Shown here: in pieces, positions 1 to 33,487 of the stretch
How the letters are laid out: each line of letters opens with the position of its first letter
Numbering within the stretch: the first letter of the stretch is position 1
NCBI GenBank assembly: GCA_043804695.1
Contig: JAZDIV010000060.1
Location: 1 to 33,487 of the forward strand
Source: PVC group bacterium
Lineage (GTDB): Bacteria; Auribacterota; Erginobacteria; Erginobacterales; Erginobacteraceae
Reading direction: 5' to 3'
DNA length: 33,487 nucleotides
The notes under the pieces: generated by a model
Told to the model about the DNA's origin: nothing
Seen by the model: only the letters and a program-made list of their open reading frames with translations
The model's database searches: none
Program-made: the position numbers and the translations under genes

Positions 1-61
1 GCCGGTGGATGAAAGTGGTCTTGCCGACCCCGAACGTTCCGATGATTCCTATTTTGTACAT
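1..61 (-). CDS. P-loop NTPase, N-terminus only (runs off the left edge)
   Basis: My translation from ATG at 61-59 gives MYKIGIIGTFGVGKTTFIHR: a beta-strand followed by Walker A GxxGxGKT. GGAGG lies 9 nt upstream. Not in the ORF track. Confidence 0.8.
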   Translation of the reverse strand, partial: MYKIGIIGTFGVGKTTFIHR

Positions 62-86
62 TAAAATTTTCCTCCGGAAAATTTTA
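62..86 (-). promoter_or_regulatory. Start-proximal hairpin containing the Shine-Dalgarno sequence
   Basis: Minus strand TAAAATTTTCC-GGA-GGAAAATTTTA-ATG: perfect 11-bp stem abutting the ATG. Confidence 0.6.
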
Positions 87-198
87 GTCTGAATTCCTAT
101 CGGTTGAAGCAATATCTTACATTAACATATCATCCCTGTAATGAGAACCGCCGATATCATTACGATGGATTTTGCTGGTTACCGCTCACCGCCCCCGG

Positions 199-257
199 GC
201 GCTATGCGCTATGCGCCATGCCCTCTGCTTATTGCGTACCGATTACCGATTACTGAT
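199..257. repeat. Heptamer tandem arrays (GCGCTAT)x3 and (TACCGAT)x3, degenerate
   Basis: gcgctat gcgctat gcgccat at 199-219; taccgat taccgat tactgat at 237-257. Confidence 0.8.
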
Positions 258-276
258 CCCCGGCTATCCACCCTAT

Positions 277-987
277 CTATCCTTCCGTCTTCTCCTCCCG
301 TGTCACTGATGGAGGCGCATTGCTCACCAGGCTGTTCTTATGCAGCCGGGCGAAGAAAGGGCTCAGCGTCGTATTCGGCAGGACCCGCACGCCGTCGCCG
401 ATCCGGATCGCGGCCAGAGACACCCCCGATGCGAGGATGCAGTCATCGCCGATCCGGGCCAGGCCGACCCGGAACTTTCCGGCCCCCTCGTAGGCATGGG
501 TCGAGATCTTGCAGAACGCCCCGATCAGGGAATTGTCTCCGATCGAGATCAGTTCCGGGCAGAAGTGATCGAGCCAGCAGGCCTGCATGATCTCGGTGTT
601 CTTCCCGATCCGGACGCCGGCCCATCGATAGAGGCGGTTCTTCAGCCGCCCCCCCCGGAGCAGCATCGCTGAAAGCACCAGCCAGCTCAGCGGCAGCCGG
701 ATCCAGAAGGGCCGGTTCAGTGCCGTCCAGTGGATGCGGTTACTCTCGGAGAGCTTCCCCAGGCCGTCGAAGGTGTAGGAGTTCGTCCTGCCCCGGAGAA
801 AAGCCCGCAGGCTCTCACTGCCTGGCGGGGTGTCCGGGTCAAGCTCCCGGACATCGACCGGTTCCGCCGCCGAGGACCGGGCCAGCGTGATGATCCGTCC
901 TTTCTTCCGGCCCAGCCGGATGGCCCGACGGATGATCCGGGTAACGACCCTGCGTAAGGCGTCATCTATATCATGTTTATCCGTCAT
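277..987 (-). CDS. Hexapeptide-repeat (left-handed beta-helix) acyltransferase, YvoF-like
   Basis: KNRLYRWAGVRIGKN, PELISIGDNSLIG and IGDDCIL...IGDG repeats; about 80-aa extra N-terminal region. Confidence 0.8.
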   Translation of the reverse strand: MTDKHDIDDALRRVVTRIIRRAIRLGRKKGRIITLARSSAAEPVDVRELDPDTPPGSESLRAFLRGRTNSYTFDGLGKLSESNRIHWTALNRPFWIRLPLSWLVLSAMLLRGGRLKNRLYRWAGVRIGKNTEIMQACWLDHFCPELISIGDNSLIGAFCKISTHAYEGAGKFRVGLARIGDDCILASGVSLAAIRIGDGVRVLPNTTLSPFFARLHKNSLVSNAPPSVTREEKTEG

Positions 988-1023
988 TTTTCACACAATG
1001 CTCCAGTGTTCATTGATAATGAA

Positions 1024-1046
1024 ATAATCGGTGATCAGTAATCAGT
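1024..1046. repeat. Heptamer array (GTAATCA-like)x3, reverse complement of the TACCGAT family
   Basis: ataatcg gtgatca gtaatca gt. Confidence 0.65.
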
Positions 1047-1080
1047 TTGACCTGACTCGCATTAACGGATCGCTGACTAT

Positions 1081-1107
1081 TTAAAATTTTTCGAAGAAAA
1101 ATTTTAA
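1081..1107. repeat. AT-rich perfect hairpin overlapping the purH stop codon
   Basis: ttaaaatttttc-gaa-gaaaaattttaa, 12-bp stem; its arms resemble those of the 62-86 hairpin. Confidence 0.7.
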
Positions 1108-2687
1108 TGTCTAAAATGCCGGATGCCGGTGAAGACCATGGTGATCCCGTGCTCCCGCGCCACCGCGACCGACTCGCCGTCCCGGATGGAGCCCCCCGGC
1201 TGGACAATGGCCCGCACCCCGTTCTCGGCCGCCAAATCCACCACGTCCCGGAAGGGGAAGAAGGCGTCCGAGGCCATGACCGTTCCCTTGACCTCCAGCC
1301 CGGCCCGGCGGGCTTTCTCGACCGCCAGGCGGGCGGCATCGATCCGGCTCATCTGGCCGGCGCCGATCCCGACGGTGGCGGTCCCCCGCCCGAGGACGAC
1401 CGCGTTGGACCGGGTGTGCTTGCAGACCGTCCAGGCGAACGAGAGCGCGGCCCACTCGGCGGGAGACGGCGGCGACCCGGCAACCACTTTCAGGGAATCA
1501 GCGTCCCAGTGGAGCAGGTCGGTTTCCTGGACCAGCATCCCTCCATAGACGGACCGGCAGGACCGGTGAGGGGGACGGCGGCGGAGAGGCCCCGATTCCA
1601 GAACCCGCAGGTTCTTCTTCCGGGCCAGAGTTTCCAGCGCTCCCGGGGTGAAGGCGGGAGCGAGAAGCGCCTCGACGAAAGTCGAGGTCACCTCGACGGC
1701 GACCTCTTCCCCGATTTCCCGGTTGAAGGCGACCACGCTCCCGAAAGCGGATAGTGGATCAGTGGCCCGGGCCCGGCGATAACTCTCGAGCAGGGTTTCC
1801 CCGACCGTAGCCCCGCACGGGTTATTATGCTTGATGATCACGGATGCCGGGCTTTCCAGTTCCAGGACCAGGGAGAGCGCGTTCTCCAGATCGAGGATAT
1901 TGTTATAGGAGAGTTCCTTCCCCTGAAGCCGGCGGGCATTACAGATCGAACTTCCGACTTCCGGCGCCGGGCTCCTGATTCCTGACTCCTGTACATACAG
2001 TGCCGCTTCCTGGTGGCGGTTCTCCCCGTAGCGAAGCCTCTGCTTCAAAGAGCAGGCCAGCTCCAGCCGGGCAGGGAAATCTCCCGGTTTCTCCCCGGCC
2101 AGGAAAGCGGAAATCATGCCGTCATACCGGGAAGCGGTCAGGAAGGCCTTCGCCGCCAGCCGGCGCCTGGTCGCAGGCGAAACACTCCCTCCACCGTTCC
2201 TCATTTCTTCCATCACCGCGCTGTAATCGGCGGGAGCGCTGACGACCGTTACCGACCGGTAATTCTTGGCCCCCGCCCGCAGCAGGGACACGCCGCCGAT
2301 GTCGATGAACTCCACCAGGGTATCCTCATCAAACTGCCCGTTGTTCAGCTTGTCTTCGAACGGGTACAGGTTGATCGCCAGGAAATCGATCGGCTCGATG
2401 GCCGCCTTGACCAGCTCGGCCATATGTTCCGGATTATCCCGCCGCGCTAAAAGTCCCCCGTGGACTTTCGGATGGAGAGACTTCACCCGCCCGTCCAGCA
2501 TCTCCGGAAAGCCGGTATAGTCCGCCAGTCTCTTCACCTTGATCCCCTCCTCTTCCAGGGCCCGGGCGGTGCCCCCGGTCGAGATGATCTCGAAACCCAT
2601 CCCTGCCAGCGCCGTGCCCAGTTCCAGAAGCCCGGTCTTGTCGGAAACACTGATCAATGCGGTCCGCTTGAGATTATTCATACCCAT
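1104..2687 (-). CDS. purH: Bifunctional AICAR transformylase/IMP cyclohydrolase
   Basis: ALISVSDKTG, STGGT, GRVKSLHP, IDIGG, LRYGEN, KHNNPCG, GQMSR, SDAFFPF and C-terminal RHFRH. Confidence 0.98.
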   Translation of the reverse strand: MGMNNLKRTALISVSDKTGLLELGTALAGMGFEIISTGGTARALEEEGIKVKRLADYTGFPEMLDGRVKSLHPKVHGGLLARRDNPEHMAELVKAAIEPIDFLAINLYPFEDKLNNGQFDEDTLVEFIDIGGVSLLRAGAKNYRSVTVVSAPADYSAVMEEMRNGGGSVSPATRRRLAAKAFLTASRYDGMISAFLAGEKPGDFPARLELACSLKQRLRYGENRHQEAALYVQESGIRSPAPEVGSSICNARRLQGKELSYNNILDLENALSLVLELESPASVIIKHNNPCGATVGETLLESYRRARATDPLSAFGSVVAFNREIGEEVAVEVTSTFVEALLAPAFTPGALETLARKKNLRVLESGPLRRRPPHRSCRSVYGGMLVQETDLLHWDADSLKVVAGSPPSPAEWAALSFAWTVCKHTRSNAVVLGRGTATVGIGAGQMSRIDAARLAVEKARRAGLEVKGTVMASDAFFPFRDVVDLAAENGVRAIVQPGGSIRDGESVAVAREHGITMVFTGIRHFRH

Positions 2688-2719
2688 AGATTGCTTCGTC
2701 GCTCCGTTCCTCGCAATGA
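2688..2719. repeat. Half REP-like element (GATTGCTTC...CTCGCAATGA family) abutting the first purH ATG
   Basis: agattgcttcgtcgctccgttcctcgcaatga; same family as the right arm at 20797-20855. Confidence 0.75.
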
Positions 2720-2842
2720 TGGGGTTAAATGACGCAATTTATGAGACGGCACACTAGCTTGATCCCTTTGATTTATCAAAAAAGTCACCCCGATAAGTCC
2801 GGAACGGCTCTTTTAGGGAGTCATAGAAAGAATTGTCTCATC

Positions 2843-2933
2843 GGGCATTAGATATTTTACATTCTTTCGGGTTTCGCTCCGCCCCGATGCAATCGGGGTC
2901 ATTCGGGATTCGTCATTTTTCGATGTTCGATGT
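2843..2933. repeat. Degenerate short-period repeat arm with an embedded CCCCGAT-gca-ATCGGGG hairpin
   Basis: tttcgggtttcg...tcattcgggattcgtcatttttcgatgttcgatg; hairpin at 2882-2898. Confidence 0.5.
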
Positions 2934-2946
2934 CCATAGTTGTATA

Positions 2947-3648
2947 TTATACGTCTCTAATCACCTTCAGATACTGCTCAAAGATCCTCACCCTCTCCGG
3001 CGTCCCGATATCGTAAAACTTCCGTTCGACGGGCCAGGCACCCAGTTCCCCCGCTTCGATCAGCCGGGGATACAGGTCCTCCTCCAAGGAGAAAACGTCC
3101 TCCGGAGGGAAGTAATCCGCGATGGCCTTCCGTGCCATCCGGACACCGGCATCGGCGTGCGTCAGTGAAGCCGCCGGGCTATCCGCCGCGCAAGCCGTGA
3201 TTCTCCCCCCCTCCACCCGGAGGTTGGGAGGCAGTCCGGGGGCTTCCCCCGGGAAGACGCTTACCATCATCAAGGCCTTCGTCTTCTCGAACGCGACCCG
3301 GAGTTGCCGGTAATCGGCCGGCAGAAGCGTGTCCCCGTTGAGGAGAAAAAACGCGTCTTCGAGCTTCGGCCAGGCCCGCTTGAGTGCGCCCCCCGTCCCC
3401 AGGGGCCTGTCCTCAAGCGAATAATCGATCCGCAGGCCCAGACGATCCCCGTCTCCAAAATAGGATTCGATCATCTCGCCCCGGTAACCGGTACAGAGCA
3501 GTATCCCGGTAACCCCGGTCCGGCGGAGATAGACGATAAGATGTTCCAGAAACGGGCGTCCCCCGATCTCGACCATCCCTTTGGGAACACTATCCGTCAC
3601 CGGCCGCAGCCTGGTCCCTCGCCCCCCGGTTACAATTACCGCTTGCAT
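2947..3648 (-). CDS. Sugar-phosphate nucleotidyltransferase (NTP_transferase; HddC/mannose-1-phosphate guanylyltransferase-like)
   Basis: GGRGTRL, PKGMVEIGGRPFLEH, EDRPLGTGGA, LNGDT, FYDIGTPE. Confidence 0.9.
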   Translation of the reverse strand: MQAVIVTGGRGTRLRPVTDSVPKGMVEIGGRPFLEHLIVYLRRTGVTGILLCTGYRGEMIESYFGDGDRLGLRIDYSLEDRPLGTGGALKRAWPKLEDAFFLLNGDTLLPADYRQLRVAFEKTKALMMVSVFPGEAPGLPPNLRVEGGRITACAADSPAASLTHADAGVRMARKAIADYFPPEDVFSLEEDLYPRLIEAGELGAWPVERKFYDIGTPERVRIFEQYLKVIRDV

Positions 3649-3650
3649 TA

Positions 3651-3677
3651 TAAGTTAGCGTCTCCGGCGCTAACTTA
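3651..3677 (-). promoter_or_regulatory. Start-proximal TTAGC...GCTAA hairpin
   Basis: Minus strand TAAGTTAGCG-CCGGAGA-CGCTAACTTA-TA-ATG; GGAG lies in the loop. Confidence 0.65.
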
Positions 3678-3947
3678 GTGAAAATGCATTGAAGCTAACG
3701 CCACTTGATAAAGTTCTTAGATTATACAATAATTATTTGAACTATTCTATTCTTAAACTCCGAAGGGGAAGGAATAGGTTAACGCCATTTCAACCTGAAG
3801 TCAAAAAGATATCTCAGACAACGGACGATCAACTTGAGATCGGGAAGCCGGTCCGGAAGAAGCGGCTGAAGAAAAAAGAATAAACGTCCAACACCAAATG
3901 AATCAGGGAAGGGTGACAGTCAATAATCCAGGGCGTCAGATTTGTTT

Positions 3948-4370
3948 TTATCCGGCACCAGAGGCCCATTCGTGCGAATATACCTCTATGTTATTTGACT
4001 GGAACGGATATTCAACGCCGAACAGACGGCACTGCCGTTGAAACTGGTTTCGGTCATACTCCCCATAGCTCGCCCAGGTACGCTTCCTGGTAATATATTT
4101 CTCCCGGAGCACTCCACAGGCCGCCTCAAAGGACATACCTTTGTTCACCTGCTCCTGAGTCAATGTAGTGAAATGGGTGCAGAACTCGCTCACGGTAGAA
4201 TGATCGGGCCGAACCAGGATACTCTCCTTCCCCAGTCGTTTCCCCGTGCTGATCTCAAGCGGGCAAATCCCGATCTCAATGATCTCGTTCACCTGTTCAT
4301 CAGGTGCTTTGCCCTCCCAACAGGTTGCCTCCACGTCAACGACGATAATTTGGTCCAGGAGCTTAGACAT
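3948..4370 (-). pseudogene. DEDDh 3'-5' exonuclease (ERI-1/KapD-like), C-terminally truncated
   Basis: ExoI VVDVEATCW and ExoII WASYGEYDRNQF are present. Family resemblance stops after EYPF. No ExoIII H-x4-D motif, and the other two frames stop within a few codons. Confidence 0.7.
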
Positions 4371-4404
4371 CAGATACGATATTCGGAATAGGACTTAACG
4401 CAGG

Positions 4405-5343
4405 CTAAAGAGGCTGTCCGATAAATCCGATTTTCGGGTTTCCAGTGGTAGCCGAAGTCGTTGACCGCGGCAATTCATCCTTAAACAACTTTATCTCACT
4501 GATCTCTGAATAGTCATCACTCGTTACGGCAGTTACTACGAATCCAGCCTGCATGAGCCTTTGCACGGTCTCCGAGGACTCGGAGCAATTGGACCCTATC
4601 GAGGCAGGGTAAAACGCGAACGATGTCAGCGAGTCCGCGAGCAGCAGCCGGTTGTGCTTGTCATAGATAAGGATGTGGGACGGGATAGACGCCCCGCGGC
4701 GCGACAGTTCCAAAAAGGCCAGGCCGAAGTAGCTGTGGACTTCACGGCTCCCCGAACCGGTGCCGCATCCTCGGGCGCAGGTCTTGGATCGACGCATGAA
4801 GTAGAACTGCTGCGGCACGGCGGTGGACCAGAGCCCAAGCGGCGCAGGCAGATCGTATCGTCGCCGGCATTCCATTTTGCGCCGTGGATGCAGGTAGCCG
4901 CCTTCCGCCCACCGTCGCTTCCAGGTGCGGGGATAGCGTTCCCGGTATTCCGCTCGCAGGATCTGCCGGGCGCGGGGATAATACGCCCACACAAGTCTCT
5001 TCAGGTGCGTGTCATCCGGGTCGGGGTGATTGCGCACCCAATCAGCCATCCGCGCGTTGAGTTCGCGGTCGAAATACCGATAAACCGTCTCATCAAGTTC
5101 CGAAACGAGTTCGACGCGCCGCATGATCGTATGTGACTTGCGCCGGCAGCGTTCCGGGGCCAGTGGCTCGGCGAACAGAATGATCGTGAAAGGTTTGGAA
5201 TCAGCAATCGCGTCCGCCAGGGCGTGGCAGTCCCTGGGCCAACCCGGGACCGCCTGGTACTCCGCCAGGGAAGCCAGGAGATCCGCGACCGGTGGTGGCG
5301 GCGGCCGGAAAGTCTTTCGCGGGATCAAGATCATCGCTGTCAC
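4405..5343 (-). CDS. Hypothetical protein, 312 aa
   Basis: Long ORF co-oriented with its neighbours, Arg/aromatic-rich, no recognised motif. Start uncertain (GTG at 5343 or the ATG three codons later). Confidence 0.65.
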   Translation of the reverse strand: MTAMILIPRKTFRPPPPPVADLLASLAEYQAVPGWPRDCHALADAIADSKPFTIILFAEPLAPERCRRKSHTIMRRVELVSELDETVYRYFDRELNARMADWVRNHPDPDDTHLKRLVWAYYPRARQILRAEYRERYPRTWKRRWAEGGYLHPRRKMECRRRYDLPAPLGLWSTAVPQQFYFMRRSKTCARGCGTGSGSREVHSYFGLAFLELSRRGASIPSHILIYDKHNRLLLADSLTSFAFYPASIGSNCSESSETVQRLMQAGFVVTAVTSDDYSEISEIKLFKDELPRSTTSATTGNPKIGFIGQPL

Positions 5344-5368
5344 CTTTGTCTTCTTCGTTCATTATTCC

Positions 5369-5436
5369 GGGCATTGGATTATATTCAATTGCCCAATATT
5401 CGACATATATGGGCATTATATTAAAACTATTGCCCA
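5369..5436. promoter_or_regulatory. Two tandem operator-like palindromes GGGCA-N15/16-TGCCC
   Basis: gggcattggattatattcaattgccc (5369-5394) and tgggcattatattaaaactattgccca (5410-5436), upstream of the orphan gene. Confidence 0.55.
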
Positions 5437-5647
5437 AAAAGGCTCAATTTTACGTAATTTTTCTCATAAAAAATTATTGCAGATGAATTAACAGTTTCTC
5501 ATTCAGTATGTCCGAACATCCGGCCGGCTCTGAAGCGGCCTTCTCCGCCCTCGGGATAAAAAAAACCCTGCCGTCTTCTCCTCATTCAGGCGGTCTTGGT
5601 GGTCCCAGGGTTCCATCCGGCTTCGGGTCTTAGCGAAATACTGCCTT

Positions 5648-6799
5648 TCAGCCTGAAGGCACAAGCCTGAGATTGATCAGGTCCGCAAGCGGCAGGGCGG
5701 AAACGCGGTCGCCAATGGGGTAGGCATCCCGTCCTGGGTAAATCACCCACAGATGTTCCAGACTCAGGTCTTGGAACGCGCTCAGCATGGAGCGGGTGTG
5801 CGACGGCGCGTCCGTATACTTGAACTCGAAGCCGTAGCGCCGGCCGTCAGCCATTAGCAACAGATCGAGTTCAGCCCCGCCATGGGTGGACCAGAAATAA
5901 ACCCCGGGCGTGGGAAAAAGACACAAAGCCTGTTCCAGGGCGAATCCTTCCCACGACGCGCCCAGCCGGGGATGCCGCTCGATCTCCCCCATATTTTTTA
6001 ACTCCAGCAAAGCATGCAGGAGGCCGCTGTCGCGCAGGTACACGCGGGGAGACTTCACCTGCCGTTTGCCGATATTTTCAAACCAGGGCGCCAATACCCT
6101 CACCATATAGGCCCCGGAGAGGATGTCGAGATACCGCCGGGCCGTCGGCTCGCTGGTACCGAGTGAGCGCGCGAATTCGGCGGCATTCCAGATCTGGCCA
6201 TGGTAGTGCGCCAGCATGGTCCAGAACCGCCGGAGCGTTTCCGCCGGGATCGAAATGCCAAGCTGCGGAATGTCCCGTTCCAGGAAAGTCCGGATAAAGG
6301 CCTGCCGCCACTCGTAACTCTGGTTTTCCGAGGCGGCCAGGAACGCGCGCGGGTAACCCCCACGCACCCAGAGTTTCTCCGCGGCCGCGCCGCCCACCTC
6401 CGAAAGATCGAACCCCGACAGGTCAACGAACCCGACCCGGCCGGCCAGCGATTCGGATACCCCCCTGACCATGCCCGGGGAGGCGCTGCCGAGGGTCAGA
6501 AACCGCGCGGGACAATCCGGGCGGTCCGCCAGCACGCGCAGAATCTCAAAGAGTTCCGGAAGGCGTTGAATCTCATCCAGCACTACCAACCCGCGAAGCG
6601 GCTCCAACGCCCGCATAGGCGCTTCCAGGCGTCGTCGATCCACCGGTTTCTCCAGGTCGAAGTACTCAGCGGACTTATCCCGGCAGTATATCCGGGCCAG
6701 CGTTGACTTCCCGCACTGCCGAGATCCAAGTATTGACACGATCGGATGCACTCGGAAACCGGACTCGATCTTCTTTATATATGCGTTTCTCTCAATCAT
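5648..6799 (-). CDS. AAA+ ATPase, AAA_14 + DUF4143 type
   Basis: Walker A GSRQCGKST, Walker B VVLDEIQ, LGSAS, ESLAGR, RGGYP, KSPRVYLRDSG, and C-terminal ELDLL...FEFK PD-(D/E)XK-like motif. Confidence 0.92.
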   Translation of the reverse strand: MIERNAYIKKIESGFRVHPIVSILGSRQCGKSTLARIYCRDKSAEYFDLEKPVDRRRLEAPMRALEPLRGLVVLDEIQRLPELFEILRVLADRPDCPARFLTLGSASPGMVRGVSESLAGRVGFVDLSGFDLSEVGGAAAEKLWVRGGYPRAFLAASENQSYEWRQAFIRTFLERDIPQLGISIPAETLRRFWTMLAHYHGQIWNAAEFARSLGTSEPTARRYLDILSGAYMVRVLAPWFENIGKRQVKSPRVYLRDSGLLHALLELKNMGEIERHPRLGASWEGFALEQALCLFPTPGVYFWSTHGGAELDLLLMADGRRYGFEFKYTDAPSHTRSMLSAFQDLSLEHLWVIYPGRDAYPIGDRVSALPLADLINLRLVPSG

Positions 6800-6805
6800 G
6801 GCTCT

Positions 6806-6834
6806 ATTATTATCCTGCCATTTCTAATAGTCAA
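6806..6834 (-). promoter_or_regulatory. Putative sigma70 promoter giving a leaderless ATPase transcript
   Basis: TTGACT (6834-6829), 17 nt, AATAAT (6811-6806), 6 nt, ATG; no SD sequence. Confidence 0.4.
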
Positions 6835-6835
6835 C

Positions 6836-8170
6836 TTAAGATTTTCGAGATATGTTCAGCACGGCATCGAGCACCGGGCCGACCGATAACGCAATGTAAA
6901 ACACCAGGAGGGGGAAAAAGTGCACATATTCTCTCTTGATGGTTTGATGCATCATTTTTTGAAGGTCTTTCGGTATCGAATAAAAAACAAATACCAGAAT
7001 GATGAAATTAAGCATAATAATCGCCAGAAGATACCCGAACTTTTTAAGAGATTTCCAGCACAGGAGAAGCACTATTAAAAACAGCGGTCCTAACCCACCC
7101 CAGGCTTCTTTCTCCAGAAACTTTTGCCAGATGTAACGGAGCACACTTTCAAGCTTCCACCATGATAACCTGCACTGAATTATACCTTCCGACGAGTCTT
7201 TAAAGTTCCCGAAGAACCGGTTCGAATACCCCAGCATAACTGAGGAATATACGCTCCAACTCCCCCCCAGGATAAGTGTTGGAAGAATAAAATAAATAAG
7301 TAATCCAACTCTTTTTTTGCGGAGAAGATACACGAATAAAACAATCACATCAGCTCCCGTCAGAAACCAGCCTTCCGACTTGGTCCAGACGGACAGGCCG
7401 CATAACAGGCCTGATAAGATGAGCCATGATTTCTTACCCTCCCGGAAAAAAAGACAGAGGTAGAGCGTTCCGCTCACGTAGTAAAGCGCGCAGGTAAGAT
7501 CCGCACAGGCCCGGTAACTCTGCTCGAACAGATAGGGGAGAGTGGCCATTAAAAGCGTGAAGAGGAGAGCGGATACCGCAGACAGGGTTCTGCGGAGATA
7601 GGTGAAGAAGATAATGATCAGGCAGATATAGTTTAAGGTGAACGGTATCTTGGCCATCGCCTCCGAGTGCAGAAACATGAGGGCGGTCGAGAGCGGAACA
7701 TGGAGGGGATACTGGGGATGCGACCCGAATCTCACGGCGGACAAGCTTCCGGTGGCGGCGATCGCCTTCCCCTTGGCCAGCCAGCTTCCGATTGAATCAG
7801 GGTAGTGGGCGGGCCAATACATATTTATTATCCCGGAAAAAACAATGACCAGCGCAAGGATGATGAACAAAACCAGAGCGACGGGATGCCTCCTCGAACG
7901 GGGGTGCCCGGTCTCGGCCATTCCCAGCCTTTTCCGGTTGACGATGAAAAGTACCAGGGAGATCCCCAGATAGGCAGCGCCCAGGGAACTCGGGTTCAAA
8001 GTTACGCCGGCCGCCCCGAGCAGAAAGCCGGCGAAGGTCACGACTCCGGCGCCCAGAGCATAGGCCAGGGCGGCACGCTCCAGCAGGCCGATTCTTCCAT
8101 CCTTAAAAAAGAGGGTGATATTCCACCCGACCCAGAACATACATCCGAGCTGAAAAATAATCCAGATCAT
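6836..8170 (-). CDS. GT-C fold (PMT/ArnT-like) membrane glycosyltransferase
   Basis: Many TM segments; DSIGSWLAKGK, HPQYPLHVP, ADL and WTKSEG motifs. Confidence 0.8.
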   Translation of the reverse strand: MIWIIFQLGCMFWVGWNITLFFKDGRIGLLERAALAYALGAGVVTFAGFLLGAAGVTLNPSSLGAAYLGISLVLFIVNRKRLGMAETGHPRSRRHPVALVLFIILALVIVFSGIINMYWPAHYPDSIGSWLAKGKAIAATGSLSAVRFGSHPQYPLHVPLSTALMFLHSEAMAKIPFTLNYICLIIIFFTYLRRTLSAVSALLFTLLMATLPYLFEQSYRACADLTCALYYVSGTLYLCLFFREGKKSWLILSGLLCGLSVWTKSEGWFLTGADVIVLFVYLLRKKRVGLLIYFILPTLILGGSWSVYSSVMLGYSNRFFGNFKDSSEGIIQCRLSWWKLESVLRYIWQKFLEKEAWGGLGPLFLIVLLLCWKSLKKFGYLLAIIMLNFIILVFVFYSIPKDLQKMMHQTIKREYVHFFPLLVFYIALSVGPVLDAVLNISRKS

Positions 8171-8637
8171 CGGTTCCTGGCCGGATTATCCGGCGGCTCT
8201 CTTTCTATTTGATATAACCCCAGCGTATCATCAAGCATAATCTTTTTGCCCCTGACCTTGAAATCGGGGAAATCCTTATAGATCAACACATAGTCGATTG
8301 ACGGAAACGCGGTAAGGGGTGCGTCCCCCCGGTATATGATTTCCCGAGGACAGAGAAAATAATTGTTCCGCCATAACCAATCAAACGGTCTGTACTCTCT
8401 TTCCCGGGGAGGGAACAGGATCCGTGCCCGTTCAGGCGTGTTTCTCTCAATGAATTCCATATAGACCGCGTAATCTCCCTGGAGCAACCAGTGTTTTTCT
8501 TTAAGAGAGAGACCAGGCCGGGCCAGGATGGGCCCCATCTGAGAAACGATGAAGCCGGAGACGGTCGCCAGGTTGACGGCCAGGGCGACCAGAACCGCGA
8601 AAACGATCACCAGTTTAAGTGCGGCCTTGAAAATCAT
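8167..8637 (-). CDS. Membrane-anchored hypothetical protein, translationally coupled to the downstream GT-C
   Basis: N-terminal TM; FIERNTPERARILF motif like GT-C C-terminal soluble domains; 4-nt overlap with the next gene. Confidence 0.75.
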   Translation of the reverse strand: MIFKAALKLVIVFAVLVALAVNLATVSGFIVSQMGPILARPGLSLKEKHWLLQGDYAVYMEFIERNTPERARILFPPREREYRPFDWLWRNNYFLCPREIIYRGDAPLTAFPSIDYVLIYKDFPDFKVRGKKIMLDDTLGLYQIEREPPDNPARNR

Positions 8638-8673
8638 TATTTAATAAATCAGCTCGCTTCGCTCGTAACTTTT

Positions 8674-8764
8674 GCCACTAAGACACCAAGACACCAAGAA
8701 AAAACCAAATAAGATGAGTTTTACTCTTTTTATTCTATTCTTGGTGCCTTTGTGCCTTGGTGGC
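8674..8764. repeat. GCCACTAAGACACCAAG...CTTGGTGGC inverted-repeat element, copy 1
   Basis: Arms near-identical to 22151-22250; AT-rich unique core. Confidence 0.85.
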
Positions 8765-8796
8765 TAATATTAATTTTTTCACATAAAAATAATATC

Positions 8797-11406
8797 TTAA
8801 AAATATACATACTCTATTCGCTCGTGCGGAGAAAACTGTTTAATCAGGAACCAGCTCTCCGGGGAACCGGAGATGAAACGGGCCGTAATCGTAAGGGGCC
8901 GGCCGGGTTCCACCGCTTCCGGCGGCACGCTGAGCGTGTAGATGCCGCTATAGGATTCCCGGTATTTCTTCGAGCTGAAGATCTCTTCTTTGAAGTCGAA
9001 GGTCAGCGCATACCCCCTTTCCTCCCACCGGCGATCACCGCCGGTCCCGGTGGAGAAGGTCAGCGCCTCCCGGCCGTTCACGGAGAGGAGAATCAGGCCG
9101 GGTTCCCGGCTGACATTGCCGATAAAATCGCAGAAGGTCCTCTTCCGGGCGCCGCAGCGGCCGGTCTCCCAGGTCATCTCAGGCGGGGATGAAGACGCTC
9201 TCATCAGGTACCCGGGGGTGGTCTTGCTCTCGGGGGTAAGGAAGTCCCGGTAATACTTTTTTTTATACTCCGGGGCCTGGACCACGGTATCCACCCCCCT
9301 CACGTAGGCACCGGGACCGATCTCCCGGAACCGGGCGAGAACCGGGCCCGGTACTTTCGAGAGCCGGAGCCGGATCCGGTACCGGCCCGTCTGCAGGCCG
9401 CGGGCGGGGGCGAGGTCGGCATCTTCCTGCCCCCCCATCGTACTCCGTACTTCTCCCGCTTCCAGCGGGGTCCTCCGCTCCAGTCGCCTATCCCAGTCAA
9501 CGATCCATTTATAGCACGAGGTAAGAAAGTCCGGATCCGAGGAGAGCGGTAGAGCGGGACCCTCGAAAAAGTTTTCATTGCCCTCCAGATAATAATCCCC
9601 CCCGACTTCCACGTACCCATCCAAGCCTTTTGAGCTCCGGTCCGCCCATATCGTCAGGGACAAGCGGTTATCCCTCAGTAGGGAAGTATCGAGGGGAATC
9701 TCCAGCCACCTCCTGATCGTCCCCGGATCCATCTTCTTCAGCGAACACACCTTGCGGTATAACCATCCCATGTCGTCCGGTTGCGGGACTTCCAGTACTC
9801 TGCCGGGGGCGGCGACACAAAGTTCGGCTCCACCCGGACCTTCCCTGACATCAAGCAGGAGGGTCGGATTGAAGTAACGGTCGGGATTGAAATCATCGGG
9901 AAATATGAAATCCAGCCCGATCGCTTTCTCCGGGCCGCTCAGGCGAGCGGTCCAACGGTGCCACTGCCGGTTGGTCAAGGCGGAGAAGTTGATAATAAGC
10001 GCGCCGGACACGAGGAGAAATACTATCGTGAGTAGGGCGGTTTTTTTCCCCGCGCTCACGCTGAAAAGCGAATATAGGAACCAGAGCGCTCCCAGAAGCC
10101 AGAGGTTGAGGACGGCCAGCCGAACCAGGCGGGCGGCGGACGGACCGGGCATCCCCGGAATGCCGACCAGAACGGGGAGAGTGAAGATTAAAGCTCCGGC
10201 CGAGAGGAGAACTAGGGCGATAATGGGCGGCAGGCAGCGCCGCCGGCCGGCGATGAGCCCCGCCAGCATACGATCGAGAGCGACGGCGGCCAGGAGTATG
10301 GCGAAAGGCATCGCGGGGATGTTGTAGCGGGTCTCGGCATGGAAGATGGAGGTGAGGACGGTGATGTAGAGTGGGGGGACGAGCAGGATCAGGGCCTTTC
10401 TTCCGGTACGGAGCAGGAGAGGGATCCCGATCAGGGCGCAGAGAACCAGGGCGCGCTGCAGCAGGACAAGGTGGTGATCCGTGAGAATGAGTGAAGGCCA
10501 GTAGATGTTGAAGGGATAGGCCCAGAAACGGCCGGCGTTCATCAGAAAAGCCTTCAGGCAGGCCCCCGAGAACACGAGCGAAAGTACGCCGGAGGTGATC
10601 GGAGGGGTGGAAGGCGGCGCGTCGGGGACCCACCCATCCGTCTCCAGGTAATTGATAACGGAACTCCGGGTAAAATGCCCCACCCGCGCGTGCTCCCGGG
10701 GCGCTTCTTTCGGTGAGATGAGAGCGATCACCAGGTACCAGGTGAGCGCTATCACCAGCATCCCTCCGGCGAACGCCAGGACCGGCCGCCAGCGTTTTTC
10801 CCGGGACCAGACAGCGGCGGCGATCGAGAGGAGAAGGCAGGGGGGCAGGAGCAGCATCGCCTCGCGGCAGAGCATCAGAAACCCGGAAACGATGCCTGCC
10901 GCAACGAACAGCCGGACCGACTTTTTATCAAGCGCCCTGACGATTAGAAAGACGGTCAGAACCAGAAAAAAGACGGTCAGGGTCTCCTGAAGCACGAAGG
11001 AAGCTGAAAAAATGAAGGGAGTGTAGAGAGCCGCCATCAACCCGGCCAGGAGGCCCGCTCTCCGGGTGGCCAATGACCGGCCGAGCAAGAACAGGAGGGA
11101 GCAGCTCCCCGCGTCCAGGAGGGCCTGGATGACCAGCACGGCGGCCAGGTTCTCCCCCCAGATCCTGATAACGGCGGCGATAAAGAGCGGGTAGACCGGC
11201 CCTTTCCTGACATTTTCCAGGAGAGTAATTTTAAGGCTCTCCCAGGTGACCGGGGCAGACGCCGCTTCCTCACCCCGATTCCAGTAGGATAGAGAATCCC
11301 CGCACCAGAGCACACGGGGAAAAGAAAAAACAAACGCCAGCCGGAGAGAAAGGGCGATAGCGAAGATGATCAGGACTGCCAGGTAGACGGATCGCCAACT
11401 CTTCAT
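8797..11406 (-). CDS. GT-C (GT39/ArnT-like) glycosyltransferase with a large C-terminal extracytoplasmic region
   Basis: ALSLRLAF, GDSLSY, KGPVYPLFIA, LQETL, ETRYNIP; multi-TM N-terminal half. Confidence 0.85.
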   Translation of the reverse strand: MKSWRSVYLAVLIIFAIALSLRLAFVFSFPRVLWCGDSLSYWNRGEEAASAPVTWESLKITLLENVRKGPVYPLFIAAVIRIWGENLAAVLVIQALLDAGSCSLLFLLGRSLATRRAGLLAGLMAALYTPFIFSASFVLQETLTVFFLVLTVFLIVRALDKKSVRLFVAAGIVSGFLMLCREAMLLLPPCLLLSIAAAVWSREKRWRPVLAFAGGMLVIALTWYLVIALISPKEAPREHARVGHFTRSSVINYLETDGWVPDAPPSTPPITSGVLSLVFSGACLKAFLMNAGRFWAYPFNIYWPSLILTDHHLVLLQRALVLCALIGIPLLLRTGRKALILLVPPLYITVLTSIFHAETRYNIPAMPFAILLAAVALDRMLAGLIAGRRRCLPPIIALVLLSAGALIFTLPVLVGIPGMPGPSAARLVRLAVLNLWLLGALWFLYSLFSVSAGKKTALLTIVFLLVSGALIINFSALTNRQWHRWTARLSGPEKAIGLDFIFPDDFNPDRYFNPTLLLDVREGPGGAELCVAAPGRVLEVPQPDDMGWLYRKVCSLKKMDPGTIRRWLEIPLDTSLLRDNRLSLTIWADRSSKGLDGYVEVGGDYYLEGNENFFEGPALPLSSDPDFLTSCYKWIVDWDRRLERRTPLEAGEVRSTMGGQEDADLAPARGLQTGRYRIRLRLSKVPGPVLARFREIGPGAYVRGVDTVVQAPEYKKKYYRDFLTPESKTTPGYLMRASSSPPEMTWETGRCGARKRTFCDFIGNVSREPGLILLSVNGREALTFSTGTGGDRRWEERGYALTFDFKEEIFSSKKYRESYSGIYTLSVPPEAVEPGRPLTITARFISGSPESWFLIKQFSPHERIEYVYF

Positions 11407-11469
11407 TCTTCAGGCTCGTCCGGCGCCGGCTCCGGTCACCGGCGCTTCGTGTTTCCGGTGTGCATCCCG

Positions 11470-14022
11470 CTACTGCTCCCCGGCCGCCGGATCAAGCTCC
11501 GCCGTGCTGCCGGTGATCTTCTCCATCTCCCAAAAAACGCTTTTAAAGGAGAGAAGACCGGGTTGGATGGTCCAAGCCGGGCCGCGGTCGGTTGAAATCC
11601 TGCACAGGGCACGGATCGTCAAATCGGCGGTTGAAGGTCCCTCTAAACCTGCCGGGATCGGGATTTCAACAGTCTGCCAGCCCCCGCAAGCTTCGATGAT
11701 CCTCTCCCCCAGGGAGTGTTCATTAAGCATCAACCGGAGTTTCACCGGCCCGGCTTCGTCCAGGTTGTTTTTGACGACAATCTTCAAAACCGGCTGATAG
11801 CCCGCTACATAATACAGCGGTATTCTGAGCCGGCCCTTCCCCTCGAAGCTCCTCGATTTCCCGGACCGGGAGCCGTCCGTGAACCCCTGTCTCAGGAATA
11901 AATAGTCCGGGACCTCCCTCCTTTTGCCCAGCTCTATGCAGTACCCGGGAACGGCGGGGACCACCCGAACCAGGATATCGCGGGGGAGAGGCACATCGGA
12001 TACGATTCGCAATGATGTTTCCGGGGAGGTAACCAGCCGGACGGGCAGAAAGATGAAATTTATTCCGGGGAGAAGGGGACTCATCATCTCCACTCCGTTC
12101 GCGAACAACCGGACGGCGCTTTTGTTTCCTTCGGGGAGAACCAGGTTCTTCAGGTCCAGCAGAACCAGGTAGTGTATTTTTTCCGGGGTTGATACTGCCA
12201 GCTCGACCGGTTCGTTCGCCCAGGGTCGGATACGGCAAAGAGTGAGCCATTCATTTTGAGAGAAATTCTTACGATCCAGTCCCAGATCGGCTGATCGCCA
12301 GCTCTTGACTTTCTCCAGATCAAAATTCCGCTCGATATCGAGAAGAAAATCAGAGGTCGTTTTAAGCCCTTTATTATCAAAGGTAAAAAGAGGTATCCCG
12401 GCATCGATCACCCGCTGGTTGACCTCCCGCAGACTGAGCGAAAAAACCCCGCAAAGAGGCATGGGGTCAAGACTCCAGGCATGGGTATAAACATCGACAT
12501 TCTGCACCAGAAAGCGAGCCCCCCAGATGATACTTCCGGGAGGGACGACCTCCTCGATTTCATCACGAAGGCGTTCAATGATATCCGAGCCGGATTCCTT
12601 TTGACGAAGCGTTTCCAGGGTTAACTGAGCGACCAGGGAGAGACCGAGCAGGCCCATCAAAACCCACCATCGGGCTCCGGCAGGAAATATCTTCCTCCGG
12701 AAAGGGGCCGGCAGGATCAAAGGCAGACCGATAATGACAGCGGTAATGATCCTCCAGTCGAAGAATGGTTCCTCTCCCCATGAGACCAGCACCCCGGCCG
12801 CCAGGCAGAGTATCAGGACCGGGCGAATCAAAAAAAGTTTACGAGCACCGCCACCGGGTTGCGATCTCCGGCTTTCCGGCAGGGAGAGAAGGACGCTCAC
12901 CCCTATGCTGCCAAGCACAGTTATAAAAGGAAACAGCGGTATAAGATAACGATGAAAATCCTCCTCAAACATGCTGTAGAATAAAAGGTGCGCAGCCGGG
13001 GTCAGGAAAAGGATGAGCCAGAGTTCAGACCGGCGTCTCATGACAATCAGTCCGGCCGCGCAGAGAAGCAACCCTGTTATGGAGTATGTCTCCCAGAGGA
13101 ATCCCAGGTTTGAGGGGAGATGACGGAGGAAGAAGTCGAGTGAGAAAAAGGTCTTACCGGTTCCGGAAAAGAATGCGGAAAATGATTGCCCGGCCTGGGA
13201 AAAGGGGGTGAAGGGGTTCCGGTTCAGACTCCAGTTCTCCAGCAGGATCGGGGAGAAAGCCAGCACAAAGACAACCAGCCCCGCCGCCAAAATCACGGCA
13301 GCCTGTCTTAAGCTTTTTATTCTTCTTCCGAAGCAAAGGAGGGCGTACAGGCCCAGGGGGAGGCAGTAAATAGCATTGGTGAGCCTGATGGTGGCCGAGA
13401 AGCCCAGAATCAGAACCGAAAAGGAAATTAGCGTCACTGCTCCGGCCAAACCGGCCCGGCGGGCGCGGAGAAGAAGAAATAATCCCAGCCAGAAGAAGGT
13501 GATCGCGGAGAGATCCCGCATGATGACAAGCGAATAGCGAAGAAATATCATATTATCGACGGATAAAATCAGGACCGCGGCCAGCAGGGCGATCCGGTCC
13601 CGGCAGGGATCCTGCCAGAGGAATTCCCGGACGGCGAGAAAGTAAACAAGCACAAAAAGAAAAAGAATGAAGACATTGACATGAAGGGCGCCGGGCAACC
13701 CTCCGATCCGCATCCCCAGGCTGATCAGAAAAGGGAAACCGATGGGGAGCCCAGAATAAATCAGGCCGTCCCGGTAATTTCGGGTGCCGTAATGCAGGTT
13801 AATCCCTTCTCCGGGGCGGACCCGGTCAGCGAAGAGCCGGTACGGATCGTATCTCTGATACATACTTCCTTCCGCCAGGGCCTTTCCGAACGTGAGATAC
13901 GCGTACTCATCGGAATTGAGGAGGCAATTGCTGTTTTTGAACCCGTAAAAAAGACAGATGACCACCAGCAACACCAACAACGACCAGCAGATCCACTTTC
14001 CAGTTGTCACTCTTTCTTTCAT
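11470..14022 (-). CDS. GT-C glycosyltransferase paralog A (850 aa)
   Basis: SDEYAY, PIGFPFL, MRDL, IRLTN, HRYLIP; TM-rich N-half and beta-rich C-half. Confidence 0.82.
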   Translation of the reverse strand: MKERVTTGKWICWSLLVLLVVICLFYGFKNSNCLLNSDEYAYLTFGKALAEGSMYQRYDPYRLFADRVRPGEGINLHYGTRNYRDGLIYSGLPIGFPFLISLGMRIGGLPGALHVNVFILFLFVLVYFLAVREFLWQDPCRDRIALLAAVLILSVDNMIFLRYSLVIMRDLSAITFFWLGLFLLLRARRAGLAGAVTLISFSVLILGFSATIRLTNAIYCLPLGLYALLCFGRRIKSLRQAAVILAAGLVVFVLAFSPILLENWSLNRNPFTPFSQAGQSFSAFFSGTGKTFFSLDFFLRHLPSNLGFLWETYSITGLLLCAAGLIVMRRRSELWLILFLTPAAHLLFYSMFEEDFHRYLIPLFPFITVLGSIGVSVLLSLPESRRSQPGGGARKLFLIRPVLILCLAAGVLVSWGEEPFFDWRIITAVIIGLPLILPAPFRRKIFPAGARWWVLMGLLGLSLVAQLTLETLRQKESGSDIIERLRDEIEEVVPPGSIIWGARFLVQNVDVYTHAWSLDPMPLCGVFSLSLREVNQRVIDAGIPLFTFDNKGLKTTSDFLLDIERNFDLEKVKSWRSADLGLDRKNFSQNEWLTLCRIRPWANEPVELAVSTPEKIHYLVLLDLKNLVLPEGNKSAVRLFANGVEMMSPLLPGINFIFLPVRLVTSPETSLRIVSDVPLPRDILVRVVPAVPGYCIELGKRREVPDYLFLRQGFTDGSRSGKSRSFEGKGRLRIPLYYVAGYQPVLKIVVKNNLDEAGPVKLRLMLNEHSLGERIIEACGGWQTVEIPIPAGLEGPSTADLTIRALCRISTDRGPAWTIQPGLLSFKSVFWEMEKITGSTAELDPAAGEQ

Positions 14023-14039
14023 GTGGTCAGAGGAAGATT

Positions 14040-17000
14040 TTATGAACGGGGCTGAATTGCTATCTCCACATAATCCAGCATCAGGCCCAGTTCCCTCCTA
14101 TCATCGGTCGGGAGATAATCGCAGGGTCGCCAGGGATCGACCTCAAAGACCAGCGAGGCCACCCCCGTTACCGGGACCTCCGGGGGGAGAGCGATCCGCA
14201 CCCGGTTCTCGCCCGCCTCCAGCGGAAACTCATGCAGCAATGCACCGTCCAGGTACATCCTTACCGTGGCCGGGAGGGCCGCCTCCGGCCGGACACCGAC
14301 GTAGCCTGCCGTCAGTATAAGTTCATCATCCGCCTCTCTGACCAGCGGGAGAAAAATCTCGGCCCGGGGGCCAGTCCAGCAGACCGGGATCTCGTCCAGG
14401 TGCCTCTCGGGGGGGAAGAAGCCCTCGCCCATATAGTCCTCCGATTCCGGCGCCCCGATATCTATCCTAAAAGGATAAACCAGCGGCTCCAGGATACTGA
14501 CATGGAAAAGACCGCCGGAGGCGGGAAGCAGTTTTAATTCACTGATGGGCCGGGCGATCTCTTCCGGGCTTAAGATGTGCCAGACAATGCCGTCATTGAG
14601 GAGACTCCGCAGGCGCCGGCGGTTTAACTCCAGATAGCGCTCATCCCCGGCGCCGAAAAGTTTGACTCCCATCTTCAGAAGATAGGGCTGCTCCCGGGGT
14701 GTCGGGAGGTCGATCTGATCGAACCACCCGGCAATCCGCAGGGAGCTGATCAGGAGCTCCCCGGCTTTTGGTCGGGTCGGACGGATGGTAAGGCATGCGA
14801 TATTCCGGTCGCCGTCGGACACCGGAAGCTCAACACGGGCCGTCTGCCATTCCTGGTTCGAAAGGATCGGCAGGAAACCGACCGGATTATCGTTCAACAA
14901 AACCTCCCATGAATCAGCGCCGGCCTTACCGGAGGGACACTGGAGGCGAAACTCGGCCGTGAAGAGACACTGTGAGAACGCCGGGGTCGGAATTTTGATG
15001 TCACCCCGATGGGTCAGACTCCGCCAGTTAACCTTATAGACATGGGAGTAATAAAAGGCATCAGAGAGAAAAATACGATCCGGAACGGAAGCGGCGGGTC
15101 CGAGCCGTATTACATAGTCCCGTCCCAGCCATTGCAGGTCTACGAAGATATCCTCCGGAAGTCCCTGGTCGGAGGTGAACCGGACCGCCGACCGGGGACA
15201 GGAATGGGCAGCGGCCGAGAGGGGGAAATAGTTGACGAAGTTATCAATCTTTTCGTTCCATTCCTCTCCGGGCAGGAATGCCTCAATCCGGGTCCGGCGC
15301 GGGAGGGAGTCCCGGACCCGGTAAAAGTTCACGGTCAGAAGGTAATCCACGGGGGCCGGTGTCGCCAGGTCGAGGGTGATCTCATTCTCATCCCAGCGCC
15401 GTATCGAGTAGACGGTACAGACCGCCCGCCCGAATTTGCCTTCCAGATGATACCGGTCCCCGGGGAGCCGGAGGAGAGGAGAAACGGTGAAATAATCCTG
15501 AATATACGGAATATAAGCGGCCGCGCTGCGTTTTCCCCGGTTATCGATGATGTAAAGATTGAACCCCTCTCTCATCAGGAGGTCGTAGGCCTCGCCGTAA
15601 TCCGGGATGAACTGCTCCAGGTCCGACGGGCGCAAGGAATGGCTCCCGGTAAAGAGGTCCAGGCTCTGGCTCAGGAACTTGGTAGCGAAAATGATGGAGG
15701 GCGGCTTCAATACGGCACCCAGGTCATTTCGCAGCCGGCGGGCCTCCGATAACTGGAAGAGCTTACCCTTGTAGAAGAGCACCGGTGACGAGGCGAGGAT
15801 GACGGAAGCGAAAAGGGCCAGATTAAAGATGATGAGGCGATGCCGCACGGGACGGCGGACGGTCTGCCGGTACCAGAGGAAGAGAAGCGCCAGGGCGGTG
15901 AGCAGAACAGCGACATACTGAAGCTGGACGTCCCAGTCGAAGCGATGAGGGTAGCGCGGGTTGAGGCAGCGGAAGAGAAAATCCCCCGCCACCAGGCCAA
16001 CGGCCGCGAGTATCCGGAGAGAGACAAGCGACCGGCGCCGGGATGGTCCGGGTTCATCCCCGCACGAGAGAAGCGAGCCGATCGCTCCCATGATGATGAT
16101 GGTCATCAGGGGGTAGAGGGGAATGAGGTACCTCTCCAGAGGACGAACCCACCCGCTGTAAAAGACCAGGAAGGTGACGATCGCCGGAAAGAAGAGGAGG
16201 CGGGTCTCGTCCTTTTTCCACTCCCCGACCAGCCCGGAGAGGAAAAGAAGGACGAAAAGGGGGCCGAAGGTCACCAGAAGGTGGAACATCATCGGCCAGA
16301 TCGCCGCGTGAATGTTACCGATCCCCCATCCGGAGGTCCTTTTCGTCAGGATGTCCCCTATCCTCCGGGCCAGCCGGATCAGTGTGTTCTCCCCGCTCTC
16401 CGGGGCCGATTCGGTCACGGTCTCCACGTGAATCTCGTGGATCTGGGGCGGTTTGAAAATAGATCCGCTGATGGAATGATTCTGATAGAGGGCCGGAGAG
16501 AGTCCGATCCCAATCGAGATGACGGCGGCGAAGAGAGCGATGCCTGTCCTCAACGAGCGCTCCCCCTTCACCAGCCGGACCAGGAAATACAATCCGGCGG
16601 GGAGCACCATTAAAATATTCGGGGTGCGGATCGCGGCGGAGAAACCCAGGAAAAGGCCCGAGACCATGACTCGGCCGATCGCCGGCACTTTCCTCCCCCG
16701 GAAGGAGAGAACCAGGAAATAAATCCCCGCCGTCAGGCAGAAGAGCGAGGCCACGTCCCCATGAGGGGTCACGCTCAACTGCCAGACTTCTTCGATCAGC
16801 AGGAAAAAGAGCAGAGCAGCGCCCAGAGAAAGAGCCCGGCGGTCCGGCCGGCCGGAAAAATAGAGGTTTCCCAGCAGATAGATGATCAGCAGAAGCGCGC
16901 TGTAAATAAAGAAATTAGCGAAAAAGACGCCGGACAGGCCGAAGAGAGCGAGGAAAGCGGCCAGGATCAGGGGATAGCCGATCGCGTACTTGCAGAATAT

Positions 17001-17276
17001 CCGTCCGTCACGCAGGAGGTAACCACCGTAATGGATGGAGTAGAGCTTGCCGGGCTCCGCCCGGTCCTTGACCAGTTCGAAGACCGGGTGATCGAGGAAG
17101 ATGCTCCCGCTCTTCAGCGCCCCGGCAAAACGAATCACCTCGTACTGGTCCGAACCAATCGCCACGTAGTAGCCGAAATATCCCAGGGTCGGGACAAGGA
17201 GGAGAAGTGAGATCAACAAAATCGATGTAACTTTACGTTCCATAGTTGATTTTACTAAACCAGACACGTGTTGCAT
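14040..17276 (-). CDS. GT-C glycosyltransferase paralog B (1078 aa; start may be 17243)
   Basis: GSDQYE, KYAIGYPLIL, HGDV, IRTPN, ERYLIP; C-terminal DRRELG motif. Confidence 0.82.
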   Translation of the reverse strand: MQHVSGLVKSTMERKVTSILLISLLLLVPTLGYFGYYVAIGSDQYEVIRFAGALKSGSIFLDHPVFELVKDRAEPGKLYSIHYGGYLLRDGRIFCKYAIGYPLILAAFLALFGLSGVFFANFFIYSALLLIIYLLGNLYFSGRPDRRALSLGAALLFFLLIEEVWQLSVTPHGDVASLFCLTAGIYFLVLSFRGRKVPAIGRVMVSGLFLGFSAAIRTPNILMVLPAGLYFLVRLVKGERSLRTGIALFAAVISIGIGLSPALYQNHSISGSIFKPPQIHEIHVETVTESAPESGENTLIRLARRIGDILTKRTSGWGIGNIHAAIWPMMFHLLVTFGPLFVLLFLSGLVGEWKKDETRLLFFPAIVTFLVFYSGWVRPLERYLIPLYPLMTIIIMGAIGSLLSCGDEPGPSRRRSLVSLRILAAVGLVAGDFLFRCLNPRYPHRFDWDVQLQYVAVLLTALALLFLWYRQTVRRPVRHRLIIFNLALFASVILASSPVLFYKGKLFQLSEARRLRNDLGAVLKPPSIIFATKFLSQSLDLFTGSHSLRPSDLEQFIPDYGEAYDLLMREGFNLYIIDNRGKRSAAAYIPYIQDYFTVSPLLRLPGDRYHLEGKFGRAVCTVYSIRRWDENEITLDLATPAPVDYLLTVNFYRVRDSLPRRTRIEAFLPGEEWNEKIDNFVNYFPLSAAAHSCPRSAVRFTSDQGLPEDIFVDLQWLGRDYVIRLGPAASVPDRIFLSDAFYYSHVYKVNWRSLTHRGDIKIPTPAFSQCLFTAEFRLQCPSGKAGADSWEVLLNDNPVGFLPILSNQEWQTARVELPVSDGDRNIACLTIRPTRPKAGELLISSLRIAGWFDQIDLPTPREQPYLLKMGVKLFGAGDERYLELNRRRLRSLLNDGIVWHILSPEEIARPISELKLLPASGGLFHVSILEPLVYPFRIDIGAPESEDYMGEGFFPPERHLDEIPVCWTGPRAEIFLPLVREADDELILTAGYVGVRPEAALPATVRMYLDGALLHEFPLEAGENRVRIALPPEVPVTGVASLVFEVDPWRPCDYLPTDDRRELGLMLDYVEIAIQPRS

Positions 17277-17281
17277 CGAGT

Positions 17282-17406
17282 ATATCAGGAGACCAGGGGA
17301 TCAGCAGGAGGGGCATCAGAGGATCAGGGACCAGGTAGGAGGCTGCCCGCGCCTGATAACCTGGTATCCTGATACTCTTCCCACTGGTCCTCTGATTTCC
17401 TGATAT
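17282..17406. repeat. Long imperfect inverted repeat built from ~8-nt ATCAGG/ACCAGG units
   Basis: Left arm atatcaggagaccaggggatcag...; the right arm reverse-complements to atatcaggaaatcagaggaccag... Confidence 0.8.
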
Positions 17407-17465
17407 CCATTTTTAAACGTAGCATCCAGCTTGATTCCCAGGATAATTATGTAAGCTTTCCGATT

Positions 17466-20400
17466 TTAGTGATACTCAATCCGCACCTTGTCCAGTAGAA
17501 CACCCAGTTCACGGCTATCCGTGATCTCGTAATAATGAGAGGGCTGCCAGGCGGGAACCGTCAGTTCCAGAGTTGCCAGACGGGAGGGCCGGTCGGATAC
17601 GGGGATCGAACACCGGTACGTCCCTCCCTCCTCTTCCAGCGGGAACGTCTCCAGTTTCCGGCCGTCGATGGAGACGGACAGTTTACGGGAATCGGCGGGA
17701 ACGGAGGCAGGAGGGCCGGCCAGGATCTCCAGGGAAAGTGCGATCTTTTCTCCCCTCCGGCTGAAGAGCGGGACCTCCAGGGACGCCGTCCCGGCTGTCC
17801 ACCGGGCCAGCTCTTTCCCCTGAAAAAGTTCGGGATCATAGAACCCGTCCTCGATGAATGCCCAGTCCGCCTCTCCCCCCACGTCAATCACAAGATCTTC
17901 GCCGGGGCGCGCCGGAACAGGCCGGGTCCGGAAAAATGCGGGGCGGCCGGCGGCGACCGACTCGACTCTCAATTCGGTGACCGGGACCTGTACCTGGCCG
18001 GGATCAAGGAGCAGCCGCTGGACCCCACCTTTGACATTATCCTTTAAGATCCCGCCGTCAACAAAGATCCGGTACGGACCCCCCTCGCCCGGGGCCCCCG
18101 GCGGGGAGCGGATCTCGAAGGCGGCAAAGCAATCTTCCTTGACCGACGTCTCCAGAAGCACCCGCGTGAGCCATCTTCTCATGCTGACCGCTTTCAGGGC
18201 GAGGGCTCCCCACCAGTCGTCATCGGGATAGGGAACCTGATATCCATCCTTTGGGTAGGCCAACAGCTCCAGCCTGCTCTCGACGGAAGAGACGGCGTCG
18301 TCGGGAACGACGAACCTGACTTCTTCCCATCCGCTCACCCGGGAGAGGTCGAGATCGGCGATCTCTTTTCCGTCCAGACTGATTCTCAGGCCGACCGGGC
18401 GGGGGATTTTTTGACCGTTTCTGAGATCGAGCTGACCGATAATCGAGGTATCGGGGATAACAACCGTGGGGACCAGTATCTCAGCGGGCTTCTCCCAGAG
18501 GATCCGGCGGTAATGCCCATCCTGCCAGTGTAAACGCTCGAACCCACTGATCAGGAAGTAATCGGGTATCAGGGCACGATCCCCGAAAGTGATCGTATAG
18601 GGCGCCCAGACGCTTTGAATCGAAAAATCCATCTGCCGCGGGAGGGGCTGATCGGACCGGATGGCAAATACGGATCGGGGGGAATGAAGAAGGCGGGCGG
18701 GCAGTTCGATATAATTGATACTATCCCGGAGGGCACTGTCCAGACGGGAGCCGTCGAGCAATACCTCAACCCGGGAGCGGTCGCCGTAATCGGCCCAGAT
18801 CGTCCGGGCGTTCAACGTCATCAGGTAATCTTCCCCCTCCTTCAGATCGGTGATGACCGTCTCCACCTCTTTCCGGTTCCATGGTTCTATCCGGTAGAGA
18901 GTACAGACCGGCTGGCCGAACTGGTCGGCCAGGCAGAAGTCATCCCCGCGCAGGGTTCCGACCGGAGTAACATCAAAGTACCTGCGAAGGATGGGTATGT
19001 ATTTACCCCCTTCCCGCCGTCCGCCGCCGGCGTCGAAGAGGAAGAGGGGGACGGAACGATCGAGCATCCGCCGGCAGCCTTCCCGGAGTTCAACCCCCAC
19101 CCGCTCGATATCGAAAACCCGGATACTGTGGCTCCCGCTGAAGAGGGATATGTACTGGGAGACCGGCTTGGTGGCGAAAATTACCGAACCCGGCGGGGCC
19201 AATCGATCGATCGCCTGCCCGAATTGCCTGGCCTGGGGAAGCTGGAAGAGGCAGCGCGTGGAAAACCACCCCGGTCCGAACTTGACCAGAACGAGGGCAA
19301 AGACCGCGCAGGCCAGGATCAGGTAGCGGGAGGGTGTCTTCCAGCCGCTGCTTTCGCGGGCGGCGATCAGCCAGAGACCGACCGTGAAGGCCAGGACGAA
19401 GAAATCAATTACTCCCAGCCCGTACTTTTGACTGAGGTGGAGGCGGAGCAGGACATCCGCCCCGATCAGAACCGGGCCCGACCAGAGCACCCATTTCCGG
19501 GCGCGTGGGTCGAGGACTTTGCCGACCCCCGCGACCGCCAGCAGAATTAAGAACGGCTGGGCGATCGTCATGTAGCGGACCATCAGGTGAACCCACATGC
19601 TGTAGAAGAGGATAAAGATGAGCGGTATCCCCAGGCAGAGATACTTGATCTCCGGAGATTTCCACCCGGAGATCAGCCCCAGTATAATCAGCGCGGTCAA
19701 AGAGACCCCGTAGAGTTTTCCGAAAAATTTCAAGGTGTCGGGACCGGTGGTCGCGAGAAAACCTATCCAGAGAGGAGCGGGGGATTCTACGTCCTTCACT
19801 TTCAACACCGCCCTCTGGGTAATCTCCGGACGGGGGGGATGAAGAGGATGTCCTTCGGTGGTATAGTTCTGGAGAAAGATCGGGACCAGGCCAACGACGA
19901 AAAAGAAACCGGCCAGCACAACGACCGCCACCCGTCTCGACCAGCGCGCGGGCCCCCGGAGTCGGACCAGGAGATACAGCCCGGCCGGCACACCAACCAG
20001 GATATTCGGCAGCCTGGTCGATCCCGAATACCCCAGGCAGAAAGCTCCCAGCACCAGGGAGAACCATCTGACCCCGGGCCACCGGCTGAGGGCCCGCACC
20101 CCCCAGTAAAGCCCGGCGATGAGGGCGGTCAGCGCCAGGAGGTCCCGGGAAGGCTTGATAGTCAGACCCCAGACCTTTTCGATCAGAATGATGAAGAGAA
20201 ACGATCCGAGCAGGGCCAGAAAGATCCCGTGTCTTCTTTGAGTGAAGATCATCTCCGCCAGTTTGAAGTAAAACCAGAGAAAAACTATCAGGACAAAAAT
20301 ATTGGCGAAATAGACCGCGTCATCGCCGAACACCCTGATGACGCCGGCTAAAAATAAGGGAAAGCCGATTTCGTACTTGCAATACATCCGGCCGTTCTTG

Positions 20401-20645
20401 ACCAGATAATTGCCCTGAAGCACAAAGTGGGACTCGCCGGGGGCCCAGTCGCCCTTGAACCAGTTATAGACGGGGAAATCGCTGTAAAACTTACCCTCCG
20501 CCAGATGGCGGGCAAAATGGACCAGACCGAAAGGATCGGAGCCGAGCGCGGCATAGTAGCCGTCCAGACCGGAGAAGACGACCAGGATTAAAAACAGACC
20601 GAAGAGGGCGTAGACGAAGAGCTTCCCTTTTTGACTCTCTTCCAT
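17466..20645 (-). CDS. GT-C glycosyltransferase paralog C (start moved to ATG 20645, MEESQK)
   Basis: GSDPFG, KYEIGFPLFL, SRDL, TRLPN, VRYM; C-terminal DSRELG. The ORF-track start at 20717 lies inside a repeat element. Confidence 0.82.
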   Translation of the reverse strand: MEESQKGKLFVYALFGLFLILVVFSGLDGYYAALGSDPFGLVHFARHLAEGKFYSDFPVYNWFKGDWAPGESHFVLQGNYLVKNGRMYCKYEIGFPLFLAGVIRVFGDDAVYFANIFVLIVFLWFYFKLAEMIFTQRRHGIFLALLGSFLFIILIEKVWGLTIKPSRDLLALTALIAGLYWGVRALSRWPGVRWFSLVLGAFCLGYSGSTRLPNILVGVPAGLYLLVRLRGPARWSRRVAVVVLAGFFFVVGLVPIFLQNYTTEGHPLHPPRPEITQRAVLKVKDVESPAPLWIGFLATTGPDTLKFFGKLYGVSLTALIILGLISGWKSPEIKYLCLGIPLIFILFYSMWVHLMVRYMTIAQPFLILLAVAGVGKVLDPRARKWVLWSGPVLIGADVLLRLHLSQKYGLGVIDFFVLAFTVGLWLIAARESSGWKTPSRYLILACAVFALVLVKFGPGWFSTRCLFQLPQARQFGQAIDRLAPPGSVIFATKPVSQYISLFSGSHSIRVFDIERVGVELREGCRRMLDRSVPLFLFDAGGGRREGGKYIPILRRYFDVTPVGTLRGDDFCLADQFGQPVCTLYRIEPWNRKEVETVITDLKEGEDYLMTLNARTIWADYGDRSRVEVLLDGSRLDSALRDSINYIELPARLLHSPRSVFAIRSDQPLPRQMDFSIQSVWAPYTITFGDRALIPDYFLISGFERLHWQDGHYRRILWEKPAEILVPTVVIPDTSIIGQLDLRNGQKIPRPVGLRISLDGKEIADLDLSRVSGWEEVRFVVPDDAVSSVESRLELLAYPKDGYQVPYPDDDWWGALALKAVSMRRWLTRVLLETSVKEDCFAAFEIRSPPGAPGEGGPYRIFVDGGILKDNVKGGVQRLLLDPGQVQVPVTELRVESVAAGRPAFFRTRPVPARPGEDLVIDVGGEADWAFIEDGFYDPELFQGKELARWTAGTASLEVPLFSRRGEKIALSLEILAGPPASVPADSRKLSVSIDGRKLETFPLEEEGGTYRCSIPVSDRPSRLATLELTVPAWQPSHYYEITDSRELGVLLDKVRIEYH

Positions 20646-20675
20646 TTTCTGTGGATATATACCGGTATTCAAAAC

Positions 20676-20895
20676 AGGTTCTCTTCTATTTTGTGTGGGT
20701 AATAGATAATAGGTCATTGCGAGGCCGCAGGCCGAAGCAATCTCACTATGTCTATCTTATTACAAACATAATAAAAAATGTTTCTCTCTTTAGTAAGAGA
20801 TTGCTTCGGCGCTTATTGCCCCGAATTCTTCGGGGCAAACGCTTCTCGCAATGACATTGATTGGACATTTACCCACACAAAATGAAGGAGAACCT
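20676..20895. mobile_element. MITE-like element with 27-bp imperfect terminal inverted repeats and nested palindromes
   Basis: aggttctcttctattttgtgtgggtaa (20676-20702) versus ttacccacacaaaatgaaggagaacct (20869-20895), 3 mismatches; no transposase inside. Confidence 0.7.
20713..20855. repeat. REP-like doublet GTCATTGCGAG...GAAGCAATCTC / GAGATTGCTTC...CTCGCAATGAC
   Basis: Arms at 20713-20744 and 20797-20855; the right arm carries hairpin ttgccccgaa-ttc-ttcggggcaa (20816-20838). Confidence 0.85.
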
Positions 20896-20901
20896 TAAAA
20901 C

Positions 20902-20928
20902 TAAATTAGCGGCGAAGCCGCTAATTTA
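20902..20928. repeat. TTAGCGGC-GAA-GCCGCTAA hairpin
   Basis: 12-bp perfect stem; 20903-20927 is the exact reverse complement of 31155-31179. Confidence 0.85.
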
Positions 20929-20943
20929 TTGAACAAAAGATAA

Positions 20944-20994
20944 TAGCCCGGATTAGCCGGGGAAATTTATAATTTTCCTGGATAATCCGGGCTA
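20944..20994. repeat. CCCGGATTA...TAATCCGGG imperfect hairpin overlapping the GT2 stop codon
   Basis: 22-bp arms with 3 mismatches; related single arms (cccggattatccatg) near 26909 and 32298. Confidence 0.7.
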
Positions 20995-21933
20995 ATCCAG
21001 GACCTGTTTTATCAGGTACTCTTCCTTTTCCCGGTGAATAGCCATCGCCATCATCTCCCCGATCAATCCGGTGGAGATCAGCTGAAAACCGATCAACATC
21101 AAAAGCACTCCCAGAATGAGCAGCGGGCGGCCGCCGATACCGTATCCGAGCACCTTTAAAATGGCCAGATAGACGTTGATAATCAATCCCAGCGCAAAGA
21201 AGATCAGGCCGATGCCTCCGAAAAGATGGAGCGGTTTCTTGATATATTTGGTCAGAAACATGACCGTCAACAGGTCCATGAAGCCGGCAAAAAAACGGTA
21301 GGCGCCGAACTTGCTCTTCCCGAACGCGCGGCGGTGATGGCATACTTGTATCTCGGTGACCCGGTACCCCTTCCAGTGGGCGATCGGCGGAATATAGCGG
21401 TGCAGTTCGCCGTACAGGGAGATATCCTTGACCACCTCTCTCCGGAAGGCCTTCAACCCGCAGTTAAAATCATGGAGTCTGATCCCGGTCATGGTGGCGG
21501 TGGCGAAGTTATAGATCCGGGAAGTGCACTTCTTGATAAAGCGGTCATGCCGGTCCGCCCGCCACCCAGTGACCAGATCGTAACCTTCGTCGATCTTATT
21601 CAAGAGAGCCGGGATCTCCCCCGGATCATCCTGAAGATCGGCATCCATGATGATGACCCGGCCGCCCCGGACCGCCTTGAAACCGGCATCGAGAGCGGCC
21701 GACTTACCAAAGTTTCTTCTCAGCTGAATGACCCTGATCCGGGGATCGGACTCCTTCAGATTTTTCAGCATGCTGAACGACCCGTCGGATGACCCGTCAT
21801 CAACAAAGAGAATTTCCCAGGAGCCCTTCCGGGCGTCCAGAACCCCCCGGATCTTCTCAAAGAGCGGCCTTAAATTCTCCTCCTCGTCGAAAAGAGGAAT
21901 CAGTACAGAAATGTCTATTGCCGAATTAACCAT
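20992..21933 (-). CDS. GT2 polyprenol-phosphate glycosyltransferase (ArnC/GtrB/DPM1-like)
   Basis: VDDGSSD, RNFGKSAAL, MDADLQDDP, HDFNCGLK, GELHRYIP, two C-terminal TMs. Confidence 0.93.
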   Translation of the reverse strand: MVNSAIDISVLIPLFDEEENLRPLFEKIRGVLDARKGSWEILFVDDGSSDGSFSMLKNLKESDPRIRVIQLRRNFGKSAALDAGFKAVRGGRVIIMDADLQDDPGEIPALLNKIDEGYDLVTGWRADRHDRFIKKCTSRIYNFATATMTGIRLHDFNCGLKAFRREVVKDISLYGELHRYIPPIAHWKGYRVTEIQVCHHRRAFGKSKFGAYRFFAGFMDLLTVMFLTKYIKKPLHLFGGIGLIFFALGLIINVYLAILKVLGYGIGGRPLLILGVLLMLIGFQLISTGLIGEMMAMAIHREKEEYLIKQVLD

Positions 21934-21997
21934 CCTGTGCAGTCCTCAAAAGAACTTTATGATATTGTACCGTCTAATAAACCCCAAATTCCAAGCA

Positions 21998-22031
21998 CCT
22001 CAGCCAAAGGCTGATCAGCCTTTGGCTGAGG
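21998..22031. repeat. Perfect 34-bp palindrome
   Basis: cctcagccaaaggctga|tcagcctttggctgagg; each half is itself a hairpin. Confidence 0.9.
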
Positions 22032-22066
22032 AATTTGTTTGTTATTTGGTAACACTTCAGCGCTTC

Positions 22067-22132
22067 CCTCGTTCCCACGCTCTGCGTGGGAACGCAGTGT
22101 TATTCGTTACCACCCAGAGCGTGGTAACTAGG
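22067..22132. repeat. REP-like inverted doublet CGTTCCCACGC-TCT-GCGTGGGAACG
   Basis: cctcgttcccacgctctgcgtgggaacg and the inverted copy cgttaccacccagagcgtggtaactagg. Confidence 0.8.
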
Positions 22133-22150
22133 AAACTCGCTCTTATTTTT

Positions 22151-22250
22151 GCCACTAAGACACCAAGACACGAAGGAAAATTAAAAAAGTTTCTATTACA
22201 ACCCTTCCTATCATTTTTTAGCTTTCTTGGTGCCTTTGTGCCTTGGTGGC
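22151..22250. repeat. GCCACTAAGACACCAAG...CTTGGTGGC inverted-repeat element, copy 2
   Basis: Right arm ttcttggtgcctttgtgccttggtggc is identical to copy 1; the left arm differs by 1 nt. Confidence 0.85.
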
Positions 22251-22269
22251 TAGTATATAAAATATTTCT

Positions 22270-23706
22270 TTAACTTGAAAAGAATCCTATTCGGGAGACG
22301 ATTGAACGGGCGCTGGCGATCACGCTTTTAAAATCATCCCAGTTCTTGATGCTGAGCGCGGTCTGGACAAAGAATGACGGGCGGAAATAAAACTCCTTGT
22401 AAGCCCTGACCCGGGCTTTCTCGGCCGCGTCCAGCGGAAACTCGGGAGTCTCGATCATCCCCAGGCAGGAAGAGAAATCTTCCCATTCACTGTACCGGAT
22501 CCAGCCTTTCTCGGTGGTGGTCCGGAAAAGCTCGGTTCCCGGGTGGGGGATGGCGACGGCAAACTGAGCGCTGCCGGGTTTCAGCTTCTTGGCGAATTCG
22601 ATTGTCTCATGGACCGTCTCCCCGGTCTCACCCGGGATCCCGAAGAGGAAGAACGCCTGGGTCCGGATTCCCGCCTTCCGGGCCAGACAGAAGGTCTCCA
22701 TCACCTTCTCCGGCGTGATCCCTTTCTTCATCAGCTTCAGCATCCGAGGCGATCCCGACTCGACGCCGAACCGGATGTAGCGGCAGCCGGCTTTCTTCAT
22801 CGCCCGCAAGACTTCCTCGTCCATGCTGTCCACCCGGCACTGGGATATCCACTCAAACTTCAATCCGCGTTCGACAATGAGCCGGCAAATCTCAAGCATC
22901 CGGTCGCGGTCCAAACCCATGGAGTCGTCATCGAAATAGACCTCGTCGATCCCGTACTTCTTCACGCACTCTTCAAGCTCATCCACGACGTTCTTCGCCG
23001 ACCGGGACCGGAACTCGTGCCCGTAAAGAGTATTGGGCCAGAGGCAATAGGTGCAGTGAAAGGGACAGCCCCGGGAAGTCACGACCGTGGTCGGCCGTTT
23101 CCCCCGGAAGGTCCCCTGGCGATAGAACGGGCTTGCCACCAGGTCGCGGGCCGGGAAAGGCAGTTCATCGAGGTTCCCGATCAACGGGCGGTCGGGGTTG
23201 ACCATGATGTCGCCGGCGGATCGCCAGGTGAGCCCCTCCACCCCCGACCAGTCCTTGCCGTCGGCGAGGGCTTTCACCAGATCGCGCACCGTGTAATCGA
23301 ACTCGCCCCGGCAGATCGCGTCCACTGAAGGGTTTTGCTCCATGATCTCTTTGTGGTAAACGGTCGGATGGGAGCCGACCAGGACCGTTCTCGTTTCCGG
23401 CAGGATTCGCTTGACGGCGGCCGCCGACTGGAGGTCGTAGTTGATGGATGGGGTGGAACACTCCAGAACCACGACGTCGGGCCCGATCTCTTTGACCCGA
23501 CGGGCAAACTCCTCGATATCCAGCTCCTCCAGGATGGCGTCCAGGAAGGCAACCTCGTAGCCGCTCACCCGGACGATCGCCGCCAGGTAAGCCAGGTAGA
23601 TCGGATATTCGATAAATTTATCGCTCCGCTTGTGGGGCCAGCGCACGTCGGAGCGGGCCCCGAATCCTTCACCCGGCCAGGGAGGGTTTGTTATTATTAC
23701 TTTCAT
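22270..23706 (-). CDS. B12-binding domain radical SAM protein (HpnJ-like N-terminus); start moved to ATG 23706
   Basis: MKVIITNPPW...YPIYLAY, VLVGSHPT, RGEFD, SRGCPFHCTYC (CxxxCxxC), FGVESGS, PHPGT. The ORF-track extension translates a repeat. Confidence 0.92.
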   Translation of the reverse strand: MKVIITNPPWPGEGFGARSDVRWPHKRSDKFIEYPIYLAYLAAIVRVSGYEVAFLDAILEELDIEEFARRVKEIGPDVVVLECSTPSINYDLQSAAAVKRILPETRTVLVGSHPTVYHKEIMEQNPSVDAICRGEFDYTVRDLVKALADGKDWSGVEGLTWRSAGDIMVNPDRPLIGNLDELPFPARDLVASPFYRQGTFRGKRPTTVVTSRGCPFHCTYCLWPNTLYGHEFRSRSAKNVVDELEECVKKYGIDEVYFDDDSMGLDRDRMLEICRLIVERGLKFEWISQCRVDSMDEEVLRAMKKAGCRYIRFGVESGSPRMLKLMKKGITPEKVMETFCLARKAGIRTQAFFLFGIPGETGETVHETIEFAKKLKPGSAQFAVAIPHPGTELFRTTTEKGWIRYSEWEDFSSCLGMIETPEFPLDAAEKARVRAYKEFYFRPSFFVQTALSIKNWDDFKSVIASARSIVSRIGFFSS

Positions 23707-23763
23707 GATGCTGTTAATATACCCTTGATGTCTTGAACAGGTTATTAAAATCCTTAGTAATTT

Positions 23764-23850
23764 AAAATATCGAATAACGAATGTCGAATATCGAATCATG
23801 AAGTTTTGACTTCGACATTCGATATTCTGCGGTTCGATATTCGATATTTT
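23764..23850. repeat. Inverted repeat built of heptamers (CGAATAT)n / (ATATTCG)n
   Basis: aaaatatcgaataacgaatgtcgaatatcgaatcatgaagt-tttg-acttcgacattcgatattctgcggttcgatattcgatatttt. Confidence 0.85.
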
Positions 23851-23860
23851 CCTTTTTTAC

Positions 23861-25057
23861 TTACCCCTTCCACCCTTCACATAACTTCACAAACTCATCG
23901 GCTAATTTATCCCATCGATATTTCTCTTCCACCACCCGCAGCCCCTCCTCTCCCATCCGTCGGGAGAGTTCCCGGTCGTCGATCAGCACCGTCATCTTCT
24001 CGACCAGGTCTTCCACGTCGCCCGGGCAGTAAAAAAGCCCGGTCTTCCCCTCCTCGATCACTTCTTCCAGCGCCGGGAGACGGGGCGCCACCACCGAGAG
24101 GCCGCAGGCCCAGTATTCGAACTCCTTCAGGGTCACCCGCCCCCGCGCCGAAACAATATCCGGCAGGATGACCAGGCCGATATCACCGGCCGACATATAC
24201 CGCGCGACCTCCTTCTGGGTCAGCCAGCCTGAAAAGTAAAAGTCATCACTCAATCCGGCCTCCCGGACCCGTTCCTTCAAAGCGGGGATAGCCGTCCCTT
24301 CTCCGATAATCCAGAAAGCCGTCTTGGGTTTGCGGGCAAGAAGCTTTTGGGCGGCAGAGACCAGAAGTTCGGGGCCGTCCTGGGGGTCGATCACCCCCTG
24401 AAAGATCAGGACCGTCTCCTTGCCGGGGGCAAATGCCCGTCTCAGGTCGCCGCTTTCGCACTTCCGGAAGATCCCGAGATCGACCCCGTCACAGACAACA
24501 TCAATCCGGTCCGGGGATGCTCCGTATTCGAGAATGATCTCCTTCATGGCCCGGCTGATGGTAATGATCCGGTCCGATCCCCGGATCGCGGCCGCCTCCA
24601 TCTTTCGCCCGAAAGTCTGGACCAGCGAGAGCCAGCCTCCGGAAGAATAATTGTCAAGATACTCGAAAAGCACATCGGTCAGGTTCAGGACCAGCAGAGG
24701 CTTACCCCCGGTCATTCTCCTGCCCCAGAGCGCCCCGTACCCGGCGATCGTATTATGAGACACGACCAGATCGGGCCGGAAGCTCCCGACCGCCCGGATC
24801 AAACGCTCCATGTTGACAGGATGAGCCAGGAGGTACTTTTTCATCTTGTGCGGGTCCAGCCGGCTGACGGTCTTCAGGCGGACGATCTCCCGGCAGCCCA
24901 GATACTCTTCCGCCTCCCGGTCGGAACTCGCAATCCCGCCGGCGACGCACACTTCATGCTCCTTCCGGCCAAAGGCCTGGATGATATTGGAGATCCGGGG
25001 ACTTCCTCCCCCGCTCAAGGGATAGAGCTCTTCAAAGATGGTTACCAGAACTTTCAT
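23861..25057 (-). CDS. GT4 family (GT-B) glycosyltransferase
   Basis: YPLSGGG, DRIITIS, DGVD, KEFEYWACGLSVV, EEGKTGL, KYRWD. Confidence 0.92.
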   Translation of the reverse strand: MKVLVTIFEELYPLSGGGSPRISNIIQAFGRKEHEVCVAGGIASSDREAEEYLGCREIVRLKTVSRLDPHKMKKYLLAHPVNMERLIRAVGSFRPDLVVSHNTIAGYGALWGRRMTGGKPLLVLNLTDVLFEYLDNYSSGGWLSLVQTFGRKMEAAAIRGSDRIITISRAMKEIILEYGASPDRIDVVCDGVDLGIFRKCESGDLRRAFAPGKETVLIFQGVIDPQDGPELLVSAAQKLLARKPKTAFWIIGEGTAIPALKERVREAGLSDDFYFSGWLTQKEVARYMSAGDIGLVILPDIVSARGRVTLKEFEYWACGLSVVAPRLPALEEVIEEGKTGLFYCPGDVEDLVEKMTVLIDDRELSRRMGEEGLRVVEEKYRWDKLADEFVKLCEGWKG

Positions 25058-25059
25058 TA

Positions 25060-25088
25060 TAAATTAGCTCCCTTCAGTCGCTAATTTA
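25060..25088 (-). promoter_or_regulatory. Start-proximal TTAGC...GCTAA hairpin
   Basis: Minus strand TAAATTAGC-GACTGAAGGGA-GCTAATTTA-TA-ATG; same spacing to ATG as 3651-3677. Confidence 0.65.
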
Positions 25089-25232
25089 GTTAATTTTAGT
25101 TAATTTGACTTTTTAAAGATAAAACAGACCGATATCGGTTAGAGACTCAGTTCAGATCCAACTGTACAATCAGCGGCAGTAAACTCTTAGTATCATAAAA
25201 TACAAACTCACTTTGTTGGTAGTCCCTTTTGC

Positions 25233-25290
25233 TTCTGTTTCGGGATTGCAATAATCGGAAAAATCCGATTATTGCAATCCCGAAACAGAA
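25233..25290. repeat. Perfect 27-bp inverted repeat (4-nt loop) including the 3' end of the TPR/SGNH gene
   Basis: ttctgtttcgggattgcaataatcgga-aaaa-tccgattattgcaatcccgaaacagaa. Confidence 0.9.
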
Positions 25291-26852
25291 AAATACTCCC
25301 TGAATAAAACCCGGACTATATTCTCGGCCAGCAACCTGTTACCCTCTCGCGTGCAGTGGCCGAAGTCAATTGCAAACTTATCTTTAAATAAGCTGGAATA
25401 ATCCGTACGGTTCAACGCCTCTCTAAAGACGGCTTCATTATCCACAAAAATGATGTTATCCTGAGAACCGAGCATTTTTTTCAGGGGACCGATACTTCTG
25501 ACCGGATACTGAACGCTCACCAGCTGAATGCCTCGCTGATCCAGAATTGCTTTCATCCGGCTATAGTTCCGGGAGGTACCCCGGTTATACGTGCTCAGGA
25601 TGAGGCTTCGGGCTTTTTGAAAATACTCCCTGGCTTTTTCCGGTTCCCCCAATTTTTGATATAACTGGCCCATCTCCTTACAGGCCAGATATGAGAAGGG
25701 AAAGCGTTCTATCACCTTTTGATAGACCTCCAGGGCCGCCTGATCATTCCCCTGTTTTTGATGACACAACCCGAGAATGCCATACGCCCACCGGTTATCC
25801 GGATTGATTTCAATCGCCTTCTCGGCTGCCGCTTGCGACTCGGGGAAATTCTTAAACTTCCAGTAACACCAGGCCAAGGCCGTTAACGCCTCATCGTTTA
25901 ACGGATTTAATTCCAGGGCCTTCTGTAACTTCTTCGCCGCGGAACCGTATGAGCGTTTTGACAGGGAAGAAAGTCCCGACACCGTCCAGGCTTCATCGCT
26001 GGAAGGATTTATCGCCAGGGCCTTCAGGCAGTAATCCAACGTCATGGAGTGACTTTGCTGGTTCAGGTAATATCGGGCCGCTCCGATATTCGCCTTTTCG
26101 CTTCGAGGGTCACGTTTAAGAGCCCGGTTAAACATCACCAGAGCTTCTTCATACTGGTTCCGGTCGAGATACAATCTCCCCAATTCAATGTACGGTTTGG
26201 AATCCTCCGGATATTTCCTCAGTTCAGCTCGAAGATTCGCCTCGGTAGTATAATCGTATTCGCACGCTGTGATGAGGTCTCCTTTCGAGGTTTCCGGCAC
26301 GTCCTCCGAAGACAGCGGTTCAAGAAGCCCCGTCTCTCTCAACGTGATCAACCCGTTATCCCATATATAGCGGGCCGCTTTCCAGATTCTCAAATTTCCG
26401 AGAAAACGCTCAAGCTCCCCCGCGTCGGCATCGGTATCGTTATAGAACCCCGGCTTGTTACCCATTCCGTCATTTATGCCCATCATGGCGATAACCATGT
26501 CCGGTTCGTATTGATCAAGCCAGCACTCCAACATCTTCAGTATATAGGCAGTGCTGCAGCCCGGTTTTCCTTGATTGATGACCGTAAATTCCCTGAACGG
26601 CTCTTTCTCATTTAAAATCTTCTCCAGCTGCCGGGGATAGCTGGAGTAATTGTTGCCGCAATAGGTCGTCGATTCCCCCACACACATAATCCGGAATTCG
26701 CTTTTCCCGGCCAGACGGGCTTGATTTGCCCGATCCCGCCGATCCAATACAATAAAACCTCCCAGGCGCAGGCCGATCTCAATAATCAACAACGTAAAAA
26801 CCAGGCTGCCAATGACCAAACCTATCTTCTGTCCGGCGGATGTCTTGGCCAT
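25269..26852 (-). CDS. Membrane-anchored SGNH/GDSL-like protein with inserted TPR repeats
   Basis: N-terminal TM (EIGLR); block I VGESTT, II NQGKPG, III MMGIND; several TPRs; then block V DFGHCT..GN. Confidence 0.85.
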   Translation of the reverse strand: MAKTSAGQKIGLVIGSLVFTLLIIEIGLRLGGFIVLDRRDRANQARLAGKSEFRIMCVGESTTYCGNNYSSYPRQLEKILNEKEPFREFTVINQGKPGCSTAYILKMLECWLDQYEPDMVIAMMGINDGMGNKPGFYNDTDADAGELERFLGNLRIWKAARYIWDNGLITLRETGLLEPLSSEDVPETSKGDLITACEYDYTTEANLRAELRKYPEDSKPYIELGRLYLDRNQYEEALVMFNRALKRDPRSEKANIGAARYYLNQQSHSMTLDYCLKALAINPSSDEAWTVSGLSSLSKRSYGSAAKKLQKALELNPLNDEALTALAWCYWKFKNFPESQAAAEKAIEINPDNRWAYGILGLCHQKQGNDQAALEVYQKVIERFPFSYLACKEMGQLYQKLGEPEKAREYFQKARSLILSTYNRGTSRNYSRMKAILDQRGIQLVSVQYPVRSIGPLKKMLGSQDNIIFVDNEAVFREALNRTDYSSLFKDKFAIDFGHCTREGNRLLAENIVRVLFREYFSVSGLQ

Positions 26853-26904
26853 AACATATTTCCCCGGGGGGGGTTCAGTAAGGTCCGATCACCTCCCTCC
26901 TCCC

Positions 26905-28515
26905 TTAACCCGGATTATCCATGGGCTTTTTTGGTTTTGCAGGGATAACCCCGGTTACCGGTCCCCGGTAGGTAAAGATAGTAACCGGATAAATATCTCC
27001 GGGGGGTTTCATTTTTTTCATAACGCCCTTCAGGATTTCCGGCCCCTCGACCCGGTCCCAACGGTAATTTTCTCTTAGGGCCTTAAAGTCGGCCTGATCT
27101 CTCCGGTATTCTATATACACCGGCCGGTAGCCCTTTTTGGAAATGAGAGAGAGCAGGGAGTCCCATTGCTTTTTTCCCATTCCCGATAGTGAGGAGAAGA
27201 CCATCCGTTCCGGAAAGGCCATCTTGTCCCAGTAATTGGATAAAATCACTGAACGGTCATCCGTGTTATCTAAAATAAACTCCTTGACCCTTGAATAATA
27301 ATGCCCCAGGTAGAGTGAATCCATCAATCCCATGGGGGCAGTCAGGGCGATAATAATATTAAAAATGACCAGGATGGCGAGGCTCCTCTCAAATAGTCGC
27401 CCCAGTTTGCTCAGGAAAAACACTGCTCCTATCGGCCCAAAGACGATGGCCGGCAAACAGTATCGCAGAAAAGAAGATCGCAGGTTGATCTCCCCGCTTG
27501 AAAAACCGTACGTCTCGAAATTGGCGAAAAAAACAATCAGGACCGCAAAGGTTGTCCCTGACAGCAGGATCCATCTCCGCACCGGCTTCTCCTTCCAGGC
27601 CAGGCAATAACCGATTACCCCCAATATCAGGGGAGGAAACGCGATACTGAAGGTAATCGGGATTGAGAGAACGTGGAGAAGCCAGACCTGGGGATGCATC
27701 TGAACGATCCGGAAGAAGTTCTTTATACTCTCCCCCGTCCCTCCCGTTCCCGCCCGGGAAAACTGGACGGTATAACTGACGGCAAAAAAATTGCCGTAGA
27801 TGAAATGGTTATAAAAGAAATAGGCGCCCAGGAGGACAATGAACCCCGCTCCGGTCCAGAGCAGGCGATTTTTTATCAGGCGCTTACGGTCCCGCAGGAT
27901 AATGAAGCCCAGGGGAATCCATAACAGAACGCTGGTCTGGCGCACCCAGATTAATAAGGCCGCCGCAACGCCGAGGCCCGCATAATGATACCAGTTCCCT
28001 TTATTCAATACCCCGTCCAGGCAGAGGAGAGACAATATAAATACCGCCAGGTTGAGCATGGCCGGGGAGCAGGCGTTACTGCGAAGCAGGAAAAGCGGCA
28101 TGCTGGCCAGCAACAGAACGGCAGCCAGCCGATGACGCGCGTCCGGGAAGAAACAGGCGGTGAAACGATAAAAAAGATACAGAACCACCAAAGCCATGAT
28201 CGGGAAGAAACTACGGGACCACCTCCCCGGCAACAGCCGTTGGAAAAGACCGTAGACGATGATCAAACCCGGCGGCTTCCGGGATACAATCTCACCGGCG
28301 GCAGTGTAATGGAATTTGCGGGGGATAAAGCCCTGCTCGCCCATGATCTGATCCCCCGGCGACCGATAAAAAAAGCTCCCCGTCCGGGCAAAATGCTCTG
28401 AAAAAAATAAATAGGAGAGCTCGTCGGGGGAGATCAGGCTCACCGGGTGAAGAAAAAAGAAAAGGTACAATCCGGCCAGTACGACGATTGCCGGAATAAT
28501 GATCCAGCTCTTCAT
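26905..28515 (-). CDS. GT-C-type membrane glycosyltransferase (536 aa)
   Basis: SPDELSY, RKPPG, VRQTS, LRYCLP, FILDNTDDRSVI; multi-TM; 4-nt overlap with the upstream gene. Confidence 0.8.
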   Translation of the reverse strand: MKSWIIIPAIVVLAGLYLFFFLHPVSLISPDELSYLFFSEHFARTGSFFYRSPGDQIMGEQGFIPRKFHYTAAGEIVSRKPPGLIIVYGLFQRLLPGRWSRSFFPIMALVVLYLFYRFTACFFPDARHRLAAVLLLASMPLFLLRSNACSPAMLNLAVFILSLLCLDGVLNKGNWYHYAGLGVAAALLIWVRQTSVLLWIPLGFIILRDRKRLIKNRLLWTGAGFIVLLGAYFFYNHFIYGNFFAVSYTVQFSRAGTGGTGESIKNFFRIVQMHPQVWLLHVLSIPITFSIAFPPLILGVIGYCLAWKEKPVRRWILLSGTTFAVLIVFFANFETYGFSSGEINLRSSFLRYCLPAIVFGPIGAVFFLSKLGRLFERSLAILVIFNIIIALTAPMGLMDSLYLGHYYSRVKEFILDNTDDRSVILSNYWDKMAFPERMVFSSLSGMGKKQWDSLLSLISKKGYRPVYIEYRRDQADFKALRENYRWDRVEGPEILKGVMKKMKPPGDIYPVTIFTYRGPVTGVIPAKPKKPMDNPG

Positions 28516-30920
28516 GAAGGCTTATCCGCCGGTTCGGGCTCAGGTCGCCTCACTCCCGCGGTTTCTCCGCTGTTCCCGCCGACAAGTTTTGCTGTCAGGC
28601 CGATGCAGATGAGTTCAGCCATGATACCCCAGACCCGGTTCAAGAGAGCAATGGCCGTGGCAATCCCGACATCAATCGATAGTAACGCGCCCAGGAGATA
28701 CACCATGACCACTTCCGTAATCCCCAGGCCGGCGGGGGCGATAAAGCTCAATGTTCCGACCACCCAGGCCAGCGAGACCAGACCGACCGTGTTGATTAAG
28801 GCGTGGGGAGGCAGATGCTGATGGTACACCGCCTGGATCAGCATGTAGGCAGCCATCCCCTTGATCCCCCAGAGAAAGGCCCAGTAAAGAACCAGGAGAA
28901 GAATTTGACTGTATTTCAAATCCGTTTTGATGGTTACTTTCTTAAATTTCGCGATAATCCAGGAAAGGACCGGATTAAAGACCCGGGGATGGAGACAGAT
29001 GAGCCCCACCGGAAGTAAAAAGAAGATATAGTACATCCGGCTGGGAACTTCTTTTTCCTGCCAGAAGGGCAGCGTTACCAAAACGGCGAGAAGACCGGAG
29101 ATTACCTGGATAATCAACTGGGTTCCTATGCTGGCAGCCGTGACTACTTTCGGAACCCCTTCTTTTTGAGCCAGCAGCATTCGGCTCATGATGGTCCAGA
29201 TTTTGCCGGGAACATATTTTCCCAGCTCGCTTAAAAAGAAAATCCGGAGCGTATTGGGATGCGGTACCTGCTGGCCCATAATTTTGAGAATCATGTTCCA
29301 GCCGGTGGCCACCAAAAGGGCGCAGGTTATTAACAGCAACAGCGAGCTCCCCAGGAACGCGAAGTTCGGATTCCATTGATAGGAAATAAGCTGGCTCCAA
29401 TTGCTGTACAGATTTCTGCCCAGGAAGAAAACCACAACCGCGATCACCAACAACTGGACGATCTTTCTCAGCCGCCCCTTGCTCGGCGGCCCCCCCTTAT
29501 CTTTCCTGATCAGAAACCAGATTAACCAGGGCAGATGGATTAAATTTCGCGGTTGAAAAAAGCGGCGCCAGGAGATTTCTCCGATATGGAGAAACTTCAG
29601 CTTGAGAAGATTACGCGGCTTGAGATAAAACTGCATGTGACCCCGGCGCTGTAACGCCTTCAATTCCTGCGGTTCGCGCCCGGACGGAGAATACACGGGA
29701 TTGTATTCGCTGTAGCCGGAGACCGAACTCATCTTGCCCCAATCCACGTCAGGATCCATTCCTTCTTTTACCGCAATATCCCACAATTCAGTTCCGGGAT
29801 AAGGGGTTGCGATGGAAAATCTCACCGTATCGACATTTATTTTATTAGCGTAATCAATGGTCTTCAGTGATTCTTCCAGCGTCTCTCCCGGAATTCCGAT
29901 CATCAATGTCGCTCTGGTCCGCAAACCGGCGGCGCGCGCCATCTCGATCGCTTTCTCGTTCTGTTCAACCGTTGTCCCCTTTCTCAGTATATCCAGAAGC
30001 CGCTGCGAGGCAGACTCGACCCCCATGTTAATCTGTACACAACCCGCCTCTTTTAACCGTTTAAACAGATCTTCATCAAGCAGATCGACACGGGAGTTGA
30101 TGACCCACTTAATCCGGTGGTAGCCTTTTTCTATCAGCAGATCGCAGATTCTGTATGTCCGTTCCTTATCAACAACAAAGGTATCGTCGGCAAACCACAT
30201 GTACCGGGGCATGCCAAATGTTTCTATATGCCGGTCTATATCCCGCAGCACCCGCTCCGCGCTCTGGGCGCGAAAACCGCGGCCCATGACCGTGTGCACG
30301 GAGCAAAAAATACAGTTAAACGGACATCCGCGACTGGTCAGGAGCTGAAGCCTGGCATCATACTTATCTATCTCGAAGAGATGATCCGGGAACAAGGGGA
30401 GAGAATCCAGGTCTCTGATCGGCGGATTGAGCGGATTATGTCTGTATTCGCCTCGTAACCGAAGCGATAGCCCCGGCAGATCGTCGAGTTCTCTTCCTTC
30501 ATCAATCCGGGAGAGCAGATTCAAGAAAGCCACTTCTCCTTCACCCCGGACGACAAGATCAATGTTACCGTCTTTCAAGAATGCATCCGGATAGATGGTC
30601 GGATGAATTCCTCCGACTATGATCTTGAGTCCCGGATCGATATCTTTCAAGAGGCCGGCAAAGTAGTGAGTGGATGAAACCGAGGTTGTCATACAGGTAA
30701 TGCCCACTGCCGAGGGTTGAAACGTCTCCAATTCCAAAGCCAGCCTTTTGCGGTCAAGGTGTACAATCTGACCGTCTAAAATCTTTACCTCGATGCCGTG
30801 AGATTCCAGATATGCCCCCAGCATCCCCAGGTTAAGGGGCTTGCCGATGCTCATGATCGAGCCGAGTTCGCCGAACTGCATCTTGCGGCTGAAATAGGGA
30901 TTAAGAAGAAGAACTCTCAT
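28512..30920 (-). CDS. Fusion: B12-binding radical SAM + LPG_synthase_TM (MprF/AglD flippase-like) membrane domain
   Basis: N-part: PLNLGMLGAYL, GGIHPT, RGEGE, SRGCPFNCIFC, GVES, PYPGT. C-part: SELGKYVPGKIW, APAGLGITE, ALLNRVW, multiple TMs. Confidence 0.88.
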   Translation of the reverse strand: MRVLLLNPYFSRKMQFGELGSIMSIGKPLNLGMLGAYLESHGIEVKILDGQIVHLDRKRLALELETFQPSAVGITCMTTSVSSTHYFAGLLKDIDPGLKIIVGGIHPTIYPDAFLKDGNIDLVVRGEGEVAFLNLLSRIDEGRELDDLPGLSLRLRGEYRHNPLNPPIRDLDSLPLFPDHLFEIDKYDARLQLLTSRGCPFNCIFCSVHTVMGRGFRAQSAERVLRDIDRHIETFGMPRYMWFADDTFVVDKERTYRICDLLIEKGYHRIKWVINSRVDLLDEDLFKRLKEAGCVQINMGVESASQRLLDILRKGTTVEQNEKAIEMARAAGLRTRATLMIGIPGETLEESLKTIDYANKINVDTVRFSIATPYPGTELWDIAVKEGMDPDVDWGKMSSVSGYSEYNPVYSPSGREPQELKALQRRGHMQFYLKPRNLLKLKFLHIGEISWRRFFQPRNLIHLPWLIWFLIRKDKGGPPSKGRLRKIVQLLVIAVVVFFLGRNLYSNWSQLISYQWNPNFAFLGSSLLLLITCALLVATGWNMILKIMGQQVPHPNTLRIFFLSELGKYVPGKIWTIMSRMLLAQKEGVPKVVTAASIGTQLIIQVISGLLAVLVTLPFWQEKEVPSRMYYIFFLLPVGLICLHPRVFNPVLSWIIAKFKKVTIKTDLKYSQILLLVLYWAFLWGIKGMAAYMLIQAVYHQHLPPHALINTVGLVSLAWVVGTLSFIAPAGLGITEVVMVYLLGALLSIDVGIATAIALLNRVWGIMAELICIGLTAKLVGGNSGETAGVRRPEPEPADKPS

Positions 30921-30921
30921 G

Positions 30922-30952
30922 TATTAATTAGCGCCTTCGGCGCTACTTAATA
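30922..30952 (-). promoter_or_regulatory. Start-proximal TAGCGCC-GAA-GGCGCTA hairpin
   Basis: 14-bp stem with one mismatch, ending 1 nt from the ATG. Confidence 0.65.
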
Positions 30953-30955
30953 GTG

Positions 30956-30980
30956 GACCCCGATTGATTCAATCGGGGTC
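30956..30980. repeat. GACCCCGATTGA-t-TCAATCGGGGTC palindrome
   Basis: Same CCCCGA...TCGGGG family as 2882-2898, 20816-20838 and 31121-31138. Confidence 0.8.
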
Positions 30981-31154
30981 TGTTAGTTAACTAAAAAATT
31001 TTCATCGAGGCAACATTATAAAATAGCCTTATAACCTCAGCCAACATGTGCCCCAAAGAATATAATTTATCTATCGGCTTCAGATATTCCATTCTTTTAT
31101 TCAAAATATCACTATCGGGATCCCGACGGATGTCGGGAAAATTCAGAAATAGAA

Positions 31155-31179
31155 AAATTAGCGGCTTCGCCGCTAATTT
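31155..31179. repeat. TTAGCGGC-TTC-GCCGCTAA hairpin
   Basis: Exact inverted copy of 20903-20927. Confidence 0.85.
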
Positions 31180-31243
31180 GATTCTACTTACATTTTCCTG
31201 AACAGATTCAATCAAAATAAAACAAGGATTTAGCCCGGCGAAA

Positions 31244-31278
31244 TACTGATTACCGATTACCGATTACCGATCACTGTT
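31244..31278. repeat. Heptamer tandem array (TACCGAT)x5, degenerate
   Basis: tactgat taccgat taccgat taccgat cactgtt, abutting the acyltransferase stop codon. Confidence 0.85.
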
Positions 31279-32019
31279 TTAAGGTTTTCTCTCCAGCCGG
31301 GAACGGACGTCACGGGCCGGAACGCCGACGGCCACCGCGTATTCCCGGATATCACGATGAACCACCGCCCCGGCTCCAATGACTGCGCCCTTCCCGATCG
31401 TGACCCCTCCCAGAATAACGGCATGGGTCCCTATCCAGACATCTTCGCCGATCACTATCCGGCTGGGAGAACGGTCCTGAAACCGCATCGGCCGTGTCGT
31501 ATCTTCAAAGGTATGGGTCCCGCTGATGATCTCCACCTGGTTGGCGATCAGTGTGTTGTCGCCGATCCGGATATCTCCGCAACCGTAGATAAACGATCCG
31601 GACCCGATATTGACCCTGTCTCCGATCGCCACGCAGCCCTTCTGGGTCCGGATGGTGACCAGCCGGGAGATATGACTATCGGCGCCGACCGTGATTGTCT
31701 CGGCCCCGGCGCCGATATCAAAAAAGCTCCCCTCTCCGATAAAGACCCGGTCTCCCACCAGGAGGCGCCCCGGATTGAAGAACCGGATATTCTTCTCGAA
31801 AAAACATTTCTTCCCCAATCCCCCCAGGAGCAACCGGTAAAACCATCCCCTCAACATACATCCCCCGACGGTGGGAAAGCAGGAAAAGATCGTCAGCAGC
31901 ATTCCCTGCCAGAAAAACCGAACCAGGGAACTGCTTCCGTAAAGCCGTTCCCGGTATTGCCGGAAACTCTCCTTGAAGCCGGCGGACGGTATCGTCCCCT
32001 CACCATCGTAACCAGTCAT
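31279..32019 (-). CDS. Hexapeptide-repeat sugar O-acyltransferase
   Basis: VGDRVFIG, IGDRVNIG, IGDNTLIA, IGEDVWIG, GVTIGKGAVIGAGAVV, VGVPAR. Confidence 0.92.
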   Translation of the reverse strand: MTGYDGEGTIPSAGFKESFRQYRERLYGSSSLVRFFWQGMLLTIFSCFPTVGGCMLRGWFYRLLLGGLGKKCFFEKNIRFFNPGRLLVGDRVFIGEGSFFDIGAGAETITVGADSHISRLVTIRTQKGCVAIGDRVNIGSGSFIYGCGDIRIGDNTLIANQVEIISGTHTFEDTTRPMRFQDRSPSRIVIGEDVWIGTHAVILGGVTIGKGAVIGAGAVVHRDIREYAVAVGVPARDVRSRLERKP

Positions 32020-32046
32020 ATAAGGTAGCTCACTTCGTTCGCAACC

Positions 32047-32163
32047 GGTTAGGGTTACGGTGACGAGGCCCGTTTCGTCTTCCGGTTACGGTTACGTGCG
32101 CCGGGTGTGGCCGCCGTCACCCTTACCTTCACCGATACGGGCTTCGTTACCCTTACCCTTACC
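32047..32163. repeat. Long imperfect hairpin built of hexamers (GGTTAC/GGTAAG) in the operon leader
   Basis: Outer 31-nt arms pair with 6 mismatches; inner ggttacggttacg / cgtcacccttacc arms. Confidence 0.8.
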
Positions 32164-32232
32164 ATTTATTAAAATTCCAAAACCGTTAATTCCCCTTACT
32201 ATCGCTTCCTCAGATTAAAAATATTGTGCGCC

Positions 32233-32261
32233 ATACTACCAGAGCCCCCCCGGCATCTCAA
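32233..32261 (-). promoter_or_regulatory. Putative sigma70 promoter of the glycosylation cluster
   Basis: TTGAGA (32261-32256), 17 nt, TAGTAT (32238-32233) with an extended -10 TG. Confidence 0.5.
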
Positions 32262-32417
32262 CAAAAACGATCATCCAGGTTAAATAACGATTAACAGCCC
32301 GGATTATCCATGAGGATTGAAGATATCAAGCATACTCCAGACAAATTCACCCTTTATCTTCGGAACGAACCCCGGCACTGTAAAATAAATAATGGAAAAA
32401 AAGATTGATTAAATAGG

Positions 32418-32445
32418 TTGCCACTTTATTATTGTGCGCTATATT
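32418..32445 (+). promoter_or_regulatory. Putative sigma70 promoter of the divergent secreted-protein gene
   Basis: TTGCCA, 16 nt, TATATT, with an A-rich upstream tract. Confidence 0.4.
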
Positions 32446-32497
32446 AAATCAATTAAAGCAAAAACCCTTCAACCAGGGAAATAAGGAGGAAAAGGGT

Positions 32498-33487
32498 ATG
32501 TGTAAGAGAACAGTGTTAATGGCGGGAGCGGTGATGATCACTACTTTCCTGCTCGTGTTATCGGTTCCCGAGCCGGCTCCGGGAGCGGTGGGGGATGTCG
32601 TCAACTCGTTCCCGGCCGTTGATTATAACTGGGGCGGCGGCGGCGTCACCTACCACGACGGGTATGTTTATACCCGCACCCGGACGAGCAATTACATATT
32701 TAAAAGGGACCCGGTGACCGGAGAAGTTGTGGATTCGATCTATATCAGCCAGTCATGGGCCGCGACCCTGACCTGGGACTCAACCCGCCAAACCTGGTGG
32801 GTCACCGACCCTTTCGACTACAGTCACGGCAGCGGCGATTGCTTCCAGTATCCCGCCGCAGGGGGTGATTATATCAGTTCTTTCGAGCCCGGCCTCTTCG
32901 AGACCGGGATATTTTACGACGCCGGGATCGACCGGCTCTGGATCGCGGGGCATATTAACGGGTACTTCGCCCCCTACACCACCGGCGGTGTGCTCGATGG
33001 TGATAGAATTTATCCGGGCTTCAATCCCGCCGGCATAGCGCGGGTCGGCGACTACTTCTGGGTCGGGAACCACACCGACGGTTCCTACGGCTGTTTTATC
33101 CGCAAGGTGAACATGGACGGTTCCTCGACCGGCATCCAGTTTATACTCCCCTGGGCCGGCTACGATGGCTACATTCAGGCCAATGACATAGCCTTTGACG
33201 GGCAGTATCTCTGGGCCCGGGGGCAGAACCCGAAAACCGAATCCTCGAAGATCTACCAGATCGATATCGGATTTACCACCCCGACCCCTTCCCCGACGCC
33301 GACGCCGGCCACGCTGATTCTCGACTCCGGGGACTATGACGGTGATTCCACCTCCGACATCGCCGTCTTCCGGAAAAGCTCCGGCCTCTGGGCGGTCAAG
33401 GGGGTGACCCGCGTTTACTTCGGAACCGGCAGTGACACCCCCGCCTCCGGCGATTTTGACGGCGATGGCCGCACCGATCTGGCCCTC
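32498..33487 (+). CDS. Secreted protein: signal peptide, beta-rich domain, Pro/Thr linker, FG-GAP/VCBS-like repeats (3' partial)
   Basis: My translation: MCKRTVLMAGAVMITTFLLVLSV...DIAFDGQYLW...TTPTPSPTPTPAT...GDYDGDSTSDIAVFR...GDFDGDGRTDLAL. AAGGAGG RBS at 32483-32489; open to the window end; absent from the ORF track. Confidence 0.9.
   Translation, partial: MCKRTVLMAGAVMITTFLLVLSVPEPAPGAVGDVVNSFPAVDYNWGGGGVTYHDGYVYTRTRTSNYIFKRDPVTGEVVDSIYISQSWAATLTWDSTRQTWWVTDPFDYSHGSGDCFQYPAAGGDYISSFEPGLFETGIFYDAGIDRLWIAGHINGYFAPYTTGGVLDGDRIYPGFNPAGIARVGDYFWVGNHTDGSYGCFIRKVNMDGSSTGIQFILPWAGYDGYIQANDIAFDGQYLWARGQNPKTESSKIYQIDIGFTTPTPSPTPTPATLILDSGDYDGDSTSDIAVFRKSSGLWAVKGVTRVYFGTGSDTPASGDFDGDGRTDLAL

Follow-up and report, generated by a model that had tools for sequence, protein, structure and literature searches.

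Gene-junction repeats of a bacterial glycan locus: a probable local sample of genome-wide elements, mainly gene-less small-gene cassettes

What are the short palindromic and periodic sequences that fill the gene junctions of a glycan locus in a PVC group bacterium, and do they have any particular tie to that locus? The DNA analysed (the window; 33,487 nucleotides of contig JAZDIV010000060.1, assembly GCA_043804695.1) carries five PMT_2 genes, GT2 and GT4 genes, two B12 radical-SAM genes and two hexapeptide transferase genes. A first-pass annotation had interpreted the junction elements as one non-autonomous family directed to gene boundaries in glycan loci. We compared them with the rest of the 2.97-Mb genome, which has a G+C content of 0.578, is represented by an 88% complete assembly and is 81% coding according to rough calls; because the genes were called with a home-made ORF caller, distances to start codons are approximate. 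Copy numbers were obtained by blastn-short searches of 21 element queries against the genome, with the self-match counted, and folding was calculated for the minus (transcribed) strand, with z-scores relative to 200 shuffles. A junction was scored as repeat-bearing when it had sequence in common with at least three other intergenic regions and as a glycan junction when it adjoins a GT2, GT1 or PMT_2 gene.

All elements listed in the first-pass annotation are present where it placed them or a few bases away (Table 1). That most junctions carry such elements was also borne out, as repeats were found at 11 of the 19 junctions between called genes and at 11 of the 12 gaps of at least 100 bp. The leftmost gap (61-276) lies outside this count and contains elements as well. 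Every query proved to be multi-copy, with 8 to 109 matches each, supporting the description of small, gene-less, multi-copy elements at gene boundaries.

Table 1 Junction elements of the window; z, folding z-score.
Element	Position	Strand	Features
AT hairpin, CCGGAGG loop	62..86	-	directly 5' of start codon (58-60) of truncated leftmost gene; z -2.7
GCGCTAT direct array, 3.3 copies	199..221		without inverted partner; 199-257 z -0.3
TACCGAT direct array, 3 copies	237..257	-	~20 nt past stop of hexapeptide-transferase gene 277-987
TAATCAG/TGATCGG heptamer arm	1024..1078	-	partner arm decayed; z -2.7
12-bp perfect AT hairpin	1081..1107	-	spans purH stop codon
Single GTCATTGCGAG-type unit	2688..2719	-	z +0.4; 109 genome matches
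CCCCGA hairpin	2881..2899		z -1.0 (folded 2870-2915)
TTAGC hairpin, GGAGA loop	3652..3676	-	few nt before nucleotidyl-transferase start codon (3648); z -2.9
GCCAC element, copy 1	8674..8764	-	CACCAAGA-type octamer arms, conserved AT-rich core; z -8.5
Octamer-type inverted repeat	17282..17406	-	47-nt arms, G+C-rich core; z -4.9; 20 genome matches
Convergent GTCATTGCGAG doublet	20713..20855		AT-rich core; z -9.5 (folded 20715-20860)
TTAGC hairpin	20903..20927		no start codon adjoining
24-nt inverted repeat, CCCGGATTAGCCGGG type	20944..20994		extends to GT2 gene stop; 9 genome matches
34-nt perfect palindrome	21998..22031		z -6.8; 69 genome matches
CGTTCCCACG doublet, REPIN-like	22064..22135		two 25-nt hairpins, inverted order; z -5.8
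GCCAC element, copy 2	22151..22250	-	z -3.9
TCGAATA-heptamer hairpin	23764..23850	-	inverted heptamer arms; z -7.5 (folded 23760-23855)
TTAGC hairpin, GAAGGGAG loop	25060..25088	-	ends before GT4 start codon (25057); z -4.6
TTAGC hairpin	30922..30952	-	abuts start codon (30920) of radical-SAM/LPG-synthase gene; z -4.6
CCCCGA hairpin, 11-bp stem	30956..30980		z -6.3 (folded 30950-30985); 65 genome matches
CCCGA hairpin	31121..31138		z -2.5 (folded 31110-31145)
TTAGC hairpin, then T-run (minus strand)	31155..31179	-	~100 nt after stop of gene 31279-32019; z -4.5
TACCGAT direct array, 4 copies	31244..31278	-	directly after stop of hexapeptide-transferase gene 31279-32019; z +0.4
Hexamer inverted repeat	32047..32163	-	GGTTAC/GGTAAG units and CCCGTTTCG motif; z -4.0

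The elements do not form the single family that had been proposed but belong to four or more classes, which differ in their partners. The first comprises inverted arms of 6-8-nt tandem units (both GCCAC elements, the hexamer and octamer inverted repeats, the heptamer hairpin and the lone heptamer arrays), the second the GTCATTGCGAG doublets, the third the REPIN-like CGTTCCCACG doublet and simple CCCCGA hairpins, one of which (20818-20836) is nested in the right unit of the GTCATTGCGAG doublet, and the fourth TTAGC and AT hairpins that abut start codons and have Shine-Dalgarno-like loops. The common architecture ascribed to them, a repeat arm, an AT-rich core and an inverted arm, fits the GCCAC elements, the GTCATTGCGAG doublet and the heptamer hairpin, but the octamer and hexamer inverted repeats have G+C-rich cores and the TTAGC, CCCCGA and CGTTCCCACG elements are plain palindromes. 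Among the four sites annotated as heptamer arms, 23764-23850 is a true hairpin and 1024-1046 a single arm, while 199-257 consists of two unrelated direct arrays and 31244-31278 of one. The TACCGAT array at 237..257 and the array at 1024-1046, separated by one gene, are complementary to each other.

The window elements are probably a local sample of an intergenic repeat load that occupies about half of the junctions genome-wide. In this 81% coding genome, intergenic positions account for 438 of 704 arrays of period 7 and for 283 of 400 of period 8, array pairs separated by less than 50 bp are inverted in 108 cases and direct in 22, and 57 unit families occur as inverted pairs. It is highly improbable, in our estimation, that the elements are one non-autonomous family that targets glycan-locus boundaries and shuffles or tunes them. 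The window is itself a glycan locus, its variable part is not alike between relatives, and its density of inverted array pairs is about twice the genome mean (9.0 versus 4.7 per 100 kb); this density, however, corresponds to 3 pairs against 1.6 expected, which is not a significant excess (Poisson estimate ~0.2). Moreover, glycan junctions are not enriched, either in repeats (85/195 versus 936/1907 other junctions; Fisher p 0.15) or in inverted arrays (11/195 versus 96/1907; p 0.73), the elements come from several unrelated classes, and copies that contain genes lie between efflux-pump and other housekeeping genes.

These filled copies point to what the tandem-arm elements may be. The first-pass annotation had suggested that similar arms flank four-helix-bundle and GxxExxY genes elsewhere, and the same genome confirms the link. 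TIGR02436 (four-helix-bundle) has nine matches, six of them full-length (one with three stops), and all six are flanked by inverted tandem units; the only TIGR04256 (GxxExxY) match, C127:42541-42885, lies between GCCAC arms of the window type, and a single small GIY-YIG gene, C27:25980-26195, lies between inverted GTCATTGCGA...GCAATCT units, which are the GTCATTGCGAG element. Pfam searches confirmed the cargo (PF13366, PF01541 and PF05635). Two more window families enclose cargo: a hexamer-repeat copy (C121:4859-5441) has a PF05635 gene in its loop, and the TAATCAG heptamer flanks the four-helix-bundle gene C27:7665-7988. Filled copies of the octamer repeat (17282-17406) and the TCGAATA hairpin were not found in the 88% complete assembly. 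The eight cargo genes are AT-rich (G+C 0.38-0.46 versus 0.578 for the genome), and all are co-oriented with their neighbours, seven with both neighbours called and one with one. In two other genomes, the relative G001 and G025, 19 of 20 fetched four-helix-bundle loci have inverted flanks exceeding every shuffle, mostly of period 7 and with a unit that differs at nearly every locus. The GTCATTGCGAG doublets have the same cassette design, with the small GIY-YIG gene as cargo; the genome holds 254 units, in 80 convergent pairs and 1 divergent pair, and one convergent pair encloses the GIY-YIG gene. We found no paper that links such arms to these cargo genes.

We therefore favour, with a probability of roughly 60%, the explanation that the junction elements are a local sample of genome-wide repeats and mainly represent, in its gene-less state, a hairpin-bounded cassette for small genes. 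Filled and empty copies have common arms, and the tandem-arm class would be the gene-less form. As we envisage it, the cassette would comprise two inverted arms of 6-8-nt tandem units around a short core when empty, or around a promoterless AT-rich gene of ~120 residues when filled, the product being either a four-helix-bundle protein (PF05635/TIGR02436) or a GxxExxY protein of PD-(D/E)XK fold (PF13366/TIGR04256). An origin of the gene-less GCCAC form by internal deletion is unsupported, since comparison by eye of its conserved core with both ends of the GxxExxY gene showed no clear likeness. Gene-less copies are polar to transcription (GCCAC 22:4 among the 34 copies found by pattern search; hexamer repeat 24:5; binomial p ~5e-4 each) in agreement with the direction in which filled copies carry their cargo gene, the arrays of five further units are split between stop side and start side in the same way, and filled and empty copies alike lie after one stop codon and before the start codon that follows.

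Comparison of orthologous junctions revealed both turnover and conservation. The purH|NTP-transferase gap measures 259 bp in this genome; in G001 it is 152 bp long and occupied by another family, and in G006 it is 20 bp. The GT2|radical-SAM gap is, in the same order, 336, 143 and 70 bp. At the junction of the window's hexamer repeat G001 has an octamer repeat and G006 none, and at that of the TCGAATA hairpin G001 has another array, CCTTCGTG. The second GCCAC copy has an orthologous copy in G001 and none in G006. Absent from G001 are the GCGCTAT array, the 34-nt palindrome and the CGTTCCCACG doublet, and the TACCGAT array at 31244..31278 is absent from both relatives, whereas the TACCGAT unit of 237..257 is kept in G001. 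Filled sites vary similarly. The junction of the C121 cassette is without a four-helix-bundle gene in all eight relatives examined, seven of which have a different array or hairpin there and one, G004, none; in G004 the GxxExxY site is an 83-bp gap without arms and the C27 four-helix-bundle site has just decayed arms built of the same heptamer. Orthologous junctions in relatives are empty, filled or held by another family, and the copy families are lineage-restricted, the hexamer repeat occurring in 4 of 31 genomes, including this one. Occupancy therefore varies between relatives as the first-pass annotation had envisaged, but some elements are fixed across genera, which it had named as speaking against its reading. 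These are the heptamers after purH (1024..1078 corresponds to a full hairpin in G001 and to arrays of the same unit in G006) and the hairpins of AT and TTAGC type that precede start codons, with 62..86 kept in G001 (both copies) and G006 and 3652..3676 in G001; the AT hairpin after purH is also kept in G001. Such elements would fit old, possibly functional sequence as well as mobility.

Cassettes of this kind would be selfish and may spread when copies are made into the spacers of operons. Neither a target-site duplication nor a boundary of excision or insertion could be defined for them, and they could not be tied to any recombinase, transposase or reverse transcriptase. The nuclease folds of two of the three cargo types suggest that arm arrays undergo homing-like gene conversion, and the empty copies could be its relics or targets. 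In mRNA the arms would fold into long stems 10-20 nt past the upstream stop codon and, like REP hairpins, might protect the 3' end or partly uncouple neighbouring cistrons, presumably as a side effect and not by design for glycan genes. The hexamer repeat, with 35 aligned copies, illustrates such a stem: 96.5% of cells are paired (31 pairs, 35 copies) compared with 23-56% in shifted controls, although compensatory change is weak (4 double-change pairs versus 1-3). RNase III excises intervening sequences from rRNA in an arrangement analogous to the cassettes. A search of this genome and of all 14 genomes of its order found no RNase III, so an excision model of that type is weakened here and not simply transferable.

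In a rival view, each element originated at its own junction as an ordinary intrinsic terminator or REP-type mRNA stabiliser, without a mobile past, and the likeness among them comes from convergent selection. The position of the stop-side arms (median 10-22 nt past the upstream stop codon), the proper T-run of the TTAGC hairpin at 31179-31155 and the retention of the purH AT hairpin with its adjoining heptamers at the equivalent junction in G001 and G006 agree with this. Yet a terminator pattern on the transcribed strand is matched by only four hairpins in intergenic gaps and by none of the tandem-arm elements, and the TTAGC hairpin just mentioned is the sole window element that, judged from its sequence, reads as an ordinary terminator. 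Independent origin fits poorly with families of 34-35 copies that, over 90-130 bp and with their conserved cores, are 79-93% identical, the same arms enclose genes, and the family at a given junction varies between close relatives; we hold an origin in place to be quite unlikely. Unlikely, too, though it accounts for periodic 6-8-nt units strictly polar to transcription, is a global regulatory network in which the units are arrays bound by an IHF/HU-type protein, the four-helix-bundle protein or an RNA-binding regulator. In Geobacter metallireducens, five-fold tandem heptanucleotides that occur as paired sets have been interpreted as global-regulator sites (PMC2700814), and almost all four-helix-bundle genes examined have a unit of their own. 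Against this stand 57 inverted-pair unit families for only six full-length four-helix-bundle genes, and a junction occupancy so unstable between close relatives that no stable regulon is visible.

Mobilisation of all elements as REP/REPIN sequences by the RAYT (Y1 transposase) genes of the genome is a further alternative, and a very unlikely one. PF01797 has six matches, and palindromic repeats of its own surround the one at C62:5765-6076; the 21 CGTTCCCACG units, none within a gene, include four inverted pairs at 12-nt spacing, and the GTCATTGCGAG units also form convergent doublets. However, the CGTTCCCACG hairpins are all more than 1.5 kb away from the six matches, the repeats flanking the RAYT genes are, by eye, unlike the window families, and the tandem-arm and GTCATTGCGAG elements are paired with other cargo genes. 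A cognate RAYT could be absent from the data, given the 88% completeness of the assembly.

The TTAGC and AT hairpins form a separate class of stereotyped leaders, with a Shine-Dalgarno-like GGAGG in the loop shortly before the AUG. The left arm of the TCGAATA hairpin overlaps the longest-ORF start (23799) of a radical-SAM gene, for which an in-frame ATG at 23706 offers an alternative start.

The genome from which the window comes (G000) is assembled into 155 contigs totalling 2.97 Mb, with a G+C content of 57.8% and a completeness of 88%. Of the 20 complete or end-cut genes in the window, 19 lie on the minus strand, and Pfam assigns to them five PMT_2-type glycosyltransferases, GT2 and GT4 glycosyltransferases, two B12-binding radical-SAM proteins, two hexapeptide acyltransferases, a nucleotidyl transferase and PurH. 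The PurH protein is 73% identical to its nearest relative, from an "uncultured bacterium" MAG, and near 50% identical to the remainder, so the lineage is poorly known. The first-pass annotation had described most junctions between these genes as filled by repeats, and our counts agree: 11 of the 19 called junctions, and 11 of the 12 gaps of at least 100 bp, share sequence with other intergenic regions (at least three in each case). Every element that it listed was placed by reading of the gaps, Tandem Repeats Finder and an inverted-repeat scan, with a few boundaries possibly 1-2 nt off. The arms are not single-copy, as 21 element queries gave 8-109 genome matches each, the query itself included. 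Rfam, at gathering thresholds, has no match within the window, and a look-up of public sequencing runs for 20700-25300, RNA included, gave none.

When folded as the transcribed strand and compared with shuffles, both GCCAC elements, the octamer inverted repeat (IR), the GTCATTGCGAG doublet, the palindrome at 21998, the CGTTCCCACG doublet, the heptamer hairpin and the hexamer IR have z scores of -3.9 to -9.5, the TTAGC hairpins -2.9 to -4.6 and the CCCCGA hairpins -1.0 to -6.3. One long stem with inverted arms made of tandem or palindromic units is present in the GCCAC pair, the octamer IR, the hexamer IR, the heptamer hairpin and the GTCATTGCGAG doublet. The annotation had also given all families one plan, with an AT-rich core between the arms. 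Such a core is found in the GCCAC elements, the GTCATTGCGAG doublet and the heptamer hairpin and is absent from the octamer and hexamer IRs; the folding and inverted-repeat scans thus reject a plan common to all. Three listed sites (199-257, 2688-2719 and 31244-31278) are not hairpins.

Coordinates of repeat features in the window and of sites on other G000 contigs
Feature	Position	Remarks
Heptamer arrays	199-257	two unrelated direct arrays (199-221, 237-257)
Heptamer array	1024-1046	TAATCAG-type unit
Lone unit	2688-2719	
TTAGC leader	3652-3676	
GCCAC element	8674-8764	
Octamer IR	17282-17406	
GTCATTGCGAG doublet	20713-20855	20715-20860 in the folding
CGCAATGAC motif	20713-20723	holds the ATG of the longest ORF of gene 17466-20717
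CCCCGA hairpin	20818-20836	nested in the loop of a GTCATTGCGAG unit
Palindrome	21998	
CGTTCCCACG doublet	22064-22135	REPIN-like
GCCAC element	22151-22250	
Heptamer hairpin	23764-23850	TCGAATA; left arm (23764-23799) holds the longest-ORF start of gene 22270-23799
TTAGC leader	25060-25088	
Palindrome	25235-25290	perfect, ~27 bp, across the stop codon of TPR/GDSL gene 25269-26852; inner 12-bp arms at 25248-25275 by inverted-repeat scan; absent from the first-pass list
TTAGC leader	30922-30952	
TTAGC hairpin	31179-31155	intrinsic terminator pattern
Heptamer array	31244-31278	single direct array
Hexamer IR	32047-32163	
Cassette boundary	C121:5420-5445	four-helix-bundle cassette abuts the RND-pump ATG; AT hairpin gone
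REPIN-like doublet	C127:42930-43120	flanked on each side by a copy of the right GCCAC arm + 15-nt tail, beside the GxxExxY cassette
Contig ends in repeats	C101:1-100, C126:54-255, C104:358-557	examples

The repeat load is a property of the whole genome. A rough ORF-based gene caller, whose calls in the window match the manual model, gave 2257 genes and 81% coding sequence for G000. Among the 1688 intergenic regions of at least 25 bp, 1021 share sequence with at least three others, and repeats make up 31% of all intergenic bases. Intergenic tandem arrays account for 438 of 704 period-7 arrays and 283 of 400 period-8 arrays. Within 1.5 kb of each other, 176 inverted array pairs in 57 unit families were found, and at gaps below 50 bp inverted pairs outnumber direct ones by 108 to 22. 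The 139 pairs with a gap of at most 200 bp lie mostly between co-directional genes (107), with 11 in convergent and 6 in divergent gaps, 8 at contig edges and 7 in called genes. Many contigs start or stop in repeats, so the repeats probably break the assembly and all copy numbers are lower bounds.

Thirty-five gene-less copies of the hexamer IR could be aligned at 79-93% identity; the paired state of the stem is retained in 96.5% of cells, with a weak compensatory signal. Most often the element has a TTAGC-type hairpin on one side and another conserved module on the other, which makes mosaics of the spacers. The 34 GCCAC copies have a conserved core; their alignment, with 11 pairs predicted, is out of register and was left out of the covariation analysis. 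Of 254 GTCATTGCGAG units, 247 lie outside called genes, and their pairs are convergent in 80 cases and divergent in one, with spacings of 21 and 40 nt preferred. In the window, as well as on contig C27 and in the comparison locus L011, a GTCATTGCGAG unit has a CCCCGA hairpin inside its loop, so that some members of the CCCCGA "family" represent the variable inner stem of the GTCATTGCGAG unit. The CGTTCCCACG hairpins, with 21 units all outside genes and six adjacent pairs among them, look REPIN-like. Where the neighbouring genes are co-directional, the arms follow a single order in the mRNA, the arrays on the stop side and on the start side being opposite in sense in seven unit families, for example AAUCAGU at the stop side with ACUGAUU at the start side, or CACCAAGA with UCUUGGUG. 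Whole elements are likewise oriented to transcription, by 22:4 for GCCAC and 24:5 for the hexamer IR, and in the two commonest families the stop-side arm begins at a median of 10-22 nt past the stop codon.

Some of these arm families enclose genes elsewhere in G000. TIGR02436, the four-helix-bundle family, has nine matches, three of them partial and inside longer ORFs and six full-length (one with three stops), and each of the six full-length genes is flanked by inverted tandem arrays. The arm units are GGGGAAT on contig C101, GTGTAAA on C143, AAATCCT on C83, GAATGAC on C120 and a TAATCAG type on C27, which is the unit of the window array at 1024-1046; the gene on C121 has hexamer/CCCGTTTCG arms, those of the hexamer IR in the window. 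The sole TIGR04256 (GxxExxY) gene, on C127, lies between GCCAC arms, and the sole small stand-alone GIY-YIG gene, on C27, lies between inverted GTCATTGCGA...GCAATCT units, where it occupies the only GTCATTGCGAG pair with a 326-nt gap. The cargo domains are PF05635, PF13366 (PD-(D/E)XK) and PF01541 by Pfam. All eight cargo genes are co-oriented with their neighbours, and the arm order in gene-less copies equals that given by the cargo-gene sense in filled ones. Their G+C content is 0.38-0.46, and six of them escaped a codon-usage gene caller, in line with a foreign or atypical composition. Twenty further four-helix-bundle loci, ten each from the relatives G001 and G025, were compared with shuffles; inverted flanks scored above every shuffle at 19, with arms of period 7 in most and a different unit in nearly all, so that 25 of 26 loci overall in the three genomes have inverted arms. 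The suggestion that filled versions might exist is thus borne out for the hexamer IR, GCCAC, TAATCAG and GTCATTGCGAG families. Neither the octamer IR nor the TCGAATA hairpin has a filled copy in the 88%-complete assembly, and the window copies contain no ORF. A PDB sequence search with the GxxExxY protein gave no match at E up to 1. Judged by eye in the 34-copy alignment, the GCCAC core has no clear likeness to the GxxExxY gene ends, from which it might have descended. The REPIN-like doublet beside the GxxExxY cassette has the look of either a duplication or an insertion nested in the arms.

Comparison of orthologous junctions among the relatives G001-G008, which the first-pass annotation had called for, revealed sites that are empty, filled or taken by another family. 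The purH/NTP-transferase junction spans 259 bp with three elements in the window, 152 bp with an octamer IR in the same-genus G001 and 20 bp in G006. Between the GT2 and radical-SAM genes the window has 336 bp (palindrome, REPIN-like doublet and GCCAC), G001 has 143 bp with the orthologous GCCAC only, and G006 has 70 bp with nothing. Upstream of gene 31279-32019 the hexamer IR of the window is replaced by an octamer IR in G001 and by no element in G006. The hexamer IR itself has 29 copies in G000, 11 in G001 and 2-3 in two further genomes of the family, and none was found in the 27 other relatives searched. Across genera, purH keeps the heptamers that follow it, and two start codons keep the hairpins that precede them. 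Filled copies also turn over. At the C121 junction none of the eight relatives has the four-helix-bundle gene; seven have a different array or hairpin and G004 has none. At this junction all eight relatives have, directly 5' of the RND-pump gene start, an AT hairpin made of a T-run, a CCAAAGG-type loop and an A-run. The GxxExxY cassette is common to G000 and G001, with an 83-bp arm-less gap in G004 instead, and the C27 four-helix-bundle cassette is common to G000, G001 and G003, with a 126-bp gap containing decayed arms of the same heptamer in G004. G001 has two diverged copies of the window locus, on its contigs C33 and C41, at a stated contamination of 8%; the duplicate locus is a strain mixture or a duplication.

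The proposal that the elements target glycan loci failed. We took 35 GT2, 35 GT1 and 56 PMT_2 matches, an unusually heavy glycan-gene load for 3 Mb, dropped seven below cut-off and mapped 113 of the 119 left to called genes. Repeats occur at 85 of the 195 junctions adjoining these genes and at 936 of the 1907 others (Fisher p 0.15), and inverted-array elements at 11 of 195 and 96 of 1907 (p 0.73). The window is ordinary for its genome.

The TTAGC and AT hairpins form a separate class and are best read as repeated translation-initiation leaders. A pattern search of G000 gave 138 TTAGC hairpins, 132 of them outside genes, and 70 of these 132 end within 30 nt of a start as called by the rough gene caller, 24 at exactly 6 nt. 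The purine side (GGAGG or GAAGG) is in mRNA sense in all but one of the 70, as judged by eye, and the stereotyped module is AAATTAGCGCCGGAGGCGCTAATTTATA-ATG. At two genes an AT hairpin with a Shine-Dalgarno-like loop, directly 5' of the AUG, is conserved between genera. On the transcribed strand, the intrinsic terminator pattern of a G+C-rich stem and a trailing U-run was found only in the TTAGC hairpin at 31179-31155 and in three small hairpins, and no tandem-arm element has it on the minus strand.

The closest known system is the ORF-bearing 23S rRNA intervening sequence (IVS). In the part of PMC4990558 available to us, that of Coxiella burnetii has a 28-bp terminal stem, an S23p (PF05635) ORF in the loop, excision by RNase III and low G+C. 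The filled copies share with it, as far as that part of the source goes, a long stem of inverted repeats, a PF05635 gene in the loop, sense orientation inside the host transcript, a G+C content below that of the genome and a sporadic distribution that suggests horizontal spread. They differ in lying in mRNA spacers rather than 23S rRNA helices, since all copies examined are between protein-coding genes, in arms of tandem 6-8-nt units, in the predominance of gene-less copies, and in PD-(D/E)XK and GIY-YIG cargo; a PF05635 ORF in the loop is confined to filled copies elsewhere in G000 and is absent from the window copies. Moreover, RNase III was not found in G000 with PF14622, in nine genomes of the family with PF00636, or with TIGR02191 in 14 genomes of the order (G000, at 88% completeness, included, and several of the others 94-97% complete), whereas TIGR02191 is present in 15 of 17 genomes from the other orders of the phylum and 9 of 14 control genomes. 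IVS-style excision is therefore unlikely in G000. For the idea that loss of the enzyme may permit the hairpin load, hairpins with a stem length of at least 14 were counted in sampled 40-60 kb stretches of these related genomes. Per 100 kb there are 0-18 in six genomes with RNase III, three of which gave very AT-rich samples, 7-45 in six without and 25-45 in G000, and the ranges overlap. The median number of four-helix-bundle matches is 7 for genomes of the order and 3 for those outside it; armed cassettes with this gene are frequent in G025, a genome with RNase III. Any role of the stems in RNA would more likely be that of 3'-end protectors, as for REPs, or of partial barriers.

REP, BIME and REPIN sequences are short extragenic palindromes in hundreds of copies that form inverted doublets and mosaics; REPs after stop codons stabilise the upstream mRNA, and RAYT transposases are associated with them. 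The elements resemble these in their palindromic 20-40-nt units, copy number, inverted doublets (CGTTCCCACG and GTCATTGCGAG), mosaic spacers and placement after stops, and depart from them in that the arms are tandem-unit arrays, the partner gene (four-helix-bundle, PD-(D/E)XK or GIY-YIG) is inside the hairpin loop and the cargo-linked families do not adjoin RAYT genes. RAYT-filled versions, another suggestion of the first-pass annotation, did not emerge: none of six PF01797 matches in the 88%-complete assembly has a CGTTCCCACG hairpin within 1.5 kb, and their flanks differ by eye from the families of the window, so a RAYT link for the CGTTCCCACG doublet was rejected. Bacterial MITEs include the enterobacterial RU/ERIC repeats. 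Like MITEs, the elements are 90-130 bp long, have terminal inverted repeats, occur in tens of intergenic copies and have longer gene-bearing relatives; unlike MITEs, they are oriented to transcription, and the longer copies encode no transposase detectable by Pfam. No delimited target-site duplication emerged, and the hexamer IR is bordered by further repeat modules. Cyanobacterial STRRs are intergenic tandem heptamer repeats, and the arrays at 199-221, 237-257 and 31244-31278 are of this kind, being direct, intergenic 7-nt units polar to the neighbouring gene. The available parts of three papers describe heptamers close to starts and stops: the TAACTGA unit (PMC4679880) in Beggiatoaceae, cyanobacteria and Bacteroidetes, the GGGNATC unit (PMC4692102) in Xanthomonas and Nostoc, and heptanucleotide repeats in paired sets (PMC2700814) in Geobacter metallireducens. 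As there, the units here are of 7 nt, in 2-6 copies, intergenic between co-oriented genes and polar near starts and stops, and the TTACTGA/TTACCGA unit of G000 is one base from TAACTGA; the published arrays, as far as those parts go, are mainly direct, whereas ours are mostly inverted pairs matching cassette arms. The same parts contain no "four helix" or "intervening" (PMC4679880) and no "four-helix" or "GIY-YIG" (PMC2700814). A literature search, conducted largely outside subscription journals, found no published tie between such arms and four-helix-bundle, GxxExxY or GIY-YIG genes. To our knowledge, known homing endonuclease genes have neither hairpin arms nor abundant gene-less copies. Free-standing ones, such as mobE of phage T4 in the available part of PMC2790892, resemble the cargo in being small nuclease-fold genes (GIY-YIG, PD-(D/E)XK) between conserved genes, sporadic at orthologous sites; the proteins here, putative nucleases by fold, are bare catalytic domains of ~95-130 residues.

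From these patterns we infer that the cassettes are mobile. Given the nuclease folds of two among the three kinds of cargo, the most economical guess for their spread would be homing-like copying from one arm array to another. A broader reading, to which we give a probability of about one in five, is that the four-helix-bundle, GxxExxY (PD-(D/E)XK) and GIY-YIG genes may be three cargoes of a single, so far undescribed kind of selfish cassette that is bounded by hairpins and polar to transcription. Nuclease-driven copying would take such cassettes from one arm array to another; most operon spacers in the lineage, including leaders and start-codon contexts, would consist of gene-less relics of them; and the order-wide absence of RNase III would be tied to the load of long dsRNA stems, either permitting it or reflecting selection against the enzyme. 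If so, the very large families PF05635/TIGR02436 and PF13366/TIGR04256, whose role is unknown, would join one mobile design, and long-unexplained tandem heptamer repeats would belong to the same design, related to rRNA intervening sequences. G000 offers a compact test bed, with three cargo types filled and empty, eight relatives with junction turnover and an order apparently without RNase III.

For annotation, the repeats probably break assemblies at contig ends and create spurious start codons, and they should not be taken for regulators specific to glycan loci. The longest-ORF starts of genes 17466-20717 and 22270-23799 fall within repeats, and ortholog alignments begin 6-53 residues further in, so both starts are probably over-extended. 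The hexapeptide-transferase gene 277-987 is flanked by mutually complementary heptamer arrays (237-257 and 1024-1046), as it is in G001. Around 20 housekeeping genes elsewhere, among them nadA, hisF and argJ, are bracketed in the same way, most simply by elements of the same family at both neighbouring junctions.

Follow-up and report, generated by a model that had tools for sequence, protein, structure and literature searches.

GNA-triloop palindromes that look like a reusable start-of-gene signal in an uncultured bacterium and its relatives

A family of short palindromes capped by GNA triloops looks like a reusable start-of-gene signal, previously undescribed, in the genome studied here and in a few related uncultured bacteria. 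The window (the whole 33,487 nt stretch of contig JAZDIV010000060.1 that was analysed) contains seven strong palindromic hairpins, and its 27-mer hairpin family is also present in three related genome assemblies, one of them classed in Candidatus Auribacterota, of which about 650–680 kb in all were sampled. We tentatively favour a REP-like dispersed palindrome that serves as a transcribed 5' leader hairpin and either carries or abuts the Shine-Dalgarno (SD) sequence.

Hairpins in the window

The strong hairpins (62, 1081, 3651, 20902, 25060, 30922 and 31155) are listed below with two weak sites and two neighbouring inverted repeats.

62..86, minus strand: T-tract type hairpin, 11-bp stem, GGA loop, GGAGG at the top; the final base abuts the ATG (60-58), where a P-loop gene truncated by the window edge begins.
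1081..1107, plus strand: T-tract type hairpin, GAA loop on the plus strand, running against the local genes; shares bases with the purH stop codon (1104-1106), and the start at 987 lies 93 nt downstream.
3651..3677, minus strand: TTAGCG type hairpin, GGA loop, one C.A mismatch adjoining the loop; ATG of a nucleotidyl transferase gene at 3648, gap 2 nt.
8653..8665, minus strand: weak site, GCGAAGC core with a 1-bp outer stem; ATG at 8637, 15 nt on.
20902..20928, plus strand: TTAGCG type hairpin, GAA loop on the plus strand, i.e. reversed; 63 nt past a GT2 gene stop; the start at 20717 lies 184 nt downstream.
25060..25088, minus strand: TTAGCG type variant, 9-bp outer stem, tandem GA/GA, 2-bp mini-stem, GAA loop; ATG of a GT1 glycosyltransferase at 25057, gap 2 nt.
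25233..25290, no strand assigned: 27-bp perfect inverted repeat overlapping the stop of the gene at 25269-26852.
30922..30952, minus strand: TTAGCG type variant, 14 positions, one conserved G.A mismatch, GAA loop; ATG at 30920 (B12 radical-SAM / LPG-synthase fusion), gap 1 nt.
30956..30980, no strand assigned: GC-rich 11-bp hairpin immediately 5' of the 30922 hairpin.
31155..31179, minus strand: TTAGCG type hairpin, GAA loop, in the middle of an intergenic region, with the ATG at 30920 lying 234 nt downstream; absent from the original prediction.
32024..32046, minus strand: weak site, GA-AC-GAA-GT-GA core with a 5-bp interrupted outer stem; ATG at 32019, 4 nt on.

Such palindromes are far more frequent in the window than expected by chance. 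TTAGC-N5-13-GCTAA matches four times against 0.09 expected, a number reached in 0 of 100 shuffles, AAAATTTT-N5-11-AAAATTTT matches twice against 0.00 expected, and triloop hairpins with at least 9 pairs number 11 versus 1.4 in shuffles. Of the seven strong hairpins, four lie on the coding strand and stop 0–2 nt short of one of the 21 starts; given 3,396 nt of intergenic DNA, the arithmetic probability of at least four out of seven lying at starts by chance is about 3e-7. All seven fold better than shuffled sequence, with z-scores from -2.7 to -5.7 as RNA and from -4.1 to -6.1 as DNA, the latter under a nearest-neighbour model that has no term for the sheared G.A loop. RNA folding energies are -12 to -15.9 kcal/mol for TTAGCG-type stems and -6.9 to -8.6 kcal/mol for the T-tract types. 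An Rfam search of the window at the gathering score returned no matches.

The original prediction had described recurrent GNA hairpins just upstream of start codons. The sequences at all eight places that it named were confirmed, as were the distances to ATG of 0, 2, 2, 1, 4 and 15 nt (62, 3651, 25060, 30922, 32024 and 8653, respectively). The recurrence stands for the four strong start-adjacent hairpins, but the weak sites fold no better than shuffles (z +0.59 as RNA and +0.81 as DNA for 8653-8665; -0.95 and -0.50 for 32024-32046). The pattern GA-NN-GAA-NN-GA was indeed found at 25060, 32024 and 8653, and L069 and one CAWGIE locus show it again, there with long outer stems. As for the SD being presented in the loop, GGA alone is unpaired in C-C-GGA-G-G; the last two G are stem-paired and the SD is not free.

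Occurrence in related genomes

Triloop hairpins in the sampled DNA are mostly intergenic (224 of 316), though 81% of that DNA is coding. The c-GNA-g type accounts for 125 of the 316, where arithmetic predicts about 10, with loop counts of 55 for GAA, 54 for GGA and 13 for GCA; the mini-hairpin heptamers GCGAAGC, CCGAAGG and GCGGAGC are all present. RNA-type tetraloops are not enriched in the same DNA. The elements measure 23–31 nt and their aligned arms begin with TA (TAAATT, TAAAAT, TATTTT and similar), the T-tract type stems having a T run on the 5' arm of both strands. Long-stem variants reach 17–20 bp, and families with GC-rich stems also carry the GNA loop. Several unrelated stem sequences have a common architecture. 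An identical 27-mer is found at many loci in at least four genomes, and hundreds of copies per cellular genome are implied.

Placement relative to genes is strongly oriented. The AT-rich class comprises 85 copies in about 680 kb, 41 of which lie directly 5' of a start with GNA on the coding strand and none directly 5' of a start in the reversed orientation. The remaining 44 are away from starts; 16 of these come after stop codons, 11 with GNA on the opposite strand. Starts were called mechanically, and at least two calls (1081 in the window and position 9998 of CAWGIE contig 17) are false because a Pfam-supported gene occupies the opposite strand. Among 123 copies taken in the GNA orientation, 31 have an ATG at -2 to +3 that opens an ORF of 60 aa or more, versus 0 of 124 reversed, and an SD with a start follows downstream of 15 copies versus 2. 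Loop type and start layout are coupled, with an immediate ATG (0–3 nt) versus a separate SD at 23 versus 2 copies with GGAG loops and at 8 versus 13 copies with other loops. The enrichment near start codons and the GNA-loop bias proposed as a check are both present in this related DNA. The concern voiced over reversed copies was equally justified, with 1081 and 20902 both reversed and the 44 relatives lying elsewhere.

Most copies are singletons rather than inverted doublets, and they combine mosaic-fashion with other intergenic repeats. The inverted repeat at 25233-25290 is homologous to a long hairpin that heads an intergenic module of about 200 nt in CAWGIE loci, a module that the GNA hairpin ends. 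The hairpin pair 30956-30980 and 30922-30952 is seen again in L006, L036, L052 and L065, and tandem arrays of GGA-loop hairpins exist at other places. The family has probably spread as a piece of such larger mosaic intergenic modules.

Judged from sequence comparison, the stem pairing is under selection. In a search that left the 7-nt centre unconstrained, both inner pairs were complementary in 43 of 45 sites and the loop was GNA or TNC in 42 of 45, whereas in other genomes it gave complementary inner pairs in 9 of 30 and a GNA or TNC loop in 3 of 30. Changes on both sides were seen at 8 of 12 stem pairs, a figure reached in 0 of 500 shuffles. The hairpin was kept at both of the hairpin-bearing orthologous starts compared between two genomes, at one of them with a compensatory stem change. 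Internal mismatches on the sense strand comprise 8 G.T, 6 A.C and 15 others, giving no preference for G.U.

Genes and transcription units behind the hairpins

The genes behind the hairpins are real: a Pfam family was assigned to 34 of 43 downstream proteins, with many of the domains beginning at residues 1–12. Housekeeping genes with a hairpin in front include secG, rpsT, proC, thrC and nadK. The hairpin also ends 0–2 nt before three of six tRNA genes (tRNA-Gln, tRNA-Gly and tRNA-Val) and lies about 10 nt upstream of the RNase P RNA gene. Rfam searches of six loci matched only tRNA, RNase P RNA and a Moco riboswitch, leaving hairpin and leader uncovered. The earlier suggestion of a portable initiation or control module gains from the strict orientation, the fixed ATG junction and the coupling of GGAG loops to ATG, but because tRNA and RNase P RNA genes carry the hairpin too, it is not purely a translation signal.

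The hairpins avoid tight intercistronic junctions and are linked to transcription-unit starts. The upstream gene is at least 51 nt away in 37 of 41 start-adjacent copies, and intergenic regions shorter than 80 nt precede only 4 of the 41, versus 30% of all genes (p = 0.002); two copies overlap an upstream stop codon. A promoter-like box, TTGGCA-18-GATAGT, is positioned 13 nt before the hairpin in L027, with a similar box in L019. Boxes resembling a -10 element lie 7–13 nt upstream of some copies only, at no single fixed distance.

Possible explanations

If the palindrome is a 5' leader hairpin, lineage-specific palindromes with a 10–12-bp stem starting with TA, an A/T-rich base, a G/C-rich top and a C-GNA-G triloop cap would have been recruited as the final 23–31 nt ahead of genes. 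Transcription would start from a promoter within the same intergenic region, and the sense-strand RNA would fold into a 5' leader stem-loop. In one observed layout the loop and the first two bases of the 3' stem form GGAGG, with ATG after 0–3 nt; in the other a GAA or GCA loop is followed by an ordinary SD with the start at 13–19 nt. In both, the ribosome-binding site, or the body of the tRNA or RNase P RNA, would be separated from the 5' end by hardly any unstructured RNA. Most likely, the function would be a compact, protected 5' end that resists 5'-initiated decay, and partial pairing of the SD would also set or gate translation initiation.

The leader reading is supported by the enrichment, the GNA bias, the orientation, the coupling to the SD, the presence at stable RNAs, the selected pairing, the conservation, the link to transcription units and the promoter-like boxes. 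However, in E. coli a stem that pairs SD bases and touches the AUG strongly inhibits initiation. The 12-bp stem here, at -8.6 to -15.9 kcal/mol, occupies two bases of the SD, abuts the AUG and should have the same strong effect, yet such stems stand before housekeeping genes. A fully paired leader that reaches tRNA +1 should impede RNase P. Further points against are the DNA-optimal loop, the lack of enrichment of RNA tetraloops and of a G.U preference, the 44 of 85 copies off starts and the variable distance to a -10. The GNA loop is optimal for DNA mini-hairpins, and the matching RNA hairpins are much less stable in the passages of PMC13037366 that treat them. A lineage-specific, genome-wide recognition system reading the sense strand at 5' gene boundaries is distinctly unlikely in our estimation. 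It could consist of a factor that is specific to the hairpin and serves to define, process or protect the 5' termini of mRNA, tRNA precursors and RNase P RNA alike, or of a transcription start at a DNA mini-hairpin, comparable in principle to the hairpin promoters of phage N4 but on the opposite strand and in a cellular genome.

Selfish or nearly neutral REP/BIME-like repeats, which would move as single-stranded DNA hairpins, either with a Y1 transposase or by template switching, and be harmless before genes because they bring their own SD, are an unlikely explanation of the family. They would account for the 27-mer recurring identically in several genomes, the near-identity of copies between genomes, the extragenic, mosaic placement and the copies off starts, and the c-GNA-g loop is an extraordinarily stable DNA mini-hairpin loop in the account given by PMC13037366. 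They would not account for an orientation of 41 versus 0 at starts or for retention at orthologous starts. The Y1_Tnp profile matched none of the 196 predicted proteins of 55–220 aa in the loci sampled (three genomes, about 650 kb, or roughly one tenth of a genome), the arms start with TA in place of a GTAG head, and most copies are single. The other reading in the original prediction, an ssDNA recognition end of an inserting element, may hold: the loop type and the near-identical copies speak for it, the missing Y1 match in this sample and the two orthologous genes that retain their hairpin against it. It is quite unlikely that the palindrome is itself the core promoter, its 5' arm TAnnnT acting as the -10 followed by a G/C discriminator, with transcription starting at the loop's C|G step. 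Such an RNA would open with GGAGG or GAAG and form no hairpin, and its unstructured, A/U-rich leader would resolve the paradox of an inhibitory hairpin at housekeeping genes and tRNAs. Transcription usually starts with a pyrimidine at -1 and a purine at +1, which the C|G step fits, and TAnnnT is sharply placed at the arm start; 40 of 46 start-adjacent copies have it 4–7 nt ahead of the loop G, versus 32 of 79 others. But TAnnnT is equally frequent on the other strand (40 of 46; asymmetric cases 2 versus 2), neither a -35 nor a TG extension accompanies it, GC-rich-stem families have the GNA loop without any TAnnnT, stems of 17–20 bp break the geometry, two copies overlap an upstream stop codon, and the complementarity with its compensatory changes would be left unexplained.

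Binding sites of a global hairpin-binding protein, whether a CsrA-like repressor reading GGA over the SD or a reader of GNA triloops, seem very unlikely. The 54 triloop hairpins (of 316) whose loop places GGA over the SD, a sequence identity across genomes that exceeds structural need and the tandem GGA-loop arrays, which resemble sponge RNAs, would fit such a protein. CsrA needs GGA, however, and GAA (55) and GCA (13) loops are just as frequent; leaders of tRNA and RNase P RNA carry the hairpin too, unrelated stems have the common architecture, and a CsrA domain was found in none of the 196 small proteins of the sampled DNA. More improbable still is a DNA operator of a dimeric regulator or a supercoil-driven promoter cruciform. 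Perfect palindromes with conserved half-sites near gene starts are what either would look like, and the sections of PMC4496689 on phage N4 promoters describe GNA loops that let small hairpins extrude at physiological supercoiling. The palindrome centre nevertheless covaries as a stem and not as a spacer, different stem sequences have one architecture, and neither a symmetric operator nor a cruciform predicts a loop-strand bias of 41 versus 0.

Comparison with known systems

REP/BIME elements of enterobacteria and pseudomonads, associated with RAYT proteins, are likewise short extragenic palindromes with many near-identical copies, mosaic blocks and the possibility of folding in mRNA. REP palindromes carry a GT(A/G)G head at the 5' end, and genomes with them have a Y1 (IS200-like) transposase gene that the repeats flank. 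The present copies differ in that they start with TA, are mostly single, lie directly 5' of starts in about half of the cases and are strictly oriented with an SD; no RAYT was found among the 196 small proteins of the sampled DNA.

The cap shares the C-G pair closing a G-N-A loop (N = A, G or C) with the DNA mini-hairpin d(GCGNAGC) of Hirao and colleagues (PMC13037366). As single-stranded DNA that mini-hairpin is exceptionally resistant to heat and nucleases, and its known natural cases are phage or plasmid priming sites and N4 promoters. Here, by contrast, the loop is chromosomal, on the coding strand before genes, and sits atop a further 8–10 bp of A/T-rich stem. The promoters of N4 virion RNA polymerase are similar as small GGA/GAA triloop hairpins, C-G closed, just upstream of the RNA start (relevant passages of PMC4496689 and PMC13037366). 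In N4 the template strand carries the GGA hairpin and transcription starts 11 nt away from the centre of its loop (same part of PMC4496689), whereas all 41 start-adjacent copies here have GNA on the coding strand and none is reversed; the present stems are also longer and the genes are cellular housekeeping genes. The family does not share the N4 promoter layout.

The hairpins are not covered by any match to a known Rfam family, in the window or in the six loci. Nor are they intrinsic terminators, in which a run of U comes after a G/C-rich stem; their 3' flanks read TAATG, TAAGGAG and similar. RNA thermometers of the fourU and ROSE types are weak, mismatched hairpins over the SD that melt at physiological temperature, and TTAGCG-type stems are perfect and too stable for this. 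CsrA/Rsm targets also expose GGA in a loop overlapping the SD, but there GGA is invariant and the loop has 5–6 nt, while the loop here has 3 nt and may be GAA or GCA as well.

Two copies that overlap an upstream stop codon recall translational-coupling hairpins. The 5'-terminal stabilisers of E. coli ompA and B. subtilis aprE and SD-sequestering hairpins would share with the present elements a stem-loop at or near the 5' end that adjoins or includes the SD. Those are single-gene devices, each with its own sequence, whereas one conserved family here serves many unrelated genes together with tRNA and RNase P RNA.

Hairpin copies in the window

Nearly all genes in the window are borne by the minus strand and form a cluster for cell-surface glycosylation, with five PMT_2 membrane proteins, GT1 and GT2 transferases, two hexapeptide transferases, two B12 radical-SAM enzymes, a nucleotidyl transferase and purH. 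Most of the spacers are A/T-rich, with a G+C content of 32-50% against 50-62% overall. The original prediction placed GNA-triloop hairpins at eight places, and the sequences described were present at all of them. Compared with shuffled sequences, seven hairpins fold far better, both as RNA and as DNA, but those at 8653 and 32024 do not. The sites, named here by their first coordinate, comprise two sequence types with one architecture.

Hairpin copies in the window, by stem type
TTAGCG type: TAAnTTAGCG, 7 or 9 nt, CGCTAAnTTA; copies 3651, 20902, 25060 and 30922, and 31155-31179
T-tract type: TAAAATTTT, 7 nt, AAAATTTTA; copies 62 and 1081

In the centre of each hairpin a G-N-A triplet is enclosed by two G/C bases on either side, which complement each other. 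The copy at 31155-31179 was absent from the original prediction and has a mid-intergenic position. Four copies are followed, as had been claimed, by a coding-strand ATG 0-2 nt past the hairpin end (starts at 60, 3648, 25057 and 30920), while copies 1081 and 20902 are reversed in orientation and located behind stop codons. On the plus strand, a 215-codon open frame (1107-1754) has an ATG that shares bases with the end of the reversed hairpin 1081-1107. It runs antisense to purH, itself strongly supported by Pfam, and for this reason is unlikely to be a real gene.

Counts of the palindrome pattern in the window were above every shuffle for both stem types, and 11 triloop hairpins with at least 9 pairs were observed where 1.4 were expected. 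By our own arithmetic, based on an intergenic total of 3,396 nt and on 21 starts, the probability of finding four of the seven copies 0-2 nt from a start in the right orientation is roughly 3e-7.

Related hairpins in other assemblies

The outer 9+9 bases of the palindrome with a free 7-nt centre were queried against species-representative genomes, a collection without the window's own genome, and 73 loci were obtained.

Assemblies contributing related loci
CAWGIE assembly: 31 of 73 loci
CAKZYZ assembly: 10 of 73 loci
Candidatus Euphemobacter frigidus (JAVCDH): 2 of 73 loci; Candidatus Auribacterota, PVC group, in NCBI

The remaining loci were mostly single matches in A/T-rich genomes. With overlaps merged, the related DNA comprised 518,562, 107,718 and 22,563 nt, plus the window. 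At the free centre, both inner pairs were complementary at 43 of 45 sites in the related DNA as opposed to 9 of 30 in other genomes, and the loop was GNA or TNC at 42 of 45 as opposed to 3 of 30; this comparison is unbiased because the search put no constraint on the centre bases. Megablast of the window against the fetched loci gave a single matching stretch, to CAWGIE locus L010 (86% over 126 nt, within 32050-32180). Short GTAACC / GGTAAGG repeats occupy window 32050-32180, upstream of the weak 32024 site, and CCCTATT-type repeats are arranged in the same way 5' of hairpins in loci L023 and L041.

Genes were called with our own codon-statistics heuristic, which reproduced the manual gene list of the window. 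Triloop hairpins of 8 or more pairs numbered 316 in the related DNA; 224 were intergenic, though 81% of the DNA is coding. The anticipated bias toward GNA loops was evident, with c-GNA-g accounting for 125 of the 316 (GAA 55, GGA 54, GCA 13). Tetraloop hairpins in the same census had no dominant loop, and RNA-type tetraloops were not enriched.

Position and orientation relative to genes

Read on the GNA strand, 31 of 123 hairpins had an ATG opening at least 60 codons at -2 to +3 nt and 15 more had an SD and start, whereas the opposite-strand reading of the same hairpins gave an ATG in 0 of 124 and an SD and start in 2 of 124. The predicted start association and strand bias held in the A/T-rich-stem class (n = 85), where 41 copies stand 5' of a start and have GNA in the coding strand, and none stands before a start in the reverse orientation. 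In the same class 16 copies are located no more than 60 nt past a stop codon, 11 of these with GNA on the opposite strand, 26 are found elsewhere between genes and 2 are inside predicted genes. Loci entered the census for containing a copy, a selection blind to orientation and gene position, and, as the copies share a common descent, the counts represent non-independent events. At least two of the mechanically assigned starts are false, since a Pfam-supported gene is present on the other strand: window 1081 (opposite purH) and position 9998 of CAWGIE contig 17 (opposite a response regulator). The strict filter also drops window copies 62 (gene cut by the window edge), 3651 (52% A+T) and 25060 (internal GA/GA).

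Loop sequence and SD are coupled. Hairpins with GGAG in the centre are followed by a direct ATG in 23 cases and by a separate SD in 2, while those with other loops have a direct ATG in 8 and a separate SD in 13. This coupling suggests that GGAG(G) at the top of the stem serves as the SD. A Pfam family was assigned to 34 of 43 downstream proteins (E <= 1e-5), and since many of the domains begin at residues 1-12 the start codons are confirmed. The genes are functionally unrelated, encoding, among others, SecG, a DnaJ-domain protein, MoeA, S20, ProC, GshB and NAD kinase, as well as threonine synthase, EutN and glycosyltransferases. Of 423 CAWGIE genes, 17 (4.0%) are preceded by non-ascertainment copies and 33 (7.8%) by any copy.

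Hairpins are not confined to protein genes. For three of the six tRNA genes in the loci (Gln; Gly, with a 19-bp stem and GGA loop; and Val), the hairpin ends 0-2 nt before tRNA position 1, and at the RNase P RNA gene it ends 10 nt before the Rfam match. Few start-adjacent copies are found at tight operon junctions: the distance to the upstream gene is at least 51 nt for 37 of 41, and spacers below 80 nt are found for 4 of 41 as opposed to 158 of 519 genes overall (p = 0.002). In two copies the hairpin overlaps the preceding gene's stop codon. Given the tRNA and RNase P RNA copies and the avoidance of tight junctions, what the hairpin marks is the 5' side of transcription units rather than the ribosome-binding site itself. 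The suggestion of a portable translation-initiation module thus agrees with the orientation and SD coupling, but a purely translational role does not fit hairpins before tRNAs and RNase P RNA.

Several other RNA features were noted in the loci. L059 2110-2506 is a type A RNase P RNA and L065 19434-19558 a Moco/tungsten riboswitch; a GGA hairpin of its own is found at the start of moeA, the gene beside the riboswitch region. Between annotated tRNAs, L068 9589-9751 contains a tRNA 3'-end-like sequence and a partial duplicate of the 5' half of tRNA-Leu, which adjoin a GTA-loop hairpin and were not called by ARAGORN.

Selection on the stem

Pairs were counted within the TTAGCG type only, because MAFFT set the two stem types out of register. 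In 49 copies, 98.8% of 588 cells are paired, a figure that is circular since the alignment consists of sequences selected as hairpins. The circularity does not extend to the compensatory changes: both-side changes occur in 8 of 12 stem pairs, which 0 of 500 shuffles reached. In slid registers of the alignment pairing drops to 25-44%. A four-gene syntenic block shared by CAKZYZ locus L023 and CAWGIE (protein identity 75-92%) has kept the hairpin in both genomes at both hairpin-bearing starts, a thin sample of two, and one of these starts displays a compensatory A-T to T-A stem change together with a GAA to CCC loop change. The same hairpin design is also found on several unrelated stem sequences. 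The stem is under selection.

Upstream modules and neighbouring repeats

Within CAWGIE the hairpin forms the 3' end of a dispersed intergenic module of roughly 200 nt, which starts with a 27-bp-stem hairpin and holds -10-like boxes. All module copies that BLAST recovered have the hairpin after them, in a sample itself chosen through hairpins. The window spacer 25058-25290 has a near-identical long hairpin, a 27-bp perfect inverted repeat with a 4-nt loop at 25233-25290 that overlaps the stop codon of gene 25269-26852; the remainder of the spacer resembles the CAWGIE module by eye only. Half-copies of the long hairpin directly adjoin GNA hairpins elsewhere. Other recurrent upstream partners are a G/C-rich hairpin (window 30956-30980, and loci L006, L036, L052 and L065) and a GATAGT-like box about 13 nt 5' of the hairpin, which in L027 and L019 is preceded by a TTGGCA-like box at 18 nt. 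No sharp peak was found for a promoter at a fixed distance upstream of the hairpins. A 24-codon frame in the upstream module is open in two subfamilies; a leader peptide was rejected, as by eye several copies lack its ATG and in the window the frame is soon interrupted by stops.

Further repeats were seen in the same spacers.

Window 8638-8796 and 22140-22269, both intergenic: long imperfect inverted repeat around an A/T-rich centre, built of short CCAAGGCAC / GTGTCTTGG-like units, with relatives in CAWGIE contig 23 and CAKZYZ locus L070; a possible MITE or structured RNA
Window 240-276 and 31250-31278: tandem AATCGGT-like heptamers after the stops of both hexapeptide-transferase genes, with similar runs in CAWGIE loci
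Window 2688-2720, 20795-20860 and 20718-20746: three-copy repeat running CATTGCGAG to CGAAGCAATCT; gene 17466-20717 takes its ATG from the inverted copy, and one copy reaches right up to the purH ATG
CAWGIE loci, at least 9 places (for example L010 about 16580-16700, L018 about 24700-24850): tandem arrays in which three distinct G/C-rich c-GNA-g hairpins follow one another in fixed order, none beside a gene start; these may be a separate dispersed element or small-RNA family

Possible function

Folding at the RNA level is favoured by the gene-tied orientation and by the coupling of SD to loop sequence, whereas folding at the DNA level is favoured by the c-GNA-g loop, the lack of enrichment of RNA tetraloops and the stem mismatches, which in a wobble comparison of RNA and DNA display no G.U preference (8 G.T, 6 A.C and 15 other). 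Passages of PMC13037366 describe c-GNA-g as an ‘extraordinarily stable’ DNA mini-hairpin and report RNA counterparts as much less stable.

Location, orientation, SD coupling and stem selection are observed properties of the hairpins; our tentative reading of them, which we hold as somewhat short of an even chance, is a hairpin of REP-like origin, transcribed as the 5' leader, which would protect the 5' end and gate initiation. The whole palindrome would be transcribed and would fold in the RNA, carrying or abutting the SD and leaving no unstructured leader; protection of the 5' end and gating of initiation would presumably act on decay and translation. Such a stem is expected to inhibit both initiation and RNase P. 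The main difficulty is accordingly that a stem expected to be inhibitory is placed on housekeeping genes and tRNAs. This difficulty disappears under the chief rival explanation, in which the palindrome is instead a core promoter, with a -10 box in the 5' arm and transcription starting at the loop; 40 of 46 start-adjacent copies do have TAnnnT 4-7 nt ahead of the loop G. Such a promoter nevertheless cannot account for the pairing of the arms, and it leaves unexplained both the equal retention of the TAnnnT box on the other strand and the GNA loop kept by relatives with G/C-rich stems; we consider it unlikely. Our first idea, from a -29 position, of an archaeal TATA box with leaderless mRNA was dropped because the relatives are bacterial, SD sequences are used and the RNase P RNA is of bacterial type A.

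If the leader-hairpin reading is true, an uncultured bacterial lineage sets one conserved structured cassette before an estimated 4-8% of its genes, spanning housekeeping genes, tRNAs and RNase P RNA. It would amount to a naturally occurring modular leader or ribosome-binding-site part, and would allow a test of whether genes in heavy use can depend on an SD that is tied up in a stable stem. The c-GNA-g mini-hairpin, so far known from phage and plasmid priming sites and N4 promoters, would also be seen in genome-wide use in cells for the first time. The hairpin is also a practical lineage marker that helps to fix start codons in assemblies of the lineage.

Comparison with known systems

Rfam gave no match for the hairpin in the window or in six loci. 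Plasmid and phage collections gave none for window 25040-25300, and a plasmid or phage origin was rejected on that basis. A literature search on GNA triloop hairpins returned one unrelated match only, and among the matches listed for palindromic, SD, intergenic-repeat and stem-loop elements no title or abstract describes the hairpin. Portions of PMC9324843, a paper on Auribacterota, make no mention of palindromes, hairpins, Shine, repeats, promoters or CsrA.

Integron attC sites were rejected on size and form (27-bp perfect palindromes), on the housekeeping-gene and tRNA neighbours, and because most junctions are without a copy. The promoters of the phage N4 virion RNA polymerase are, according to passages of PMC13037366 and PMC4496689, GGA or GAA triloop hairpins on the template strand, whereas the GNA here faces the opposite way, on the coding strand. 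An N4-type promoter was rejected because of this opposite orientation.

The mosaic make-up of enterobacterial BIMEs is matched by the hairpin and its upstream partners. The head motif of REP sequences is absent from the hairpin copies. By analogy, the hairpin may be viewed as working like a hybrid, part REP/BIME repeat and part 5' stabiliser or SD hairpin, topped by a DNA mini-hairpin loop.
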